DNA from: an uncultured Actinomycetota bacterium
GTDB taxonomy: Bacteria; Actinomycetota; Actinomycetes; Propionibacteriales; Nocardioidaceae
Direction of reading: 5' to 3'
Assembly: GCA_963769755.1 (NCBI GenBank)
Contig: CAVYMY010000001.1
Span: 90,243-154,242 of the forward strand
Length of the DNA: 64,000 nt
Both the position numbers and the translations under genes were made by a program. Below the pieces are notes generated by a model. That model did not search any database and was not told where the DNA came from. It was given only the letters and a program-made list of their open reading frames with translations. This document shows positions 1 to 64,000 of this stretch, piece after piece (position 1 is the first letter of the stretch; each line of letters opens with the position of its first letter).

Positions 1-1
1 C

Positions 2-166
2 TACTTCGTCGGCGCAGCGCTGATGATCGCGGGCGGCATCGTCGCGGCCTTCCTCGGCGTCAAGGCCGAAGGCCAGTCGCTGGAGAGCCTCGCGCAGCCG
101 CTGACCGCCGAGGACGCCGAGGCGGCCGGGCCGTCCGACGACGACCGCGCCCCGCAGCGCGTCTGA
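2..166 (+). CDS. C-terminal end of a probable MFS transporter (5' truncated by the window edge)
   Basis: Frame 2 reads YFVGAALMIAGGIVAAFLGVKAEGQSLESLAQPL...*: a last TM helix plus the cytoplasmic tail typical of sugar-porter-like MFS proteins; TGA at 164-166. Confidence 0.6.
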   Translation, partial: YFVGAALMIAGGIVAAFLGVKAEGQSLESLAQPLTAEDAEAAGPSDDDRAPQRV

Positions 167-200
167 CCGACTCCCACCCGATCCGATCGGAGGAAGCATC

Positions 201-437
201 ATGCCGATGCCCCCACCCAAGGCCTCGACCGAAGGGCCGCGCGACCGACACGTGCACTACGAGATCGGCCAGGTCGTTCGCGCGCTCCAGTCCGAGGGCC
301 CGCAGCGGGTCGAGGACCTGGCCACCAAGGTGGGCGCCGAGTACTGGGAGTCGGGACGCTTCGACAAGGCCGTGTCCCTGGCTGTCAGCGACGGTCTGCT
401 CACCCGCCAGGGTGACGGCCGGCTCGCGTCGACCTAG
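201..437 (+). CDS. small hypothetical protein (78 aa)
   Basis: GGAGG RBS upstream, GC-biased codon usage, fills the gap between neighbours. Confidence 0.6.
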   Translation: MPMPPPKASTEGPRDRHVHYEIGQVVRALQSEGPQRVEDLATKVGAEYWESGRFDKAVSLAVSDGLLTRQGDGRLAST

Positions 438-471
438 TCACGCGACCGACGGGCCGTCGTACGGTGGCCCC

Positions 472-1131
472 ATGACGCGCAACTGGGACCTGCGCGGGGA
501 CGAGCTGGCCCGAGAGGCCATCGCCCGCGGCGACTCCACCGGCTGGTTCGACGTTCTGTACGCCGAGGGGGTCGACGGCCGCGTCGACATGCCCTGGGAC
601 CGCTCCGACCCGCAGCCGCTGCTCGCCGAGTGGGCCGACTCCGTCGCTCTCGACGGGACCGCCCGCAGCGCCGTGGTGGTCGGGTGCGGTCTCGGTGCCG
701 ACGCGGAGTACCTCGCCCGCCTGGGGTTCGAGACCACGGCCTTCGACATCGCGCCGACGGCCGTCGCGGAGGCCACCCGGCGTCATCCGGACAGTCCGGT
801 CGACTACCGCGTGGCCGACCTCCTCGACCTGCCGGCCGAATGGGCCGGTGGCTTCGACCTCGTCGTGGAGATCTTCACCCTCCAAGCGCTGCCCGACCCG
901 CCGCGGACCGCTGCCGCCGACGGCGTACGCCGCCTGGTTGCGCCGGGCGGGACGCTGCTGGCCATCTTCTTCCGGAACGACGGGTCGCGGCCGGCCGATG
1001 AGGGTCCGCCCTTCGCCATGAGCCGCGAGTTCATGGAGGGTCTGGCCGCCGACGGCCTCACGCTGGTGTCCCTCGACGAGCTCGAAAGTCCCGGCGGCCC
1101 GCGCTGGCTCGGGGAGTACCGCCGAGCCTGA
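472..1131 (+). CDS. class I SAM-dependent methyltransferase (TPMT/TehB-like)
   Basis: Motif I VVGCGLGAD, TAFDIAPTA, FDLVVE; ATG at 472 chosen over the ORF-track start at 412. Confidence 0.85.
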   Translation: MTRNWDLRGDELAREAIARGDSTGWFDVLYAEGVDGRVDMPWDRSDPQPLLAEWADSVALDGTARSAVVVGCGLGADAEYLARLGFETTAFDIAPTAVAEATRRHPDSPVDYRVADLLDLPAEWAGGFDLVVEIFTLQALPDPPRTAAADGVRRLVAPGGTLLAIFFRNDGSRPADEGPPFAMSREFMEGLAADGLTLVSLDELESPGGPRWLGEYRRA

Positions 1132-1163
1132 CGCCGGCCTCAGTTGGCGCGGCTCCGTAACCT

Positions 1164-1931
1164 GTGGGCATGGAGTGGCTGTTCTTAGGCATCCTCGTCG
1201 TCGGGATCGTGCTGGCGGTGGCTGCGACGAGGTCCAGCCGCCGCAAGGCCTTGGAGCGCAAGCAGGCCGAGCTCGAGCCGGTCAAGAAGCTGGCGTTCGA
1301 GGACATCACGGCCCTGGGCGTGGAGCTGCAGGACCTCGACTCCGAGCTGGCGGGACAGGAGCTCGACCCAGGCACTCGCGCCGACTACCAGCGGGCGCTG
1401 GACTCCTACGAGTCGGCCAAGTTCGCCGGCGACTACATGACCGAGCCCGACGAGATAAAGAACGTCATCAAGATCCTCGACGACGGCCGTTACGCCATCG
1501 CCTGCGTCCGGGCCAGGGCGGCCGGGCAGCCCCTGCCGCAGCGGCGCCCGGCGTGCTTCTTCGACCCTCGGCACGGGATGGCCGTGGAGGACGTGCCGTA
1601 TGCCCCGCCGGGCGGCGTCCAGCGCGACGTGCCGGCCTGCGCGCTCGACGCCGAACGCGTCAAGGCGGGCGCCGAGCCCGACACCCGACAGGTGATGGTC
1701 GGCTCGGAGCGGGTGCCGTACTGGCAAGGTGGCCGGGCCTACGCGCCGTACGCCGCGGGCTACTTCGGCTCCTTCGGCCCGATGGAGTGGATGTTCGTGG
1801 GCCTGATGTTCGGCGGCGGCTTCGACGGCCTCGGCGAAGGCATGGGCGATATCGGGGATGGGATCGGCGACGGCATCGGCTCGATCGGCGACGGCATCGG
1901 CAACATCTTCGACGGCGGCTTCGACTTCTGA
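1164..1931 (+). CDS. hypothetical membrane-anchored protein with Gly/Asp-rich C-terminal tail
   Basis: N-terminal TM helix, helical middle, CFFDPRHG...VPAC motif, GDGIG repeats at the C-terminus. Confidence 0.75.
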   Translation: MGMEWLFLGILVVGIVLAVAATRSSRRKALERKQAELEPVKKLAFEDITALGVELQDLDSELAGQELDPGTRADYQRALDSYESAKFAGDYMTEPDEIKNVIKILDDGRYAIACVRARAAGQPLPQRRPACFFDPRHGMAVEDVPYAPPGGVQRDVPACALDAERVKAGAEPDTRQVMVGSERVPYWQGGRAYAPYAAGYFGSFGPMEWMFVGLMFGGGFDGLGEGMGDIGDGIGDGIGSIGDGIGNIFDGGFDF

Positions 1932-1985
1932 GGTCGACCCCGCAACCTCCTCATCCTTCGGCGGCGGCCTCGTTAGCCTGAACCC

Positions 1986-2783
1986 ATGTCGACCTCCCTC
2001 CACGCCACGAAGCTGGGGGAGCAGGGGTCGTGGGTGGTGTTCTGCCACGGGCTCTTCGGGCAGGGCAAGAACTGGACCCAGATCGCCAAGGTCGTCGCGC
2101 AGCGGCATCGGGTGCTGCTGCTCGACATGCCTCAGCACGGCCGGTCCCCGTGGTCACCGCACTTCGACTACCTCGACGCGGCCGACCAGGTCGCCGCCGC
2201 GATCTCGGAGGCTGTGCGTGAGGAGGCCGTCGCCCTCGTCGGCCACTCGATGGGCGGCAAGATCGCGATGGCTCTCGCGCTGCGTCACGCAGAGCAGGTC
2301 GAGCGGCTGTGCGTGGTCGACGTGGCTCCGGTGGCCTATCCCAGCGGCCGCGAGTTCGTGGGCTACGTCCACGCGATGCGCGGGCTCGACCTCGCCGCGC
2401 TCGCCACTCGGGCCGACGCGGATGCCGCTCTCACCGATGCCGTCCCGAACCAGGTGGTGCGCGGGTTCCTCCTGCAGAACCTCCGCCGCGGCCCCGAAGG
2501 GCAAGGGTGGGCGTGGCAGCCCAACCTCGAGGTCATCGAGGAAGACCTCGACGTGATCACCGGGTGGCCGGCGGACCGACTGGCTGACCTCCCGCCGTAC
2601 GACGGCCAGGTGCTGTGGGTGCGCGGCGAACGGTCCGAGCATGTCGGCGACGAGCACGGCGAGGCCATGTCGGCACTGTTCTCCAGACTGCGCCGGGTGA
2701 CGATCAAGGGCGCCGGGCACTGGGTGCACTCCGAGCAGCCCGAGTCGTTCCTTGCGGTCCTTCAGCAGTTCCTCGGGGACTGA
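1986..2783 (+). CDS. alpha/beta-fold hydrolase (YbfF-like esterase)
   Basis: HGLFG oxyanion motif, GHSMGG nucleophile elbow, AGHWVH catalytic His. Confidence 0.9.
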   Translation: MSTSLHATKLGEQGSWVVFCHGLFGQGKNWTQIAKVVAQRHRVLLLDMPQHGRSPWSPHFDYLDAADQVAAAISEAVREEAVALVGHSMGGKIAMALALRHAEQVERLCVVDVAPVAYPSGREFVGYVHAMRGLDLAALATRADADAALTDAVPNQVVRGFLLQNLRRGPEGQGWAWQPNLEVIEEDLDVITGWPADRLADLPPYDGQVLWVRGERSEHVGDEHGEAMSALFSRLRRVTIKGAGHWVHSEQPESFLAVLQQFLGD

Positions 2784-2787
2784 GGGC

Positions 2788-3318
2788 TCAGCGACGGCGG
2801 GCGCGGTAGGCCGCGACCGCGGCCCGGTTGCTGCAGGTGGTGTCGCAGAAGATCTTCGACCGGTTGCGCGACAAGTCGAGCACCACGCCTTCGCAGTCGT
2901 CCTGGGCGCACACGCCGAGCCGGGACATCTCGTCGGCCCGGATCACGTCGATCATCGCCATCGCCGTCTCGACGGTGATCCGCTGGGCGAGCGGTGCCTG
3001 CGGGTCCACGGCGTGCAGGTGCCAGTCGAAGCGGTCGTGGCGCACCAGCCGGGGCAGCGCCCGCGCCCTGCCCAGCAGGTCGTTGACGATCGCCACCGCA
3101 TCCTCCCGACTGGCGGTCAGCAGGGCGCGCAGCTGCGGCCGGAGGCGGCGTACGGCGTCCAGCTCGGCGGCGTCGCCGTCCCGGCGGCCGGTGTACTCGA
3201 AGCGCGCGTAGTAGGCGTCGAGGTCCTCCACCGTCGTCATGGTGTCCGGCTCCTCGCCGGAGTTCACCAGTGCGACGGCGGCCTGGAGGGACACCTGAGT
3301 GTCATGTGCGAACAACAC
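2788..3318 (-). CDS. ABATE/CGNR zinc-finger domain protein (putative regulator)
   Basis: C-terminal CAQDDC...DLSRNRSKIFCDTTCSNRAAVAAYRAR; divergent from an EamA exporter, a common pairing. Confidence 0.85.
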   Translation of the reverse strand: MLFAHDTQVSLQAAVALVNSGEEPDTMTTVEDLDAYYARFEYTGRRDGDAAELDAVRRLRPQLRALLTASREDAVAIVNDLLGRARALPRLVRHDRFDWHLHAVDPQAPLAQRITVETAMAMIDVIRADEMSRLGVCAQDDCEGVVLDLSRNRSKIFCDTTCSNRAAVAAYRARRR

Positions 3319-3344
3319 GTTGACAGGTTACACGATTCGACGTA

Positions 3345-4338
3345 GTGTCATATGTCATGACCGCGATTGCCGATGACAAGGTGTTGACCACCCGGTCGTC
3401 GCGCATGGCGGCAGGACTCGGCTTCGCCCTGCTCTCGGCCGCGACCTTCGGCATGTCCGGTGCGCTGGCGCGCGGCCTGCTCGACACGGGCTGGTCGCCC
3501 GGCGCCGTGGTGCTGGCCAGGATCACCATCGCCGCCCTCGTGGTGGCGCCCTTCGGGATCATGGCCATCCGCGGCCGGTGGCACCTGCATGCGCGCCGGC
3601 TGGCGCACCGTCCTGGTCTACGGCCTGGTCGCGGTGGCGGCCACCCAGTTCTTCTACTTCTCGGCCGTCTCGCACATGGAGGTCGGCCCGGCGCTGCTCA
3701 TCGAGTACACCGCCCCCGCCGCCATCGTGGTGTGGTTGTGGCTGCGACACGGCGAACGCCCGAGCCCGGTCACGTTGGCCGGCGCCGGTCTGGCCGGTCT
3801 CGGGCTGGTCCTGGTGCTCGACCTCGTCTCGGGAGCCGAGCTGAGCCTGGTCGGCGTCGCCTGGGCGCTCGCCGCAATGGTCGGGTGCGCGATCTACTTC
3901 GTGATGTCCGCCGACGAGGGCAACGGGCTGCCTCCGATGGCCCTGGCCGCGGCCGGCATGGTCATCGGGGCGACGTCTCTCGCCGTCCTCGGGGCAGTCG
4001 GCGTTCTCGAGATGAGCAGCGCCACGACCTCGGTCACGCTGGCCGGCAACACGGTCGAGTGGTGGGTGCCGGTGCTGCTGCTCGGCGTGGTCACGGCGGC
4101 AGTGGCCTACGTCGCGGGCATCGCGGCCAGCCGCCGGCTGGGCTCACGGCTGGCGTCGTTCGTGGCGCTGGTCGAGGTCGTCTTCGGCGTGCTGTGGGCG
4201 TGGGTGCTGCTCGACGAGCTGCCGCGTGCCATCCAGCTCGTCGGTGGCGTGCTGATCCTCGCCGGGGTCGTGGCCGTCAAGCTCGGGGAGCGGTCGGTGG
4301 TCGCCGCGGCCACCGAGGCGTCAGAATCGCAGGCGTGA
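3345..4338 (+). CDS. EamA/DMT family transporter, one frameshift near 3589
   Basis: Hydrophobic EamA sequence begins in the 3345 frame and continues in the 3460 frame (...RAGWRTVLVYGLVAVAATQFFYF...). Confidence 0.85.
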
Positions 4339-4937
4339 CCGAAGAGTTCCGAGTCGTGCCGGCCAACGAGGCCAGCTGGGAGCACCTGCAACAGGTCTTC
4401 GGGACCCGCGGCGCGGGGTACCGCTGCCAGTGCCAGCGCTACAAGCTGGCGCCGAACGAGAGCTTCGGCTCCGTCCCGGTCGAGGACCGGGCCTTCCGGC
4501 TGCGTCAGCAGACAGACTGCGGCCACCCCGACTCAGGCGAGACGAGCGGGCTGGTCGCCTATCTGGGCGACGAGCCGGTCGGGTGGTGTGCGGTCGAGCC
4601 GCGGCCGGCGTACGTCGGCCTGACGCGGGTGTTCCGTGTGCCCTGGGAGGGCCGCGACGAGGACCGGACCGACGAGACGGTGTGGGCGGTGACGTGTCTG
4701 TTCACCCGGGCGGGGTTCCGGAAGCGAGGCGTCAGCCGGGCGTTGGCCAAGGCCGCGGTCGAACATGCCCGCGACGGTGGCGCTCACGGGCTCGAGGGCT
4801 ATCCGATCACCACCACGGCGGTCATCCAGGACGAGCTGCACGTCGGGACGGTTGCCACGTTCGTCGCCGCCGGCCTGACCGAGGTGAGCCAGCCGACGCC
4901 GCGCCGGGTCGTGATGCGGGTCGACCTCGACGCGTAG
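4335..4937 (+). CDS. GNAT family N-acetyltransferase
   Basis: GTG overlaps the EamA stop (GTGA); VGWCAVEPR, AVTCLF, FRKRGVSRAL acetyl-CoA motif, LEGYP. Confidence 0.85.
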   Translation: MTEEFRVVPANEASWEHLQQVFGTRGAGYRCQCQRYKLAPNESFGSVPVEDRAFRLRQQTDCGHPDSGETSGLVAYLGDEPVGWCAVEPRPAYVGLTRVFRVPWEGRDEDRTDETVWAVTCLFTRAGFRKRGVSRALAKAAVEHARDGGAHGLEGYPITTTAVIQDELHVGTVATFVAAGLTEVSQPTPRRVVMRVDLDA

Positions 4938-4949
4938 CCCTGCTGCGGA

Positions 4950-6146
4950 CTACCGCACGTCCTGACGTCTGACGAGCACCTCGCGGGTGATCAGCAGGAT
5001 CGCCGCCGCGGTCGGGATCGCCAGCAGCGCACCGACCACGCCGAGCAGGGCCGCGCCGATGAGAGCCGCGATGACGGTGACCGCGCCGGGGATGTCCACG
5101 GACTTCGACATCACCCTCGGGTAGAGGACGTAGTTCTCGACCTGCTGGTAGACGACGTAGAAGATCACGCAGAAGATGCCGGCCTGCACGTCGGTGGCGA
5201 AGGCGATGGCGCAGACGATGACCGCGCCGATGGTGGCCCCGATCAGCGGGATGACGTCGAGCAGCATGACAACGAAGGCGAGGGCGACGGCGTACTCGCC
5301 GAGGCCGACGATGAACAGGAAGATCAGCGACGAGATCCCGGCGCACAACGCGATGACGAACGCGCCGGCGACGTAGCCGCCGACGCTCTCGACCACCCGG
5401 TTGCCCAGCTTGCTGACCCGGTCGCGACGCGAGGCCGGGGCCAGGCTGTAGAGCGCGTTCTTGGTGGTCTCGAGCGAGGACAGGAAGTAGAGCGTCATCA
5501 CGATGATGAGGAACCCGTTGGCCAGGGCGCCGAGGACCGCCAGCCCGACGCCGAGGACGCCGCCGAAAACCCCCGAGGCGAAGTTGCCGCCGGCGACGTA
5601 CTCCTGGATCTTGTCGATGATGTCGAAGCGGTCGTCGAGGTCCTGGACCTGACGGTTCCGCTGGACTTCGTCGAGCCACCCAGGGGCCTTGTCGGTGATC
5701 AGCGCGACCTGGTCGCTGATGACCGGGACGATCGCCCACAAGAACAGCGCGACCGCGACCAGGAAGAGCACGATCACGGCGAGCACGGCCAGGCCGCGAC
5801 GCAAGCCCCGGCGGACGAACCACTCCACCGACGGGTTCAGGCCGGCCGCAAGGAACAGCGAGACGACGATGAGGATGAGCACCCCGCCGATGCGCTCCAT
5901 CTGGCCGAACAGCCAGAACGACAGGGCCACACCGAGGCCGCCGAAGAAGCCGAGGTAGAAGGGCGAGTGCTTGTCGAAGCGTGCCCCGGGCCGGCCGAGG
6001 CGCCCTCCGGGCTCGTCGGTGTGGGAGTCCGGCGACCGCTCGTCCGTGGCCGGGCGGGTGTGCGCCTCGGCCAGGGCGAGCTGCTCGCGCGGCGACTGCC
6101 GGTTGGCGACGGGTGGCGTGTTCCGCCGACCCCGCCCGAAGCTCAA
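4950..6146 (-). CDS. AI-2E family transporter (PerM-like)
   Basis: Multi-TM protein with IPLIGATIG, YQQVENYVLYPRVM, GALLAIP motifs; start codon uncertain. Confidence 0.9.
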   Translation of the reverse strand: MSFGRGRRNTPPVANRQSPREQLALAEAHTRPATDERSPDSHTDEPGGRLGRPGARFDKHSPFYLGFFGGLGVALSFWLFGQMERIGGVLILIVVSLFLAAGLNPSVEWFVRRGLRRGLAVLAVIVLFLVAVALFLWAIVPVISDQVALITDKAPGWLDEVQRNRQVQDLDDRFDIIDKIQEYVAGGNFASGVFGGVLGVGLAVLGALANGFLIIVMTLYFLSSLETTKNALYSLAPASRRDRVSKLGNRVVESVGGYVAGAFVIALCAGISSLIFLFIVGLGEYAVALAFVVMLLDVIPLIGATIGAVIVCAIAFATDVQAGIFCVIFYVVYQQVENYVLYPRVMSKSVDIPGAVTVIAALIGAALLGVVGALLAIPTAAAILLITREVLVRRQDVR

Positions 6147-7550
6147 CCGCGTCCCTTGTCGTCGGAGCTGTCGTCGCCGTTGTCGTCGTCGGCGAAGCTC
6201 GCCACCACGTCGCGCAGCGAGGCCAGCTGGGCGGTGATCGCGTCGCGGCGCTTGGTCATCCGCTCGATCTCGGCGCGGACGCCCGCGAGCTGACGTTTGG
6301 CGTCGGCCTGACCCGAGGTGTTGATCGAGTCGGACTGGCTGCGCGCGGAGGCCACGATCTGCTCGGCCTCGCGGCGGGCCCGCGCGAGTAGGGCGTCGGA
6401 CTCCGTCTGGGCCTGCTCGCGATGGGTGTTGGCCTGCGCGATCGCCTCGCGAGCCCGTTGCTCGGCGGCGGTGGCCCGCTCCTCGGCCTCCTGCACCAGC
6501 CGGGTGGTCTCCCCGGTCGCGCTGGCGTGGTGCTCGGTGGCCTCGCGCGCCAGCCGTTCCTTCTCCACGGCCAGGGTGCGTTGCGCCTCGGCCACCTCGC
6601 GGTCGGCGGCGGCCCGGGCCTGCTCGGTCTCGCGCGTGGCGGTGACCCGGAGATCGTTGGTCTCCTGCTGCGCCGCCAGCCGGAGCTGGTCGGCCTCGCG
6701 CTGGGCCGAGGCGAGCACGTCGGCCGCCTCGCTGCGGGCCAGGGTGCGCTCCTGCTCGGCGTCGGCGATCACGCGGCTGCGGGTCTCGTCGAGCTCCTGG
6801 AGCTGGACGAGTCGGATGTCCTCGGCTTCGCGGGTGGCGTCCGCGCGCACGGCCTGCCCGTCGCGGGTCGCCTGCTCGCGGATCTCAGCGGCGTCGCGTT
6901 CGGCGTTGGCCCGGACCTCTGCGGCCTCCTCCTCGGCCAGCCGCAGCATCGCCGTCGCGCGGCCGCCCAGGCCGGCGTACGACGGGTTCTGGTTCTCCGT
7001 GATCTCCTTGCGGGCCGCTTCGAGTGCGGTCTCGAGCTCGCCGATCCGGCCTTGCGCCTGCTGCAGGCTGCCGCCAAGACGGTCGCGCTCGCCGACCAGC
7101 TGGCGCAGCTGCCCGTCGACGGCGGCCTTGTCGTAGCCCCCACGGCGCACCGTCGGCAGCGGCGACCCCGCGGGCGAGGGCGGGGCGGGAGCCGGTGGTG
7201 ATGGTTGCTGCGGGCTCGGCTGGGCGACCGGCTGCTGAGGCTGGGCGGGCTGGGTGGGCTGGGGGACTGGCTGCGGCTGGATGATCAGTTCGGGGTCCGG
7301 CGGCAGCACTCGGCGCTGGGGGGTGGGCTGCTCGGGCATCACGGGTGGGGTGACGGGCGGAGTCGCGGGCGCAGTCACGGGCGGACTGACGGCTGGGGCG
7401 ATCGGCGTCATCACGCGGGTGCGCTCGTCGTCTCCAAGGTCGGTGGCGACGTCGGGCGGCGGGCTCTCCCCGGTCTCGTCGTCGAGGTCGGGCTCATCGG
7501 CGCCGTCCGTCGTCGGGCTCGTCGAAGATGGACAGGCCGCGATCGCTCAT
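6143..7550 (-). CDS. DivIVA-domain long coiled-coil protein (Scy/FilP-like), one frameshift near 7506
   Basis: ATG 7550 (MSDRGLSIFDEP) with GGAG RBS joins the 6143..7414 frame after removing one base; Pro-rich linker, RRGGYDKAAVD DivIVA-like motif, PSYAGLGGRA..L..AEEEA, then A/E/R heptads. Confidence 0.7.
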
Positions 7551-7653
7551 AGGGGCGTCACTCCTCGGTGGGGTCTGGAGATGTACCCCCAGTCTCCAAC
7601 ATCAGCCCTGCCCCGCCCACCCCGCCTCGCGGGGCCAGGCGGTCAGATCGCGA

Positions 7654-8992
7654 TCAGACGCCGCGGAACCTGTTGATCGCGTCCTCGTGGCGCGCCCGCA
7701 TCTGCTGGTCCCGCACGCCCAGCCCCTCCTCCGGGGCCAGACAGAGCACCCCGACCTTGCCCTGGTGAGCGTTGCGGTGCACGTCCAGGGCGGCCTGGCC
7801 GACCTCCTCGAGCGGGTAGGCCTGCGACAGCGTGGGGTGGATCATCCCCTTCGCGATCAGGCGGTTGGCCTCCCAGGACTCGCGGTAGTTGGCGAAGTGC
7901 GAGCCGATGATCCGCTTGAGGTTCATCCACAGGTAGCGGTTGTCGTACTCGTGCAGGTAGCCCGACGTCGAGGCGCAGGTGACGATGGTGCCGCCCTTGC
8001 GAGCGGCATAGACGGATGCGCCGAAGGTCTCGCGGCCCGGGTGCTCGAAGACGATGTCCACGTCCTCGCCCCCGGTGAGGTCGCGGATGTCCGTGCCGAG
8101 TCGTTTCCACTCGGCGGGGTCCTGGGTGTTGTCGTCCTTCCAGAACCGGTAGTCGGCCGTCGGAGCGGTTGATGATGAGCTGGGCGCCCATCGCGCGGCA
8201 GACGTCGGCCTTCTCCTCGTTGGAGACGACACACACGGGTGTCGCGCCGCCGTTGAGGGCGTACTGCGTGGCGAACCCGCCCAGGCCGCCGGACGCGCCC
8301 CAGATCAGCACGTTGTCGCCCTGCTTCATCCCCGCGCCGTTGCGGCTGACCAGCTGTCGGTACGCCGTGGAGTTGACCAGTCCCGGCGAGGCGGCCTCCT
8401 CCCAGGTGAGGTGGGCGGCCTTGGGCATCAGCTGGTTTGACTTGACCAGGGCGATCTCGGCGAGCCCGCCGAAGTTGGTCTCGAAGCCCCAGATCCGCTG
8501 CTCCGGGTCGAGCATCGTGTCATTGTGGCCGTCGGGGCTCTCGAGCTCGACGCTGAGGCAGTGGGCGACGACCTCGTCGCCGGGGCTCCAGCGGTGCACG
8601 CCGGGGCCGGTCCTGAGCACGACGCCGGACAGGTCGGAGCCGACCACGTGGTAGGGCAGGTCGTGCCGCTTGGTCAGCGGCGAGAGCTTGCCGTACCTCT
8701 CGAGGAAGCCGAAGGTCGCCATCGGCTCGAAGATGCTCGTCCAGACCGTGTTGTAGTTGATCGCGCTGGCCATCACCGCCACCAGCGCCTCGCCGGGGCC
8801 GAGCTCGGGCACCGGCACGTCGTCGACGTGGAGGGACTTGCGCGGGTCCTTGTCCTTGCTGTCGAGGCCCTCGAACATGTCGACCTCGTCCTGGTGGACG
8901 GTCACGCCGCGGTAAGAGGCCGGGACGTCGAGCGCGGCGAAGTCCTCACTGGTGGTGTCGCCGGCGAGGACGGCATCGAGGATGTGCTGCAC
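7654..8992 (-). CDS. ccrA: crotonyl-CoA carboxylase/reductase, one frameshift near 8158
   Basis: SAINYNTVW, WGFETNFG, WGASGGLG, EHPGRETF, GSHFANY; GTG start with AGGAG RBS; the C-terminal third lies in a second frame. Confidence 0.93.
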
Positions 8993-9090
8993 GATCTGCT
9001 CCTGACAGCCGGGACGGGTGGGCTCAAGATACCGACGGGTAACGCCGTGTGGGTCGCTGTGTGCGAGAGGTAACAGCGGCCGTCTCAGAG

Positions 9091-9531
9091 TCAGGCGTGC
9101 TTCTCCCCGGCCGGCTCGACCAGCTCGACCAGCACGCCGCCGGCGTCCTTGGGGTGCACGAAGTTGACCCGCGAGCCCGACGTGCCGGCGCGCGCCTCGT
9201 CGTACAGGAGTCGGACGCCGCGCTCGCGCAGGGTCGCGGACACGGCGTCGAGGTCCTCGACCCGGTAGGCCAGCTGTTGCATCCCGGGGCCCGAGCGGTC
9301 GAGGAACTTCGCGATCGTGGACTCGGGGGTGAGCGGCGCGAGCAGCTGGATGCACGAGCCGGAGTCGCCGACGGCGACCATCGCCTCCCGCACCCCCTGC
9401 TCGACATTGGTCTCCTCGTGGACGGCCTCCATGCCGAAGGTGTCGCGATAGAACGCGATCGCCTCGTCTAGGTCGGCCACGGCGATGCCGACGTGGTCGA
9501 TGGCGGTGAAGAGGTGGGCGGGCAGCGTCAT
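9091..9531 (-). CDS. mce: methylmalonyl-CoA/ethylmalonyl-CoA epimerase
   Basis: VOC fold: IDHVGIAV, EQGVREAM, IQLLAP, NFVHPKDAGGVLVELVE. Confidence 0.93.
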   Translation of the reverse strand: MTLPAHLFTAIDHVGIAVADLDEAIAFYRDTFGMEAVHEETNVEQGVREAMVAVGDSGSCIQLLAPLTPESTIAKFLDRSGPGMQQLAYRVEDLDAVSATLRERGVRLLYDEARAGTSGSRVNFVHPKDAGGVLVELVEPAGEKHA

Positions 9532-9688
9532 GACGCCATGGTCCTCGGGCGCGGCGTGGGGCGGCCATGCCTTGTGAGGTTTTCCTCAGCCGGTGGGCCC
9601 GTCTCCGGGTCGCCCGCGGTCCGGCACGGTGGGTATCGTCGCGAGGACAGGCACCGCACCACCCGCAGCAGACCCGCAGGAGGCTCCC

Positions 9689-10873
9689 ATGTCCGGATCC
9701 GTCATCGTCGCTGGCGCGCGCACGCCCATCGGCCGGCTTCTGGGAGGCCTCAAGGACAAGACCGCCGCGGACCTCGGCGGCGTGGCGATCGCCGGTGCGC
9801 TCGAGAAGGCCGGAGTCAGTGGCGACCAGGTCGACTACGTGATCATGGGGCAGGTCATCCAGGCCGGTGCCGGCCAGAACCCGGCTCGCACGGCCGCCGT
9901 GGCCGGCGGGGTCCCGATGAGCATCCCGTCGATCACCATCAACAAGGTCTGCCTCTCCGGCATCAACGCCATCGCGATGGCCGACCAGCTGATCCGCGCG
10001 GGTGAGGTCGAGATCGTGGTCGCGGGTGGCATGGAGTCGATGACCAACGCGCCGCACCTGCTGCCCAAGTCACGCGAGGGCTTCAAGTACGGCGACACCA
10101 CGCTGGTCGACTCGATGGCGTACGACGCGCTGTGGGACCAGGCCACCGCGCAGGCGATGGGCATGCTCACCGAGCAGTGCAACGTCGCCGCCGACAACCT
10201 GACCCGCGAGGAGCAGGACGCGTTCGCGGCACGCTCACACCAGCGGGCCGCCGAGGCATGGAAGAACGGCGTCTTCGACGACGAGGTCGTGCCGGTGACG
10301 GTCAAGACCCGGGGCGGCGACGTGCAGGTGACCGCCGACGAGGGCGTCCGCGGCGACACGACCACCGAGTCGTTGGGCAAGCTGCGGCCCGCCTTCAGCA
10401 AGGACGGCACCATCACGGCCGGCTCCGCCTCGCAGATCTCTGACGGCGCCTGCGCTGTGGTGGTGATGAGCAAGGCGAAGGCCGACGAGCTCGGACTGAC
10501 GTGGCTCGCCGAGATCGGCGCGCACGGCCAGGTGGCCGGCCCCGACTCCACGCTGCAGAGTCAGCCCGCCAACGCGACGGCGAAGGCCTGCGACAAGGAG
10601 GGCATCACGCCCGCCGACCTCGACCTGGTCGAGTTCAACGAGGCGTTCGCCGCCGTCGGCATCGCCTCGGCCCGACAGCTCGGCCTGTCGGAGGACAAGG
10701 TCAACGTCAACGGCGGCGCCATCGCGCTCGGCCACCCGGTCGGCATGTCGGGCGCCCGGATCGTGCTGCACCTCGCCCACGAGCTCAAGCGCCGCGGTGG
10801 CGGCGTCGGCGCGGCCGCGCTGTGCGGTGGCGGCGGCCAGGGCGACGCGCTCATCATCCGCGTCACCGCCTGA
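9689..10873 (+). CDS. acetyl-CoA C-acetyltransferase (thiolase)
   Basis: ARTPIG, NKVCLSG (active-site Cys), NEAFAA, GHPVG, LCGGGG; AGGAGG RBS before ATG 9689. Confidence 0.95.
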
Positions 10874-10874
10874 G

Positions 10875-11858
10875 TTGGTCTCGACAAGCTCGACCGGCGT
10901 AGGCCCGCGGGGGGCGAACGACGTACCCGACCTGATCGCCCGTGCGCGTGATCGCGACCCCCGAGCCGTCGCCCGGCTGATCTCCCTGGTCGAGGACGAG
11001 TCGCCGCAGCTGCGCGAGGTGATGGCGGCGCTCGCTCCGCACACCGGCCATGCCCAGATCGTCGGCATCACGGGCTCGCCGGGGGTCGGCAAGTCGACCT
11101 CCACCAACGCTCTGGTCGGCGAGCTGCGCCGGGCGGGCAAGCGGGTCGGCGTGCTGGCGGTGGACCCGTCGTCGCCGTTCTCCGGCGGCGCGCTGCTGGG
11201 CGACCGGGTGCGGATGCAGGACCACGCCACCGACCGCGACGTGTTCATCCGCTCGATGGCCTCGCGAGGTCACCTGGGCGGGCTGGCCTGGAGCACGCCC
11301 CAGGCACTGCGGGTGCTCGACGCCGCCGGCTGCGACGTCGTGGTGGTCGAGACGGTGGGCGTCGGCCAGAGCGAGATCGACATCGCGGGGCTCGCCGACA
11401 CCACGGTCGTGTTGCTCGCGCCCGGGGCGGGCGACGGCATCCAGGCGGCCAAGGCCGGCATCCTCGAGATCGGCGACATCTTCGTCGTCAACAAGGCCGA
11501 CCGCGACGGCGCCGACCAGGTCCGCAAGGACCTCCGCTCGATGATCGCGCTCGGCGACCGCCCTGCAGGCTCCTGGAAGCCGCCGATCGTCAAGACCGTC
11601 GCCCAGCGCGGTGAGGGCGTTGGCGAGCTCGTCGAGGAGATCGGCAACCACTTCGCCTGGCTCACCGAGTCGGGCGAGCTGGAGAAGCGGCGCACCCGCC
11701 GCGTGCGTGACGAGATCGAGACGATCGCCGTGACCGCGCTGCGGCGACGCTGGGACGACGTACATGCGCGTGTCGAGCTCGACGACCTCGCCGCCGCGGT
11801 GGTCGCCGGCGACTCCGACCCGTACGCCGCCGCCGACCGGCTCATCCAGAGCCTCTAG
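10875..11858 (+). CDS. meaB: MeaB/ArgK GTPase chaperone of B12-dependent acyl-CoA mutases
   Basis: GITGSPGVGKST, AVDPSSPFSGGALLGDRVRM, ETVGVGQSE, NKAD; start uncertain. Confidence 0.93.
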   Translation: MVSTSSTGVGPRGANDVPDLIARARDRDPRAVARLISLVEDESPQLREVMAALAPHTGHAQIVGITGSPGVGKSTSTNALVGELRRAGKRVGVLAVDPSSPFSGGALLGDRVRMQDHATDRDVFIRSMASRGHLGGLAWSTPQALRVLDAAGCDVVVVETVGVGQSEIDIAGLADTTVVLLAPGAGDGIQAAKAGILEIGDIFVVNKADRDGADQVRKDLRSMIALGDRPAGSWKPPIVKTVAQRGEGVGELVEEIGNHFAWLTESGELEKRRTRRVRDEIETIAVTALRRRWDDVHARVELDDLAAAVVAGDSDPYAAADRLIQSL

Positions 11859-11897
11859 CCCGACTTCCCAAGGACCGCTCGGCAGTAGCCTGCTGGG

Positions 11898-13120
11898 ATG
11901 ACAGCCCGGGCGGCCGAGCCGTCGTACGACGACGGTGGCTGGGCAAGCCTGTCCCGGCGCTTCTCGCCCTACCTGGACCCGGTGCTCGGGATCGTCGCGG
12001 CAGCGCTTGCGGTGACCTCGCTGGTGACCACGGACGCGGCGGCGATCGACCCGCGGCTCGAGCCGGCGGATGTCGTCTCGGTGGTGGCGACGCTTGCGGC
12101 CGGGCTGTCGCTCGCGTGGCGCCGGACGCGGCCGGTCGCGGCCTTCGTCGTGTTCGTGACGGGATGCCTGGTCGTCAGCCTCACCGGGCACTACATCGGG
12201 CTGCTGTCGGTGCTCTTGTTGTTCAGTCTCTACTCGCTTGCCGTGCACGGCGGTCGTCGGGCCGGTGTCGTGGGCCTGGCCTCGTCGCTCGTCGTGTTCT
12301 TCGGGCTGGCGCTGCTCGACATCCCGGACCTGGGCATGTCGGACCTGCTCCAGGCGTGGGCGTTGCTGGTGGCCGCCTGGGCAGTTGGGGACGCCATCCG
12401 GTCACGTCGCGGTCAGCAGGCGGAGCGGCTGCGGGCGGCCCAGCAGGAGGCGGCGATCGCACGAGAACACGCAGCGCGTGCCGTTGTCGAGGAACGCCTG
12501 CGCATCGCCCGCGACCTGCATGACGTCGTCGCCCACAGCATGTCGCTGATCGCCGTCCAGGCAGGCGTTGGCGGGCACGTCATCCGCTCCGACGTCGCGG
12601 CCGCCGAGCGGGCGCTGGAGATCATCGCAGAGACCAGTCGTCAGGCGCTGACGCAGACGCGTTCGATGCTCGGCCTGCTGCGGGAGGAGGACGCGGACCC
12701 GAAGATCTCGCCGACGCAGACCCTCGACGACCTGGGCACCCTCGTCGACAGCCTCCAGCACGCAGGCGTGGAGGTCTCGCTGACGTCGAGGGCGCGCGAC
12801 GCGTCCTCGAACCTGGGGTCGAGCTGACCGCCTACCGCGTCGTACAGGAGTCCTTGACCAACGTGCTCAAGCACTCAGGCGCCTCCCGGGCGCAGGTGCA
12901 GGTGACCTATGGCGACGACGGCGTCGGCATCGAGGTCCGCGACTCCGGCCCGGTCGGCGACGCCCGGCCGACCGTCGCACCAGGCTCTGGTGGCCATGGT
13001 CTGCTCGGCCTGCGCGAGCGGGTGCGGCTGCTGGGAGGGACGCTGGAGTACGGCGCCGTCGAAGGCGCCGGCTTCCGGGTCGCTGCTCACCTGTCCTCGC
13101 CGTTGCTGGCAGCGTCGTGA
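11898..13120 (+). CDS. membrane sensor histidine kinase (HisKA_3, NarX/UhpB type), one frameshift near 12784
   Basis: About 5 TM helices, ERLRIARDLHDVVAHSMS H-box; the second frame gives AYRVVQESLTNVLKH, EVRDSG, GHGLLGLRERV. Confidence 0.9.
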
Positions 13121-13776
13121 TCCGGGTAGCGGTCGTGGACGACCAGGAGCTGGTGCGGTCCGGCTTCGTGGTGCTGCTGGGGTCCAGTCCCGACATCCAG
13201 GTGGTCGGTGAGGCGGGTGACGGCGTCGAGGCCTGGGAGCTGTGCCGTCGTACCGCCCCCGACGTGGTGCTGATGGACGTGCGGATGCCGAGGATGGACG
13301 GCATCGACGCCACCCGGCGGATCCTTGGCGACCCGCAGTGCGCGAACACGCGCGTCCTGGTCCTGACCACCTTCGACGAGGACGAGCTCGTGCTGGAGGC
13401 GCTACGTGCCGGAGCGAGCGGGTTCCTCCTCAAGGACACCCGGCCGACGCAGCTGCTCGAGGCGATCGCCGTCGTGGCTGCGGGGGACGCGCTGCTTGCT
13501 CCCTCGGTCACGCGCCGGCTGATCGAGCAGTTCGCGGCGCTGCCGGACCCGGCCTCGCCCCGTGAGGAGGACGGGTTGACGGACCGCGAGCGAGAGGTGC
13601 TGGTCGCCGTGTCGAACGGCCTGTCCAACCAGGAGATCGCCGACCGCCTGCACATGGGATACGGCACCGTGAAGACACATGTCAGCCACCTGCTCGGCAA
13701 GCTCGAGTGCCGCGACCGAGCCCAGCTGGTGATGCACGCCTATGAGTCCGGCGTGACCGTCCCGGGTCGCGGCTGA
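13117..13776 (+). CDS. NarL/LuxR family response regulator
   Basis: DDQ, DVVLMDVRMP receiver domain; LTDREREV...SNQEIA..L....TVKTHV HTH. Confidence 0.95.
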   Translation: MIRVAVVDDQELVRSGFVVLLGSSPDIQVVGEAGDGVEAWELCRRTAPDVVLMDVRMPRMDGIDATRRILGDPQCANTRVLVLTTFDEDELVLEALRAGASGFLLKDTRPTQLLEAIAVVAAGDALLAPSVTRRLIEQFAALPDPASPREEDGLTDREREVLVAVSNGLSNQEIADRLHMGYGTVKTHVSHLLGKLECRDRAQLVMHAYESGVTVPGRG

Positions 13777-13886
13777 CCTCTGTCTCAGGTCTCGACCAAG
13801 CGGGCCGTCAGCCAGATGTGCCCGCCGGCTCGGGAAGCGAGATTGGTGGAACGGCCAGACAGGCCGAACCAACCAGGAGGTCTGCC

Positions 13887-14741
13887 ATGTCCCGTCCACT
13901 CCGAGAAGTCACGATCTACCTCGTCGTCGCCTTCGGCATCGCCCTCGGCATCGCCACGGCGATCCCGCACATGGGCGTCAACAGCCTGCTGAGTGCGTTC
14001 GCCCCGGTCACGGCGGTGCTGATCATCACGTTCGCTTCGACGCCTCACGGCAAGCGAAGAGAGCTGTGGGGCAGCTTCGGCCTCGGGCGCTCGGGCAAGA
14101 AGCTGTGGCCGTTCGCTCTGTTGGTGCCAATGATCCTGGCCGGCAGCGCCTATGCGGCCGCGGTGCTGCTCGGTGTGGCCGACCTCAAGCCGCTCGACAT
14201 CAGCTCAGGAAGCGCCGGCTCCTGGATGTTGAACCTGGTCGTGTCGGTGGGCTTCATGACGGTCCTCTTCCTCGCGGAGGAGATCGGCTGGCGCGGGTAC
14301 CTCCTGCCGAGGATCCAGATGCTCACCAGCCGTCGTCGCGCCGCCCTCGTCACCGGGTTCATCCACGGCTGCTTCCACCTGCCGCTGATCCTGATCGCCA
14401 CCACGTATGACCAGTTCGGCAGTCGCTGGCTGGTGGCACCCGTGGCGGTGGCGACCATCACCATGGGCGGCGTCTTCTACGCCTACCTGTGGGACCGGAC
14501 CGGCAGCGTGTGGCCGGTGTCGATGGCCCACGGAGCCGTGAACATCATGTTCGGCCTGGGTGCGGGTGCCGTGGTCGCGAGCTCGGAAGCCGACCTGGCC
14601 TACGTCGCCGGCGAGAGCGGCATCGCGACCTTCGCGGCAGTCGCCATCGTGGGTGCGGTGTTCCTCGCCCGAGCCAAGGTCTGGCGGACGGAGAGCACCA
14701 TCTCCTCGATCGAAGACCGGTCGCTGGAGCCCGTCGCCTGA
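13887..14741 (+). CDS. CPBP (Abi/CAAX-type) intramembrane glutamic endopeptidase
   Basis: EEIGWRGY, HGCFHLP, SMAHGAVN motifs; AGGAGG RBS before ATG 13887. Confidence 0.9.
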   Translation: MSRPLREVTIYLVVAFGIALGIATAIPHMGVNSLLSAFAPVTAVLIITFASTPHGKRRELWGSFGLGRSGKKLWPFALLVPMILAGSAYAAAVLLGVADLKPLDISSGSAGSWMLNLVVSVGFMTVLFLAEEIGWRGYLLPRIQMLTSRRRAALVTGFIHGCFHLPLILIATTYDQFGSRWLVAPVAVATITMGGVFYAYLWDRTGSVWPVSMAHGAVNIMFGLGAGAVVASSEADLAYVAGESGIATFAAVAIVGAVFLARAKVWRTESTISSIEDRSLEPVA

Positions 14742-14763
14742 GCTGCCTGAGACCCGGTGGTGC

Positions 14764-15321
14764 CTAGAACTCCTGGGCGCCACCGGGTCTTGGCATGCCC
14801 AGATGCAGAAGCAGCAGGGCGTACGCCGCCGTGGACTTCGCGTCGGTGATGGTGCCGTCGGTGATCATCCGCTCGACCTCGGCGCGGCTGAACCACGCCG
14901 ACTTCATGTCCGCCTCCTCGAGATCCCGCTGCGGTGCGCCTTGCGTGAGGTCGGCGGCCAGGAAGACCCGGCATCGTTGGTTCAACATGCTCGGCATCAC
15001 GTCGAGCGTGCCGAGCGGAGTCAGCCTGCCGGCCACCAACCCGGTCTCTTCGCGAAGCTCGCGGGCGGCCAGCGCCGCCGCGTCGACGTCGAGCTGCGGG
15101 TCTGCCGTTCCGGAGGGGAACTCCCATCGTCGGCCGGCGACCGGGTAGCGGTACTGCTCGACCAGATGCAACCGATCGGCGTCCGCCGGGATGATCAGCG
15201 CGATGTCGGGGGTGTCCACCACCCCGTAGATGCCCGTGGATCCGTCCGATCGACGGATCGCGTCCTCCCGCACCGTCATCCACGGGTTGGCGTAGACCTG
15301 TTTGCTGCCGAGCGTTTCCAC
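14764..15321 (-). CDS. NUDIX hydrolase (ADP-ribose pyrophosphatase-like)
   Basis: EQYRYPV, WEFPSG...AARELREETG Nudix box. Confidence 0.9.
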   Translation of the reverse strand: METLGSKQVYANPWMTVREDAIRRSDGSTGIYGVVDTPDIALIIPADADRLHLVEQYRYPVAGRRWEFPSGTADPQLDVDAAALAARELREETGLVAGRLTPLGTLDVMPSMLNQRCRVFLAADLTQGAPQRDLEEADMKSAWFSRAEVERMITDGTITDAKSTAAYALLLLHLGMPRPGGAQEF

Positions 15322-15463
15322 GCCGCCGAGTGTGCCCGATCGCCGATCCAGGGCGGCGCGCTCGGTCGTTGCGGGTAGTTTGCCCCTTCAGCAGCGATGA
15401 GGTTCGCGGTGGTCACAGGTCCATACGTGCCACCGCTCCATCAGACTCGAACCGGGAGACATC

Positions 15464-16135
15464 TTGAGGCTTCTTCTCACGTCCGCGGGCGTCAAGAACG
15501 CGAGCATCCACGACGCGCTGGTCGACCTCCTCGGCAAGCCCATCGCCGACTCCAGCGCCCTGTGCATCCCCACAGCCCAGTACGGGCACCCCCACGTCGG
15601 TCCAGGAGAGCGACCCTGGCAGTTCATCAGTGGACATTCCGACAATCTCATGGTCGAGCTGGGCTGGAAGTCAGTGGGAGTGCTCGAGCTCACGGCGTTG
15701 CCCAGCATCGACGAAGATCGCTGGGTCCCCCTGGTCCGAGAGACGGACGTCCTGCTGGTTGCGGGCGGCGATGCCTTGTACCTGTGCCACTGGATGCGGG
15801 AGTCCGGACTGGCGGATCTCCTGCCGTCGCTGACGGATGTTGTCTGGGTAGGGATGAGCGCCGGGAGCATGGTGATGACCCCCCGCATCGGGGAGGACTT
15901 CGTCGGCTGGAAGCCCCCCACCGGAGGCGACGAGACGTTGGGGGTCGTCGACTTCTCGATCTGCCCACACGTGAACGGCGAGGGCATGCCGGGCAACTCC
16001 ATGGCCGAAGCAGAGAGCTGGGCGGCCGGCATCGACGGTCCGTCGTACGCCGTCGACGACGAGACCGCCTTCAAGGTGACCGACGGCAACGTCGAGGTCG
16101 TCTCAGAGGGGCGGTGGAGGTTCTTTCCCTCCTAG
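15464..16135 (+). CDS. peptidase E-like protein (S51, class I glutamine amidotransferase-like fold)
   Basis: LLLTSAG, LCIPTA, VAGGD, GMSAGSMV nucleophile motif, ICPH. Confidence 0.85.
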   Translation: MRLLLTSAGVKNASIHDALVDLLGKPIADSSALCIPTAQYGHPHVGPGERPWQFISGHSDNLMVELGWKSVGVLELTALPSIDEDRWVPLVRETDVLLVAGGDALYLCHWMRESGLADLLPSLTDVVWVGMSAGSMVMTPRIGEDFVGWKPPTGGDETLGVVDFSICPHVNGEGMPGNSMAEAESWAAGIDGPSYAVDDETAFKVTDGNVEVVSEGRWRFFPS

Positions 16136-16167
16136 CCGCCGACACTCAGCGCCGTGGTGTGTCGTAT

Positions 16168-16965
16168 CTAGGCCCGTCCGACGACGATGAGCGCGTTGAG
16201 TCGGAGCGGATAGCCGTCGGCCGACTGGAGGGCCTCCATCTCCGAGAAGCAGGCGTCGCGATAGGCGGCCAGCGCGTCCGGCTCGATCTGTTCGAGAAGT
16301 CCGCGCACGCTGAACGACCAGTGCCAGTCCCACCATTGTTGCTGCGACGCGAAGCAGATCTCGGTGTCCTCCCGATGCACGTCGACGTTGGTGAAACCTG
16401 CTCTGGAGAGCAGCTCCGTCACTTCTTCGGGGCGCGAGAACGGCTGCTGCAGAGCCCGGATGCGCGGCGAGTCCGAGGCGGGGAAGAGCTCGTCCTCAAA
16501 GCTCCAACGCTCGTCCTCGTCACCCCAGGTCGACACGGCGAGGACACCTCCCGGCCGCAGCACCCGCCGGAACTCGGCTGCCGCACGCGCGGGATCGGGC
16601 AGGAAGAACAACGCAAAGGCGGCGGTGACCACGTCGAAGCGGGCATCGGGGAAGTCGAGCTTCTCGGCGTCCATGACCCGCAGGTCGACCTCGGGGACTC
16701 CCACCGCGCCGACGTCTTCCTTCGCGAGCTCGATCATCGTCGGCGACATGTCGATCCCGGTGAGCCGGCCGACGCCTCGCTCTGCCGCGGCGACAAGCAC
16801 CGCACCCCGACCGCAGGCGACGTCGAGCAGGTGAGCATCGCGAGGCGTGTCAGTCAGGTCGATCAGCCGCTCGGCGAAGTAGGCGTGGTACGCATCGCCG
16901 ATCCGGTCGTAGGTGGGCGCCGCCCGATCGAAGACACCCGCCAACCACGCCTTGTGATCGTCCAC
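16168..16965 (-). CDS. class I SAM-dependent methyltransferase (UbiE-like)
   Basis: VFDRAAPTYD, LDVACGRG, GIDMSPTM, MDAEKLDFPDARFD, LRPGG. Confidence 0.9.
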   Translation of the reverse strand: MDDHKAWLAGVFDRAAPTYDRIGDAYHAYFAERLIDLTDTPRDAHLLDVACGRGAVLVAAAERGVGRLTGIDMSPTMIELAKEDVGAVGVPEVDLRVMDAEKLDFPDARFDVVTAAFALFFLPDPARAAAEFRRVLRPGGVLAVSTWGDEDERWSFEDELFPASDSPRIRALQQPFSRPEEVTELLSRAGFTNVDVHREDTEICFASQQQWWDWHWSFSVRGLLEQIEPDALAAYRDACFSEMEALQSADGYPLRLNALIVVGRA

Positions 16966-17050
16966 GGTGCAAGCCTAATTGCGATCCGCCGTTGCCTACC
17001 CAAGCTCGACTGTGTTCGTATCGTGACCCCATGACAACCACCGCTCGAGA

Positions 17051-17476
17051 GTGGTCATGACCGACCCCACCCGCGTCTACGTCGACATGGTGGGCGACCT
17101 CTTCCATGCCGGTCACGTTGCCTTGCTGCGCGCCGCGCGGGAGCTCGGCGACTACCTGGTCGTCGGAGTTCTTTCCGACGAGACGGTGGCTGCCTACAAG
17201 CGGCGGCCGATCATGAGTCTTGCGGAGCGAGTTGCCGTGGTCGAGGCATGTCGGTACGTCGACGAGGTGATCCCGGATGCTCCCGCCCGACTCACCGCGG
17301 AGTTCCTCGACGAGCACAAGCTCGCGCTCGTGGTCCACGGCGATGACCTCGATGTCGACGCCGCCGCTGACGTCTATGGACCGGCCGTGGAGACCGGCCG
17401 GCTCCGCCTGGTCCCGCGAAACGGCGCCATCTCTACGACCGACCTGATTGCCCGGGTGCGCAGCCGCTCAGACTGA
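17051..17476 (+). CDS. stand-alone cytidylyltransferase (TagD/ECT-like, HxGH superfamily)
   Basis: DLFHAGH, VGVLSD, YKRRPIM, RYVDEV, HGDD, ISTT. Confidence 0.85.
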   Translation: MVMTDPTRVYVDMVGDLFHAGHVALLRAARELGDYLVVGVLSDETVAAYKRRPIMSLAERVAVVEACRYVDEVIPDAPARLTAEFLDEHKLALVVHGDDLDVDAAADVYGPAVETGRLRLVPRNGAISTTDLIARVRSRSD

Positions 17477-17508
17477 ACGCCACGCGATGTCGGCGGCCCG
17501 ACCGTCGG

Positions 17509-18087
17509 TCAGCGTGACTGCACTGCGTTCCACACGAACGTGGCGGTGGCTTTCGATCGCTGGAACGCGTTGTCGACCGACGCTCCTTCTTCCGGCAGCG
17601 AAACCTCGAACCGATAGGTTCGCTGCTCGCCCGGCGTCCAGGTGCCGAGGTCGACGTCGAGCTCGGCCAGCGGCCCGGCCCAGATCGCGTTGGGGTGGTC
17701 TTCGTCGTACACGTCGAGGTGGAGCCATGACGAGAGGACGCCGCCGTTGGGGCCGACCTCGTCGGCGACGTTCTGGACCTGCAGCGTGAAGTCGCCGCTG
17801 GCCTCGCCGACGTTCTCGATCGTGGCCGAGCCCTTCACGACGTCGCCCGGGATCAGGCCGACAGCCTTCATGATGGCGGTGTTTCCGGCGCTGTTGTCCT
17901 GGGTCATTCTCCCGGCGCTGACGGTGTTCTTCGGGTTCGCCGACGATGACGTGAACAGGCCGAAGGTCCAGCTCGCCCCGACAAGCGTCGCGACCAGCAG
18001 GAGGACGACCGCCAGGATCCAACGTGATGCGGTGGAGCTGAGCCAACGAAGCCGGTCAAGGGCACTCGGCTCACTGTCGGTGGTCAC
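17509..18087 (-). CDS. TasA/CalY-like secreted protein 3 (SipW-class signal peptide)
   Basis: GTG overlaps the upstream stop (GTGA); signal ...GASWTFG-LFTSSSANPKN; LIPGD...ATIENVG, LGTW.PGE...F.V, FQ...A.F.W.A; clearly paralogous to 20312..20890. Confidence 0.75.
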   Translation of the reverse strand: MTTDSEPSALDRLRWLSSTASRWILAVVLLLVATLVGASWTFGLFTSSSANPKNTVSAGRMTQDNSAGNTAIMKAVGLIPGDVVKGSATIENVGEASGDFTLQVQNVADEVGPNGGVLSSWLHLDVYDEDHPNAIWAGPLAELDVDLGTWTPGEQRTYRFEVSLPEEGASVDNAFQRSKATATFVWNAVQSR

Positions 18088-19133
18088 GGTTCGGTCCCCC
18101 AGACGAGTACGCCGTCGAGGTACGCGGTGACCTTCGTCGTGCTGGCGAAGGTCGTGTTGGTGCCGTGGCTGTAGTCGTCGCGCTCGTCGAAGTTTGAGAA
18201 GTCGGACTTGTTGACTCGCAGCTGCATCTGCCCGGAGCTGGTCCCGGCCTCGAGGGTGCCGGCCGCGAAGCCGACCTCGAGGTAGGAGTCCGCCCCCGGG
18301 CGGACCGGGTTGACCTTGCCGAAGCTCGTGGTGACCTTCCCGCAGCCGGCGTCCGCGTAGTCGCAGAACCCCAGCAACGGGCTCGTGCCTTCGGCGGTGA
18401 ACCAGTAGCGCAAGGTCAGGCGGGCTGGGTCGAGGTCCACCGTGCCGGTGTTGACGACCTTCAGTCCAGGTTTGATGACGTTGTTCAGCGGGTCCGGGTC
18501 GAGGTTGGCGTACTGCACCTCCACGGACTCGACATCGTCGAGGGGCCTCGGTTCGATGCCCCACACCAGCTGCCCGTCGACATAGACGGTGACTCGCTCG
18601 TTGTCGGTGAAACTTCCCTTGTTGAGGAAGCTGTGGTCGTTGCTCTGGGTGTAGTTCGCTCCGGTCGGGTCACGGATGGCGAGCTGGTCGAGCGACGCCG
18701 ACGCGCCGGGAGCGAGGACGCCGCTGGTGAAGGCGATCTCCGCATAGTGGTCAGCGCCCTCGAGCCGGTCGGGCAGGTCGACGGCGGACTGATGGATGTT
18801 GCCGCAGCCGAAGGCCGCGTAGTAGCAGGCGACCACCGGCAGGGCGGTGCTGCCGTCCGACGTGAACCAGTACCGCATCGTGACGGTGTCGAGGTCGATC
18901 TGCTCCGTGCCGGTGTTCTTCAGCCGCAGGCCGTACTGGATCTGGGGGCTTGCCGCACCGCCGTCGTTGGTCCGGGACTGGGCGACCAGGTCGGTTCGGG
19001 TCGGGGGAGCACCCCCGGCCGTGAACGTCTGCGGGTTCGACTTGTGGGTGGTGAAAGCCGCGCCGGCCGTCGAAGCGGCTGCGAGAAGCGCGGTCCCGAT
19101 CGCGAGGGCGATGAGCGCGGCCGGGCGCCTCAC
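18084..19133 (-). CDS. secreted non-catalytic protein with two tandem CBM3 cellulose-binding modules and a SipW-class signal peptide
   Basis: Signal ...TAGA-AFTTHKSNPQTF; each module has L.L.NTG..LD...T.RYWFT..G, GAD.Y.E..F, N....D.S and V..Y.DG.LVWG.EP, the hallmarks of CBM3; no GH domain, cohesin or LPXTG. Confidence 0.85.
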   Translation of the reverse strand: MRRPAALIALAIGTALLAAASTAGAAFTTHKSNPQTFTAGGAPPTRTDLVAQSRTNDGGAASPQIQYGLRLKNTGTEQIDLDTVTMRYWFTSDGSTALPVVACYYAAFGCGNIHQSAVDLPDRLEGADHYAEIAFTSGVLAPGASASLDQLAIRDPTGANYTQSNDHSFLNKGSFTDNERVTVYVDGQLVWGIEPRPLDDVESVEVQYANLDPDPLNNVIKPGLKVVNTGTVDLDPARLTLRYWFTAEGTSPLLGFCDYADAGCGKVTTSFGKVNPVRPGADSYLEVGFAAGTLEAGTSSGQMQLRVNKSDFSNFDERDDYSHGTNTTFASTTKVTAYLDGVLVWGTEP

Positions 19134-19750
19134 GTGACGACCTTCTGCGGCGGTTCGGCCGGATCCTGCCCGGCCTGATCCTGCTCGCGGCGCTGCTCGC
19201 GGACACCGTCGCCGGACACCCGCCACAGCGTGACGATGATGTAGACGATCAGGGCGATCGACGGGATTGCGATGGCCACGACCTGGACCCACCGGACCTG
19301 AAGGGCCATGTAGACATACCCGACGTAGGGGATGTGGCGGACGTAGCGGGCTTGGTCGGGGCCGTCGAGCACCATCTCCCACGGGTCGACGTCCTCGTTC
19401 GCGTCCCCCTTGGTCTGGAAGATCCGCTCGCCCGGGTGGCTGCTGTTCTTGCCGGCCGAGGTGATCTTGACGACGCGGTGGGTCACGGGGTCGTCGATCC
19501 CGTACTCCGGCGGTGGGACGAACGTAATGATGTCGCCGACCTCGATGTCGCCGACCGGAACCACCTCGTCGTAGACGACCGATCCGACCGGGATGGTCGG
19601 AACCATCGAGCCGCTGACGATGACGTATCGCTCGAAACCGAGCAGCGTGGGCACGACCATGAGGGCGGCGAGCAGCAGCGCTGCGACCATGACCACCGTC
19701 GTGAGGATCGACACCACCCGGCGCCGCATGGGGTGGGTGCGGTCGCTCAC
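19130..19750 (-). CDS. sipW: SipW-type (ER/archaeal-type) signal peptidase I
   Basis: SGSMVP (catalytic Ser), GDIITF, VTHRV (catalytic His), TKGDAN, IPYVGY; GTGA overlaps on both sides. Confidence 0.92.
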   Translation of the reverse strand: MSDRTHPMRRRVVSILTTVVMVAALLLAALMVVPTLLGFERYVIVSGSMVPTIPVGSVVYDEVVPVGDIEVGDIITFVPPPEYGIDDPVTHRVVKITSAGKNSSHPGERIFQTKGDANEDVDPWEMVLDGPDQARYVRHIPYVGYVYMALQVRWVQVVAIAIPSIALIVYIIVTLWRVSGDGVREQRREQDQAGQDPAEPPQKVVT

Positions 19751-20304
19751 TGGACCGACTCCAGCCGCCAGTCGAAGGTGAGGCTTGCGCTGGTGCCATC
19801 CAGAGCCGGTGCGTCCTGGCTCGCGGGCCAGGTGACCTTGAACGTGTAGGTCCGACGCTCGTCCTTCTCCATCGTGCCGAGCTGGACGGACCCCAAGCCC
19901 GTGAGGGGTCCGTCGTAGACCGGCGCCGTTGCCGCCGGAGCGGTCTGTCGGATCGAGATGTTCAAGACCTTGCTGAGCGGCTGGGTCTGGTCGAGTCCCT
20001 GGGCTGCGAGAACCAGAAGGCCGCGGTGCCCGGTGTTGGTGACGGACTGGTCTCCGCTGCGCACGTCCCCGGGCCGCATCCCGGCACCGTCGACGACCTG
20101 GCCGATGACCGTGAGGTCCAGGCCCATCCCTGCGGTCGCGAACTCGTTGCCCGGTGACCTCGAGGTCGAGTTGAAGTAGGCGCCGGAGAAACCGATCACG
20201 GTGACGACGACAAGCGCCATCACGCCGCCTGCGATCAGGATGCCGAGCAGCCGTCGGTCACCCAGGAACCTGTGCCGGCTCGCCGGTTCCGGAGCCGTTG
20301 TCAT
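19747..20304 (-). CDS. TasA/CalY-like secreted protein 2 (SipW-class signal peptide)
   Basis: Signal ...IGFSGA-YFNSTSRSPGN; MRPGD...VTNTG, VYDGPL, LGT..KDE..YTF.VTWP, LTFDW. Confidence 0.75.
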   Translation of the reverse strand: MTTAPEPASRHRFLGDRRLLGILIAGGVMALVVVTVIGFSGAYFNSTSRSPGNEFATAGMGLDLTVIGQVVDGAGMRPGDVRSGDQSVTNTGHRGLLVLAAQGLDQTQPLSKVLNISIRQTAPAATAPVYDGPLTGLGSVQLGTMEKDERRTYTFKVTWPASQDAPALDGTSASLTFDWRLESVQ

Positions 20305-20311
20305 GCGGGGC

Positions 20312-20890
20312 TCAGGAGGTGCTCTGCGTGGCGTCCCAAGTGAAGTCGAGGGTCGTCTGCGCGTCCTGGTACTCGTTCCCGGCTGCGGCGTCGAAGGTCA
20401 CCGTGAACGTGAAGTTGTGCGTCTCACCGGCCGCCCAGGTGCCGAGATCGACGGTGGTGACCGCCCCGAGCTTGCCTGTGTAGACCTCGTCCGTCCCGTC
20501 CGTGATGACCAGATCCACCACCTGTGAGAACGGCGGTGTCGACGGGGTGTCCACCAGGTTGCTGGCCGTCAACGTGAAGTCACCGTCAGCGTCGCCGACG
20601 TTGGTGATCGATACGGTCCCGTCGCCGGACTCTCCCGGAAGCAGGTCCTCGACCGTGAGGATGGCCTTCCCGTCCTCCGAGTTGTCCTGTTCCATGATGC
20701 CGCTCGTCGCGATGTTTCCTGGGTTGGCCGAGCTGCTGCCGAAGAGGCTGAACGAGAACGTGACGACCAGTGCCGCGATGACAAGGACGACGAGCGCAAC
20801 GATCAGCTTGGTCGAGTTCTTGCCCATCCAGGCCAAGCGTTCCTGAGCGGTAGGGTCGGTGGCCGGCTCAGGCTGCGGTGTGGTGGTCAT
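20312..20890 (-). CDS. TasA/CalY-like secreted protein 1 (probable major subunit, first gene of the operon)
   Basis: Signal ...TFSFS-LFGSSSANPGN; LLPGESGDGTVSITNVG, VYTGKL, AGNEYQ...LDFTWDATQ, the CalY/TasA beta-sandwich pattern. Confidence 0.8.
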   Translation of the reverse strand: MTTTPQPEPATDPTAQERLAWMGKNSTKLIVALVVLVIAALVVTFSFSLFGSSSANPGNIATSGIMEQDNSEDGKAILTVEDLLPGESGDGTVSITNVGDADGDFTLTASNLVDTPSTPPFSQVVDLVITDGTDEVYTGKLGAVTTVDLGTWAAGETHNFTFTVTFDAAAGNEYQDAQTTLDFTWDATQSTS

Positions 20891-21054
20891 AGCGTTCCCC
20901 GATCGTCGGCTTAGTCCACCTGTCGATGGTCGCGCCTAGTCCCGGGCCTGACATCCCCCGAAGCGGGTGACCTGTCGAGGTGCCGCACGAGGTCGAGTTC
21001 GGCGCCTCGCCAGGCTCCGAGCATGGCAAGCGCGCGCGCTCAGGAGACGAAGAA

Positions 21055-21079
21055 CGGAAGGGAGTCCCGCTCCCTTCCG
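21055..21079. terminator. perfect 10-bp hairpin, terminator-like or insulator
   Basis: CGGAAGGGAG-tcccg-CTCCCTTCCG; followed by TTCTTC on the minus strand and TATTT on the plus strand. Confidence 0.45.
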
Positions 21080-21101
21080 TATTTAACGTATAACGCATCG
21101 G

Positions 21102-21120
21102 GGGGCTTGCGGCAAGGCCC
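21102..21120 (+). promoter_or_regulatory. rifamycin-associated element (RAE)
   Basis: 19-bp imperfect inverted repeat GGGGCTTGCGGCAAGGCCC, 54 bp upstream of helR and just after a TATAAC -10-like hexamer; matches the RAE consensus as I recall it. Confidence 0.8.
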
Positions 21121-21174
21121 CCTTCAGGCTGCAGAATCGCCGGCCGTGGCCAGAACCTACTCGGAGTTGATGCC

Positions 21175-23343
21175 GTGAATCCCGTGACTACCACCGCGTT
21201 CGACCTGCCCGACCACCTCGCGCCCAAGGCCGATGCCGCGCTGATCGCCCGCGACGAGGAGCACTTCGCGGCCATCGCGAGCAGCCTCGAGCACTCGATC
21301 GCCGACCTGTCGGACCGGCTCGATGCCGCGCGCAGGGAGGCCGGCGGGACGGGCCAGGAAGCCATGGACCGCGACCTCGAGGTGCACCGGCTGACCGGCC
21401 GCCTGCGGACCCTGCGTCGCTTCGGTCTCGACCTCTGCCTCGGGCACATGGTCACGGCAGCCGACCAGGAGCCCGTGTACGTCGGCCGGCTCGGCCTGAC
21501 CGACAGCGCCGGTCGCCGGCTCCTGGTCGACTGGCGCTCGCCCGCGGCCGAGCCGTTCTTCGGAGCGACTCATGCCAACCCGATGGGTCTGTCGAGCCGC
21601 CGCCGCTATCGCTGGACCCGTGGCCGGATCAGCGACTACTGGGACGAGGTGTTCACCGCCGACGGGTTCGACGGGCACGCCGCAGCCCTCGACGACCAGT
21701 CCGCTTTCATCGCCAGCCTGGGCAGCAGCCGGTCGCCCCGGATGCGCGACGTGCTCGCGACCATCCAGGCCGACCAGGACACAATCATCCGCGCCGGATC
21801 CCGCGGCGCGCTGGTCGTCGACGGCGGGCCGGGCACGGGCAAGACCGTCGTGGCGCTGCACCGCACGGCGTACCTGCTGTACTCCGATCCGCGCCTGGGT
21901 CACCGCCGGGGCGGCGTGCTGTTCGTCGGTCCGCACCAGCCCTACCTGGCGTACGTCGCCGACGTCCTCCCGAGCCTGGGGGAGGAGGGCGTGCAGACGT
22001 GCACGCTGCGCGACCTCGTCCCCGACGGCGCTGCGGCGGCGGTCGAAGCCGACCCCGACGTGGCCCTCCTGAAGTCGTCCGTGGACATGGTGAAGGCGAT
22101 CGAGCCGGCCGTGCGGCTCTACGAGGAGCCACCCACCGAGGGACTGGAGGTCGAGACCCCGTGGGGCGACCTCTGGCTCAGCGCCGACGAGTGGGCGGAG
22201 GCGTTCGAGTCGCCCGATCCCGGCATGCCGCACAACGAGGCGCGCGACCAGATCTGGGAGGAGCTGGTCGCCATCCTCGGTGACAAGCTGGACGACGAGG
22301 ACGTCTCGCCCGAAGAGCTGCGCGGCTCGCTGCTCCGGAACGAGGAACTGGTGTCGACCCTCGGCAAGGCGTGGCCGTTGCTGGAGGCGACCGACCTGGT
22401 CGGCGACCTCTGGTCAGTGCCGGCGTACCTGCGGATGTGTGCCCCCTGGCTCGGGCCAGACGAGGTCCGCAGGCTGCAACGCCGGGATCCGCAGGCCTGG
22501 ACCGTCTCCGACCTGCCGCTCCTGGACGCGGCCCGGCACCGGCTCGGCGACCCCGAGGCATCGCGTCGCAAGCGCCGGCAGGAGGCGGCCCTGGCCGCCC
22601 AGCGGGAGGAGATGTCCCGGGTCGTCGATCACCTCATCGAGACCGACGACTCCGACATGCAGGTGATGTCGATGCTGCGCGGGGACGACCTGCGGGACAA
22701 GTGGGTCGACGAGGCGGCGCTGCCGGGCGCCGACCCAGACCTGCTGGCCGGCCCGTTCGCGCACATCGTCGTGGACGAGGCGCAAGAGCTGACCGACGCC
22801 GAGTGGCAGATGCTGCTGCGCCGTTGCCCGTCGCGGAGCCTCACCGTCGTCGGCGACCGCGCGCAGGCCCGGCACGGGTTCACGGAGTCGTGGGAGGAGC
22901 GACTCGAGCGGATCGGGCTCGACAACGTCAACCTGGCGTCGTTGAGCATCAACTACCGGACGCCGGAAGAAGTCATGGCCGAAGCCGAGCCGGTCATCCG
23001 GGCCGTGCTCCCGGACGCCAACGTGCCGACCTCGATCCGCAGCGGCGGCGTCCCCGTCGTGCACGGCTCTGTCTCGGGGCTGCGCTCGATCCTCGACTCC
23101 TGGCTGGCCGAGCATGACGACGGGATCGCGTGCGTCATCGGCGTCGGTGAGCTCGAGGACGGCACTCTGCCTGCGACGTCCCGCGTTCGGTCACTCACTC
23201 CGGAGCTGTCGAAGGGCCTCGAGTTCGACCTGGTGGTCCTCATCGACCCGGACACGTTCGGCGACGGCATCGAAGGGGCCGTCGACCGCTATGTGGCGAT
23301 GACCCGTGCGACCCAGCAGCTCGTCATCCTGACGAGCCCGTGA
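21175..23343 (+). CDS. helR: RNA polymerase recycling motor ATPase HelR (HelD family, rifamycin target protection)
   Basis: N-terminus AFDLPDHL..KAD..LIA.DE.HF; TIQADQD, GGPGTGKT, VVDEAQE, VGDRAQ, NYRTP, KGLEFD, YVAMTRAT; upstream RAE. Confidence 0.92.
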   Translation: MNPVTTTAFDLPDHLAPKADAALIARDEEHFAAIASSLEHSIADLSDRLDAARREAGGTGQEAMDRDLEVHRLTGRLRTLRRFGLDLCLGHMVTAADQEPVYVGRLGLTDSAGRRLLVDWRSPAAEPFFGATHANPMGLSSRRRYRWTRGRISDYWDEVFTADGFDGHAAALDDQSAFIASLGSSRSPRMRDVLATIQADQDTIIRAGSRGALVVDGGPGTGKTVVALHRTAYLLYSDPRLGHRRGGVLFVGPHQPYLAYVADVLPSLGEEGVQTCTLRDLVPDGAAAAVEADPDVALLKSSVDMVKAIEPAVRLYEEPPTEGLEVETPWGDLWLSADEWAEAFESPDPGMPHNEARDQIWEELVAILGDKLDDEDVSPEELRGSLLRNEELVSTLGKAWPLLEATDLVGDLWSVPAYLRMCAPWLGPDEVRRLQRRDPQAWTVSDLPLLDAARHRLGDPEASRRKRRQEAALAAQREEMSRVVDHLIETDDSDMQVMSMLRGDDLRDKWVDEAALPGADPDLLAGPFAHIVVDEAQELTDAEWQMLLRRCPSRSLTVVGDRAQARHGFTESWEERLERIGLDNVNLASLSINYRTPEEVMAEAEPVIRAVLPDANVPTSIRSGGVPVVHGSVSGLRSILDSWLAEHDDGIACVIGVGELEDGTLPATSRVRSLTPELSKGLEFDLVVLIDPDTFGDGIEGAVDRYVAMTRATQQLVILTSP

Positions 23344-23359
23344 GTCGACCGGCTGACAT

Positions 23360-24601
23360 TCAGACGATCGCCTCGTCGGCGGCGGCCGGCTCGGCGGGTA
23401 CGACGTCCTCGGACTTCATCGACGGTCGGGCGTCGTCGGCGGGGCCGAGGCCGGCGTACGCGCGGGCCATCCGGTTGACGAACTGGTAGACGCCGTCCTC
23501 CTCCGGGGCCATCGGACCGGGGATGGCGTGCGGGCTGGTGAGGCCACGTTGCACCGCCTCGCAGGCCGCCCAGTCCTGGCGGTTGGTGATGTCCCAGAAG
23601 TCCACGGCGTACGACGGGTCGAACCCCTCGCGCTCGGCCACGTGGCGCGGGAACGCCCACGAGCACTCGACGAACGTGCGGTCGGCAGCGAGCGGCCGCA
23701 GCGTGTGGGTCATCACGTAGTCGGGGTGCAGGCTGATCAGCAGGTTCGGGAAGGCCACCAGGTACATCACCGTGCGCAGCTCGACGTCGGTCAGTCCCTC
23801 GATCGCCACGCCACCGCTACGCCCGTCGAGCGACATGGTGTCGGCGTCGGGCACCAGGTCCATCCAGCCCCCCATCCACTCGCCGTCGGGCTCGAGGTTC
23901 TCGCCGCTCTGGGGCGGGCTGACGCGGCACAGCTCGGGGTGGATCGAGGGGCAGTGATAACACTCCTGGTAGTTCTCGGCGATGATCTTCCAGTTCGTCT
24001 CGAGCTCGTAGGAGTGCGACGCGACGGTGACCAGGTCCTCGGGGCGGTAGTTGGCGACGATCTGTTCGAGACCGGCGGCGTGCTCCTCGAACGACCCGCC
24101 CTCACCACTGGGGTCCACGAACACCCAGCCGTGCCACTCCACGACGTTCAGCTCGACCAGGCCGAACTGCGTCTTGTCGAAGTCCGGGAGGTCGCGGAAG
24201 CCGCCGGGAGCGTTGCGCAGCGAGCCATCGAGCTTGTAGTTCCAGCCGTGGTAGGGGCAGACGATCGATCGCTTGCTGACCGACACCCCGCATGCGACGA
24301 GCTCATGACCACGATGGCGGCAGACGTTCGCGAAGGCGCGCAGCGTGCCGTCCTCGCCGCGCACCAGCAGCACTCCGCCGGCGCCGGTCTCGACCGCGGT
24401 CTGGGCGCCGGTCTCGGCGAATCTCTCCCCGCGACCCAGGCACATCCACCCGGAGAAGACGTTGGCCTGCTCCCAGTCGTAGACCGCCGGGTCGACGTAC
24501 GCGAGGCGGGGCAGCATCCGGGAAGTCCCAAAGGGGGCGTACGCCGTCGCCACCTCGTCGGCGGGGAGCGGGGCGACGGTGCCGCGCAACTGATTGAACA
24601 T
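23360..24601 (-). CDS. Rieske non-heme iron oxygenase alpha subunit (GbcA/choline monooxygenase-like)
   Basis: CRHRG...CPYHGW Rieske ligands; ENYQECYHCPSIH mononuclear Fe ligands; QDW.ACE.VQRG. Confidence 0.9.
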   Translation of the reverse strand: MFNQLRGTVAPLPADEVATAYAPFGTSRMLPRLAYVDPAVYDWEQANVFSGWMCLGRGERFAETGAQTAVETGAGGVLLVRGEDGTLRAFANVCRHRGHELVACGVSVSKRSIVCPYHGWNYKLDGSLRNAPGGFRDLPDFDKTQFGLVELNVVEWHGWVFVDPSGEGGSFEEHAAGLEQIVANYRPEDLVTVASHSYELETNWKIIAENYQECYHCPSIHPELCRVSPPQSGENLEPDGEWMGGWMDLVPDADTMSLDGRSGGVAIEGLTDVELRTVMYLVAFPNLLISLHPDYVMTHTLRPLAADRTFVECSWAFPRHVAEREGFDPSYAVDFWDITNRQDWAACEAVQRGLTSPHAIPGPMAPEEDGVYQFVNRMARAYAGLGPADDARPSMKSEDVVPAEPAAADEAIV

Positions 24602-24609
24602 GCAGTCAA
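24594..24609. promoter_or_regulatory. putative TetR/BetI-type operator, copy 1 (overlaps the Rieske gene start codon)
   Basis: TTGAACATGCAGTCAA. Confidence 0.65.
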
Positions 24610-24669
24610 TCCTAGGGTTCGGGGTCGATGGGGTCCAGCGTTGCACGCGCCCGACTTCCCGGCACTCGA

Positions 24670-24685
24670 TTGAACAACCGTTCAA
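24670..24685. promoter_or_regulatory. putative TetR/BetI-type operator, copy 2
   Basis: TTGAACAACCGTTCAA with perfect 6-bp arms, 19 bp upstream of the GcvT-family gene. Confidence 0.65.
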
Positions 24686-24704
24686 CCAGTGGCAGGCTGC
24701 GTCC

Positions 24705-27237
24705 ATGTCGCTCGACTTCACCGCCATCAATCCCTCCGCTGCCCGGGCCGAGGCCGCATCGCCATCTCCCTCCGGTGAGCTCCCGAGCCGGGCGCAGTAC
24801 GTCGTCGTCGGCGGCGGCGTGATCGGGACGTCGATCGCCTATCACCTCGCGCTGCTGGGTGCGACCGACGTGGTGCTCCTGGAGCGCAAGCAGCTCACCT
24901 CGGGCACCACCTGGCACGCCGCGGGAGAGATCGTCTCGGGCGGCACGACGGAGGACGCGCTGTGGATGGCGCGCTACTCCGCCGAGCTCTATGCCCGGCT
25001 CGAGGAGGAGACGGGGCTCTCCACGGGGTTCCGCCAGTGCGGCTACCTCCAGCTGGCCACGACGCCACGCGCCGACGAGAGCCTGCGCCGCGAGACGGCG
25101 TACATGCGCTCGGTGGGGATGGCCAAGGAGGTGCTGTCGCCGCGTGAGGTGGCCGACCTGGTGCCGCTGATGCGCACCGACGACGTCATCCACGGCTTCT
25201 GGACCGCCGACGAGGGACGGGCCAACCCGGTCGACGTGACGATGTCGATGGCCAAGGGTGCCCGGCAGCGAGGCGTGCGGATCTTCGAGAACACCGAGGT
25301 CACCGGCTTCGCCCTCGACCGCGGCAAGGTCGTCGGCGTCCGCACCGAGCGCGGCGACATCGAGTGCGAGAAGGTCGTGCTCGCCGCCGGGCTGTGGGGT
25401 CGCGAGCTGGCGGCCAAGGCGGGTGTCACCGTGCCGCTCCAGGCCGCGGAGCACTACTACCTGCTCACCGAGCCCATCGCCGGAGTCACGCCGGAGTCGG
25501 TGCCGGTGATCGAGGACGGCGAGGCCTACGGCTACTACCGCGAGGAGGGCGGCGGCCTGCTGGTCGGGATGTTCGAGCCGGTCGCGAAGGCCTGGGCCCT
25601 GGACGGTACGCCGCGAGACAGCGCGTTCGCCGTGCTCCCGCCCGACTGGGACCGGATGGGGCCGTTCCTGGAGGTCGCGATGCGGCGCTTCCCGGCGCTA
25701 GAGGACGTCGGGATCCGCACGCTCTTCTGCGGGCCGGAGAGCTTCACCGACGACCTGTCACCGATGCTGGGTGAGTCTCCCGAGGTCGACAACCTCTACC
25801 TCGCCTGCGGTCTGAACTCGGTCGGCATCCTCTCCGGTGGCGGCCTCGGCCACATGATGGCGCAGTGGCTGATCGAGGGGCACCCACCGCTCGACGTCAC
25901 GAGCGTCGGCGTCGACCGGGCGCACGAGTTCCAGGCGACCCGGCAGTTCCGTGAGGAACGCACCGTGCAGCGGCTGGGCTTCCTGCTCAACGACCTGTCC
26001 TGGCCGAACGCCCAGAACCAGCACGCCCGCAACGTGCGCCGGTCGCCGTACCACGCCCAGCACGTCGCCGACGGCGCCCACTTCGTCGCCACCAGCGGCT
26101 GGGAGTACCCCGACTACTTCGCCGGGCCGGGCGTGACTCCGACCGTGGCGTGGGGCTACGCGCGCGGCGAGGCGTTCGAGCGCACCCGCGAGGAGCACCT
26201 GCAGGCCCGCGAGAACCTCGCGATCTTCGACCTGTCGCTGATGTCGCACCACCTCGTGCAGGGGCCCGACGCGATGGCCGTGCTCAACCGGGTCTGCGCC
26301 AACGACGTCGACACCCCGGCCGGGCGGCTCGTCTACACCCAGTGGCTCGACGAACGCGGCGGCATCATCGCCGACGTCACGGTCACCCGGCTGGCCGAGG
26401 ACACCTACGTCGTGATCAGCGGCGACAACATCCACCGCCGGGTGCCGGCCTGGATCCGCCGCCAGACCCGCGAGGCCGAGTTCGTCACGGTCACCGACGT
26501 CACCGGCAGCTACTCGATGCTGTCGGTGCAGGGCCCTAGGTCTCGCGAGCTGCTGCAGCGACTCAGCCCGAACGACTGGTCGGACGCCGCCTTTCCCTAC
26601 CTCACGGCTCAGAAGGTCGAGCTCGGCTACACCCCGCTCTGGGCGTTGCGGGTGACGTACGTCGGTGAGCTGGGCTGGGACCTGATGGTCCCCACCGAGT
26701 TCGGTGCCACGCTCTACGACCAGCTGCGAGAGGCCGGTGCGGAGCTCGGCTCATCCGGGGAGTTCCGCCCCACCGGCGTCGGCGCGCTGGAGACGATGCG
26801 ACTGGAGAAGGCCTTCCGCGACATGGGCCACGACATCGACTCCACGGACACGCCGCTCGAGGCCGGGCTCGGCTTCGCGGTCGCCTGGGACAAGCCCGGC
26901 GGCTTCGTCGGCCGCGACGCGCTGCTCAAGCAGCGCGAGTCCGGTCCGCTGACCAGTCGGCTGGTCAACGTGCTGCTCGACCTCGCCCGACTACGACCTC
27001 TACGGCGACGAGCCGGTCTACTGGGACGGCAAGCCTGTCGGTCACGTCCGCAGCGGCGGTTTCGGCCACTCGCTGGGCGCAGCGTGCGGGATCGCCGGGA
27101 TCGGCCGCGACGAGGGCATCACCGCCGCCGACCTGGGCGCCGGCTCTTTCGAGATCGACGTCGCGGGCACCAGGGTGCCGGCCCAGGTGTCGCTGAAGCC
27201 GTTCTTCGACCCGGCTCGGTCGCGCATCCTCGGCTGA
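24705..27237 (+). CDS. GcvT-family FAD/THF-dependent amine oxidoreductase (dimethylglycine/sarcosine dehydrogenase-like), one frameshift near 26980
   Basis: VVGGGVIG, SGTTWHAAG, GPESFT, GWEYP, FDLS, YVGELGW, MRLEK; the last ~85 aa (DLYGDEPV...PFFDP.R.RI) lie in a second frame. Confidence 0.9.
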
Positions 27238-27256
27238 TCGCGCGACGTCGGCGGGC

Positions 27257-28132
27257 CTACGTCTCGCCGGTGAAGGAGCCGATCGACTCCTTGGTGCCGG
27301 CGCGACGTCCGAGCCACCGGTAGACGAAGAAGCCCAGGGTCACCGCGAGCAGGGCGGCGACGAGCATCAGCGTGGCCAGCGCGTTGAGCGCGGGCGTCGG
27401 CGCCGCGCGAGCGGTCTGGTAGATCTTCACCGACGTCGGCTCGGTGGTGGAGTCGCCCGACAGGTAGCGGACGATCACGAAGTCGTCGATCACGTCGGCG
27501 AAGACCAGGACGGCGCTCGCGACGATCGCCGGCACCAGCATCGGCAGGATCACCCGGCGCTGGGCAGAGATCGGCGACGCGCCGAGATCCATCGCGGCCT
27601 CCTCGAGGTCGGTGCCGATGGTCGCCAGCCGGGCCCGCACGAGGATCGCCGGATAGGACAGCTGGAAGGTCACCAGGCCGATGACCTGCGCGGTCGTGCC
27701 CAGGGTGAACGGCAGGACCAGCTGGGTCACCACCAACAGGAGAGCGACCGCCAGCAGCGTCTCGGGAATCACGAACGACAGCAGCAGCATGGAGTTGGCG
27801 GTGCTCGGCAGCCGGCCGCGCCAGCGGTCCAGCCCGATGGCCAGCGCGACGCCGAGGGGCACGGTGACCAGCGTGGTCAGCACGCCGAGCTTGAGGGTCT
27901 GCACGAGCGCCTGCTGGAGCGCGTCGTCATGCCAGACCGAGCGCAGCGGGTCGCCGTAGTACCAGCGCATCGAGAACCCCTGCCAGCTGGTGCGGGAGCG
28001 CCCGTCGTTGAAGGAGAACAACGCCGCTACCAGCACCGGCAGCAGCGACCAGAGCAGATAGAGGATGGTGACCGCCGCGAGCACCCGGGGCTTGCGCCAC
28101 GGGTCGCGCCACCAGGTGGTCGGCGCCCTCAT
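27257..28132 (-). CDS. polyamine-type ABC transporter permease (PotC-like)
   Basis: FSFNDG, GFS..WY, EEAAMDLGA EAA loop, DDF. Confidence 0.9.
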   Translation of the reverse strand: MRAPTTWWRDPWRKPRVLAAVTILYLLWSLLPVLVAALFSFNDGRSRTSWQGFSMRWYYGDPLRSVWHDDALQQALVQTLKLGVLTTLVTVPLGVALAIGLDRWRGRLPSTANSMLLLSFVIPETLLAVALLLVVTQLVLPFTLGTTAQVIGLVTFQLSYPAILVRARLATIGTDLEEAAMDLGASPISAQRRVILPMLVPAIVASAVLVFADVIDDFVIVRYLSGDSTTEPTSVKIYQTARAAPTPALNALATLMLVAALLAVTLGFFVYRWLGRRAGTKESIGSFTGET

Positions 28133-28142
28133 GGCAGCACCC

Positions 28143-29108
28143 TCATGCCAGGGCTCCGTCGGACCGGGACACCGAGCGGACGTAGTAGAGCATCGGGAGC
28201 AGGGAGACCAGGAGCACCAGCAGCACGAAGGCGCCCGCCTGCCCCGTCTGGCCGGGCGTCAGCACGGTCTCGTTGATCAGGTTGCCGACCATCGAGGTGC
28301 TCGGCGAACCGGACAGCAGGTCGCTGGTGAAGTAGTCGCCGAGCATCGGCAGGCAGGTCAGCAGCACGCTGGCCACCACGATGGGTCGCGACATCGGCAG
28401 GGTGACCCGCCAGAACGCCGAGGCGCGGCTGGCCCCGAGGTCACGCGCGCTCTCCACGAGGTCGGCGGGCAGGCGGTCCAGGCCGGCGTACAACGGGATG
28501 ATCATGTAGGGCACGTAGCCGTAGACGAGTCCGAGGATGACGACCGGACCGTGCCCGGAGAGCCACCTCGTGTCGTCGGGCAGCAGACCGCCGAGCGAGA
28601 TGATGCGGTTGACGAGCCCGTCGTTGGCCAGCAGGTTGACCCAGGCCAGCATCCGCATCATGTAGCTGATCCAGAACGGCGCGATCAGCAGGGTCAGGAG
28701 CAGGCCCCGCCACCGGCCCGCCAGCCGGGCGACGTAGTAGGCGATCGGGAACGCGATGACCAGGCACAGCACGCTCGCGGTGAGGACGAAGACCGCTGTG
28801 CGCAACAACGCGGGCCCGAAGATCCCGTTCTTGCCGGCGATGTGGGACAGGACGTACATCGGCTGGTCGGAGGACCACAGCAGCGGGTTCCACACCGGGA
28901 TGACCGTGCGGAAGACCGGGTCGACGCCACCGAAGACGACGGCCAGCACGACGTAGAGGGGCGCGACGAAGAACAGCGCCAGCCAGGCGATGCCGGGCAG
29001 GGCGAGCAGCGGGCCGAGGGCCCTGCCCCGCCGGCCGCGGCGAGGCGGTGGAGGGGCCGGCTCGACGGGGTCTGGATCCTGGCTGAGCGGGAGGGGCGCC
29101 GCCGTCAC
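28143..29108 (-). CDS. polyamine-type ABC transporter permease (PotB-like)
   Basis: GTG overlaps the SBP stop; APFWISY..R, YVPYMI.PLY, ESARDLGA EAA loop. Confidence 0.9.
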   Translation of the reverse strand: MTAAPLPLSQDPDPVEPAPPPPRRGRRGRALGPLLALPGIAWLALFFVAPLYVVLAVVFGGVDPVFRTVIPVWNPLLWSSDQPMYVLSHIAGKNGIFGPALLRTAVFVLTASVLCLVIAFPIAYYVARLAGRWRGLLLTLLIAPFWISYMMRMLAWVNLLANDGLVNRIISLGGLLPDDTRWLSGHGPVVILGLVYGYVPYMIIPLYAGLDRLPADLVESARDLGASRASAFWRVTLPMSRPIVVASVLLTCLPMLGDYFTSDLLSGSPSTSMVGNLINETVLTPGQTGQAGAFVLLVLLVSLLPMLYYVRSVSRSDGALA

Positions 29109-30352
29109 GCGCCCGCCTTGAACTGCTGCCAGATCTGGTGCCAGGCGGCGTCGTTCTCGACGGTGAGCTCCAGCAGGCGGTAGCCCGTGTCGAACCACTC
29201 CTCGTGAACGGCGGCGGTGGCGAGGTTCTCCGGCAGGAAGCCGTCGGCCACCAGCCGCTGCTCGTCGAGCACCTTCTGCGGCGGCTGGTAGCCGATGTAG
29301 CCGAAGTTCGTGAGGGAGTTCTTCTCGTCGAGCAGGTGCTGGATGAAGAGGTGGGCGAGCACCGGGCTGTTGCCGCCCTTGAGGACCATCATCAGGTCGT
29401 TGTCGACCAGCCCCTTGCCGTCCTCGGGGAACCAGTAGCGCAGGATGTCGGACGACTGGCCCTCGGGCAGGTAGTACTGGGAGTTGACGACGTCGCCCGA
29501 CCACATCTGGGCGATCCCGAGCTGGCCCGACGGCAGGTCGTTGTACATCGACACGGTGACCTTGGGCTTGGTGGCCTCGCTCAGCTCGATCATCTGCTGC
29601 TGGATCACCGCGAGGTCGTCGGCCGAGTCGGTGTTGACGTCGGTCAGGCCGGCCCGGAGCGCGACCATCGCCATCGCGGTGTGCCAGTCGTCGATGACGG
29701 CGACCTTGCTCCGGTAGGACGGGTCCCACAGCGAGTCGTAGGGGTTGGCGAGGCCGGCGATGTCATCGGGCACCAGGTCGTCGCGCCAGCCGATGCCGGT
29801 CGTGTAGATGCTGTAGGGGACCGAGTAGCGCGCCTCGCCGTCGTACCAAGGGTCCTTGAAGGCGTCCCACACGTTGCCGAGGTTGCCGAGGTAGCTGTGG
29901 TTGAGCGGCCGGACCAGGCCCGCGGTCACCAGCCGGGCGATCTGGTCGTAGCTCGGGAAGTAGATGTCGAACGGCACCGCGCCCGTGCGGATCTTGGTGA
30001 TCGCCTCGTCGGTGTCGTTGAAGGTCGAGATCTTGACGTCGACGCCGTACTTCTCCTCGAAGGACTTCACCACCGCAGGGGCGAGGTAGTCGGCGTAGTT
30101 GTAGAGCATCAGTGGCCCGGACTCGGGGTCGAGGCCGTCGGCGATCGGCGGGTTGTCGTCGGCGATCGGCCAGGTGACGGGGTTGTCCGGAGAGGCGATC
30201 TCCAGCTTCTTGCCACCATTGGCGGCGCTGCCCGTCGGAGAGTCCGCGCAGGCCTGCAGCAGGGCGGACAGGGTCGGCACGGAGATGCCCAGCAGCGCGG
30301 CGTTGCGCAGCAACGTACGCCGGTCGAACGCCGGGCCGTCGGCTCGATCCAT
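29105..30352 (-). CDS. spermidine/putrescine-type ABC substrate-binding protein (PotD/PotF-like), Tat lipoprotein
   Basis: FDRRTLL twin-arginine signal and LQAC lipobox; YNYADY, FDIYFPSY, WSGD, PEDG..D. Confidence 0.9.
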   Translation of the reverse strand: MDRADGPAFDRRTLLRNAALLGISVPTLSALLQACADSPTGSAANGGKKLEIASPDNPVTWPIADDNPPIADGLDPESGPLMLYNYADYLAPAVVKSFEEKYGVDVKISTFNDTDEAITKIRTGAVPFDIYFPSYDQIARLVTAGLVRPLNHSYLGNLGNVWDAFKDPWYDGEARYSVPYSIYTTGIGWRDDLVPDDIAGLANPYDSLWDPSYRSKVAVIDDWHTAMAMVALRAGLTDVNTDSADDLAVIQQQMIELSEATKPKVTVSMYNDLPSGQLGIAQMWSGDVVNSQYYLPEGQSSDILRYWFPEDGKGLVDNDLMMVLKGGNSPVLAHLFIQHLLDEKNSLTNFGYIGYQPPQKVLDEQRLVADGFLPENLATAAVHEEWFDTGYRLLELTVENDAAWHQIWQQFKAGA

Positions 30353-30415
30353 GCCCGCCTCCGACGCTTGATTGATGCCGTGGGGTGTTGTCCGTCGGCT
30401 AAACGGTCACATAAA

Positions 30416-30431
30416 CTGAATGCTCAGTCAA
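30416..30431. promoter_or_regulatory. putative TetR/BetI-type operator, copy 3
   Basis: CTGAATGCTCAGTCAA in the divergent SBP/aminotransferase intergenic region. Confidence 0.55.
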
Positions 30432-30475
30432 TCGTGCTCACTCAACAGTTTGGTCTCGAACCGAAAGGTACTCCC

Positions 30476-31858
30476 GTGACCTCCTCCGTGGCCGTCGACC
30501 GGCCCACCGACGGCATCGACGCCCTGATCGAGACCGAGTCCGAGGTGTTCGTCCGGCGCCAGCCGCGGAGCACCGAACTGACCGTCGAGGCGGGCCGCTC
30601 GCTCGCAGGCGGGGCGACCTCGAACTGGCAGATCGCGCTGCCGCAGGCGGTCTGGATGAGCCACGGCGAGGGCTCCCACGTGTGGGACGTCGACGGCAAC
30701 GAGTACGTCGACATGCACGGCGGCTACGGCGCCGCCATCGCCGGGCACGGCCATCCCGCGCTGGTCGAGGCGGTCTCCGCCCGCGTCCGCCGCGGCACCC
30801 ACTTCGCCCAACCGACCGAGGACGCGATCTGGGTCGCCGAGGAGCTGGTCCGTCGCTTCGGCCTGCCGCTGTGGCGGTTCGCCAACTCCGGGACCGAGGC
30901 GACCATGGACGCCGTGCACCTGATGCGCGCGGCGACCGGCCGCGACCTCGTGCTCAAGGTAGAGGGCTGCTACCACGGCCACCACGACTCGGTGCAGGTC
31001 TCCGTGGCGCCCGAGTCCGACGAGGTCGGCCCGGTCGAGAGCCCGGCGCGGGTGCCCGGCAACACCGGGATCCCGCAAGCCATCATGGACCTGATCGTGG
31101 TCGTCCCGTTCAACGACCTCGGTGCCGTCGAACGGGCACTCGCCGAGCATCGCGGGCAGGTTGCCGGGATGATCCTCGAGCCGGTGATGATGAACGCCGG
31201 CATCATCACGCCGGACGACGGCTACCTCGCCGGCCTCCGCGACCTGCTGCACGCCGAGGACGCCTTCCTCGCCTTCGACGAGGTCAAGACCGGCTTCACG
31301 ACAGGCCCCGCCGGCGTGACCGGCCGCTCCGGCGTCACCCCCGACCTCATCTGCCTGGCCAAGGCGCTGGGCGGGGGTATCGCGGTCGCGGCGATCGGCG
31401 GCACCGAGGAGCTGATGGAGCTCATCGGCGACGGCCGCTACGAGCAGGTCGGCACCTTCAACGGCAACCCGCTGGCGATGGCCGCCACCCGGGCCAATCT
31501 CACCCACGTGCTCGACGAGGCGGCGTACGCCCACCTCGACGCGCTCGCCACCCGGGCCCGAGAGGGCTTCGAAGGCCATATCGCCGCCCACAAGCTGCCC
31601 TGGCACGTCGTCAGCGTGGGCGCCAAGGGCTGCGTCGCCTTCGCGCCGGAGCGGGTCCGCAACTACCGCGACTTCCTGATGGTCGACGACCGCTGGGGGC
31701 ACCTGCACTGGCTGATGCAGCACAATGGCGGGGTGTTCCTGCCACCGTGGGGCAAGGTCGAGCAATGGCTGCTGTCGGTGCAGCACAACGACGACGACGT
31801 CGATCGCCTCGTCGCGAACTTCGGGCGGCTGGCCGAGGTTGCGGCTGGAACCGCCTGA
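30476..31858 (+). CDS. class III PLP aminotransferase (glutamate-1-semialdehyde aminomutase-like)
   Basis: DVDGNEYVD, NSGTEA, GCYHGHHD, FDEVKTGF, DLICLAKALGGG (PLP Lys), GTFNGNPL. Confidence 0.88.
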   Translation: MTSSVAVDRPTDGIDALIETESEVFVRRQPRSTELTVEAGRSLAGGATSNWQIALPQAVWMSHGEGSHVWDVDGNEYVDMHGGYGAAIAGHGHPALVEAVSARVRRGTHFAQPTEDAIWVAEELVRRFGLPLWRFANSGTEATMDAVHLMRAATGRDLVLKVEGCYHGHHDSVQVSVAPESDEVGPVESPARVPGNTGIPQAIMDLIVVVPFNDLGAVERALAEHRGQVAGMILEPVMMNAGIITPDDGYLAGLRDLLHAEDAFLAFDEVKTGFTTGPAGVTGRSGVTPDLICLAKALGGGIAVAAIGGTEELMELIGDGRYEQVGTFNGNPLAMAATRANLTHVLDEAAYAHLDALATRAREGFEGHIAAHKLPWHVVSVGAKGCVAFAPERVRNYRDFLMVDDRWGHLHWLMQHNGGVFLPPWGKVEQWLLSVQHNDDDVDRLVANFGRLAEVAAGTA

Positions 31859-32988
31859 TGCCCGGCGGCGCCCTGAGCCTGGTCTCGCTGACCAAGTCCT
31901 TCGGGGACGTCGTCGCCGTCGACGGCATCGACCTCGACCTGCCGGAAGGTGAGTTCTGCTCGCTGCTCGGTGCGTCGGGCTGCGGCAAGACCACCACGCT
32001 GCGGATGATCGCCGGCTTCGAGCGACCCGACTCGGGCCGGATCATGCTCGACGGGCGCGACCTGGCGCCCGACCCGCCCCATGTGCGGCCGGTCAACACC
32101 GTCTTCCAGAACTACGCGCTCTTCCCGCTGATGACGGTGCGGGAGAACGTCGCCTTCGGCCTGCGCTACCAGGACATCAGCAAGGACGAGACGGACCGTC
32201 GGGTCGGCGAGGCCCTCGAGCTCGCCCGCATCGGCGAGCTGGGGCGCCGACGGCCGGCGCAGCTGTCGGGAGGTCAGCAGCAGCGGGTCGCGCTGGCCCG
32301 GGCGCTGGTGCTCAACCCGCGAGTGCTGCTGCTGGACGAGCCCCTGGGGGCCCTGGACGCACAGCTGCGCAAGCACCTCCAGCTCCAGCTCCGCCAGCTC
32401 CAGCGCGACGTCGGCATCACGTTCGTCTACGTCACCCACGACCAGGAAGAAGCGCTCACCATGAGCGACCGCATCGCGGTGATCGCCGACGGCAAGGTCG
32501 AGCAGGTCGGCTCGCCGGAGGAGATCTATGCGCGTCCGGCGACGGCGTACGTCGCGGGGTTCCTGGGTTCGGCCAACATCTTCGACGCCGAGGTGACCGA
32601 CGTCTCCGGTGAGCTGGCCACCTGCACCGCCCTCGGTCGCACGGTGAGCGCCGAGGCGCACGCCGACGTGCCCCGCGGGCCGGCGGCGATCGTGATCCGA
32701 CCCGAGCGGATCGCCGTCGCCGACGAGGCCGCGCCGGGCCCGGCGGGCCACAACCGACTGACCGGAACCGTGCTCGATGTCGTCTACCTCGGCGCCGCCA
32801 CGCAGGTCCGCGTCGACGTGGGTGACGACAAGGTGCTGCTCGTGCAGGTCGCCAACCAGGCCGGCCCGCGCTCCTTCGCCGCGACCCCGGGCGAACGAGT
32901 GGCCTGCTGGTTCTCCCCGACCGCCGTCCAGGTGCTCAGGCGCAGCGACGCCGCCCTGCCCGATCCGGTCGAGGTCGAGATCGGCTAG
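31858..32988 (+). CDS. polyamine-type ABC transporter ATP-binding subunit (PotA-like)
   Basis: GASGCGKTT, VFQNYALFP, LSGGQQQR, LLDEPLGALD, THDQEEAL, C-terminal TOBE domain. Confidence 0.92.
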   Translation: MPGGALSLVSLTKSFGDVVAVDGIDLDLPEGEFCSLLGASGCGKTTTLRMIAGFERPDSGRIMLDGRDLAPDPPHVRPVNTVFQNYALFPLMTVRENVAFGLRYQDISKDETDRRVGEALELARIGELGRRRPAQLSGGQQQRVALARALVLNPRVLLLDEPLGALDAQLRKHLQLQLRQLQRDVGITFVYVTHDQEEALTMSDRIAVIADGKVEQVGSPEEIYARPATAYVAGFLGSANIFDAEVTDVSGELATCTALGRTVSAEAHADVPRGPAAIVIRPERIAVADEAAPGPAGHNRLTGTVLDVVYLGAATQVRVDVGDDKVLLVQVANQAGPRSFAATPGERVACWFSPTAVQVLRRSDAALPDPVEVEIG

Positions 32989-33394
32989 CGCCTCCGGCGG
33001 GGTTGTGCCCCTACATGTGGCCGGCTGCACGGGGAGGGGCCCCACTGGGCCAGGGCCCGCGCTGTGCGGCGGTGACTTGGGGTCACTTTGCGTGCCGTGA
33101 ACCGACCCTGGTGCACCGCTGGCCAGGGCCCGCGCTGTGCGGCGGTGACTTGGGGTCGCTTTGCGTGCCGTGAACCGACCCTGGTGCACCGCTGGCCAGG
33201 GCCCGCGCTGTGCGGCGGTGACTTGGGGTCGCTTTGCGTGCCGTGAAGCGACCCTGGTGCACCGCTGGCCAGGGCCCGCGCTGTGCGGCGGTGACTTGGG
33301 GTCGCTTTGCGTGCCGTGAAACGACCCTGGTGCACCGCTGACGCGCCTCTCCCCGTGCAGCCGCGGCACGTTGGGGGCAACCCCGCGGGAGGCG
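32989..33394. mobile_element. MITE/REPIN-like element: ~50-bp imperfect terminal inverted repeats enclosing a tandem array
   Basis: Left 32989-33040 CGCCTCCGGCGGGGTTG...CGGCTGCACGGGGAGGGGC versus the reverse complement of right 33345-33394 CGCCTCCCGCGGGGTTG...CGGCTGCACGGGGAGAGGC; lies between two convergent stop codons. Confidence 0.55.
33050..33340. repeat. four tandem copies of a 73-bp unit
   Basis: Units start at 33050, 33123, 33196 and 33269; internal differences only at GGGTC(A/G)C and GAA(C/C/G/A)CGACCC. Confidence 0.97.
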
Positions 33395-33400
33395 TTCCTC

Positions 33401-34085
33401 TCAGCCTGAGCGCGAAGCAGCCTTGGCGGGCCGGCGGCGGGTGCCCGCGGACTTCGCGCGCCGCTTCCCTGGCTCCAGCCCGAGTCGCTGCTCGGCGTAC
33501 TCCATGGCCATGTCGTGGGCCACGTCGGAGGTGATCTCCTCGTCGCCGAGGGCGACCTGGGTGGCGAGTCCGTCGAGGAGCACGCTGAAGGTCAGGGCGA
33601 AGCGACGGGTGTCGATGCCGCCGACGTCACCGGCCTGCTGGCCGTCCTCGACCACGCGCTCGACCAGGTCGCGCCAGCGGCCGTCGAGCTCGACGCGCGC
33701 CTCGCGGACCTCGGGGTGGCGAAGGGCCGTCGCCCACAGGTCGAGCCAGAGCCCCCAGGCGCCGCTGACCTCGCCGGGCAGCTGGGGCACGCAGGACCAC
33801 TCGACCAGCATCGAGAGCCGCTTGCGGAAGTCGACGACCTCGCCCAGCAAGCCGGGTGGCGGCGTCGTAGAACGCCTCCTCGGAGAACCGCAGTGCGTCG
33901 ACGAGAAGTCGGTCGCGGGTGCCGAAGTAGTAGATGACCAGACCCGAGCTGGTGCCTGCCCGCTTGGCCACGTCGGCGATCCGGGTCTCGCCGAAGCCGC
34001 GCTCGCTGATGAGCTCGGCGGCCGCCTGCAGCATGGCCTGACGACGAGCCTCGTTGCCCTCGGTCGGAGGCGCGGCTTCGGCCAT
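33401..34085 (-). CDS. TetR family regulator (BetI-like), one frameshift near 33852
   Basis: AAAELISERGF..TRIADVAKRAGTSSGLVIYYFGTRD HTH; the C-terminal W.LWLDLW..ALRHP, W..., DGL domain lies in a second frame. Confidence 0.88.
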
Positions 34086-34166
34086 CTCGGTCGTTCTCCA
34101 AACAAGCTCGGCAGCTCGGTCTGTGGCGCTCCGGCCACTTGCCACGGAGGTTATCACCTCGTTAGA

Positions 34167-34182
34167 TTGAACACTCAGTCAA
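34167..34182. promoter_or_regulatory. putative TetR/BetI-type operator, copy 4 (autoregulatory position)
   Basis: TTGAACACTCAGTCAA between the divergent tetR and oxidoreductase genes. Confidence 0.65.
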
Positions 34183-34222
34183 ACACTCTGCGCCGGTGCC
34201 TGCCTTCGGGAGAAGAGCTGCG

Positions 34223-35885
34223 ATGACCAACACCTACGACGCGATCGTGGTCGGCGGCGGCCACAACGGCCTCGTCGCAGCCGCCTATCTCGCCCGCTCC
34301 GGTGCCCGCACCGTGGTGCTCGAAGGGCGAGGCAAGATCGGTGGCGCGGCCACCACCGAGCAGCCGTGGCCCGACGCGCCGCACCTGTCGGTGACCCGGC
34401 TGTCGTACGTCATGAGCCTGATGCCGCCGACCATCGTGGCCGAGCTGGGGCTGGCGCGGTACGGCTACAAGGTCCACCCGATGGGGCCTTACTACCAAGC
34501 CTTCCCCGAGGGCGGCTCGCTGACGATCTACGACGACGACGAGGCGCGCACGTACGACGAGATCGCGCGGTGGTCGAAGAAGGACGCGGAGGCCTGGCCG
34601 AGGTGGAACGCCTGGCTGGCCGGCCTCGCCGAGGTGATGGGCCCGCTGCTCACCCGCGTGCCGCCCACCATCGGCAGCCACTCGCCCTCCGACCTGGCCG
34701 ACCTCGCCAAGCTGGTCGTGGAGCAACCGCGGCGTCGACAAGCGCACCATCGCCGACCTCACCCGGCTGATGAGCATGAGCATCGCCGACCTGCTCGACG
34801 ACTGGTTCGAGTCGCCGCAGGTGAAGGGTGCGATGGCGGTCAACGGCGTGATCGGCACCTGGGCGGGCCCCTACGCGCCGGGGACGGCGTACGTGATGGC
34901 CCACCACTCGATCGGCGACGTGGGCGACGGTTCGGGGCCGGGACATGGGCTGGGCAGCTGGGGATACCCCGAAGGCGGGATGGGCGCGGTCTCGGCGGCG
35001 ATCGGCCGCTCGGCTCAGTCCTTCGGCGCCGAGATCCGCACCAGCGCGAGGGTCGAACGGGTCTGCACTAATGCCGGTCGGGTCACGGGCGTGGTGCTGG
35101 AGGGCGGTGAGGAGCTCACGGCCCCGCTGGTCGTGACCAGCCTGCACCCCAAGATTGCCTTCCTCGAGCACCTGCCGCCGACCGAGCTGCCGGCCGAGTT
35201 CGTCAGCGACATCGAGCGGTGGAACACGCGGTCGGGCGTCGTCAAGATCAACCTGGCGCTCGCGGAGCTGCCGAGCTTCACGGCCGACCCGAGCCGCGAC
35301 ATGGATGGGGGACTGGCCGAGCACCACACGGGCTCGGTGGAGATGGCGCCGTCGATGGAGTTCATCGAGCGCGCCTTCCAGGACGCCCGCGAGGGTCGGG
35401 CTTCGCTGCTGCCGTTCAGCGACGGCGTCATCCCGACGACCCTCGACAAGACGCTCAACCCCGACGGGACGCACATCTTCTCGCTGTTCACCCAGTACGT
35501 CCCGCACGAGTGGAGCGAGGCACCGCACACCGACGAGCTCGAGGCGTACGCCGACCGGCTGATCGACCTCTACGACCAGGTCGCCCCCGGGTTCGCCGCC
35601 TCGATCACCCACCGCGACATCGTCGGCCCGCACGAGATGCAGGAGGAGTACGGGCTGATCGGCGGCAACATCTTCCACGGCGAGCTCACGCCCGACCAGC
35701 TGTTCCACATGCGGCCGGCGCCGGGCTATGCCGACTACCGCACCCCCATCGCCGGCCTCTACAACGCCAGCTCCGCGACCCACGGGGGCGGCGGGGTCTG
35801 CGGCATCCCCGGGTGGCAGGCGGCAAGGGCGGCCATCGCCGACCGCAAGACGCGCTGGCATCGGCTGAGGAGACGCGCTGGTTGA
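34223..35885 (+). CDS. phytoene desaturase-family (PYROXD2-like) FAD oxidoreductase, one frameshift near 34716
   Basis: IVVGGGHNGLVAAAYL, IGGAA.TE, YVMAHH, GGMGAVS, GNIFHGEL, HGGGGV.GIPG. Confidence 0.88.
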
Positions 35886-37951
35886 GGAGGGCCGTCAAGG
35901 CCCGTCACAAAACCAGGCGGACGCTCTTCGCGCCACGCTGGAGGCACGCACAGTCGCGTGCGTGGGCGCCAGCGCGCGGCCGGGGAGCCTCGGCGAGCGG
36001 ATGGTCGGCGAGGTGCTGCGATCGCCGGGGTTCGAGCGGGTCTGGCTGGTGAACCCGTCGTACGACGAGGTCGCCGGGCACCCGTGCCTGCCCGACCTCG
36101 AGGCGGTCGGCGAGGCGCCCGACCTGGTCCTGCTCGGCGTCGGCGACGCCCGGCTCGTCGACCAGCTGACCGCGGCTGCCAAGGTCGGTGCCCGCGGCGC
36201 GGTGGTCTTCGGCAGCGCCCACGACGACGGCGTACGGGAGGAGCTTCGCGCGATCGCCTGCGACGCCGGCCTGGCCTTGGTCGGCGCGGGATGCATGGGG
36301 TTCTGGAACGTACGCCGCGGGCTGCGGGCACTCGGCTACACCGAGCGAGACGACCTGCCCGTCGGTCCGGTGTCGCTGGTGACCCACTCCGGCTCGGTGT
36401 TCTCGACGCTCTTGCGGACCCGCCTGCGCCTCGGGTTCGACCTCGTGATCTCGTCGGGCCAGGAGCTGGTCACCACCACCGCCGACTACGTCGACCACGT
36501 CGTCGACCACACCGACACCCGCGTGCTCGCGCTGGTCCTGGAGGCCGTCCGCGACGGCGCCCACCTGCGCTCCTCGTTGCGGCGCGCCCGCGAGGCCGGC
36601 ATCGAGGTGGTGCTGCTGCCGGTCGGTGGCTCGCCCCTCGGCGCCTCGCTCGTCGCCTCCCACTCCGGTGCGGTAGCGGGCGAGTCGGCGACCTGGGAGG
36701 CGTTGATGGACGACGTGGCCGGCCATCTCGTCGGCGACCTCGCCGAGCTCGGCGACACCCTGGCAGTGCTGGCGTCGCCGCGGCGGCCGCGCCCGGGCAC
36801 CGGCCTGGCGACCGTCCACGACTCGGGCGCCGAGCGCAGCCTGGTGGCCGACCTCGCGCACGAGGCTGGGGTCTGCTTCGCGGAGTTCTCCGAGAGGACC
36901 CGGACGACGCTCGCGAGCCGCCTCGACAACGGTCTCGAGCCCCGCAACCCGCTCGACGTCTGGGGTGGCGGGGCCGACACCCACGGCCTGTTCGGCGACT
37001 GCCTGCGCTGGGTGGCCGCCGATCCCGCAGTCGGCATCACGGCCCTGACCGTCGACCTGGTGCCCGGAGTACGACGGCGACACCTCCTACGTCGACGCCG
37101 TGCTCGACGTCGCGGGCGAGACCGACGGGCCGCTCGTCGTGCTGACCGGTCTGCCGGCCGCGCTGGACGAGGACGCCGCCGACCGGCTCCGGGCTGCGGG
37201 CGTGCCTGTGTTGGAAGGGTTCCGGAGCGGGTTGCTCGCCGTGCGGCACCTGCTCGACGCCGTCGCGCGGCCGGGCCCCGACGCCCTCGACCACCGGCCC
37301 GTCACCGACGCGCAGCCGTTGCTCGCGGCGTACGGCATCGCGACCCCTGAGTCCCGTTCGGCGTCGAGCGAGGCGGGCGTGCTGGCCGCCGCCGAGGTGA
37401 TCGGCTGGCCGGTCGTGCTCAAGACGGCGGCGCCCGGTGTCACCCACCGCAGCGACGTGCAAGGAGTGGTGCTCGACGTGGGCGACGCGGATGCCGCGCT
37501 GGCGGCCTACCGCGACCTCGCCCACCGCCTCGGCACCGACGTGACGGTGCATCGGCAGGTGCCGAGCGGGGTGGAGCTGTCGATCGGACTGGTCCGCGAC
37601 CCAGCCCTCGGCCTCCTTGTCGTCGTCGCGGCGGGGGGCGTGCTGGTGGAGCTGCTGGACGACCGGGCCGTCGCGCTGCCGCCCCTCCCGCCGGCCGGAG
37701 CTCGGCGGATGCTCGACCGGCTCCGCCTGCGGCCGCTGCTCGACGGCTTCCGCGGTGCGCCCGCCGTCGACCTCGACGCGCTGGTCGACGTGGTGGTGGC
37801 CGTGTCGCGGATCGCCCACGAGCATGGTGACGACCTGGATGCCCTGGACCTGAACCCGGTGATCGCGACCGCCAGCGGGGCCGTGGCGGCCGACGTGCTC
37901 GTCGTACCGCGCGCCGACAAGACTGAGGAGGCACCACCGTGCACGGCTTGA
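35878..37951 (+). CDS. NDP-forming acyl-CoA synthetase (acetate--CoA ligase family, fused alpha/beta), one frameshift near 37066
   Basis: VGAS.RPGSLG, VNP, GAGCMG, HSGS, SSGQE, NPLD; ATP-grasp C-terminus PVVLK, HRSDV.GV, DLNP; start uncertain. Confidence 0.85.
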
Positions 37952-39129
37952 CCAATGAGGACCTGGAGATCCGCCGCCGCGCGCGAGCGTTCGTCGACAC
38001 GCTGATCCCCTACGAGGTGGAGGTCGAGCTCGCGGACGGCGTACTGCCGGAGGCGCTCGTCAAGGAGCACCACGAGGAGGCCATCCGCCGCGGCCTCTAC
38101 GCCACCAACATGCCCACGTCTGTCGGCGGGCCGGGCTTCAGCGCACTGCAGCAGGTGCTGGTCCAGGAGCAGGTCGGGCGGGTGACCAACGGGCTCGCCT
38201 GGTGCCTGCACACGCCGCCCCAGTGGTGGGCCGAGGTCGCGACCGAGCAACAGCTGAGCCGGTGGCTGCGGCCGGCCGTGGCGGGGGAGCGGCACGAGTG
38301 TTACGCCATCACCGAGGAGTTCGCCGGCAGTGACGTGAGCGACCTGGCGACGACGGCCCGTCGGGTCGGCGAGGGCACCGACGACGACCACTACGTCGTC
38401 AACGGCACCAAGTGGCACGTCACGTCGTTCAACGTGGCGGACTACTGCTTCGTCCAGGCCGTGCTGACCGAAGGCCCGCACGCGGGTGAGCACGTGCTGC
38501 TCGTCGTCGACCTGCCGACGCCCGGCATCGACGTGGTCCGCACCCCGGCGTACTCCCACCACATCGCCGACGAGCACCCGATCGTGTCGTTCACCGACGT
38601 GCGCGTGCCGGCGTCGCAGCTCGTCGGCGCCGAGGGCGAGGGGATGACCTTCGCCCAGGACTGGTTCCGCTTCGAGCGGGTGATGGTGGCGGCCCGCTGC
38701 GTCGGCGCGTCGGCGCGGCTCGTGGACGAGGCGACTGCCTTTGCGGGGAGTCGGATGGTCGGCGGCCAGCCGCTGGGTGACTACCAGCTCGTCACCGCCA
38801 TGCTCGCCGACTCGGCCACCGAGCTGTTCGCGGCCCGCGCCGCGCTCTACGAGGTCGCCCGCGCCATCGACGCCGGCGAGGACCGCAAGGTCCTCCACGC
38901 CCGCGCCTCGATGGTCAAGCTGCTGTGCTCGGAGATGGCCGGCCGGATCGCCGACCGAGCGGTCCAGGTCTTCGGCGGCCGCGGCTACATGCGCGAGAAC
39001 GTCGCCGAGAGGATGTTTCGCGAGCTGCGCGTCGAGCGCATCTGGGAGGGCGCCAGCGAGCTGCAGCGCCTGATCGTCGGTCAGCAGCTCCTCAAGCGCG
39101 GACCCGCCGCCGTGCTCGGCGACGACTGA
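37939..39129 (+). CDS. acyl-CoA dehydrogenase family protein
   Basis: AITE..AGSD, NGTKW, ER...AA, YQL, ASMVKL, AVQVFGGRGY, RIWEGASE. Confidence 0.92.
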   Translation: MHGLTNEDLEIRRRARAFVDTLIPYEVEVELADGVLPEALVKEHHEEAIRRGLYATNMPTSVGGPGFSALQQVLVQEQVGRVTNGLAWCLHTPPQWWAEVATEQQLSRWLRPAVAGERHECYAITEEFAGSDVSDLATTARRVGEGTDDDHYVVNGTKWHVTSFNVADYCFVQAVLTEGPHAGEHVLLVVDLPTPGIDVVRTPAYSHHIADEHPIVSFTDVRVPASQLVGAEGEGMTFAQDWFRFERVMVAARCVGASARLVDEATAFAGSRMVGGQPLGDYQLVTAMLADSATELFAARAALYEVARAIDAGEDRKVLHARASMVKLLCSEMAGRIADRAVQVFGGRGYMRENVAERMFRELRVERIWEGASELQRLIVGQQLLKRGPAAVLGDD

Positions 39130-39138
39130 CCGCGGGCG

Positions 39139-39513
39139 TCAGGTTCGGCGGGGTCCGGCATGGCCGGCGAGGCACTTCCACCCGGCTCCGACGCGGATCC
39201 ATACCTGCGTCACCGGCATCCGGAAGCTCTCGACCTCGCCGTCGCCCGCGAGCACCTCGTCGACCACTTCCGCGTGTAGGACTGCGGTGTCCCCGACGAT
39301 CACGACCTCGGGGCTGACGATCGTCTGGGCACGCCACACCGTGTGGCCCTGAGTGTTGCGACGGACGTACTCCTCGCGGCCGTAGGTCTCGCCCACGTGG
39401 GAGGTCCACCTGAAGTCATCGTGCAGCAGCCCCGACAGCCTCTCGGCGTCCCCTTCGGCAAGCGCCGACGCGCGCGACTCTGCGGCCTCGATGACCTGCG
39501 CTGCGGCGTCCAT
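39139..39513 (-). CDS. NTF2-like / DUF4440 protein
   Basis: LLHDDF, GDTAV, TQVW...GW.C.AGH pattern. Confidence 0.75.
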   Translation of the reverse strand: MDAAAQVIEAAESRASALAEGDAERLSGLLHDDFRWTSHVGETYGREEYVRRNTQGHTVWRAQTIVSPEVVIVGDTAVLHAEVVDEVLAGDGEVESFRMPVTQVWIRVGAGWKCLAGHAGPRRT

Positions 39514-39543
39514 GGACGCCAGCGTCGCACGTCGGCGTACCTC

Positions 39544-40071
39544 CTAGATCCGCTCAGCAGCCACGTCCCAGATCTCGTCGGCGGCGAGGTCTGGCGTCAG
39601 GTGAGTCGTGTTCAGGACGAGATCGGCGCGGGCCGCGAGCCAGGGTCTGGCGCCCGCATAGATGGGCAGGTGATCGATGCGCCAGGGCCTCGCGGCTGCT
39701 TCGACCTGGTCGGAGTCGATCCGACGCCTGATCACCGCATCGTCGGCCTCCAGGACAACATGCAGGACCCGGTGGCCGCGAGCCGTCAGCGCTGTCTCCA
39801 GCTCGTTCCAGTAGTCCTCCTCCAGGACGGTCTGGACGGCCACGAGACTCTGCCCCGTGAAGCGGATGAGCTCATCGGCCACCGCGGGTGTGAGCACCCG
39901 CCACGACTCGTAGTGTCGAAAGTCTGTGACCTCGTGATCGCCCAGGTTGTTGCGCAGCATGTAGCCGACCCACTCCGGGTCGAACAGGCGCAGCCGTGCA
40001 TCCTTCTCCACCAAGTGCTTTCCCGTGGTGGTCTTGCCGGCACCGAACGTCCCGTTGATCCAGATGATCAC
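39544..40071 (-). CDS. small P-loop kinase (TmrB / AAA_33-like)
   Basis: IIWINGTFGAGKTT, FDPE.VG..L; GTG start at 40071. Confidence 0.82.
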   Translation of the reverse strand: MIIWINGTFGAGKTTTGKHLVEKDARLRLFDPEWVGYMLRNNLGDHEVTDFRHYESWRVLTPAVADELIRFTGQSLVAVQTVLEEDYWNELETALTARGHRVLHVVLEADDAVIRRRIDSDQVEAAARPWRIDHLPIYAGARPWLAARADLVLNTTHLTPDLAADEIWDVAAERI

Positions 40072-40238
40072 GTCCCGACGATAGGCGCCGAGCCGCCTTG
40101 TGCCGTGGATCGCAGTCATCAGATAACTGGGATCCACGGCACTGTCGTCGTGGGTAGGCGCGGTTGCCTCGATCACGATTTCGGCACAGGTCGCCCCCGC
40201 GGTGGGATTCGCGAAGGGCGTTGCCTAAGGTCGGCCGG

Positions 40239-40982
40239 GTGACCAGCGACGGGGGAAGCAACGGGGGAGGCCGACGGCTCGTCGGCGAGGGTCTTTCCTT
40301 CGACGTCGACGGCCGCCGGGTGCTCGACGAGGTCTCCTTGTCGGCCGGGCCCGGCCGGATCCTCGCCGTCACCGGTTCGTCGGGCTCCGGCAAGACCACG
40401 CTGCTCTCGCTCGTCGGCGGGCTGGCCCGCCCGGCGACCGGCTCGGCGTCGTACGACGGCGGGCCGGTGACCACGAAGACTGGTGAGCCGCTGCCCGGCA
40501 CCGGGTTCGTGCTGCAGAGCTATGGCCTGGTGCCGACGCTGACGGCTGCAGAGAACGTCTCGATCGCCCTGCGTGGGCGCGGTGTCGCGCCGACCGAGGC
40601 GACCACGCGCTCGGTGGCCGCACTTGGCCGGGTCGGCGTGGAGGAGCTGGCCGACCGGCTGATCTCCGAGCTGTCCGGTGGCCAGCTCCAGCGGGTGGCG
40701 GTGGCGCGGGCGCTTGTCGTCGAGACCGACGTGCTGCTGGCGGACGAGCCCACCAGCGAGCTCGACGAGGCCAACCGCGACCTGGTGGTGGGCCAGCTCC
40801 GGATGGAGGCCAACCGCGGCGCGGTCGTGCTGCTGGCGACGCACGACCCTGCGGTCGCCGAGGAGTGCGACGACGAGATCCACCTCATCGACGGGCGCGT
40901 CGAGGTGCACGAGGAGCCGCCGCCTCCGCCGGAGCCCGGCCACGAGTTCGACGCGTTCATGCGTCCCGGCGGCAACGCATGA
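40239..40982 (+). CDS. ABC transporter ATP-binding protein (LolD/MacB-like) 1
   Basis: GSSGSGKTT, LSGGQLQR, ADEPTSELD, THD. Confidence 0.92.
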   Translation: MTSDGGSNGGGRRLVGEGLSFDVDGRRVLDEVSLSAGPGRILAVTGSSGSGKTTLLSLVGGLARPATGSASYDGGPVTTKTGEPLPGTGFVLQSYGLVPTLTAAENVSIALRGRGVAPTEATTRSVAALGRVGVEELADRLISELSGGQLQRVAVARALVVETDVLLADEPTSELDEANRDLVVGQLRMEANRGAVVLLATHDPAVAEECDDEIHLIDGRVEVHEEPPPPPEPGHEFDAFMRPGGNA

Positions 40983-41842
40983 ACGCTGCCCACGCCGGCC
41001 TGGCGGTGCAGTGCCAGAACGTGGTGCACATCTACACCACGCTCGCGGGCCACGACGTGGTCGCGCTGCGCGGCGTCAACCTCGACATCGCCCCCGGTGA
41101 GCAGGTCGCCCTCCTCGGGCCCTCGGGGTCGGGCAAGTCCACGCTGCTGGGGCTCTTCGGCGGCCTCCAGCGGGCGTCGGCCGGCAAGGTGATCGTCGAC
41201 GGCGTCGACATCAGCCGGATCCCGGAGTCGGAGCTCACCCGCCTGCGGGCCGGCAAGGTCGCCTCCCTCCTGCAGGGAGCCCGCCGCAACCTGCTGACGT
41301 ACGCCACCGCCGCGGGCAACGTCGACTTCGCGCGCCGCGGCATGTCTGCGGCCGACCTTCGCAGGCTGCCGGCCTCGCGGCAGCTGCTCGAGCAGCTGGG
41401 CCTCGGCCCTCTGGCCAACAAGCCGGTCACGGCCATGTCGGGCGGTGAGCAGCAGCGGGTGGCGCTGGCGGTGACCGTCTCGAGCGGCGCCGGCCTGCTG
41501 CTCGCCGACGAGCCCACGTCGCAGCTCGGGCACAGCGACCGCGACACGATGATCGACCTGATCCAGCGGGTCAACTCCGAGTTCGGCACCACCGTGGTCA
41601 TCGTCACCCACGACCCCGACATTGCGGGGCGGATCCCGCGCCGGGTCACCATCCGCAACGGGAGGATCGGCTCGGAGGGCGTCCACGGCCGTGACTACGC
41701 GGTCATCGACCAGGACGGCGCGGTGCACCTGCCGGAGGACTGGTCCGACGACTACCCACCCGGCTCCCTGGTGGAGTTCGAGGAGACGGAGGACGGCTTC
41801 TTCGTCCGTCGCGTCGACATTGCGCGAGGCACCGAGAAGTGA
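40979..41842 (+). CDS. ABC transporter ATP-binding protein (LolD/MacB-like) 2 with a C-terminal extension
   Basis: GPSGSGKST, MSGGEQQR, ADEPTSQL, VTHD; extra ~45-aa C-terminal domain. Confidence 0.92.
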   Translation: MNAAHAGLAVQCQNVVHIYTTLAGHDVVALRGVNLDIAPGEQVALLGPSGSGKSTLLGLFGGLQRASAGKVIVDGVDISRIPESELTRLRAGKVASLLQGARRNLLTYATAAGNVDFARRGMSAADLRRLPASRQLLEQLGLGPLANKPVTAMSGGEQQRVALAVTVSSGAGLLLADEPTSQLGHSDRDTMIDLIQRVNSEFGTTVVIVTHDPDIAGRIPRRVTIRNGRIGSEGVHGRDYAVIDQDGAVHLPEDWSDDYPPGSLVEFEETEDGFFVRRVDIARGTEK

Positions 41843-44800
41843 GCACGTTCTTCGCGGGACTCCGGGCTCGACGCTGGCTCAATGTCGGCGTCTTCGCGCT
41901 CGGCACGCTGGCGATGCTGGTCGCGGTCGCCACTCCGCTCTATGCCCGGTCGTCCGCCGAGCACCTGCTGGACCAGCGCACGGCACAGCGGCCGGTCACC
42001 GAGACGGGGCTGAACGTCGAGGCCGCAGCGCTCACAGAAGGTCACCCACTCCGCCCGCTCGACGACAGCCAACGCCAACAGATGCTCGACACGGCATCAG
42101 ACCAGGTGAACTCCGACGATGCCTCGGCGTTCTGGCAGCCGGCGACGACGTACTTGGAAAGCGGAGGGGAGTTCCGCCTCGGTGGGCGGTCATACCTGAT
42201 CAACACCTACTGGCGCGAAGCCATGTGCGACGAGGCCGACATCGTCGGCCGCTGCCCGGCGGCGCCCGATGAGGCGTTGATCGACCCGGTCATGATGCGG
42301 ACGCTCGATGCCCAGGTCGGCGACACGGTCACCGTGTACTTCCCCATCACGGTGACCACCCAGCAAGGCACTCACGTGCGCGACAACGCCACCGACTTCA
42401 CGATCGTCGGCACCTACACCATCGCCGACAACGCCGACACGTTCTGGTTCAACCCCGGCCGCACCGGCGGCGACGCCACCCTGCGCCCCCCGTCGCTGGG
42501 CTCCAACCAGCCGCCGGTGGCCCCGGCGCTGCTGGTCGACCAGTCCGGGATCACCGTGGCCCGGGCGTCCAAGGCCGGCGCCGACCGGCCGATCGACCTC
42601 GACAAGGTCGACATCGCCACCATGGACGACGCCCAGCTCGCGCTCAGCCGGTGGCAGGCGCAGATCGCCGGCCAGGGGCCGCCGGTGATCCAGAGCGACG
42701 ACCTGACCACCCTGGACAACGTCTTCACGGCGGTGACCGCGGAGCAGACGTTGCTGTCCCGGGTGACGCTGGCCGCCGTCGTGCCGCTGGTGGTGCTGGC
42801 ACTGCTGCTGCTCTACGTCCTGATCGCGGCCGCGGCGGAGGTACGCCGCAACGAGGTGGCTCTCGCCAAGCTCCGCGGCTTCTCGACGGCCAAGGTGGTC
42901 CGGTTCGCCGTCGCCGAGCCCGCAACCGTGCTCGTTGCCGCCGTCCCCGTCGGCATCGCCCTGGCCGTCGTCGCCTCGCGAGTCATCGGCAACGTCTGGC
43001 TGGGCAGCACCCCCTTCGTCGTCACTCCGCAGGCCGTCGCCTCGGCGGTCGTCGTGGCGGGCGCCGCCCTCGCCGCGGCGTTCGTCGCCGTCCTCGGGGT
43101 CGTCAGGGAACCGCTGTCGAGCTCGCTCTCCTCCGCGACCCGGCGGCGTACGACGACTCGTTGGTCGCTGCTCGCGCAGGGCGGCCTCGTCATGCTCTCG
43201 GCGGCGGCCGTCGTCCAGATCGTCACGTCCGACGCCTCTTCGTCGTCGAGCTTCGTGGAGCTCCTGGCGCCACTCTTCGTCGCGCTGGGCGTCTCCGTGC
43301 TCGCGATGGCCGGGTTGGTGGTGCTGGCCCGGGTGTGGATGGCGCGCACCGCAGACCGAGGCACTCTCTCCCCGTTCCTGGCCTCGCGCCGGCTGGTGCG
43401 TCGCCAGGACCTGATGCAGCTCGTGCTGCCCTTGCTGCTGGCCACGGCGATGGCTACGTTCGCGGCCTCCGCCTGGAAGGTCGCCGACGACTGGCGGGTC
43501 TCGAAGGCCGGAGCGACGGTGGGCGCCGACCGGGCCTACTTCACCGATGTCGCGCCGGCGCGGCTGCTGTGGGTAGCCCGGCAGGCCGACCCCGAGGGGC
43601 GCTATCTCGCCGCCGCGGTGCCGCCTGCCGTACGGACCGAGGACGGCGCCCGGGTGGCCCTGGTCGACAGCCGCAGCTTCGCCAACGTGGTCGCCTGGGA
43701 CGACTCGTGGTCGTCGCAGTCGGTGGAGGAGGTCGCCGACCAGCTCCGCCCCGAGGACGCCGGCGATCCGATCACCTTCACCGGGACGCGCCTGAAGTTC
43801 AGCCTGACCGACATCGACCTCGAGGGCAGCCTCAACCTGCCGCTCGAGCTGTGGGTCCGCTACATCACCGCCGACAACGGCGACGAGAAGCTGGCGCCGA
43901 TCGGGACGCTGCCGTTGAAGGGCTCGGCGGAGCTCGACGGCTTTGTCTCCGAGTGCCAGTCCGGCTGCGCCCTGGAGCAGGTCTTCGTCGGGGGCAGCAG
44001 CTCATCGGTGACCGACGCGACCGGCACGTTCACGATCGCCGAGGTCACCTCCGACGGCGACGCGGGCGACTGGCGCCTGGACGACTCGTCGGCCTGGCGG
44101 GCCGCGCGTCCGTTCGGCGCCGACGGCCGACCACCGCTCCAGCTCAGTGCGGGGGCCGGCGGACTGACCGTGATCGTCGACCAGAACGGCGCGTCCGTGC
44201 TGCGGTTGACCACCACCGACAAGCCCGAGGCGCCGCCGCTGGTCGTCACCTCCGGGACCGAGCTCGACGACCTCGGCGGGGGAACCGTCAACGGCGCGTC
44301 GGTGATCGGGACCCGGACGCCGATGACCGTCACCGAGACGACCGGGGCGTTGCCCATCGTCGGCGACAACGGCGGTCTCTCCGACCTCTCGACCGCGTTG
44401 CGGGAGTACGGCGACCAGGCGACCAACATCTCGCTCACCGAGCTCCTGGTCGCACAGGGGACACCCGCGTCGGTGCTCGATCAGGTGCGGAAGGCGGGGG
44501 TCGGGCTCGGCGACGTGCGGACGTACGACGAGGAGCTCTCGCTGCTGCGCTCCGACGCGTTCTCACTGGGGTGGAAGGTGTTCCTGCTCGTCGGCGTGCT
44601 GACCCTGTTGCTGGCGTTCCTCGGCGTCCTCGCGCTCGCGATCGTGCAGCTGCGCTGGCGGGCCTACGAGGTGGCCGCGCTGCGCGTGGTCGGCGTACGC
44701 CGCAAGGACCTCCGGCGCGCGATCGTCGTCGAGTACGTCGCCCTCCTCGGCATGGCGGTGGTCGGCGGCACGCTGGCCGCCCTGGCGTCGATGCTCCTCG

Positions 44801-44991
44801 TGCTGCCGTCCCTCGACATCGGCGAGAGAGCCACCTTCGATCCGGCGGTCGACTACGGCCTGCGCTGGCTGGTGATGGCCGGCGTGCTCGGCGTCGTCCT
44901 GGTCGTCGTGCTCACGATCGCCGTCTGGATCGCCAACCGCACCGTCAAGATGGGGACTCCCGCGACCCTGCGCCAAGCCGACGTGCGCTGA
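41839..44991 (+). CDS. large FtsX-like ABC permease A (1050 aa)
   Basis: Two FtsX-type TM blocks (RRNEVALAKLRG; RAYEVAALRVVG), each preceded by a large extracytoplasmic domain. Confidence 0.88.
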   Translation: MSTFFAGLRARRWLNVGVFALGTLAMLVAVATPLYARSSAEHLLDQRTAQRPVTETGLNVEAAALTEGHPLRPLDDSQRQQMLDTASDQVNSDDASAFWQPATTYLESGGEFRLGGRSYLINTYWREAMCDEADIVGRCPAAPDEALIDPVMMRTLDAQVGDTVTVYFPITVTTQQGTHVRDNATDFTIVGTYTIADNADTFWFNPGRTGGDATLRPPSLGSNQPPVAPALLVDQSGITVARASKAGADRPIDLDKVDIATMDDAQLALSRWQAQIAGQGPPVIQSDDLTTLDNVFTAVTAEQTLLSRVTLAAVVPLVVLALLLLYVLIAAAAEVRRNEVALAKLRGFSTAKVVRFAVAEPATVLVAAVPVGIALAVVASRVIGNVWLGSTPFVVTPQAVASAVVVAGAALAAAFVAVLGVVREPLSSSLSSATRRRTTTRWSLLAQGGLVMLSAAAVVQIVTSDASSSSSFVELLAPLFVALGVSVLAMAGLVVLARVWMARTADRGTLSPFLASRRLVRRQDLMQLVLPLLLATAMATFAASAWKVADDWRVSKAGATVGADRAYFTDVAPARLLWVARQADPEGRYLAAAVPPAVRTEDGARVALVDSRSFANVVAWDDSWSSQSVEEVADQLRPEDAGDPITFTGTRLKFSLTDIDLEGSLNLPLELWVRYITADNGDEKLAPIGTLPLKGSAELDGFVSECQSGCALEQVFVGGSSSSVTDATGTFTIAEVTSDGDAGDWRLDDSSAWRAARPFGADGRPPLQLSAGAGGLTVIVDQNGASVLRLTTTDKPEAPPLVVTSGTELDDLGGGTVNGASVIGTRTPMTVTETTGALPIVGDNGGLSDLSTALREYGDQATNISLTELLVAQGTPASVLDQVRKAGVGLGDVRTYDEELSLLRSDAFSLGWKVFLLVGVLTLLLAFLGVLALAIVQLRWRAYEVAALRVVGVRRKDLRRAIVVEYVALLGMAVVGGTLAALASMLLVLPSLDIGERATFDPAVDYGLRWLVMAGVLGVVLVVVLTIAVWIANRTVKMGTPATLRQADVR

Positions 44992-44994
44992 CGC

Positions 44995-47900
44995 GTGGTG
45001 AGCACCTTCCTGGCAGGACTCCGCTCGCGGCGCTGGCTGAATGCCGGGGTGCTCCTCCTGGGAGTGCTCGCGATGCTCGTGGCGGTGGCGGCGCCGCTCT
45101 ACGCGAGAGGCTCCGCCGAGCACCTGCTCGACCAGCGCACCCTCGAGGCCGAGAACCCGACGACGGGCCTCAACGTCGAGTCGGACCCGTCGGGTGTGGG
45201 CACCTCGGACGGCGAGGCGCCGAAGCCCCTCACCGGCTCCGAGCGGCTCGCCATGCTCGACCGGGTGACCCGGCTGATGGAGTCGCCGGCCGCAGGATCC
45301 TTCTGGAAACCCACGACCCGCTACCTCCTCAGCGACGGGCGCTACCCGGTCGGGCTGGTCTCGCACCCGATGCACGCCTACTGGCGCGAGGGCATGTGCG
45401 ACGAGGTGCGCATCGAGGGCCGCTGTCCGTCGGCGCCGGACGAGGCCCTCATCGACCCGCTCATGATGCAGACGATCGGCGAGGAGATCGGCGGCACCGT
45501 GACGATCACGTTCGACGCCACCGTCGCGGACCCCGACGGCGGCCAGTCGCTCGAGGCGTTCCCGGTGACGTACAAGATCGTCGGCACCTACACGGTGGAC
45601 GACGAAGCGGACCCGATCTGGTTCGATCCGTCGCGCACGCAGGGTGACGGCACCCTGCGACCCCCCTCCGGGAGGGCGCCGCCTTCACCGGCGCCGGCGC
45701 TGCTCGTGGACCGGTCCGGCATCACGTTCGCCGGCTCGTCGGTGGCCGGCGCCGACCGTCCGATCGACATGCAGAAGGTCGACATCGCCACCATGGGCGC
45801 CGCGCGCGAACAGCTCGTGCAATGGCAGTCCGAGGTCGCCGGCGAAGAGCTGCCGATCCTCCAGAACGACGTGGTCGCCTCGCTCGACGGGCTCTTCGAC
45901 GATGTCCGGGCCGAGCAGACCCTGCTTTCCCGGGTGACGCTCGCGGCGATCGTGCCCCTGGTGGTGCTCTCCCTGTTGCTGCTCTACGTGCTGATCGCCG
46001 CCGCAGCGGAGGTACGACGGCAGGAAGTCGCCCTGGCGAAGCTGCGCGGGTTCTCGACCAGTCGGGTGATCCGCTTCGCGGTCGCCGAGCCGGTCGCGGT
46101 CCTGCTGGTCGCCGTACCTCTCGGTGCTGCGCTCGCGGTGTTGGTCGCGCGCACGGTCACGGGGGTGTGGCTTGGCCAGACCCCGTTCGTGATCACGCCG
46201 CAGGCGGTGACCGCCGGTGTGGTCGTCAGCGTGGCGGCGCTGTCGGCCGCCTTGATCGCGGTGCTCGGTGTGGTGAGGGAGCCGCTCGCCGAGTCGTTGG
46301 CGTCGTCGACGCGGCGCAGGAGCGTCTCGCGTTGGGCTGTGCTCGCACAGGGAGCGATGGTGATGCTGATGGTGGCGGCGGTCGCGCAGATCGTGACGTC
46401 CGACGCCAACCGTTCCTCCAGCCTCGTCGAGCTCCTGGCGCCGCTGTTCGTCGCGCTCGGCACGGCGGTGTTGGCAATGCTCTGCATCGGCCGCCTCGCC
46501 CGCCTCTGGATGAGCCGGACCCGAGACCGGGGCGGGTTGTCGCCGTTCCTGGCCGCCCGCCGACTGGGCCGCCGCCAGGACCTCGGCCAGCTCGTCCTCC
46601 CTCTCCTTCTCGCGACGGCGATGGCCACCTTCGCGGCCTCGGCCTGGAAGGTCGCCGACGACTGGCGGGTCTCCCGGGCCGCCGCGACGGTTGGCGCCGA
46701 CACGGTCTACCGGACCGAAACCTCACCCGCGCGCCTGCTGTGGGTGACCCGCCAGGCCGACCCCGACGGCCGCTTTCTGATGGCCGCGGTGCCGCCCATC
46801 GCGCGGGGCGCCGACGGAGGCCGCGTCGCGCTGGTCGACGCGACCCGCTTCGCGCGCGTCGCCGCGTGGGACGACTCGTGGGGAGCCGGCGGTCCGGCCG
46901 GCGTACAGGCCGCCCTCCTGGGTGAGGGGAGACCCGACCCGGTGCGCTTCTCCGGCGACAGCCTGACCGCCGACCTCACGGACATCGACCTGCGTGGCGG
47001 GCTGAACATGCCAGCCGAGCTGTGGGTGCGCTACACCTCCGACCGGATCGGTGAGCAGCGGCTCGCCCGCCTCGGCCAGCTGCCGACGAAAGGTGACGTC
47101 ACGTTGACGGGCAGCCTCGCGGAGTGTGACCAGGGCTGCTCGCTGGAGCAGGTGTTCGTCAGCGGGAGCAGCGCCTCGGTGACCGATGTCAAGGGCACCG
47201 TGACCATCGCGCGGATGGCCGCCAACGGCGAGCCCGGCGAATGGCGACTCGACGACGCCTCCGCCTGGCGGCCGGCGCGGCCCTACGGCGCGGAAGGCGG
47301 CGCCCCGGTCAGCCTGGACAGCGACTCCGGGCTCCGGCTGACCATCGACGCGAGCTCGCCGGCGGTCGTGCGGATCACCACCAGCGACGTGACCGCGGAG
47401 CCGGCGATGGTGGCCACGGATGAGACCAAGTTGGCGCGGGACGGCGACACCGTCCTCGGCGCATCGATCATCGGCACCCGCACGCCGATGCACCTGGATG
47501 GCCGGACCGTCGCCCTGCCGCTGGTCGGCAACGAGGGCGGGGTCAGCGACCTCGAGACGGCGCTTCGGGAGTACGGCGACCTGGCCGGCGCCGTCACGCC
47601 GACCTACCTGCTGGTCGCAGAGGGCACTCCCGCCTCGGTGCTCGACGAGGTGCGCGGCCTGGGTGTCGACCTGAGTCAGAGCAGCAGTGAGGCCGACGAG
47701 CTGGAGGCGCTGAGGTCTGATGCGTTCTCGCTCGGTTGGCGGGTCTTCCTGCTCGTCGGCGTGCTGACGCTGTTGCTGGCCTTCGTCGGAGTCGTCGCGC
47801 TGGCGGTCGTCCAGATGCGCTGGCGGGCCTACGAGGTGGCGGCGCTGCGCGTGGTCGGCGTACGACGCAAGGACCTGCGGCGCGCGATCCTGACGGAGTA

Positions 47901-48156
47901 CGTGGCGTTGCTCGGCCTCGCGGTCCTCGGTGGTGCACTGGCGGCGCTGACGTCGCTCGTCCTGGTGCTGCCCTCGCTCGACATCGGCGCGCCCGACGTC
48001 TTCGACCCGGCAGTCGACTACGGCCTGCGGTGGCCGGTGATCGGAGCAGTGCTGGTGGTCGTGCTGGTGGTCGTGCTCGCCATCGCCCACTGGATCGCCG
48101 GCCGCACGGTCAAGCTGGGCACTCCGGCGACCCTGCGCCAGGCTGACGTCCGCTGA
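44995..48156 (+). CDS. large FtsX-like ABC permease B (1053 aa), paralogue of permease A
   Basis: Collinear with permease A over its full length, with many identical blocks. Confidence 0.88.
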   Translation: MVSTFLAGLRSRRWLNAGVLLLGVLAMLVAVAAPLYARGSAEHLLDQRTLEAENPTTGLNVESDPSGVGTSDGEAPKPLTGSERLAMLDRVTRLMESPAAGSFWKPTTRYLLSDGRYPVGLVSHPMHAYWREGMCDEVRIEGRCPSAPDEALIDPLMMQTIGEEIGGTVTITFDATVADPDGGQSLEAFPVTYKIVGTYTVDDEADPIWFDPSRTQGDGTLRPPSGRAPPSPAPALLVDRSGITFAGSSVAGADRPIDMQKVDIATMGAAREQLVQWQSEVAGEELPILQNDVVASLDGLFDDVRAEQTLLSRVTLAAIVPLVVLSLLLLYVLIAAAAEVRRQEVALAKLRGFSTSRVIRFAVAEPVAVLLVAVPLGAALAVLVARTVTGVWLGQTPFVITPQAVTAGVVVSVAALSAALIAVLGVVREPLAESLASSTRRRSVSRWAVLAQGAMVMLMVAAVAQIVTSDANRSSSLVELLAPLFVALGTAVLAMLCIGRLARLWMSRTRDRGGLSPFLAARRLGRRQDLGQLVLPLLLATAMATFAASAWKVADDWRVSRAAATVGADTVYRTETSPARLLWVTRQADPDGRFLMAAVPPIARGADGGRVALVDATRFARVAAWDDSWGAGGPAGVQAALLGEGRPDPVRFSGDSLTADLTDIDLRGGLNMPAELWVRYTSDRIGEQRLARLGQLPTKGDVTLTGSLAECDQGCSLEQVFVSGSSASVTDVKGTVTIARMAANGEPGEWRLDDASAWRPARPYGAEGGAPVSLDSDSGLRLTIDASSPAVVRITTSDVTAEPAMVATDETKLARDGDTVLGASIIGTRTPMHLDGRTVALPLVGNEGGVSDLETALREYGDLAGAVTPTYLLVAEGTPASVLDEVRGLGVDLSQSSSEADELEALRSDAFSLGWRVFLLVGVLTLLLAFVGVVALAVVQMRWRAYEVAALRVVGVRRKDLRRAILTEYVALLGLAVLGGALAALTSLVLVLPSLDIGAPDVFDPAVDYGLRWPVIGAVLVVVLVVVLAIAHWIAGRTVKLGTPATLRQADVR

Positions 48157-48186
48157 CGTCGCCTGCACGCCGGTGATACTGGACCC

Positions 48187-48687
48187 ATGTCGCCCGCCCG
48201 CTCGCTGCCGTTCGACCCCATCGACGAGGCGGCCCGGCAGTGGGGGCTGCGCTGGGACCGGGTGCCGGCCATGCACGCCGTGACCTCGCTGATGCGCGTG
48301 CAGCAGCTCGTCATCGGCCGGCTCGACGGCATCCTCAGACCGCACGGCCTGACCTTCGCCCGCTACGAGGCGCTGGTGCTGCTGACGTTCTCGTCCCGCG
48401 GCTCGCTGCCCCTGGGCAAGATGGGGGAGCGTCTTCAGGTGCATCCGACGTCGGTGACCTCGATCGTGCGGCGGCTCTCCGACGACGGGCTCGTGGTGCG
48501 CACGCCGCACCCCGACGACGGGCGCGGCGTACTGGCCGAGATCACCGACGCGGGCCGGGCCGTCGTCGAAGCGGCGACCCGGGACCTGGTGGCGTCCGAC
48601 TTCGCCCTCGAGGCGCTCACCGAGGCCCAGCTGACCGAGCTGTCGGCGCTGCTGGTGCCGGTGCGGCACGCGGCGGGCGACTTCTAG
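48187..48687 (+). CDS. MarR family transcriptional regulator
   Basis: LTFARYEAL, LQVHPTSVT...L...GLV.R.PHP.DGR winged HTH. Confidence 0.9.
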   Translation: MSPARSLPFDPIDEAARQWGLRWDRVPAMHAVTSLMRVQQLVIGRLDGILRPHGLTFARYEALVLLTFSSRGSLPLGKMGERLQVHPTSVTSIVRRLSDDGLVVRTPHPDDGRGVLAEITDAGRAVVEAATRDLVASDFALEALTEAQLTELSALLVPVRHAAGDF

Positions 48688-48697
48688 GGCCGATGCC

Positions 48698-49243
48698 GTG
48701 ACGACCGCCGACGCCGTCCGCCGGGTCGGGCTCGCCCTGCCCCGCACCTACGAACGCCAGGTGCGCGGACGCTGGAAGCTCCGGGTGGGCCAGATCGTGT
48801 ACGCCGCGTTCTCCCGCGACGAGCTCGACATGGGGTTCGGCTTCCCCAAGGCCGAGCGGGACGGACTGATCGCGAGCGCCCCCGAGACCTTCTACCTGCC
48901 GCCGACCTCAGACCTGCGCTACCAGTGGGTGTGCGTGCACCTCGATCGGATCGACGACGAGGAGATGCGCGAGCTGGTGACCGACGCCTGGCGGATGTGC
49001 ACGCCCAAGATGCTGCACGACCTGCCGGAGATGCCGGCGCCGGCCATGGCGGCGTACGGCTTCCTGGACGCGGCGGAGTACGGCGAGCTCCGGCCGCTGC
49101 TGCACCCCTACCTGCACTTCACCGACGGTCGGATCACCGTGCGGGGCCGGACCAAGGTGCTCGATCACCTGCGTGAGCACGGCGCGCGCCCGCCCACGTC
49201 CGTCGAGATCCGGGACGGCCAGATCTACCGCTGGACTCGGTGA
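48698..49243 (+). CDS. MmcQ/YjbR family protein with an extra C-terminal domain
   Basis: ALPRTYE, VGQIVY, WVCVHL, ELVTDAW MmcQ/YjbR pattern in the first ~105 aa. Confidence 0.75.
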   Translation: MTTADAVRRVGLALPRTYERQVRGRWKLRVGQIVYAAFSRDELDMGFGFPKAERDGLIASAPETFYLPPTSDLRYQWVCVHLDRIDDEEMRELVTDAWRMCTPKMLHDLPEMPAPAMAAYGFLDAAEYGELRPLLHPYLHFTDGRITVRGRTKVLDHLREHGARPPTSVEIRDGQIYRWTR

Positions 49244-49270
49244 CCGAGCGGCGTACTTGTCGACCCTTTC

Positions 49271-49334
49271 CTGAACTTGGGAGCCACTCCTAGGTGCGAC
49301 AAGTTCAGATTTCTCCGGTCAACCGGAGAAATCT
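49271..49334. repeat. two adjacent hairpins (9-bp and 13-bp perfect stems)
   Basis: CTGAACTTG...CAAGTTCAG (49271-49308) and AGATTTCTCCGGT-CA-ACCGGAGAAATCT (49307-49334). Confidence 0.8.
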
Positions 49335-49355
49335 CGCCGCCCGGTTCGCCACATT

Positions 49356-49373
49356 TAGTAGGACGTCCTACTA
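49356..49373. promoter_or_regulatory. perfect 18-bp palindrome, putative operator
   Basis: TAGTAGGACGTCCTACTA, 7 bp upstream of the mutase ATG; no RBS is visible, suggesting a leaderless transcript. Confidence 0.65.
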
Positions 49374-49380
49374 TTTCACC

Positions 49381-51090
49381 ATGACGGACGACGCGCGGTC
49401 CCGCTGGCAGGCCAGGTACGACGAGGCGCAGGCCAAGGGGCGCGTGCGGGAGGCGGACTTCACGACGCTGTCGGGGGTGACCGTCGAGCCGGCGTACGGG
49501 CCGCCGGAGGGAGTCGAGGGGGAGTGGCCGGGCGAGTTCCCGTTCACCCGCGGCCTCTACCCGACCGGCTACCGCGGCCGCACCTGGACGATCCGCCAGT
49601 TCGCCGGCTTCGGCAACGCCGAGCAGACCAACGAGCGCTACCGGATGATCCTCGGCCGGGGCGGCGGCGGCCTCAGCGTCGCCTTTGACATGCCGACCCT
49701 GATGGGCCGCGACTCCGACGACCGGATGTCGCTCGGCGAGGTCGGCCACTGCGGGGTGGCCATCGACTCGGCGGCCGACATGGAGCGTCTCTTCCACAGC
49801 ATCGACCTCGGCTCCGTCACCACCTCGATGACGATCAGCGGTCCAGCCGTGCCGGTGTTCTGCATGATGCTGGTCGCGGCCGAGCGTGCGGGCGTCGACA
49901 CCGGCGTCCTCAACGGCACCCTCCAGACCGACATCTTCAAGGAGTACATCGCCCAGAAGGAGTGGCTGTTCGGGCCCGAGCCACACCTGCGTCTCATCGG
50001 CGACCTGATGGAGTACTGCGCCGAGGAGATCCCCGACTACAAGCCGTTGTCGGTCTCCGGCTACCACATCCGCGAGGCGGGCTCGACGGCCGCGCAGGAG
50101 CTGGCGTTCACGTTGGCCGACGGCTTCGGCTATGTCGAGCTCGGCCTCGAACGCGGCCTCGACGTCGACGTCTTCGCGCCGGGCCTGTCGTTCTTCTTCG
50201 ACGCCCACGTCGACTTCTTCGAGGAGATCGCCAAGTTCCGCGCGGCCAGACGCATCTGGGCCCGCTGGATGCGCGACGTCTACGGCGCCACGTCGGAGAA
50301 GGCGCAGTGGCTGCGGTTCCACACCCAGACCGCCGGGGTCTCCCTGACCGCGCAGCAGCCCTACAACAACGTCGTCCGCACCGGCATCGAGGCGCTGGCC
50401 GCGGTGCTCGGCGGGACCAACTCGCTGCACACCAACGCCCTCGACGAGACGCTTGCCCTGCCGTCGGAGCAGGCCGCCGAGATCGCGCTGCGCACCCAGC
50501 AGGTGATCATGGACGAGACCGGCGTGGTCAACGTCGCCGATCCGCTCGGCGGCTCCTGGTACGTCGAGGCGCTCACCGACGCGATCGAGGCCGAGGCCAA
50601 CGCGATCTTCGACAAGGTGCTCTCGATGGGCGGGTCCACGCTCACCCACGCCGACACCGAGGGGCTGGCCGCCGCCACGAAGGCGGGCGAGAAGCCCGTC
50701 ACCCGCGGGCTGTTGCACGGCATCGAGGAGGGCTGGTTCATGTCCGAGATCGCCGAGGCCGCCTTCACCTACCAGCTCGCCCTCGAGAAGGGCGAGAAGA
50801 AGATCGTCGGAGTCAACACCCACACCAAGTCGGTCACCCACGACCTGGAGATCATGCGGGTCTCCCACGACGTCGAGGTCGAGCAGGTCCGGTTGCTGGC
50901 CGAGCGCCGCGCCGCCCGCGACGAAGGTGCGGTGTCGGCCGCGGTCGCCCGGATGGTCGACGTCTCGCGCACCGACAGCAACATGATCCCCGCCATGCTC
51001 GACGCGGTCCGCGTCGAAGCCACCCTCGGCGAGATCTGCGACGCGCTGCGCGCCGAGTGGGGCGAGTACCGCGAACCCGCACGCTTCTGA
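49381..51090 (+). CDS. icmA: B12-dependent acyl-CoA mutase large subunit with isobutyryl-CoA mutase signature
   Basis: PFTRG.YP, TIRQFAGFG (Phe), AFDMPT, DIFKEYIAQKEW (Gln), HTQTAG, SLHTN; no C-terminal DxHxxG cobalamin domain. Confidence 0.8.
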   Translation: MTDDARSRWQARYDEAQAKGRVREADFTTLSGVTVEPAYGPPEGVEGEWPGEFPFTRGLYPTGYRGRTWTIRQFAGFGNAEQTNERYRMILGRGGGGLSVAFDMPTLMGRDSDDRMSLGEVGHCGVAIDSAADMERLFHSIDLGSVTTSMTISGPAVPVFCMMLVAAERAGVDTGVLNGTLQTDIFKEYIAQKEWLFGPEPHLRLIGDLMEYCAEEIPDYKPLSVSGYHIREAGSTAAQELAFTLADGFGYVELGLERGLDVDVFAPGLSFFFDAHVDFFEEIAKFRAARRIWARWMRDVYGATSEKAQWLRFHTQTAGVSLTAQQPYNNVVRTGIEALAAVLGGTNSLHTNALDETLALPSEQAAEIALRTQQVIMDETGVVNVADPLGGSWYVEALTDAIEAEANAIFDKVLSMGGSTLTHADTEGLAAATKAGEKPVTRGLLHGIEEGWFMSEIAEAAFTYQLALEKGEKKIVGVNTHTKSVTHDLEIMRVSHDVEVEQVRLLAERRAARDEGAVSAAVARMVDVSRTDSNMIPAMLDAVRVEATLGEICDALRAEWGEYREPARF

Positions 51091-51112
51091 CCCTGTCGCC
51101 TAGGGTCGGCGC

Positions 51113-51959
51113 GTGCCCGCCGCCCTCAACCGACTCACCCGCCTCTGGTGGCAGATGGTCGGCCGCGAGGTCGATCTCGCCGGCGCCCGAGGCGTGGCTG
51201 GATGCCCCGATGTCCGTCGGGCCCAGGGTCCGTGACGACTGGCTGACGGCCGAGGCCGCCCGCATCGGCGGCACGGTCGTGGACGCACCCGGGGCGGGCC
51301 TGCTGGCCGACATGGCCGCCCTGGACGGGCCGGGCTTCCGGGCAGACGACCTCCGCGCCGAGGTGCGCGACTTCTACGAACACACCTCCGGCTGGCGGAT
51401 GGAGGTGTGGGCGGGCTGGACGCCGCTCTTCTGGCCGGGCGGCGAGATCGTGTCGCGGCTGTTCGGTCGACGCTCGGAGCAGCTCGCACTGCCGATGCGG
51501 CCGCTCGACGTCGCCCGCGGCATGGACAGCCGGGTCGTGGTGCTCGCCGACGCTGACGGACGCCAGCACACCACCGGCTGGATCCGCACCTTGCGCGCCA
51601 CCGGGGAGTACGTCTACTCGGGCTCCTACAGCCACCGGCGCCTGCCCGGAGCCGACCGAGACAGCGTGCACGTCGCCTTCCCGCTCGAGGCCGGCAACGT
51701 GCAGGTCTTCCTGCGCCCCGAGGTGGGTGAAGGCGGCTCGCTGTGGCTGCGGTCGCGGGCGACGGCGTTCGGCGGCGACGGCGCGTACGTCGTGGTGGCC
51801 GAGGGCCGTCGTACCTTCGCGGCCCACGCCCCGCTCCGCGAGACCTTCCACGTCTACGTCGACGACGAGGGCGTGCTGCGTACGGACCACGAGCTGCGAC
51901 TCTGGGATGCCCGGGTCGTGCGGCTGCACTACAAGCTCGAACGTAGGTTGTCCCTATGA
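51113..51959 (+). CDS. hypothetical protein (conserved actinobacterial type), one frameshift near 51187
   Basis: GTG 51113 MPAALNRLTRLWWQMVGREVDL joins the EAWLDAPM...VRDFYEHTS...QLALP...LHYKL frame. Confidence 0.7.
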
Positions 51960-52402
51960 GCGAGAACGACGGCGAGATCTACGGCGGCTACAGCGTCGAC
52001 GACGAGGACCAGCCCCAGGGCGACGGCGACAGCATGAGCGGCGACCGCGGGCTCGCCGAGCCGCTCGACGAGGGCTACTCCCCGCCCGAGAAGTGGTCGG
52101 TCGGCCAGGGCTACGGCAACACCCCGCTGGAGGAGGAGCTCGGCGAGTCCCTCGACCAGCGGATCGCCCAGGAGGAGCCCGAGCCCGACCCGTACGTCGA
52201 GGCCGAGCGCGACATCGACGACCTGGACGACGGCGAGGTCGGCAACGTCCGCGCCGGCCGGCTGATCGCCCCCGACGAGGGAGCGGGTGAGGACGAGGAC
52301 TCCGAGCCGTACGCCGACGACGTCGGCATCGACGGCGCCGGCGCGAGCGCCGAGGAGGCCGCCATGCACGTGGTGGACGGGGACGGCCCCGACACCCTGT
52401 GA
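51956..52402 (+). CDS. DUF5709-like acidic protein
   Basis: LDEGYSPPE, ESLDQRIAQEEP, RAGRLIAPDEG, GASAEEAAMHVV. Confidence 0.85.
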   Translation: MSENDGEIYGGYSVDDEDQPQGDGDSMSGDRGLAEPLDEGYSPPEKWSVGQGYGNTPLEEELGESLDQRIAQEEPEPDPYVEAERDIDDLDDGEVGNVRAGRLIAPDEGAGEDEDSEPYADDVGIDGAGASAEEAAMHVVDGDGPDTL

Positions 52403-52430
52403 CGTCAGGCCGCTTCCATAGGATGACGCC

Positions 52431-53420
52431 ATGACGCAACAGCCGTTCAGCAGGCCCGGCGCGATCGACCTTTCCGGTCTCCAGCGACCCGCGCCGCCCG
52501 CCGGCGGCCCTGCAGCGGGCAGGCCGGCAGGTCCGGGTGCACCAGCGGGCGGGGCACCCGCCACCGGCATCGCCGGCGGCGGATCGGCGTACGCGCTCGA
52601 TGTCAGCGAGGAGAACTTCCAGCAGCTGCTGGAGGCGTCGATGACCGCCCCCGTGGCGCTGGTCTTCTACTCACCGTCGCAAGCCCCCGAGAGCGCCACG
52701 ATGGCGGCCGACGTGGCCACGGTCGCCAACGAGTACGACGGCCGCTTCCTCGCCGGCCTCATCGACATCGACGCCTCGCCGGCCATCGCCCAGGCGATGC
52801 AGATCGCGCAGGTGCCGATCCTCTTCGTGCTGCTCGACGGTCGGCCCGCCGCGCAGCCGATCCCGGGAGTGCTGAGCCTGGAGGAGCTGAGGGTGCTGTT
52901 CAACCAGCTCGGCCAGCAGCTGACCGCCCAGGGCATCGCGGGCCGGCACCAGCCGCGCACCTCCGGCGCCCCGGCCGACGCCGTCGACGACGATGGCGAG
53001 CCCCCGGTCGACCCGCGTTATGCCCCCGCTCAGGACGCGCTCGGCGAGGGTGACATCGACCGGGCGGTCGCGGAGTACCAGAAGCTCGTCGACGGCAACC
53101 CCGCCGACGCCGAGGCCGCTGCCGGCCTGGCGATGGCCAAGGTCCTCCAGCGCACCCAGGGCGTCGACCTGCAGGCTGCCCGCGACGCCGCCGCGGCCAA
53201 CCCCGACGACGTCGACGCGCAGACGCTGGTGGCCGACCTCGACATGCTCGGCGGCCACGTCGAGGACGCGTTCAACCGCCTGGTCGACGTCGTACGCCGG
53301 ACCGCCGGCGACGACCGCAACCGCGCGCGGGAGCACCTGCTGGCCCTCTTCGCGGCCGTGGGCAACGCCGACGCCCGCGTTCTCGCGGGGCGTCAGGCGC
53401 TCGCCTCGGCGCTGTTCTGA
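52431..53420 (+). CDS. thioredoxin-like / TPR chaperedoxin (YbbN/CnoX-like, no CxxC)
   Basis: RPGAIDLS N-terminus, degenerate Trx domain, TPR_20-type C-terminus (AREHLLALF...GRQALASALF). Confidence 0.85.
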   Translation: MTQQPFSRPGAIDLSGLQRPAPPAGGPAAGRPAGPGAPAGGAPATGIAGGGSAYALDVSEENFQQLLEASMTAPVALVFYSPSQAPESATMAADVATVANEYDGRFLAGLIDIDASPAIAQAMQIAQVPILFVLLDGRPAAQPIPGVLSLEELRVLFNQLGQQLTAQGIAGRHQPRTSGAPADAVDDDGEPPVDPRYAPAQDALGEGDIDRAVAEYQKLVDGNPADAEAAAGLAMAKVLQRTQGVDLQAARDAAAANPDDVDAQTLVADLDMLGGHVEDAFNRLVDVVRRTAGDDRNRAREHLLALFAAVGNADARVLAGRQALASALF

Positions 53421-53470
53421 GCCCACCGCTCGTTGGTTGGGCCGCCGAACGCCGCAAGGTGTGTCGAGAC

Positions 53471-53893
53471 CTATCGACCAGCCGCCGCAGGTACACACAG
53501 CACGGGTCGGGTGCTGAGCTGGAGCAGCTTGTGCGGTGTGGAGCCGAGGAAGGCGCCACGGATCGGGCTCTCCCCGGAGGTGCCCACGACGATCACGGTC
53601 GCGTCGTGTCGATCGGCGACGCTGACCAGCGCCTCGGCCGGCTTGGCCACGACCAGCTCTACCTCGGCCGCCACGCCGGCTGCGCGGGCCAGGTCGAGGG
53701 CGTGACCGGTGGCTTGGCGGCCGAGCTCGATGAGGGCGTCGCGGTGGGCGCCGAACTCCTCGCCGAGACCGCCAGGCGGTGCGACGCCGTAGACCAGGAG
53801 CAACGGCTCGCCCCAACGCTGGGCCACCTCGATCGCGACCCTGAGGGCAGCGGCGGCCCCCGGAGAGTCGTCGTACCCGACCACGACGGTCAT
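53471..53893 (-). CDS. universal stress protein
   Basis: VVVGYD, IVVGTSG...FLGSTPHKLL..S..PVLCVP. Confidence 0.88.
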   Translation of the reverse strand: MTVVVGYDDSPGAAAALRVAIEVAQRWGEPLLLVYGVAPPGGLGEEFGAHRDALIELGRQATGHALDLARAAGVAAEVELVVAKPAEALVSVADRHDATVIVVGTSGESPIRGAFLGSTPHKLLQLSTRPVLCVPAAAGR

Positions 53894-53894
53894 C

Positions 53895-55418
53895 TCAGCC
53901 TCCCTGTAGGTCGCGGTCGTCGGGATCGGCCGCGGCCTTCTCGCGCCCGTGCACGACGTCGGGATCGGCGACGCCCGCTCGTTCCTCCCAGAAGCGCGCA
54001 TCGCGGGTGCGCCACACGAGCATCAGCACGACGCCGGTCAGGAAGATTCCCGCGCCGATGACCAGGGGCGGCCCGACACCCAACCACGACTGCCCGCTGT
54101 AGGAGTTGGCTGGATCAGACATGTCACGGACCGACAACACCAAGAGCCACCCCAGCAGCGCCGAACCGAGGAGCGGGCCGAGGCCGATCAGGAAGAGGTT
54201 CTTGGCGCTCTCCAACAGGTGGCGTCGGTAGTAGACGGCGCAGGCCACACCCGTGAGCGCGTAGTAGAAGGCGATGAGCAGCGACAGCGCGGTCAGGGAG
54301 TCGAACAGGGCGTTGGCGGACACCTGGTAGATGCCGACGTACCACACGATCGCGATCGCTGCGACCCACCAGGTGCTGACGTCCGGCGTCCGATGTTGAG
54401 GATGGATCCGGCCGAACCGCGCCGGGATGGCATGCCGCCGAGCCATCGAGAGACCGGTGCGCGACGCCGGGATGATCGTCGTCTGCGTCGACGCGATCGC
54501 CGACGTGGCGACCGCGAAGTAGACCACCCAACTCCACCCGCCCATGACCTGTGAGGCGATCTCGGCGAACACGAACTCCTCCTCGTCGGCGTTGTCTGTC
54601 AGCCACTGGGTGCCGGCGAAGGCCACGACCGCGTAGGCGACGGCGATGTAGGTGATGAGCAGGATGAAGGTCGACAGCAGCCCAGCGCGGCCGGGCGCGC
54701 TGGCGCCGTCGGTGGTCTCTTCGCTGAGGTTGACCGCCGACTCCCAGCCCCAGTAGGCGAAGACACCGAGGAGCAGCCCGCTCGACAGCGCAGCGCCGCC
54801 CTCGCCGAATGGGTTCAGCCACGACAGCGAGGGGGTCAGCTCATCGAGCGGTGAGCTTCCGTCGAGCGCTCGATAGATCGCTACGCCCGCGAACAAGAGC
54901 AGTGCGCCCACCTGCCCGAGGATCAGCAGGTTCTGCAGCCGCGCCGACGTGTCGGTGCCCAGCACACAGATCCACGTCATCACCAAGATCAGCAAGATCG
55001 CCAACGGCATGCGGATCCAGGCGTTGGCCGCCCAGTCGTCGGCGCCGAACATCAAGAGGGTGAAGCTGACCCCGACGTCGGCCAGGGACCCGATCACCAG
55101 GACGCCGGTCATGGTGATCGCCCACCCGCCGATCCAGCCGAGCCACGGGCCCATCGCCCGGGTTACCCAGCTGAACGTGGTGCCGCAGTCCTGGTCGACG
55201 CGGTTGAGGTAGAGGAACGCCGTGGCGATAAGCATCATCGGGACGAACGACGCCAGCAGCACGCCCGGGGCGAAGACGCCGACGAGCGCCGCGATCGGCC
55301 CGATGACAGCAGCCAGCGAGTACGCCGGCGAGGTCGCCGCAAGCCCGATCACCAGGGCGTCCAGGAAGCCGATCGCATCACCCTTGAGCTGGGTCTGCGC
55401 GGCCGGTTGGGTGGTCAT
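53895..55418 (-). CDS. APC family amino acid/polyamine permease
   Basis: GLAATSPAYSLAA, FAYWGWE...NLSEE, SRTGLSMAR, TP; about 12 TM helices. Confidence 0.9.
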   Translation of the reverse strand: MTTQPAAQTQLKGDAIGFLDALVIGLAATSPAYSLAAVIGPIAALVGVFAPGVLLASFVPMMLIATAFLYLNRVDQDCGTTFSWVTRAMGPWLGWIGGWAITMTGVLVIGSLADVGVSFTLLMFGADDWAANAWIRMPLAILLILVMTWICVLGTDTSARLQNLLILGQVGALLLFAGVAIYRALDGSSPLDELTPSLSWLNPFGEGGAALSSGLLLGVFAYWGWESAVNLSEETTDGASAPGRAGLLSTFILLITYIAVAYAVVAFAGTQWLTDNADEEEFVFAEIASQVMGGWSWVVYFAVATSAIASTQTTIIPASRTGLSMARRHAIPARFGRIHPQHRTPDVSTWWVAAIAIVWYVGIYQVSANALFDSLTALSLLIAFYYALTGVACAVYYRRHLLESAKNLFLIGLGPLLGSALLGWLLVLSVRDMSDPANSYSGQSWLGVGPPLVIGAGIFLTGVVLMLVWRTRDARFWEERAGVADPDVVHGREKAAADPDDRDLQGG

Positions 55419-55426
55419 CGTCAGGC

Positions 55427-58099
55427 TCAGTCGCCGATGGACGAGCGACCGGCCTCCAGTCGGGCGACCGGCACCCGGAAGGGCGAGCAGGACACGTAGT
55501 CGAGCCCGACCTTGTCGAAGAAGTGGATCGACGAAGGGTCGCCGCCGTGCTCACCGCAGACGCCGAGGTGCAGGTCGGGCCGGGTACGCCGGCCCAGCCG
55601 GACGGCGTGATGCACCAGCACCCCGACGCCCTCGGTGTCCAGCGACTCGAACGGTGAGGCAGGGAAGATCCCCTGCTCGAGGTAGGTGCTGAAGAACGAC
55701 GCCTCCACGTCGTCGCGCGAGAACCCCCACGTCATCTGGGTCAGGTCGTTGGTGCCGAACGAGAAGAACTCGGCCGAGGCCGCGATCTTGTCGGCCGTGA
55801 CCGCCGCCCGGGGCAGCTCGATCATGGTGCCGACCTTGTAGGCGACCTCGACGCCGCGTTCGGCGTTGACCGCGGCGGCGACCTTTTCGATCTCGGCCCG
55901 GACCAGGTCGAGCTCCTTGACCGTGGCCACGAGCGGGATCATGATCTCCGGCTGCGGGTCGCCACCAGCGGCGGTCCGCTCGGCCGCGGCTTCGAGGATC
56001 GCGCGGGCCTGCATCGTGAACAGGCCGGGGATGACGATGCCGAGGCGGACGCCGCGCAGGCCGAGCATCGGGTTCTGCTCGTGCAGGCGCTTCACCGCGT
56101 CGAGCAGCTTGTGGTGTCGGGAGTTCTCGGTGCCATGGTCGTCCTCGAGCGCCACCGCGACCGAGAGGTCGGTGAGGTCGGGCAGGAACTCGTGCAAAGG
56201 CGGGTCGATCAGCCGGATCGTCACCGGCAGTCCGTCCATCGCCTCGAGGATCGCGATGAAGTCCGCGCGCTGGAGCGGGAGCAGCTCGCTGAGCGCCGCC
56301 TCCTGCCCCTCCTCGTCGTCCGCGACGATGAGGTTCTCCACGAGCTGGCGGCGTTCGCCGAGGAACATGTGCTCGGTCCGGCAGAGCCCGATCCCCTCGG
56401 CGCCGAAACGACGGGCCCGGGCCGCGTCCTCGGGGGTGTCGGCATTGGCCCGGACCCGGAGCCGGCGCTTGTCGTCGGCGTGGGCCATCACCGTGGCGAC
56501 CGCGGAGACCACGTCGTCTTGCTCGGGGTCGACGTGGTCGCCCTCGAAGTAGCGCACCACCGATGAGTCGGCCACGGGGACGGCGCCGGCGAAGACCTCG
56601 CCGGTGGTGCCGTCGATGGAGATCACGTCGCCCTCGTGCAGCGTCTCTCCCTTGCGCACCTTCGCGCGCTTCTTCTCGACGTTGACGTCGAGGGCTTCCG
56701 CACCGCACACGCACGTGCGGCCCATGCCCCGCGCGACGACGGCGGCGTGGGAGGTCTTGCCGCCGCGGCTGGTCAGGATCCCCTTGGCGGCCACCATCCC
56801 GCGCAGGTCGTCGGGGTTGGTCTCCTTGCGGACCAAGATGACGTCCTCGCCCCGCTCGGCCCACTCGACCGCGGTGTCGGAGTCGAAGACGACCTTGCCG
56901 ACGGCCGCGCCCGGCGAGGCGTTCATGCCCTTGGCGATCAGGGTGCGCTCCGCCTTGTCGTCGAAGCGGGGGAACATCAGCTGCGCCAGCTGGGCGCCGG
57001 AGACCCGACGGGTGGCCTCGTCGACGTCGATCAAGCCCTCGTCGGTCATGTGGCAGGCAATCCGGAACGCCGCCTCGGGGGTGCGCTTGCCGACCCGGGT
57101 CTGCAGCATCCAGAGCTTGCCGCGCTCGATGGTGAACTCGATGTCGCACATGTCGCGGTAGTGCTTCTCGAGGGTGTTCATGATCGCGAGCAGCTCGTCG
57201 TACGACGTCTTGTCGATGCGCTCGAGATCGGCCAGCGAGAGCGTGTTGCGGATGCCCGCCACGACGTCCTCGCCCTGGGCGTTCTGCAGGTAGTCGCCGT
57301 AGACGCCCTGGTTGCCCGAGGCGGGGTCGCGGGTGAAGCAGACCCCGGAGCCCGAGGAGTCGCCCTGGTTGCCGAACACCATGGCCTGCACGTTGACGGC
57401 GGTGCCGAGCCCTTCGGGGATCTGCTCCTGCCGGCGGTAGAGGACGGCGCGGTCGGTGTTCCAGGAGTCGAACACCGCGCGCATCGCGAGGTCCATCTGC
57501 TTGCGCGGGTCCTGGGGGAAGTCGCGGCCGGTGTGCTCGCGGAAGCGCTCCTTGAAGGTCTCGACCAGCCCGGTGAGGTCGTCGGCGTCGAGATCGGTGT
57601 CGACGCTCGTGCCCTTGCGCTTCTTGAGCGCGTCGAGCTCGGCGGCGAAGACGTGTCCGTCGATCTCCATCACCGTGGAGCCGAACATCTGGATCAGCCG
57701 GCGGTAGGAGTCGACGGCGAACCGTCTGTTGTCGCTGGTCTTCGCGAGACCGTTCACGGAGGCGTCGTTGAGCCCGATGTTGAGCACCGTCTCCATCATC
57801 CCGGGCATCGAGAACTTCGCTCCCGAGCGCACCGAGACCAGCAGCGGGTCGTCGGCGTCGCCGAGCCGGCGGCCCATCGCCTCCTCGAGCGACCGCAGGT
57901 GCTCGGTGACCTCGTCCGCCAGCCCGTCAGGGTCCTGGCCCGCCTCGAGGTAGGCGCGGCAGGCCTCGGTCGAGATCGTGAAGCCCGGCGGCACGGGCAG
58001 CCCGAGGTTCGTCATCTCGGCGAGGTTGGCGCCCTTGCCGCCGAGGAGGTCCTTCTCGTCCTTGTTGCCCTGGGCGAAGTCGTAGACGAAGGTGCTCAT
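55427..58099 (-). CDS. ppdK: pyruvate, phosphate dikinase
   Basis: GGKGANLAEM, SVRSGA, QGEDVVAG, RGGKTSHAAVVAR (phospho-His), GLCRTEHMF, GTMIE.PRA, SFGTNDL, CGEHGG. Confidence 0.97.
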   Translation of the reverse strand: MSTFVYDFAQGNKDEKDLLGGKGANLAEMTNLGLPVPPGFTISTEACRAYLEAGQDPDGLADEVTEHLRSLEEAMGRRLGDADDPLLVSVRSGAKFSMPGMMETVLNIGLNDASVNGLAKTSDNRRFAVDSYRRLIQMFGSTVMEIDGHVFAAELDALKKRKGTSVDTDLDADDLTGLVETFKERFREHTGRDFPQDPRKQMDLAMRAVFDSWNTDRAVLYRRQEQIPEGLGTAVNVQAMVFGNQGDSSGSGVCFTRDPASGNQGVYGDYLQNAQGEDVVAGIRNTLSLADLERIDKTSYDELLAIMNTLEKHYRDMCDIEFTIERGKLWMLQTRVGKRTPEAAFRIACHMTDEGLIDVDEATRRVSGAQLAQLMFPRFDDKAERTLIAKGMNASPGAAVGKVVFDSDTAVEWAERGEDVILVRKETNPDDLRGMVAAKGILTSRGGKTSHAAVVARGMGRTCVCGAEALDVNVEKKRAKVRKGETLHEGDVISIDGTTGEVFAGAVPVADSSVVRYFEGDHVDPEQDDVVSAVATVMAHADDKRRLRVRANADTPEDAARARRFGAEGIGLCRTEHMFLGERRQLVENLIVADDEEGQEAALSELLPLQRADFIAILEAMDGLPVTIRLIDPPLHEFLPDLTDLSVAVALEDDHGTENSRHHKLLDAVKRLHEQNPMLGLRGVRLGIVIPGLFTMQARAILEAAAERTAAGGDPQPEIMIPLVATVKELDLVRAEIEKVAAAVNAERGVEVAYKVGTMIELPRAAVTADKIAASAEFFSFGTNDLTQMTWGFSRDDVEASFFSTYLEQGIFPASPFESLDTEGVGVLVHHAVRLGRRTRPDLHLGVCGEHGGDPSSIHFFDKVGLDYVSCSPFRVPVARLEAGRSSIGD

Positions 58100-58139
58100 C
58101 TCTCTGATCCTGCCTCTTTTGCGGCGTCAGGGCGAGGGG

Positions 58140-59184
58140 TCAGCGGCCGGACTCGGTGTAGGTCGCGCGGCCCGATGCGACACCGGCCAGCGCGGCCTCG
58201 ATACGGCGAGCGGTGAAGTCGGCGCAGCGCTCGCGCACCTGGTCGAGGTCGCAGAACTCCGCCGAGACGATCTCGCGGGTCTGCTTGACGACGTCGTCGA
58301 GGATCGCCGGATCGTGCACACCACCGTCGAAGACCAGGCAGACGGCGTCGTCCCAGCCACCCCAGGGAGGCAGCCAGTCGGTGAGCACCAGGTCGCCGGC
58401 CTTGATGGACAGGCCGAGCTCCTCCTCGATCTCTCGGCCGACCGCCAGCCGCGGCGATTCGCCGACCTCGACCACGCCGCCGGGCAGGTCCCAGTCGCGC
58501 TTGTAGGTCAGCTGGCACAGCAACACCCGGTCGCCGGTGTCGCGCACCAGCATCTGGCCGATCGCCCGCTTGCGAGGGAGGAAGGAGTTGAGCAGCGCCC
58601 GGAAGGCCTCGGGCTCGCTCAGCGGCGGGTCGCTCTTGAGCCGGGCGAGCACCACGTGGGACGCCGTGTCGGGCCGGTCTCCGAAGCCCGGCTCGACCCG
58701 GCGCAGCCCCTCGCGACGCAGCCCGCTGCGGGTGGCCACCCGCAGCGAGTCCTGGTTGTCCGGCTCGACCTTGGCCTCCACCCGCCAGTAGCCCAGGCCA
58801 CCTTGGCCCTCGTCGGCGAGCGCGTAGTCGCACAGCATCCGCACCGCCCGGGTGGCGTAGCCCTTCCCGCGGTGACCGCGGTAGAGCATCCAGGCCAGCT
58901 GACCCACGCCGCGGCTGGTCCGCCGGATGTCCACGGTGCCGACCAGCTTGCCCTCCGCCTCGATGACGAAGGCCACCATCGACCGGTCGTCGTCGTACGC
59001 CGTGTGCCAGCGCGCGATGGTGGCCTCGTGCCGCTCGACGGTCACGTCGTCCGGGAGCCAGCCGAACCAGTGCGCGATGACCTCGTCGTGACCCGCCACC
59101 GCCTCCTCGACGTCGTCCTCGCGCCAGCGGCGGAGGGTCACCACGCCGTCGGTCAGCGTCGGCTGCTCGGGAGTTTTCGGCCAC
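58140..59184 (-). CDS. GNAT (RimJ/RimL-like)-NUDIX fusion protein
   Basis: N-terminal LRRW, HRGKGYATRA, N..S.RVA...G..REG; C-terminal WDLPGGVVE.GESP....RE..EELG; the start may need a 1-bp correction near 59170. Confidence 0.82.
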
Positions 59185-59232
59185 GTGGTCGACCCTAGCC
59201 GGGGCGGACGTGGGTGATCGGTCGCTGGTCGT

Positions 59233-59321
59233 CGTTTCATCATGGTATGCAGGCGAAGCCACGTTCCCGCGGTGTGCTCGCCGTGGGAAGCGACAGTTGG
59301 CCTGCATACCGTGATGAAGCG
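59233..59321. repeat. 89-bp nested hairpin, copy A
   Basis: Outer stem CGTTTCATCATGGTATGCAGGC / GCCTGCATACCGTGATGAAGCG (20 of 22 complementary), inner TTCCCGCGG/CCGTGGGAA stem. Confidence 0.9.
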
Positions 59322-59327
59322 AACTCG

Positions 59328-60263
59328 TCAGGCCGCGCGCCTGAGCTCCGTCGACCGGCCCGCGGTGACACTGGGTCGGTCGTAGTCGCTCCAGATCAGG
59401 CGAACCATGCCGAAACCAGTCAGCTCTCGCAGCTCGTCCTCGCGATGCTTCTCGGCGAAGACGACCTCGCCGGGGTCCTGCCCGGGCTCGAGCAGCCGGC
59501 CGTACTTCACCTTCCCGTCGAACTCACCCAGACTCCTGTGCTTCGGCCAGCCCCAGTCCGTCGTGCCCCGCAGGACGCCGGACGTGTCGAAGACTTCGTA
59601 CTGCGGTCGTGGTGCGGGCAGCCCGAACGTCCAGCACAGCCATCGCCCTCGGGACTCGCCGGGCTCTCTGCTCGACCGTCCGCCATCCGGATCGGGATGT
59701 GGAGTGCTGCACGCGCGGCCAATGATGCATCATCGAGAACCGCTCGGCGAGCCCTTCGTCGCTCGTCAGCCGCGAGATGGAGCACGTTGTCGAAGAGGGC
59801 CAGCGGCAGCCTCGTTGCCAACCGTCGACGCTGCCTCGATGAGGCTCGTTCGGGGACCAGGACCTGGCGGCTGCTGGACTGCGACGATGTCGCCTGCCAA
59901 GCACTTGCCCTCGTGGTGGACCACGTCGCCCTCGACGCGCCGCCCCGCCGTCGAGCCGCGTGACGTGAACGCGATCGAGCGGAGGCCCCACGTCGTCAAC
60001 CCGTGCTCGACGACCGCGGAGACATGACTCAACGCAACCGCATCGCCGAGCGAGTCATCACGGCATGCGCTCGAACGCGGTGCCTGCTCGGGTGCATCGA
60101 GCCCGCCCAGATGCCGGTGAATGTGTAGTACCCGCGTCGGAACCGATGCCACACGCCGGAGCGCATCATGCGGGCGACGTCTCTGTCGGCGTACCCGGCC
60201 TCCCGCGCGGTCGCTCGCGTGAAGTAGCCGTCCGGACTCGGCGATGATGCGAAGAGGATCCAC
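59328..60263 (-). pseudogene. degraded AbiEi-antitoxin-like N-terminal / DUF559(Vsr)-like endonuclease C-terminal gene
   Basis: Fragments across frames: GYFTRATAREAGY...RFRRGYY, ALSHVSA, VHVTRLDGG, RAESPGES, TDWGWP, GEFDGKVKYG, EKHRED.LR..G..MVR.IW.D; at least six frame changes. Confidence 0.75.
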
Positions 60264-60343
60264 GGCCGGATGGTGCCCGCGGGTCAACCCCGACACCTGC
60301 GGTCCTGCGGCCTGTGGATAGCCCCGGCCGACGGCGCCGCCGA

Positions 60344-60432
60344 CGCTTCATCACGGTATGTAGGCGAGCCACCGCTTCCCATGGCGTGCAGACCGTGGGA
60401 AGCGCGGGTTCACCTACATACCATGATGGAAC
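60344..60432. repeat. 89-bp nested hairpin, copy B
   Basis: About three-quarters identical to copy A by eye; stems GGTATGTAGG/CCTACATACC and CGCTTCCCATGG/CCGTGGGAAGCG. Confidence 0.9.
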
Positions 60433-60455
60433 TGTCGCCGCCGACCAGTAACCGC

Positions 60456-62681
60456 TCAGGCGCGCTTGCGGAACCAGACCGTGGCCAGCGGCGGCACCAC
60501 CAGCGTCGCGTGGGCGGGCTGGCCGTCGTGCTGATCGTCGTGCTCGCCGTCGACCGCCTCGATGGCGCCCAGGTTGCCCACCCCGGAGCCGGCGTAGGTG
60601 GAGGCGTCGGTGTTGAGCACCTCGTCCCACGTGCCGGCCGAGGGCAGCCCGAGGGCGTAGTCGCCGTGGGGCACGGTGGAGAAGTTGGCGAGGCAGACCA
60701 GGTCTGGCGCACCGGGCGCCGTCCGGACGAACGAGTAGACGTTGCGATCGGCGTCGTCGGCGTTGATCCAGGCGAAGGAAGCGGCCTCGTCGTCGCGCGA
60801 CCAGATGGCCGGAGACTCGACGTACGCCTTGTTGAGGTCACGGACCAGGTCGTGGACGCCGCGGTGCTCGGAGTGCTCCAGCAGCCACCAGTCGAGCTCG
60901 CGGGCCTCGGCCCACTCCGACTCCTGGCCGAGCTCGGCGCCCATGAAGATCAGCTGCTTGCCGGGATGCGCCCACATGTACGCCAGGAACGCCCGCACGT
61001 TGGCGAGCTGCTGCCAGCGGTCGCCCGGCATCTTGCGCAGCAGCGAGCCCTTGCCGTGCACGACCTCGTCGTGGCTGATGGGCAGCACGAAGTTCTCGGC
61101 CCAGGCGTAGACCAGGGCGAAGGTCAGCTCGTTGTGGTGCCACGAGCGGTGCACGGGCTGGCGCTGGAAGTAGCCGAGGGTGTCGTGCATCCAGCCCATG
61201 TTCCACTTGAAGCCGAAGCCCAGACCGCCGGCGCTGGTCGGCCGGGTCACGCCGTCCCAGCTGGTCGACTCCTCGGCGATGGTCACCGCCCCGGGCACCC
61301 GCTTGTAGACGGTGGCGTTCATCTCCTGGAGGAACTGCACGGCCTCGAGGTTCTCGCGGCCGCCGTGCACGTTGGGTGTCCACTCGCCGGCCTCGCGCGA
61401 GTAGTCGAGATAGATCATGCTCGCGACGGCGTCCACCCGGAGGCCGTCGATGTGGTACTCCTCGAGCCAGTAGAGCGCGTTGGCGACCAGGAAGTTGCGC
61501 ACCTCGCGCCGGCCGAAGTTGAAGACGTAGGTGCCCCAGTCGGGGTGTTCGCCCCGGGACGGGTTGGGGTCCTCGTAGAGCGGGGTGCCGTCGAAGCGCG
61601 ACAGCGCGAACGTGTCCTTCGGGAAGTGCGCGGGCACCCAGTCGACGATGACGCCGATGCCGGCCTGGTGCAGGCGGTCGACGAGGTAGCGGAAGCCGTC
61701 GGGGTCGCCGAACCGCGCTGTCGGGGCGAAGTACGACGTCACCTGGTAGCCCCAGCTGCCGCCGTAGGGGTGCTCCATCACCGGCAGGAACTCGACGTGG
61801 GTGAAGCCGAGGTCGGTCAGGTAGGGGACCAGGTCGTCGGCGAGCTCGCCGTAGCTGTAGGCGCCGCCGCCCCAGTGCTTCTTCCACGATCCGAGGTGCA
61901 TCTCGTAGACGGACATCGGGCCGTGCACGGGCTGCCGGTTGCGGCGCTCGGTCATCCACGCGTCGTCGCCCCAGGTGTACGACGACTCGTAGACCACCGA
62001 CGACGTCGCAGGCGGCACCTCGGTGTGGAAGGCCATCGGGTCGGCCTTCTCGCGCCACTCGCCGTCGGCCCCGAGGATGAGGAACTTGTACTTGGTGCCG
62101 GACCCGACGCCGGGCACGAACAGCTCCCACACGCCCGAATGACCGAGCTGGCGCATCGGGTGCTCGCGACCGTCCCAGCTGTTGAAGTCGCCCTTGATCC
62201 GGACGCCCTTCGCGCTGGGAGCCCACACGGCGAAGGACGTGCCCTGGATCGGGTCACTCCCGGCGCCGTCGTAGCGGTGCAGGTGGGCGCCGAGCACGGT
62301 CCACAGCAGCTCGTGCCGGCCCTCGTTGATCAGGTGCAGGTCCATCTCGCCGAGCGTCGGCAGGTAGCGGTAGGGGTCATCGATCGTGGTGGCGCCCTGG
62401 CCGTAGTCGACCTCCACGCGGTAGCCGGGGACGTCGGCCACGGGCAGGGTGCCGGCCCAGATGCCGGCGTACTCGTGGGCGAGCTCGGCCCGCTGCTCGC
62501 CCTTCGTCTTGCCCTTGCCGCCGTCGTAGACGACCGTCACGGACTTGGCGAGCGGCTTGAACACCCGGACGGTCACGGCGCCGTCGTGGGGGTGTGGGCC
62601 GAGGATCGAGTGCGGGCTGCCGTGGCTGCCCTGGACCAGGAGCTCCAGCTCGTCGGCGGTCACCGGTCGTGCTCCGGTCAT
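60456..62681 (-). CDS. glgB: 1,4-alpha-glucan branching enzyme
   Basis: [60 protein letters not shown]. Confidence 0.97.
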
Positions 62682-62746
62682 CGTGAGAGCTCCTTCCACG
62701 GGCGCGGGATCGGCGTCGTCGTCAGCCTAGGGATGATGGGCATCGC

Positions 62747-64000
62747 TCAGCCCACCAGCGTCTCGATCGCGCCCAGCGGGATCGGCAGCCAGGTCGGCCG
62801 GTTGCGGGCCTCGTAGACCGTCTCGTAGACCGCCTTGTCGGCGACGTAGGCGGACAGCAGCCGCGACTCGTCGTCGGTCAGCTCGCGACCGGAGTAGGCG
62901 TCGAGGAAGGCGGCGCAGTTGCGTTCGGCCCACTCGGTCGCCCGGAAGGCCCGCTGCTCCGCGCCGGTGTCGTCGGCACCGCTGCCGATGACCCTCTCGG
63001 CGACCCGCGGCGCGTAGTCGAACGAACGCAGCATCCCGGCCACGTCGCGCCAGGCGGAGTCGGGGAGCACCCGTTCGGCCAGCGGCTTGGCGGGCTCGCC
63101 CTCGAAGTCGACGATCTTCCAGCCCTTCACCGTGCGCAGCGTCTGGCCGAGGTGCAGGTCGCCGTGCACCTGCTGCACCAGCACGCCGGGGACCTCGGCG
63201 GCGGCGTCGAAGGTCGCGCGCAGGCCCTTCTCGTACGCCGCCAGGTCGGGCACCACGTCCAGCGCCGCGTCGAGCCGCTCGTTCATCGCGGCGGCCAGCT
63301 CGCGCTGCTCGGCGGCCGTGCGGACGTGCGTGGGGAAGTGCTCGGCCAGGTCGTGGTGCACCTCCGCCAGCGACTCGCCCAACCGGGCGGCCTCGGCGGC
63401 GAAGTCGCCGCCCACCTCGTCGGCGCGCAGGTCGCCCTCGGCGAACAGGTTGCGGATGCTGGCCATGGCGGCGTCCCAGCCGTCGGTGGCCGTGCGCAGG
63501 AACTGCTGCAGCATCGCGAGCTGGAGCGGCGCCTCGTCGTCGCCCTCGGTCTCGAGCCACCCGTAGAGCGCGGGGACGTGCTCGGAGCCGGCCTGCGTCA
63601 GCACCTCGTGCACCGCGATGTCGGGGTTGATCCCGGGCGTCACCTTGCGGAAGACCTTGAGCAGGGCGTCCTCGCCGAAGGCGACCGACGAGTTCGACTG
63701 CTCGCCGCTGAAGAGCGTGGAGTGCGCCTCGAGGTCGAGGTCGTGGCCAGGCAGCCGCCGGAAGTGCAGCGGGCCCTCGGTCGGCGGCTGGTCGAAGGCG
63801 AGCAGCCAGCCCGCCATCGCCTCGCGGTCGTGCAGGGCGTCGTACGCGTGCACGAACCCGAGGTCGGCGTCCTCCCACCAACCCACGAACGCGTGGTTGA
63901 GCCGCTCTTCCGGGTCGGTGTAGAACGCCAGCGGCACCTGGTAGAGCTCGACGTTCTGTCCTCAGCGGCGTCGTCATAGGTGACTTCTGCCAGGTCGACG
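62747..64000 (-). CDS. mak: maltokinase (Mak/Pep2), 5' truncated, one frameshift near 63956
   Basis: GEQSNSS, LKVFR, NPD...H, HGDLHLGQ, VDFEGEP, RDVAGMLRSFDYA, DKAVYE..YE...RP.W; adjacent to glgB. Confidence 0.9.

Follow-up and report, generated by a model that had tools for sequence, protein, structure and literature searches.

A tandem-CBM3 protein as a candidate tip adhesin and donor-strand initiator of TasA-like fibres in Actinomycetota

To our knowledge, TapA is restricted to close relatives of Bacillus subtilis, so little is known of how TasA-like fibres start and attach elsewhere. In B. subtilis, TapA residues 44-57 are enough for biofilm formation and the AFHDI motif of TapA resembles the AFNDI of TasA (PMC10151520), and in AlphaFold-Multimer models the strand of TapA occupies the groove of TasA (PMC9674648). 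TapA was proposed to supply the first donor strand and hence to be found at the filament start only (PMC10151520, PMC9674648). In the haloarchaeal Tat-fimbriae (tafi), whose locus combines a dedicated signal peptidase I with major and minor or adapter subunits, TafC has a donor strand at its N-terminus, with a carbohydrate- or adhesion-type (laminin G-like) domain behind it, and has been modelled as tip adhesin and initiator, a position that rests mainly on AlphaFold (PMC11821415). The sipW-bsaA-bsaB-bsaC locus of C. perfringens places BsaC, a non-TasA accessory protein with an adhesion-type vWA domain, beside SipW and two or three TasA-like subunits (PMC11580942).

The window, that is, the whole stretch of 64,000 nucleotides analysed here, comes from a soil actinobacterium and encodes a comparable set of a SipW-type signal peptidase, three TasA-like proteins (T1-T3) and an accessory protein (the CBM protein), whose cargo is a pair of CBM3 modules. 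The locus is a clean case in another phylum, well conserved and open to experiment, and as the cargo is a well-understood carbohydrate-binding module, its ligand is directly assayable. On balance, the gene appears to encode a protein that starts a TasA-like fibre by donating a strand and serves as its tip adhesin, and the best reading of its product is as a functional analogue of TapA and TafC.

The operon, its signal peptidase and the T subunits

The CBM gene is the fourth of a tightly coupled operon of the order T1-T2-sipW-CBM-T3 (Table 1), in which start and stop codons overlap at three junctions: the sipW start with the T2 stop, the GTG start of the CBM gene with the sipW stop (as GTGA), and the GTG start of T3 with the stop of the CBM gene. 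The same order was retained in 13/13 related loci of Nocardioides species and Actinomycetota MAGs, comprising 9 genomes with a full-length orthologue and 4 divergent metagenome loci. Culturable carriers include Nocardioides agri MAH-18, N. caricicola JCM 17686 and Nocardioides sp. SR21/URHA0020. Among the loci examined, no orthologue was seen outside this context. The tandem CBM3 proteins of Bacteroidota and Chloroflexi and the single CBM3 modules of Streptomyces enzymes (L010-L080) were also considered and were set aside, having no SipW or T genes nearby. A promoter and terminator scan of positions 17200-21400 gave nothing exceeding shuffle expectation, and no literature linking SipW with CBM3, cellulose-binding or Nocardioides was found. 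The neighbouring genes encode a UvrD-like helicase, a cytidylyltransferase, a methyltransferase, a two-component system and others, with no functional link to cellulose or biofilm.

Table 1. Positions of the operon genes and of the parts of the CBM protein within the window
Feature	Coordinates	Strand	Basis or detail
T1, 192 aa, TasA/camelysin-superfamily fibre subunit (remote, by homology); mature N-terminus LFGSSSANPGNIATSG	20312..20890	minus	AF2, profile homology
T2, 185 aa, divergent T1/T3 paralogue; mature N-terminus YFNSTSRSPGNEFATA	19747..20304	minus	Alignment with T1/T3
SipW-type (archaeal/ER-type) signal peptidase I, 206 aa	19130..19750	minus	TIGR02228, Pfam Peptidase_S26
CBM3 x2 protein, entire gene	18084..19133	minus	GTG start; 349 aa plus stop codon
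Sec signal peptide, classical, 25 aa, MRRPAALIALAIGTALLAAASTAGA	19059..19133	minus	AF2: helix at residues 3-20
Mature N-terminal peptide A26-A39 (AFTTHKSNPQTFTA), proposed donor strand	19017..19058	minus	Conservation, pLDDT <50, T-like register
Pro-rich linker, residues 40-48	18990..19016	minus	Variable, little conserved
CBM3 module 1, non-canonical, residues 49-198	18540..18989	minus	Y104/Y105, A152, G158
CBM3 module 2, canonical, residues 203-349	18087..18527	minus	D258, Y259, R306, F312
T3, 192 aa, T1 paralogue; mature N-terminus LFTSSSANPKNTVSAG	17509..18087	minus	Alignment with T1 and T2

As in the tapA-sipW-tasA operon of B. subtilis, the accessory gene adjoins sipW with an overlapping frame and its product carries a Sec signal peptide. 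The two systems differ in that B. subtilis has one TasA, whereas three TasA-like paralogues occur here, with sipW upstream of the CBM gene and in Actinomycetota rather than Bacillota. The tafi locus shares with this one the dedicated signal peptidase I and the presence of a major subunit with minor or adapter subunits; it also has a membrane anchor subunit, TafF, and none is evident in the T1-T2-sipW-CBM-T3 operon.

The signal peptidase scored 79.7 bits against TIGR02228 (cut-off 51.85), also matched Pfam Peptidase_S26 and carries the motifs SGSM, THRV and GDAN, as read from its sequence. Against the Bacillus SipW equivalog NF046067 it scored 78.6, below the cut-off of 190, and it is therefore a peptidase of the same type and not an orthologue of Bacillus SipW.

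The relationship of the T proteins to TasA is distant and was approached through profiles and structure. None reached an NCBIfam cut-off or the Peptidase_M73 cut-off of 22.5 bits (T1 14.1, T2 15.5, T3 no match), and T2 matched TIGR04090 (BsaA family) at E 7.5e-4 and Peptidase_M73 at E 0.016, both below the cut-offs; weak Peptidase_M73 matches were obtained for 26 of 74 members of the T family, the best at 1.6e-4. The T-family (A3) profile matched 5,190 cluster representatives and detected P0261 (E 2.3e-34) and P0300 (E 5.6e-31), which themselves pass the Peptidase_M73 gathering score with 24.1 and 27.2 bits. The top PDB profile matches of the family were to TasA (5of1, 8aur), colinear and at E 0.12-0.15. 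When T1 was compared with the PDB by Foldseek, the best TM score was again that of TasA (5of1_B, 0.44/0.44 over 173 aligned columns, probability 1.0, with no match at E <= 1e-3), and the runner-up was AbpA (7ueg, TM 0.36). Judged by transitive and profile homology, T1-T3 belong, as remote members, to the TasA/camelysin superfamily.

In its AF2 model, T1 has a confident beta-sandwich body from which the N-terminus (residues 50-64) stands free, with pLDDT <50, following a presequence of about 48 residues with an ERLxW motif and a TM helix. Its residues F50, P85 and Q189 are the equivalents of F29, P62 and Q232 of the TasA "proline-box" at the protomer interface. F50 was retained in 25/26 T sequences and P85 in 24/26, and the equivalent of Q189 was present in every T1 (8/8) and T3 (9/9) sequence and absent from T2; all three residues occur together in 9/9 T3 sequences. 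T2 is possibly a minor or adapter subunit. BsaA subunits carry an isopeptide lock, N35-K74 (PMC11580942), and a BsaA-style "exchange and lock" was considered for this locus and rejected, as a conserved Lys that could form the bond is lacking in T1-T3 and the invariant Gln of the CBM protein does not line up with the Asn of the T family.

Layout and CBM3 modules of the accessory protein

Positions 18084-19133 comprise exactly one gene, stop codon included, and the start lies at the same position in the orthologues, which open with MRR. Around 58 full-length orthologues of the CBM3 x2 protein were found. The product begins with a 25-residue signal peptide, with A23 and A25 conserved to at least 90% in the orthologue alignment. 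There follow the conserved peptide AFTTHKSNPQTFTA at the mature N-terminus, a Pro-rich linker that varies (7 to 17 residues in 43 orthologues, with low conservation) and two CBM3 modules. Cleavage is predicted at A-G-A / A-F, by analogy with TasA (..TWA/AFNDI). The AF2 model (pLDDT 90.3) has two beta-sandwiches, at residues 49-198 and 203-349, and all 349 residues are assigned, so the domain search and the model leave neither a catalytic domain nor a TasA-like body in the protein. The original prediction had described a signal peptide, a short N-terminus and two CBM3 modules with no enzyme and no TasA body, and this arrangement was confirmed. Neither NCBIfam nor Pfam gave a match that would indicate TapA/YqxM homology, and the CBM protein is therefore an analogue and not a member of the TapA family.

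Pfam CBM_3 (PF00942) matched the protein twice (E 6e-35, 119.9 bits against a cut-off of 22.4), and the nine-stranded beta-sandwich of the CBM3 fold was borne out by pLDDT >90 across both modules and by a Foldseek match to the CBM3 structure 6d5b (target TM 0.95, rmsd 1.0). When searched alone, module 1 matched 2l8a at E 5e-31 and 2wnx, the CBM3b' of Cel9V, at E 5e-22, and module 2 matched 6d5b (E 8.5e-38) and 1nbc (E 1e-27), with residue-level alignment. Both modules have the same bona fide fold as the CBM3a/3b of cellulosomal scaffoldins and of Bacillus and Caldicellulosiruptor glycoside hydrolases (1NBC, 2L8A, 6D5B).

The planar strip of CBM3a is formed by D56, H57, Y67, R112 and W118 of CipA (PMC9586272). 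D258/Y259, R306 and residue 312 of module 2 align with D56/H57, R112 and W118, and module 2 shares with the above CBM3a/3b the Asp, aromatic, Arg and aromatic of the strip; R306 and an aromatic residue at 312 are each retained in 38/43 orthologues. The loop bearing Y67 is absent from modules 1 and 2, as it is from 2L8A and 6D5B. In module 1, Y104/Y105, A152 and G158 stand where the strip has Asp/His, Arg and Trp, with A152 found in 37/43 and G158 in 39/43 orthologues and the Arg and Trp equivalents missing family-wide; the CBM3b' of Cel9V (2WNX) likewise has no Trp equivalent. Read from these alignments, the planar strip is present in module 2, the Y67 loop apart, and is not present in module 1. 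That module 2 keeps the cellulose-stacking residues while module 1 is without the Arg and the aromatic had been noticed in the single protein, and it holds for the family as a whole.

From its canonical flat strip, cellulose is the predicted ligand of module 2. As the surface of module 1 is conserved but different, its ligand or role would be expected to differ. Compared with the CBM3a/3b of scaffoldins and hydrolases, the modules here are joined to neither enzyme nor scaffoldin, and a non-canonical and a canonical module stand in tandem with only a short peptide ahead of them.

The mature N-terminus and its resemblance to those of T1-T3

Few parts of the CBM protein are as well conserved as the mature N-terminal peptide. 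It is retained in 43 orthologues, the most distant of 38% identity; F27 and Q35 do not vary, and T28 and A39 are about 98% conserved. Neither T1-T3 nor TasA has a residue corresponding to the invariant Q35. In the AF2 model, residues 22-35 are unstructured and detached from the modules, and the pLDDT of the peptide is <50, which argues that it is not packed on them.

The peptide shares with T1 and T3 a Phe at mature position 2, an Asn-Pro pair at 8-9 and a Gly at 16. The resemblance to the T N-termini amounts to 4-5 identities in 16 residues, which is weak in absolute terms, and HMMs built from N-terminal peptides of 16-18 residues did not detect each other, either from T to CBM or from CBM to T. 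A fixed-register BLOSUM62 profile score was therefore used in place of the short-peptide HMMs, with AFTTHKSNPQTFTAGG scored against the T1-T3 N-termini and 62,682 random 16-mers from the window as the null. The score of 21.2 (z 5.3) was reached by 0/62,682 window 16-mers and by 0.035% of shuffles, and it was high at register 0 only. Against the profile of the CBM peptides, the N-terminus of TasA, verified against 8aur, scored 15.4, which lies in the top 6e-5 of the null, and that of TapA just 2.9. Within the window, T3 has the N-terminus closest to the CBM peptide (30, against 21 for T1 and 5 for T2). As a test of co-variation, the similarity of the CBM peptide to T N-termini was compared within and between genomes, and no difference was seen. 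The parallel originally drawn between the N-terminus of the CBM protein and those of the TasA-like proteins is thus real but modest.

The presequences themselves are unlike, that of the CBM protein being of 25 residues and AXA type and those of T1-T3 of about 48 residues with the ERLxW motif, so the shared part is the mature N-terminus and not the signal peptide. The invariant Phe27 is the equivalent of F29 of TasA. The mature N-terminus of TapA also begins with A-F (TapA AFHDI, TasA AFNDI, CBM protein AFTTH), and in TapA, as in the CBM protein, a flexible N-terminus precedes a complete, unrelated, non-accepting beta-sandwich body. This body is a V-set Ig domain with an acidic tail in TapA and two CBM3 modules here. 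In TafC, too, the N-terminal strand leads into a carbohydrate- or adhesion-type domain, which is laminin G-like in place of CBM3; TafC is unlike the CBM protein in being Tat-exported and in having an extra pilin-like domain.

The resemblance of the peptides could have another origin if the CBM protein were a free, co-secreted cellulose-binding protein that shares the operon and SipW and stays off the fibre, acting in soluble or matrix-embedded form, for instance by coating cellulose or cross-linking polysaccharides. Its peptide would then help SipW to recognise or process the protein, or do something else once cleaved. We consider this unlikely, although the cleavage-site region is alike in all known SipW substrates, so that processing could explain the likeness of the CBM and T peptides, and although the failure of the short HMMs to cross-detect, the lack of own-genome co-variation and the secretion of BsaC from the C. 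perfringens sipW operon as a monomer that is not known to act in the fibre (PMC11580942) are in keeping with it. Signal peptidase I specificity normally concerns positions -1 and -3, whereas conservation here reaches +2, +3, +10 and +14, and the resemblance is limited to the mature N-terminus behind wholly unlike presequences. Besides, the invariant Phe matches the key residue of the TasA donor strand, and the flexible tether that carries the peptide is what one would expect of a donated strand.

Proposed strand donation and position on the fibre

The locus has a SipW/TasA-like operon, and the CBM protein a donor-like N-terminus with Phe at position 2 and a complete, groove-less body, as expected of a TapA-like initiator. 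In the initiator reading, the five genes of T1-T2-sipW-CBM-T3 would be co-translated, and all four structural proteins would leave through Sec and be processed by the dedicated SipW-type peptidase. The predicted cut after Ala25 would free AFTTHKSNPQTFTA on its flexible Pro-rich tether, and the peptide would slot as a beta-strand into the groove of an accepting T subunit (T3 or T1 being the likeliest), with Phe27 replacing the subunit's own Phe equivalent to TasA F29. The T subunit so complemented would free its own N-terminal strand and thereby capture the next subunit, and growth would proceed by donor-strand exchange. As its body is two complete, groove-less CBM3 sandwiches, the CBM protein would be confined to the origin end of the fibre and would display the tandem modules there, module 2 with its canonical flat strip for putative cellulose binding and module 1 with its other conserved surface for a different ligand or role. 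TapA is cell-envelope associated, in contrast to the polysaccharide ligand, such as cellulose, predicted for the CBM protein.

The original prediction had placed a donor-only protein at one end of the fibre, displaying CBM3, and had taken that end to be where the fibre is terminated. The first part fits the operon, the peptide, the invariant Phe and the complete CBM3 folds. The second calls for correction, as the donor-only proteins of the TapA and TafC systems start the fibre, whose origin is probably the distal tip; in those systems it is the opposite end, with its free donor strand, that grows, and a donor-only protein therefore does not cap. A growth-terminating cap would plug the open groove of the terminal subunit and limit fibre length. 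Such a protein would indeed block elongation at a groove end, and the translational coupling to T3 could fix a cap-to-subunit ratio. In the TasA model, however, a subunit extends its own strand only once complemented, so that the growing end is a free donor strand that a donor-only protein cannot bind (PMC9674648), and TapA and TafC have been assigned to initiation and not to termination. A cap thus appears very unlikely, and a role at the fibre start is the more likely of the two.

The contact at the fibre start could also be short-lived. The strand would then switch a T monomer to a polymerisation-competent form and be displaced afterwards, with the CBM3 modules localising nucleation to cellulose surfaces instead of being displayed on the fibre. 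The sequence evidence for the initiator reading applies equally to such a transient chaperone or nucleator; moreover, TapA has been called a "specific chaperone" and its NMR signals stayed constant during TasA polymerisation, from which it follows that a donor-only protein may act transiently (Roske et al., PMC10151520). Against this, an inserted strand is normally kinetically trapped in donor-strand systems and the operon holds nothing to displace the first strand, and we regard the transient role as quite unlikely.

With the CBM protein taken as a lasting initiator, Nocardioides-type actinobacteria might, as a more tentative proposal, build a sortase-independent adhesive donor-strand fibre with a tandem-CBM3 distal tip, nucleated by and tethered to cellulose or some other beta-glycan and bearing two tip specificities, one for each of the conserved but unlike CBM3 surfaces. 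If so, the tethering surface would be plant litter or the community's own matrix polysaccharide, and the dual specificity could be, for example, for substrate plus matrix or cell wall. Confirmation of the initiator role would mean that the design of a donor-only peptide plus cargo is used repeatedly and that its cargo (Ig domain, vWA, laminin-G, CBM3) can be exchanged, that soil actinobacteria are able to couple the assembly of protein fibres with polysaccharide surfaces, and that a short peptide tag is at hand for grafting arbitrary domains to TasA-like fibres.

The proposed display of a carbohydrate-binding module at the distal tip of a donor-strand-exchange fibre has a parallel in the lectins FimH and PapG of chaperone-usher pili, where the adhesin is the first subunit incorporated. 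Those pili are evolutionarily unrelated to the CBM system, which has no chaperone, usher or outer membrane. The polarity is also opposite: the pilin domain of FimH is an acceptor and FimH has no strand to donate, while the CBM protein would bring a donor strand and has no acceptor.

The operon and its conservation

The CBM protein, a secreted product with two CBM3 modules, is encoded in high-GC (~70%) actinobacterial DNA by a single gene of 349 codons and a stop, the fourth of a five-gene operon (table). Its GTG start codon shares bases with the TGA stop of the preceding gene (GTGA), its own TGA overlaps the GTG start of the downstream gene, and the orthologues share the MRR start at the same position. 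Apart from the CBM protein, the operon encodes three TasA-like putative fibre subunits (T1, T2 and T3) and a signal peptidase that scores 79.7 bits on the archaeal-type SPase I model TIGR02228, above its cut-off of 51.85, and, by NCBIfam-type model comparison, falls outside the orthologues of Bacillus SipW. The flanking genes, a UvrD-like helicase and a cytidylyltransferase, are both unrelated and are divergent or convergent. Elsewhere in the window, the last ~120 residues of a FAD-oxidase/GcvT-like ORF are Arg/Pro-rich and resemble an out-of-frame read; this odd C-terminal end may be a frameshift or assembly error.

Operon genes, mature N-termini and segments of the CBM protein (window positions unless marked as residues)
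Feature	Position	Strand	Length	Presequence	Mature N-terminus or AF2 result
T1	20890-20312	minus	192 aa	20745-20890	LFGSSSANPGNIATSG
T2	20304-19747	minus	185 aa	20160-20304	YFNSTSRSPGNEFATA
Signal peptidase (SipW-type)	19750-19130	minus	206 aa		
CBM protein	19133-18084	minus	349 aa		AFTTHKSNPQTFTAGG (after predicted cleavage)
T3	18087-17509	minus	192 aa	17945-18087	LFTSSSANPKNTVSAG
TasA (Bacillus subtilis)					AFNDIKSKDATFASGT (checked against PDB 8aur)
CBM protein, signal-peptide helix	residues 3-20				helix
CBM protein, unstructured stretch	residues 22-35				pLDDT <50
CBM protein, linker					low confidence
CBM protein, module 1	residues 49-198				confident beta-sandwich
CBM protein, module 2	residues 203-349				confident beta-sandwich
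FAD-oxidase/GcvT-like ORF	24594-27323	plus	909 aa		

Full-length orthologues of the CBM protein number about 58, each of roughly 350 residues. The order T1-T2-SipW-CBM-T3 was present in 9/9 orthologue-bearing loci of the species-representative genome set (Nocardioides sp. URHA0020 and SR21, N. caricicola JCM 17686, N. agri MAH-18 and five Actinomycetota MAGs) and in all four of the most divergent metagenome loci examined. Frameshifts that fuse or split operon genes in several metagenome or MAG copies, namely protein P0049, where the CBM protein is joined to T3, loci L006 and L009 (both in the SipW and T1 regions), and L083, are most likely assembly errors, and these copies confirm the adjacency of the CBM and T3 genes. 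At the divergent locus L084, a PilZ-domain gene (5522-6151, E 1.2e-5) is located two genes beyond the downstream end of the operon and may tie it to c-di-GMP and exopolysaccharide control; no such gene was seen in the window. Other tandem CBM3s, located at the C-termini of very large Bacteroidota/Chloroflexi proteins, and the single CBM3s of Streptomyces xylanases and GH12 enzymes were rejected as members of the system, as SipW and T genes are absent from the neighbourhood of both groups.

Putative subunits related to TasA

On the T proteins, Peptidase_M73 scored 14-15 bits, below its cut-off of 22.5, and TIGR04090 gave E 7.5e-4, short of its curated threshold. A T-family profile built from 74 sequences matched 5,190 cluster representatives at E <= 1e-3, and the sampled matches P0261 and P0300 (E ~1e-31 to 1e-34) exceed the Peptidase_M73 gathering score. 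In a profile search of the PDB, TasA ranked first, colinear at both ends, at a non-significant E of 0.12. In the AF2 model of T1, the body is a confident beta-sandwich and the N-terminus (residues 50-64) is free; monomeric TasA gave the best TM (0.44/0.44 over 173 columns), with the archaeal bundling pilin AbpA next, and no Foldseek E-value for this model was as low as 1e-3. Among TasA interfaces, conservation is highest in the "proline box" (F29, P62 and Q232; PMC10151520), whose equivalents in the T proteins are F50 (25/26), P85 (24/26) and Q189, the last found in every T1 and T3 sequence and in no T2. We place T1-T3 in the TasA superfamily as remote members, with a dedicated SipW-type peptidase.

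T2 is a divergent paralogue with the N-terminus least similar to the CBM peptide, and may be an adapter or minor subunit. Among the profile matches, an alternative design with body and cargo in one protein was observed, the subunit body being fused to Laminin_G_3 in P0310 and to Big and PASTA domains in P0297 and P0323, where the PASTA domains could anchor to peptidoglycan; P0218 (RPE65 plus T domain) looks like a fused gene call.

Two distinct CBM3 modules

Pfam gave two CBM_3 matches in the CBM protein (E 6e-35). Against solved CBM3 structures, module 1 alone matched 2l8a (E 5e-31) and module 2 alone matched 6d5b (E 8.5e-38) and 1nbc (E 1e-27). The AF2 model, built with 43 orthologues, reached a pLDDT of 90.3, and Foldseek superposed a module on 6d5b with a target TM of 0.95 and rmsd of 1.0. 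By Pfam, AF2 and Foldseek, no residues remain for a catalytic domain or a TasA-like body.

The planar strip of CipA CBM3a consists of W118, H57 and Y67 with the R112/D56 pair (PMC9586272). In the alignment, D56, H57, R112 and W118 correspond to Y104, Y105, A152 and G158 in module 1 and to D258, Y259, R306 and F312 in module 2. Module 2 lacks the Y67 loop, as do the CBM3s of Bacillus and Caldicellulosiruptor, and module 1 is similar to CBM3b' of Cel9V at the Trp site. The original prediction that the modules differ holds family-wide: A152 and G158 are kept in 37/43 and 39/43 orthologues, and R306 and an aromatic at 312 in 38/43 each. Since these differences persist across the 43 orthologues, both surfaces are under selection, yet distinct from each other. 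The same two-type tandem forms the C-terminal ~310 residues of Bacteroidota/Chloroflexi proteins of roughly 600 to 2,400 residues (loci L010-L045; e.g. L014:1948-7173, L022:1888-7230), the first module being of "YY" type without Arg and the second canonical ("DY..R..aromatic"), which suggests that the pair is an ancient, mobile di-domain unit.

The N-terminal peptide and the proposed role

Cleavage is predicted at A-G-A|A-F. F27 and Q35 are invariant in 43/43 orthologues, down to 38% identity, and A23, A25, T28 and A39 are at least 90% conserved, followed by a Pro-rich linker of 7 to 17 residues. The mature N-termini of T1, T2, T3, the CBM protein and TasA were lined up on Phe. Short HMMs of these peptides did not cross-detect between the CBM protein and the T proteins, so the resemblance is weak, and no co-variation signal was obtained between them. 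In a fixed-register ungapped comparison, the CBM peptide scored 21.2 against the T N-termini (null mean -12.7, SD 6.4), a value attained by none of 62,682 random 16-mers and by 0.035% of shuffles; neighbouring registers scored at most 4.6, and the peptide was nearer to T1 and T3 than to T2. The parallel first proposed with the TasA-like N-termini is thus borne out as a weak but in-register likeness. As the presequences are very different (25 residues and classical in the CBM protein; unusually long in T1-T3, where some 48 residues include a conserved ERLxW motif on the cytoplasmic side and then a long TM helix), this likeness resides in the mature N-terminus and not in the signal peptide. A long SPase I presequence, of 54 residues, is reportedly present in AbpX. 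That the CBM protein is free, its peptide serving SipW processing only, is unlikely.

Within a TasA fibre, subunit n lends its N-terminal strand (residues 28-38) to complete the sandwich of n+1, and a subunit extends its own strand only after being complemented (PMC9674648). In Bacillus, TapA provides the first strand, its residues 44-57 are enough for biofilm formation and its AFHDI mirrors the AFNDI of TasA (PMC10151520); TafC, the tip protein of haloarchaeal tafi, is modelled likewise (PMC11821415). Because all the sequence-level properties of such initiators are present in the CBM protein, we moderately favour, as the most likely reading, that it is the initiator and tip adhesin of a TasA-like fibre. 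It is improbable that the protein acts as a transient chaperone or nucleator without being retained in the fibre. Elongation would proceed at the most recently added subunit, from its free donor strand, and since this end is located at the membrane in the BsaA model (PMC11580942), an initiator would come to lie distally, giving a CBM3 tip. The earlier idea of a cap thus stands in that the protein would mark one fibre end, but with growth from a free donor strand it should start fibres rather than stop them; a true terminating cap is very unlikely.

For the TasA superfamily, structurally varied accessory and "predicted tip" components have already been noted, as have TasA homologues in Actinomycetota (bioRxiv 10.64898/2026.01.04.697558), and our literature search found no paper connecting SipW systems with CBM3; on the reading we consider somewhat probable, the novelty therefore lies in the cargo of a TapA-like donor-only initiator, a tandem CBM3, in a conserved Nocardioides-type operon. 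A different SipW operon at L081:6001-8797 (ENA ERZ25039464 contig_79352) encodes a T-like subunit (191 aa, Peptidase_M73 E 3.4e-4) beside SipW, then a 208-aa protein without Pfam domain that shares the GANFN N-terminus of its T subunit, and lastly a 340-aa protein that lacks a donor motif and combines a T-like body with a Pro linker and a basic C-terminal domain; the 208-aa and 340-aa proteins may represent, respectively, a second donor-only cargo protein and an acceptor-only anchor.

What the first reader, a model, noticed from the sequence alone, without database searches (positions are those of the whole stretch)
23360..39129. 16-kb catabolic island for an unidentified N-methylated amine, betaine or polyamine
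Seen in sequence: a Rieske oxygenase, a GcvT-family FAD/THF amine dehydrogenase, a PotABCD-like importer with a Tat-exported lipoprotein, a GSA-like class III aminotransferase inside the transporter locus, a PYROXD2-like flavoprotein, an NDP-forming acyl-CoA synthetase and an acyl-CoA dehydrogenase. Established: these families perform N-demethylation, transamination, and CoA activation with alpha,beta-dehydrogenation. Inference: the route is uptake, demethylation, deamination, then CoA-dependent oxidation of an omega-amino or betaine acid. It could assign functions to the poorly understood PYROXD2-like and GSA-like families. I do not recognise this combination as a described pathway.
Basis: partly seen in the sequence, partly recalled or inferred. 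Interest (0 to 1): 0.62.

Follow-up and report, generated by a model that had tools for sequence, protein, structure and literature searches.

The report
Conserved methylated-amine breakdown gene island
A soil actinobacterium carries a repressor-controlled set of uptake and enzyme genes, conserved in more than fifty related species including the laboratory model Mycolicibacterium smegmatis, that most likely imports and breaks down a positively charged, N-methylated amine or betaine by a route no published pathway matches.

Summary
Window 23360-39129 encodes a Stc2/GbcA-type Rieske oxygenase, a full-length dimethylglycine-dehydrogenase-like enzyme, a PotABCD-like importer, a GSA-aminomutase-like class III aminotransferase, a BetI-type TetR, a CrtI/PYROXD2-like flavoprotein, an NDP-forming acyl-CoA synthetase (ACD) and an acyl-CoA dehydrogenase.

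The core set recurs next to the aminotransferase in 55 species-level genomes of Actinomycetota. One 18-bp operator marks all three divergent promoters here and lies upstream of the aminotransferase in 51 of 55 relatives.

New points:
- The ACD's closest solved relative is DddX, the ATP/CoA-dependent DMSP lyase. Its phosphohistidine and cation-pi tryptophan are conserved.
- The cluster's usual DAO-type oxidase sits elsewhere in this genome but keeps the operator.
- The DMGDH-like gene is a lineage-specific addition.
- Four genes carry single-base insertions. These are probably assembly errors, because single-copy topA and secD are broken in the same way.

Substrate and step order remain inferred. 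I found no paper describing this pathway. It is testable in M. smegmatis.

The parts
23360..24601 (-). Rieske non-haem-iron oxygenase alpha subunit (413 aa) of the Stc2/HpbB1/CntA/GbcA clade. CRH...CPYH and YHCPSIH motifs are present.
   Evidence: Pfam Rieske and Ring_hydroxyl_A. Best NCBIfam hit is GbcA at 177 bits, against a cut-off of 670. Best PDB hits are 3vca, 4qup, 3n0q and CntA 6y8j. Orthologues of 56-87% identity occur in the relatives' clusters.
24592..24687 (.). Two operator sites in the Rieske|DMGDH divergent promoter: GATTGAACATGCAGTCAATC at 24592, overlapping the Rieske start codon, and GATTGAACAACCGTTCAACC at 24668.
   Evidence: Only 11 sites with 4 or fewer mismatches exist in the 4.47-Mb genome, and four of them are in this island.
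24702..27237 (+). Dimethylglycine-dehydrogenase-like FAD/tetrahydrofolate N-demethylase (about 843 aa). The TWHAAG covalent-flavin His motif is present. The frame is broken by one extra base near 26979.
   Evidence: Pfam DAO, FAO_M and GCV_T. The GCV_T_C-like tail lies in frame 26953-27237. The joined protein aligns end to end with rat and human DMGDH at 432 bits. The insertion is seen against L028. The gene is present in only 3 of 55 related loci.
27257..28132 (-). ABC permease (PotC-like).
   Evidence: Pfam BPD_transp_1. Found in 53 of 55 loci.
28143..29108 (-). ABC permease (PotB-like). Its start is uncertain.
   Evidence: Pfam BPD_transp_1. Frame plot. Found in 53 of 55 loci.
29105..30352 (-). 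PotD/PotF-like solute-binding lipoprotein with a twin-arginine signal (FDRRTLL...LLQAC).
   Evidence: Pfam SBP_bac_8 and SBP_bac_1. PotF and PotD models score far below their cut-offs. Best PDB hits are polyamine-binding proteins. Found in 51 of 55 loci.
30414..30433 (.). Operator site AACTGAATGCTCAGTCAATC in the SBP|aminotransferase divergent promoter.
   Evidence: The same position holds GACTGAACGCTCAGTCAA in M. smegmatis. 51 of 55 loci have a site 350 nt or less upstream of the aminotransferase.
30476..31858 (+). Class III aminotransferase of the glutamate-1-semialdehyde-aminomutase-like branch (460 aa). The Lys in LAKALGGG is present.
   Evidence: Pfam Aminotran_3. It scores below the hemL equivalog cut-off, 325.7 against 527.3. 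PDB hits are GSAM, beta-transaminases and D-phenylglycine aminotransferase. Orthologues of 60-86% identity occur across Actinomycetota.
31858..32988 (+). PotA-like ABC ATPase with a TOBE_2 domain, translationally coupled to the aminotransferase.
   Evidence: Pfam. TIGR01187 potA subfamily scores 384 bits, above its cut-off of 355.6. Found in 48 of 55 loci.
33401..34085 (-). BetI-type TetR repressor. The frame is broken by one extra base at about 33850. The HTH domain reads in the other frame.
   Evidence: Pfam TetR_C_6. The N-terminal HTH is seen on translation. The insertion is seen against four orthologous loci. Found in 44 of 55 loci.
34165..34184 (.). Operator site GATTGAACACTCAGTCAAAC in the TetR|flavoprotein divergent promoter.
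34223..35885 (+). The frame is broken by one extra base at about 34718.
   Evidence: Pfam NAD_binding_8 and Amino_oxidase. Best NCBIfam hit is CrtO at 234 bits, full length but far below the cut-off. The PDB shows only N-terminal similarity to CrtI. Orthologues are 70-84% identical, making it one of the best-conserved cluster enzymes. Insertion.
35878..37951 (+). NDP-forming acyl-CoA synthetase (ACD) of the DddX type. The frame is broken by one extra base at about 37062-37067. No ATG, GTG or TTG lies upstream of the conserved N-terminus; a CTG at 35878 is possible.
   Evidence: Pfam CoA_binding_2, Succ_CoA_lig and ATP-grasp_5. Best PDB hit is DddX 7cm9 at 225 bits, colinear over 632 residues at 27% identity. 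His (AxHSGA) and Trp (NPLDxWG) are conserved in every orthologue in which the motifs were found. Insertion. Start codon problem.
37939..39129 (+). Acyl-CoA dehydrogenase (396 aa) with the catalytic Glu (WEGASE).
   Evidence: Pfam Acyl-CoA_dh_N, _M and _1. Best NCBIfam hits are acryloyl-CoA reductase AcrC (175 bits) and CaiA (139 bits), both below their cut-offs. Orthologues of 55-87% identity occur in the clusters.

Best explanation
The island is the main part of a single-repressor regulon for catabolism of a cationic, N-methylated amine or betaine-type compound. The regulon is conserved across Actinomycetota. The exact substrate is unknown.

Shown by sequence and comparison:
- A PotABCD-like importer, a GSAM-like aminotransferase, a BetI-type TetR, a CrtI/PYROXD2-like flavoprotein, a DddX-type ACD, an ACAD, a Stc2/GbcA-clade Rieske oxygenase and a DAO-type oxidase travel together.
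- They carry one operator.

Inferred mechanism:
1. The lipoprotein-dependent ABC system imports the compound, and the compound or an early product releases the TetR.
2. The ACD uses ATP and CoA to form the thioester of an (alkyl)ammonio-carboxylate, holding the positive charge with its conserved Trp as DddX holds the sulfonium of DMSP.
3. The thioester is processed in one of two ways. It may undergo beta-elimination on the ACD itself, as in DddX. Or the ACAD may desaturate it or perform a C4 elimination, as CaiA and BbuA do.
4. N-methyl groups are removed oxidatively. The enzymes are the Rieske oxygenase, the flavoprotein, the DAO-type oxidase (here on another contig) and, in this lineage, the folate-coupled DMGDH-like enzyme.
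5. The aminotransferase removes the remaining primary amino group.

Candidate substrates are omega-trimethyl- or dimethylammonio acids (beta-alanine betaine, gamma-butyrobetaine, delta-valerobetaine and their partly demethylated forms) or N-methylated di- and polyamines.

The four frame breaks are most likely assembly errors, so the system is probably intact in the organism.
For: - Gene families.
- Synteny in same-genus genomes.
- The complete cluster is in M. smegmatis, in the order Rieske, permease, permease, SBP | AT, ATPase | TetR | flavoprotein, ACD, DAO, ACAD.
- 55 species-level loci carry, within 10 kb of the AT: permeases 53, SBP 51, ATPase 48, TetR 44, ACD 41, flavoprotein 37, Rieske 31, ACAD 25, DAO 19. 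No other family occurs in more than 9 loci.
- In 15 of 15 genomes whose 10-kb flank lacked the Rieske gene, an orthologue of 56-64% identity exists, mostly on the same contig 3-30 kb further on. Four extended loci were read. L109 and L113 show ACD, DAO, ACAD, Rieske. L112 shows DAO, ACAD, Rieske and starts beyond the ACD. L110 shows DAO, ACAD, Rieske.
- Operator: 11 sites with 4 or fewer mismatches in 4.47 Mb. Four are in the three divergent promoters here, one is 5' of the DAO orthologue and one is 5' of a GcvT-like gene. The other five lie in predicted coding sequence. In the related loci there are 373 sites against 12 after shuffling, and 51 of 55 loci have one upstream of the AT.
- ACD and DddX. 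Residue roles are from PMC8163506.
- ACAD-family amine elimination has a precedent in BbuA (PMC8364193).
- Rieske clade. DMGDH.
- Assembly errors: all four breaks are +1 insertions. Stringent frame-break candidates genome-wide are 70 insertion-like against 21 deletion-like. Breaks are clustered, with 4% of 15.8-kb windows holding 3 or more. Single-copy topA and secD are broken.
Against: - There is no experiment and no expression data.
- No aldehyde dehydrogenase, enoyl-CoA hydratase or Rieske reductase is conserved in the cluster, so the pathway cannot be closed on paper.
- The binding protein is of the polyamine (PotD/F) type, not the ProX/OpuAC type usual for betaines.
- The DddX general base Glu432 aligns with Asp next to a gap, and Phe435 aligns with Thr.
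- All specific NCBIfam equivalogs are missed.
- If the insertions are real, four genes including the repressor are pseudogenes in this strain.
Confidence: 0.55

Rival explanations
1. The cluster catabolises an unmethylated polyamine such as spermidine. The aminotransferase makes an amino-aldehyde. The flavoprotein oxidises this, or its cyclic iminium, to an N-(carboxyalkyl)amine such as putreanine or isoputreanine. The DddX-type ACD forms the CoA ester and eliminates the amine to give acryloyl-CoA, which the ACAD handles. The oxygenase and oxidases cleave secondary-amine C-N bonds rather than N-methyl groups.
For: - The binding protein and ATPase are of the PotD/F and PotA type.
- The aminotransferase is tied to the transporter in 55 of 55 loci.
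- The flavoprotein and ACD genes are adjacent, and no aldehyde dehydrogenase is conserved in the cluster.
- The best ACAD model is acryloyl-CoA reductase.
- DddX-type beta-elimination chemistry is established.
Against: - The Rieske protein belongs to the clade of N-methyl and quaternary-amine oxygenases.
- This genome adds a folate-coupled DMGDH-like enzyme to the regulon, and every family member I know of handles one-carbon units.
- A flavoprotein oxidising an aldehyde or iminium at this step is conjecture.
Confidence: 0.17
2. The Rieske oxygenase, the DMGDH-like enzyme and the DAO-type oxidase are simply the glycine betaine to dimethylglycine to sarcosine to glycine route. The transporter, aminotransferase, ACD and ACAD feed a precursor such as gamma-butyrobetaine or carnitine into glycine betaine, or are unrelated neighbours.
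For: - The best NCBIfam model for the Rieske protein is GbcA.
- The DMGDH-like protein aligns full length with DMGDH and DMGO.
- The DAO orthologue here lies beside a locus with choline dehydrogenase, an OpuA-type transporter, a second DMGDH-like gene and EtfAB.
- The repressor is BetI-type.
Against: - The GbcA score is 177 against a cut-off of 670.
- The DMGDH-like gene is in only 3 of 55 clusters.
- The aminotransferase, ACD and flavoprotein are the most constant members and share the operator, so they are not bystanders.
- Glycine needs no transaminase.
- The genome has a separate betaine-type transporter locus.
Confidence: 0.12
3. The ACD is an actinobacterial DMSP (sulfonium) lyase, and the island deals with DMSP or a related sulfonium compound.
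For: - DddX is the closest solved relative, and His292 and Trp391 are conserved.
- A DddX-like enzyme with only about 23% identity still cleaves DMSP (PMC13543886).
- The DddX paper notes actinobacteria that make DMS but lack known lyases.
Against: - The aminotransferase, N-demethylase-type enzymes and polyamine-type binding protein have no role in DMSP breakdown.
- The hosts are soil Actinomycetota.
- No dddB, dddC or BCCT-type neighbours were found.
Confidence: 0.05
4. In this strain the island is a decaying remnant. The four frameshifts are real, and the repressor and three enzymes are pseudogenes.
For: - There are four frame breaks in 15.8 kb. Under the same detection criteria the genome-wide rate predicts about 0.65-1.2.
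- The ACD also lacks a canonical start codon.
Against: - All four breaks are single-base insertions with otherwise 74-90% nucleotide identity to intact orthologues.
- GC3 coding signal continues across each break.
- The genome shows an insertion-biased, clustered excess of breaks.
- Single-copy topA and secD are broken too. From my own knowledge topA is essential in actinobacteria, so such breaks cannot all be real.
Confidence: 0.08

Closest known systems
DddX, the ATP- and CoA-dependent DMSP lyase of the acyl-CoA synthetase (ADP-forming) superfamily (Psychrobacter sp. D2; PDB 7CM9; PMC8163506)
   Same: It is the best solved relative of the island's ACD: 225 bits, colinear over 632 residues, with the same domain order. 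The phosphohistidine (His292) and the cation-pi Trp391 (NPLDxWG) are conserved in every orthologue in which the motifs were found. An acidic E[YF]DGD motif sits at the position of the general base.
   Different: Identity is only 27%. Glu432 aligns with Asp beside a gap, and Phe435 with Thr. The gene context is entirely different: no BCCT, dddB or dddC, but an aminotransferase, N-demethylase-type enzymes and a PotD/F-type importer. The hosts are soil actinobacteria. Activity is untested.
Betaine N-demethylation routes. Proline and hydroxyproline betaine: a Rieske demethylase (Stc2/HpbB1) followed by a flavin demethylase. Glycine betaine: GbcAB or BmoAB, then DMGDH or DgcAB, then sarcosine oxidase.
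   Same: The Rieske oxygenase is from the same clade (PDB 3vca, 4qup, 6y8j). It is followed by DAO-type and DMGDH-type flavoenzymes. The repressor is BetI-type with a palindromic operator.
   Different: All equivalog cut-offs are missed. There is no adjacent reductase. The binding protein is polyamine-type rather than ProX-type. The aminotransferase, ACD, ACAD and CrtI-like flavoprotein have no counterpart in those routes.
CoA-dependent carnitine and gamma-butyrobetaine chemistry: CaiA, CaiB, CaiC and CaiD of enterobacteria, and the bbu cluster of Emergencia timonensis, in which the ACAD-like BbuA eliminates trimethylamine from gamma-butyrobetainyl-CoA (PMC8364193)
   Same: An onium acid is first made into a CoA thioester and then handled by an ACAD-family flavoenzyme. 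The island's ACAD matches the CaiA model at 139 bits.
   Different: Activation here is by an ACD rather than a CoA transferase or an AMP-forming ligase. The ACAD is below every specific cut-off, and I could not compare it with BbuA. Those pathways are anaerobic and lack oxygenase, aminotransferase and N-demethylases.
PotABCD and PotFGHI polyamine importers with SpuC or PatA-type transaminases
   Same: The importer has four components and the ATPase meets the potA subfamily model. The binding protein's best structures are polyamine-binding proteins. A class III aminotransferase is co-transcribed with the transporter ATPase.
   Different: The binding protein is far below the PotD and PotF cut-offs (72 and 61 bits against 636 and 582). 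The aminotransferase is GSAM-like, not SpuC or PatA-like (131 bits against 612 for PatA). No aminobutyraldehyde dehydrogenase is present.

Membership tests
DddX-type ACD (CoA-dependent onium lyase) | ACD architecture CoA_binding, Succ_CoA_lig, ATP-grasp in one colinear chain | tested here: met
   Pfam. Colinear alignment of query residues 13-644 with 7cm9 residues 77-734. The reading frame has to be joined across one extra base.
DddX-type ACD (CoA-dependent onium lyase) | Phosphohistidine His292 on the swinging loop | tested here: met
   ASHSGAVAG aligns with ANAHSGALAG. The motif AxHSGAxxG was found in 20 orthologue pieces. The residue's role is from PMC8163506.
DddX-type ACD (CoA-dependent onium lyase) | Trp391 making a cation-pi contact with the onium group | tested here: met
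   NPLDVWG aligns with NPLDIWG. Trp is present in all 35 orthologue pieces that contain an NPxDxxG motif. The 3-hydroxypropionate-CoA ligase has NPADVGG at this position.
DddX-type ACD (CoA-dependent onium lyase) | General base Glu432 and second aromatic residue Phe435 | tested here: inconclusive
   HMMER aligns Asp with Glu432 and Thr with Phe435, next to gaps. The motif E[YF]DGD is conserved in 27 of the 29 orthologue pieces where a motif was found. It supplies acidic and aromatic residues, but register is uncertain.
DddX-type ACD (CoA-dependent onium lyase) | Cleaves DMSP to DMS and acryloyl-CoA | not testable with these tools
   This needs an enzyme assay.
Glycine betaine monooxygenase GbcA/BmoA | Scores above the NCBIfam equivalog cut-off (NF058607) | tested here: not met
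   177 bits against a cut-off of 670.
Glycine betaine monooxygenase GbcA/BmoA | Adjacent GbcB/BmoB-type flavin/[2Fe-2S] reductase | tested here: not met
   No Fer2-domain gene lies on contig C1. No reductase family is conserved in the 55 loci.
Stc2/HpbB1/CntA clade of Rieske amine oxygenases | Rieske CxH...CxxH motif, a mononuclear-iron His pair, and closest similarity to clade members | tested here: met
   The motifs were read in the translation. The top PDB hits are 3vca, 4qup, 3n0q and 6y8j at 129-154 bits, against 73 bits or less for aromatic-ring dioxygenases.
Dimethylglycine dehydrogenase / DMGO family | DAO, FAO_M, GCV_T and GCV_T_C domains in one chain, with the covalent-FAD His | tested here: met
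   Pfam. The C-terminal tail lies in the second frame. End-to-end alignment with 4pab, 5l46 and 1pj5. TWHAAG is present. The substrate was not tested.
PotABCD/PotFGHI polyamine importer | Binding protein reaches the PotD or PotF equivalog score | tested here: not met
   72 and 61 bits against cut-offs of 636 and 582. The ATPase does reach the potA subfamily cut-off (384 against 355.6).
Glutamate-1-semialdehyde 2,1-aminomutase (HemL) | Scores above the TIGR00713 equivalog cut-off | tested here: not met
   325.7 bits against 527.3. The catabolic context is conserved.
PYROXD2 / CrtI-family flavoprotein | Membership of the CrtI family (TIGR02734) or the CrtO equivalog | tested here: not met
   76 bits against 238, and 234 bits against 1000. 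The similarity to the CrtO model does run full length.
PYROXD2 / CrtI-family flavoprotein | Specific similarity to animal PYROXD2 | not testable with these tools
   No PYROXD2 model, structure or sequence is in the libraries offered. The human genetic link of PYROXD2 to N6,N6-dimethyllysine derivatives and trimethylamine is from PMC13352909.
BetI-type TetR repressor | TetR HTH domain, TetR_C_6 ligand domain, and a palindromic operator in its own divergent promoter | tested here: met
   TetR_C_6 at E = 1.6e-19. The HTH is seen in the other frame. Operator sites. The ligand is untested.

The most novel reading that the evidence does not exclude
The DddX-type ACD, with or without the ACAD, is an aerobic CoA-dependent C-N lyase system for (methyl)ammonio acids, the nitrogen counterpart of DddX and BbuA. 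The highly conserved CrtI/PYROXD2-like flavoprotein is an N-methyl-amine dehydrogenase. Together with the Rieske oxygenase, the DAO-type oxidase and the aminotransferase they form an undescribed pathway, widespread in soil Actinomycetota. Working it out would give the orphan PYROXD2 family its first biochemical function.
Probability: 0.25. Interest if true: 0.8.

Novelty: new variant of a known kind. Interest (0 to 1): 0.62.

Why it matters
- The cluster is not a one-off. The same eleven or so genes and the same operator recur in at least 55 species-level genomes of soil Actinomycetota, so an abundant natural amine or betaine is probably being consumed by a route nobody has described.
- The cluster is present in Mycolicibacterium smegmatis, so growth, induction, knockout and enzyme tests are immediately feasible.
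- It would extend DddX-type CoA-dependent onium cleavage from sulfur to nitrogen compounds and from marine to soil bacteria.
- It could assign functions to two poorly understood groups. One is the GSAM-like catabolic transaminases.
- The other is the CrtI/PYROXD2-like flavoproteins. Their human member is genetically tied to methylated-lysine derivatives and trimethylamine but has no known reaction.

Tried and rejected
- Exact look-up of the window's aminotransferase in the contig index found nothing.
Neither co-induction nor the four insertions could be checked against reads.
- I split relatives into a 'full' and a 'minimal' cluster lacking Rieske, DAO and ACAD. That was an artefact of the 10-kb flank. 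All 15 such genomes have the Rieske orthologue. Four extended loci were read: two show ACD, DAO, ACAD and Rieske, and two show DAO, ACAD and Rieske.
- The 69-aa and 313-aa genes after the ACAD in M. smegmatis looked like a possible ferredoxin and reductase pair. The small one is a membrane peptide, and the other has only a 34% unlinked homologue here.
- The paralogous Rieske gene on contig C10 is not a GbcA either. It sits with a Dpp-type transporter and an MSOX-like oxidase.
- My first frameshift detector gave many false positives at true gene junctions and had to be tightened.
- Attempts to find the MSMEG locus tags or any expression data for the M. smegmatis cluster failed.
- Searches for 5YKR, PYROXD2 in bacteria, beta-alanine betaine, trimethyllysine and butyrobetaine found no paper describing this gene set.
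- No specific equivalog model fits any enzyme, so the substrate cannot be named from sequence.

Full report
**1. What is in the window**

The window is about 70% G+C. I called genes from third-position GC, from a small seven-state frame model, and from Pfam and NCBIfam scans. Between 23360 and 39129 the genes are:
- A Rieske/Ring_hydroxyl_A oxygenase (-).
- Divergent from it, a DAO-FAO_M-GCV_T protein (+).
- Convergent with that, permease-permease-SBP_bac_8 (-).
- Divergent from the SBP, a class III aminotransferase and a PotA-like ATPase with a TOBE domain (+). Their stop and start overlap.
- A 406-bp repeat-filled gap.
- A BetI-type TetR (-).
- Divergent from the TetR, a CrtI/amine-oxidase-fold flavoprotein, an NDP-forming acyl-CoA synthetase (ACD) and an acyl-CoA dehydrogenase (+).

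The flanks are unrelated: a UvrD-like helicase on the left and SnoaL-like and AAA_33 genes on the right. The catalytic motifs can be read in the translations:
- Rieske CRH...CPYH and YHCPSIH.
- TWHAAG in the DMGDH-like protein.
- Lys in LAKALGGG of the aminotransferase.
- WEGASE in the ACAD.

**2. Frame breaks**

Four genes change frame once each: the DMGDH-like gene, the TetR, the flavoprotein and the ACD.
- Against orthologous DNA from one to five relatives, depending on the site, each break is a single extra base in the window. The positions are about 26979, 33850, 34718 and 37062-37067, within otherwise 74-90% identical sequence.
- Genome-wide, the same detector finds 185-450 candidate breaks depending on stringency. 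With the strictest rule, 70 are insertion-like and 21 deletion-like, although ordinary same-strand gene junctions are 798 to 1064.
- The breaks are clustered. About 4% of 15.8-kb windows hold three or more.
- Joined translations across three sampled breaks match topoisomerase I, SecD and a thiolase continuously. topA exists only once in the genome, split between two frames.
- From my own knowledge, topA is essential in actinobacteria. Many close relatives in the collection are long-read soil MAGs. I therefore read the four breaks as consensus errors (about 85%), not decay.
- The ACD also has no ATG, GTG or TTG upstream of its conserved N-terminus. Either a CTG at 35878 is used or there is a further error.

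**3. Is the grouping real?**

Yes.
- Three same-genus genomes (handles G005, G012, G013) keep Rieske, transporter, AT, ATPase, TetR, ACD and ACAD together.
- The aminotransferase has 74-86% identical orthologues in Nocardioides and Mycolicibacterium.
- In M. smegmatis the order is Rieske, permease, permease, SBP | AT, ATPase | TetR | flavoprotein, ACD, DAO(-), ACAD.
- A scan of species-representative genomes returned 80 loci. They come from Nocardioides, Mycolicibacterium, Streptosporangiaceae, Acidimicrobiia, Solirubrobacterales and one Acidobacteriota MAG.
- In the 55 loci with full 10-kb flanks the counts are: permeases 53, SBP 51, ATPase 48, TetR 44, ACD 41, flavoprotein 37, Rieske 31, ACAD 25, DAO 19, DMGDH 3.
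- Unsupervised clustering of all predicted proteins gave no other family in more than 9 loci.
- The apparent 'minimal' clusters were a flank artefact. All 15 such genomes have a 56-64% Rieske orthologue, usually 3-30 kb beyond the locus end. Four extended loci were read. L109 and L113 show ACD, DAO, ACAD, Rieske; L110 and L112 show DAO, ACAD, Rieske. A glutathione peroxidase or a DUF861-like cupin is sometimes interposed.

The conserved unit is therefore: importer (four genes), aminotransferase, TetR, flavoprotein, ACD, DAO-type oxidase, ACAD and Rieske oxygenase.

**4. One operator, one regulon**

An earlier first-reader note pointed to a repeated BetI-like operator, and I tested it.
- The three divergent promoters hold four related 20-mers, at 24592, 24668, 30414 and 34165.
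- In the whole 4.47-Mb genome only 11 sites lie within four mismatches of GATTGAACANNCAGTCAATC. Four are these.
- One is 5' of a gene on contig C12 that is the 62-73% orthologue of the cluster DAO of other genomes.
- One is 37 nt 5' of a stand-alone GcvT-like gene on contig C2.
- The other five lie in predicted coding sequence.
- In the related loci the motif GAYTGAACNNYCAGTCAA (three or fewer mismatches) occurs 373 times against 12 after shuffling. It lies within 350 nt upstream of the aminotransferase in 51 of 55 loci.
- In M. smegmatis it marks the Rieske, SBP|AT, TetR|flavoprotein and DAO|ACAD promoters.

Co-regulation is thus strongly predicted, though not measured. In this genome the DAO gene has moved. 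It now lies next to a locus with choline dehydrogenase, an OpuA-type transporter, a second DMGDH-like gene and EtfAB. A DMGDH-like gene has been added beside the Rieske gene.

**5. What the parts resemble**

- Rieske oxygenase. Its best structures are Stc2 (3vca), the demethylase 4qup, 3n0q and carnitine oxygenase CntA, at 129-154 bits. Aromatic-ring dioxygenases score 73 bits or less. The GbcA equivalog is missed, 177 against 670.
- DMGDH-like protein. It aligns over its full length with rat and human DMGDH (432 bits) and Arthrobacter DMGO.
- Aminotransferase. It is GSAM-like but below the hemL cut-off. It also resembles beta-transaminases and D-phenylglycine aminotransferase.
- Binding protein. 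It is a distant PotD/F relative.
- Flavoprotein. It aligns full length but weakly with CrtO. Its orthologues are 70-84% identical.
- ACAD. It is generic, with AcrC and CaiA as its best models, both sub-threshold.
- ACD. This is the most informative result, and the lead came from an earlier agent's note. The best solved relative is DddX, the ATP/CoA-dependent DMSP lyase, at 225 bits over 632 colinear residues (27% identity, 53% similarity). The ADP-forming hydroxy-acid-CoA ligases score 164 and 152 bits, and their domain order is permuted relative to the query.
  - The DddX paper assigns His292 as the phosphohistidine, Trp391 and Phe435 as cation-pi partners of the sulfonium, and Glu432 as the base (PMC8163506).
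  - His and Trp are conserved here and in every orthologue in which the motifs were found.
  - An E[YF]DGD motif lies at the base position, but the alignment there is gapped.
  - A Roseobacter enzyme with only about 23% identity to DddX still cleaves DMSP (PMC13543886).
  - An ACAD-family enzyme, BbuA, eliminates trimethylamine from gamma-butyrobetainyl-CoA (PMC8364193).

**6. Most likely mechanism**

Shown: linkage, shared operator, family assignments and conservation of the onium-binding Trp.

Inferred: a cationic compound carrying one or more N-methyl groups and, at some stage, a carboxylate and a primary amine is imported. Three kinds of chemistry then act on it, in an order I cannot fix:
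- The DddX-type ACD thioesterifies it. Either beta-elimination follows, or the ACAD processes the thioester.
- The Rieske oxygenase, the flavoprotein and the DAO or DMGDH-like enzymes (the latter folate-coupled) demethylate it oxidatively.
- The aminotransferase removes the primary amino group.

The flavoprotein and ACD genes are adjacent in every locus examined, and no aldehyde dehydrogenase is conserved. The flavoprotein may therefore supply the ACD's substrate or act on its product. No Rieske reductase is linked, so a shared cellular reductase must serve.

Rivals are an unmethylated-polyamine route through carboxyalkyl-amines, a glycine-betaine route with add-ons, DMSP cleavage, and a dead island in this strain. 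Each is weighed in the rival section.

**7. Comparison with the known, and novelty**

The system borrows from three known routes. These are betaine N-demethylation (Stc2/HpbB1/GbcA plus flavin demethylases), CoA-dependent onium cleavage (DddX; CaiABCD and BbuA) and polyamine uptake with transamination. It is a member of none:
- Every specific equivalog threshold is missed.
- The transporter type is unusual for betaines.
- No described pathway combines these enzymes.

Full-text searches found nothing describing it. The library lacks most subscription journals, so a miss is not proof.

Human PYROXD2 is genetically tied to N2-acetyl-N6,N6-dimethyllysine and trimethylamine levels (PMC13352909). 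I could not test whether the flavoprotein here is a true PYROXD2 relative.

I rate the finding a new variant of a known kind: a betaine or amine catabolic regulon with an undescribed enzyme logic. Interest is moderately high because it is widespread and directly testable in M. smegmatis.

Noticed in passing
window 32989-33394: The gap between the convergent ATPase and TetR genes holds four 98%-identical tandem copies of a 73-bp unit (33048-33340). They are framed by inverted-repeat arms (GGGGTTGTGCCCC...CACGGGGAGGGGCCCC and its complement). Function unknown.
   Followed up: partly
whole genome (G000), e.g. C12:140874-140881 (topA) and C8:~34161 (secD): The assembly holds on the order of a hundred or more single-base frame breaks. 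They are 77% insertion-like and clustered, and they include single-copy topoisomerase I and SecD. Any pseudogene call in this genome needs read-level confirmation.
   Followed up: yes
G000 contig C12:383587-395274 (outside the window): A second amine locus lies on one strand: GMC choline dehydrogenase, OpuA-type betaine ABC transporter, a second DMGDH-like gene, EtfB and EtfA. Next comes the orthologue of the cluster's DAO-type oxidase, preceded by the island's operator (GACTGAACGTTCAGTCAATG at 384830).
   Followed up: partly
G000 contig C2:111271-112430 (outside the window): A stand-alone GcvT-like aminomethyltransferase gene has an operator-like site (ACTTGAACGGTCAGTCAAAC, 4 mismatches) 37 nt upstream. 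It may be a folate-binding partner within the same regulon.
   Followed up: no
G000 contig C10:526606-534789 (outside the window): A paralogous Rieske oxygenase (41% identical) lies in an operon with a Dpp-type peptide/opine ABC transporter and a monomeric-sarcosine-oxidase-like flavoenzyme. This looks like a second, different N-demethylation cluster.
   Followed up: no
loci L109:8386-8937, L113:8167-8805, L110:8518-8925; L113:11359-11874, L110:14035-14436: In the three extended loci L109, L110 and L113 the cluster carries a glutathione peroxidase gene between the Rieske and ACAD genes. In L110 and L113 a DUF861-like cupin follows the DAO gene. This hints that the pathway's oxidases release peroxide.
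   Followed up: no
window 35869-35962: The ACD reading frame has no ATG, GTG or TTG upstream of its conserved N-terminal CoA-binding strand. The only candidate is a CTG at 35878, overlapping the flavoprotein stop. A further assembly error is also possible.
   Followed up: partly
G000 contig C8:~44874-46101 (outside the window): A further DMGDH/GcvT-type gene also shows a frame break. Contig C8 has the highest break density (24 per 100 kb).
   Followed up: no
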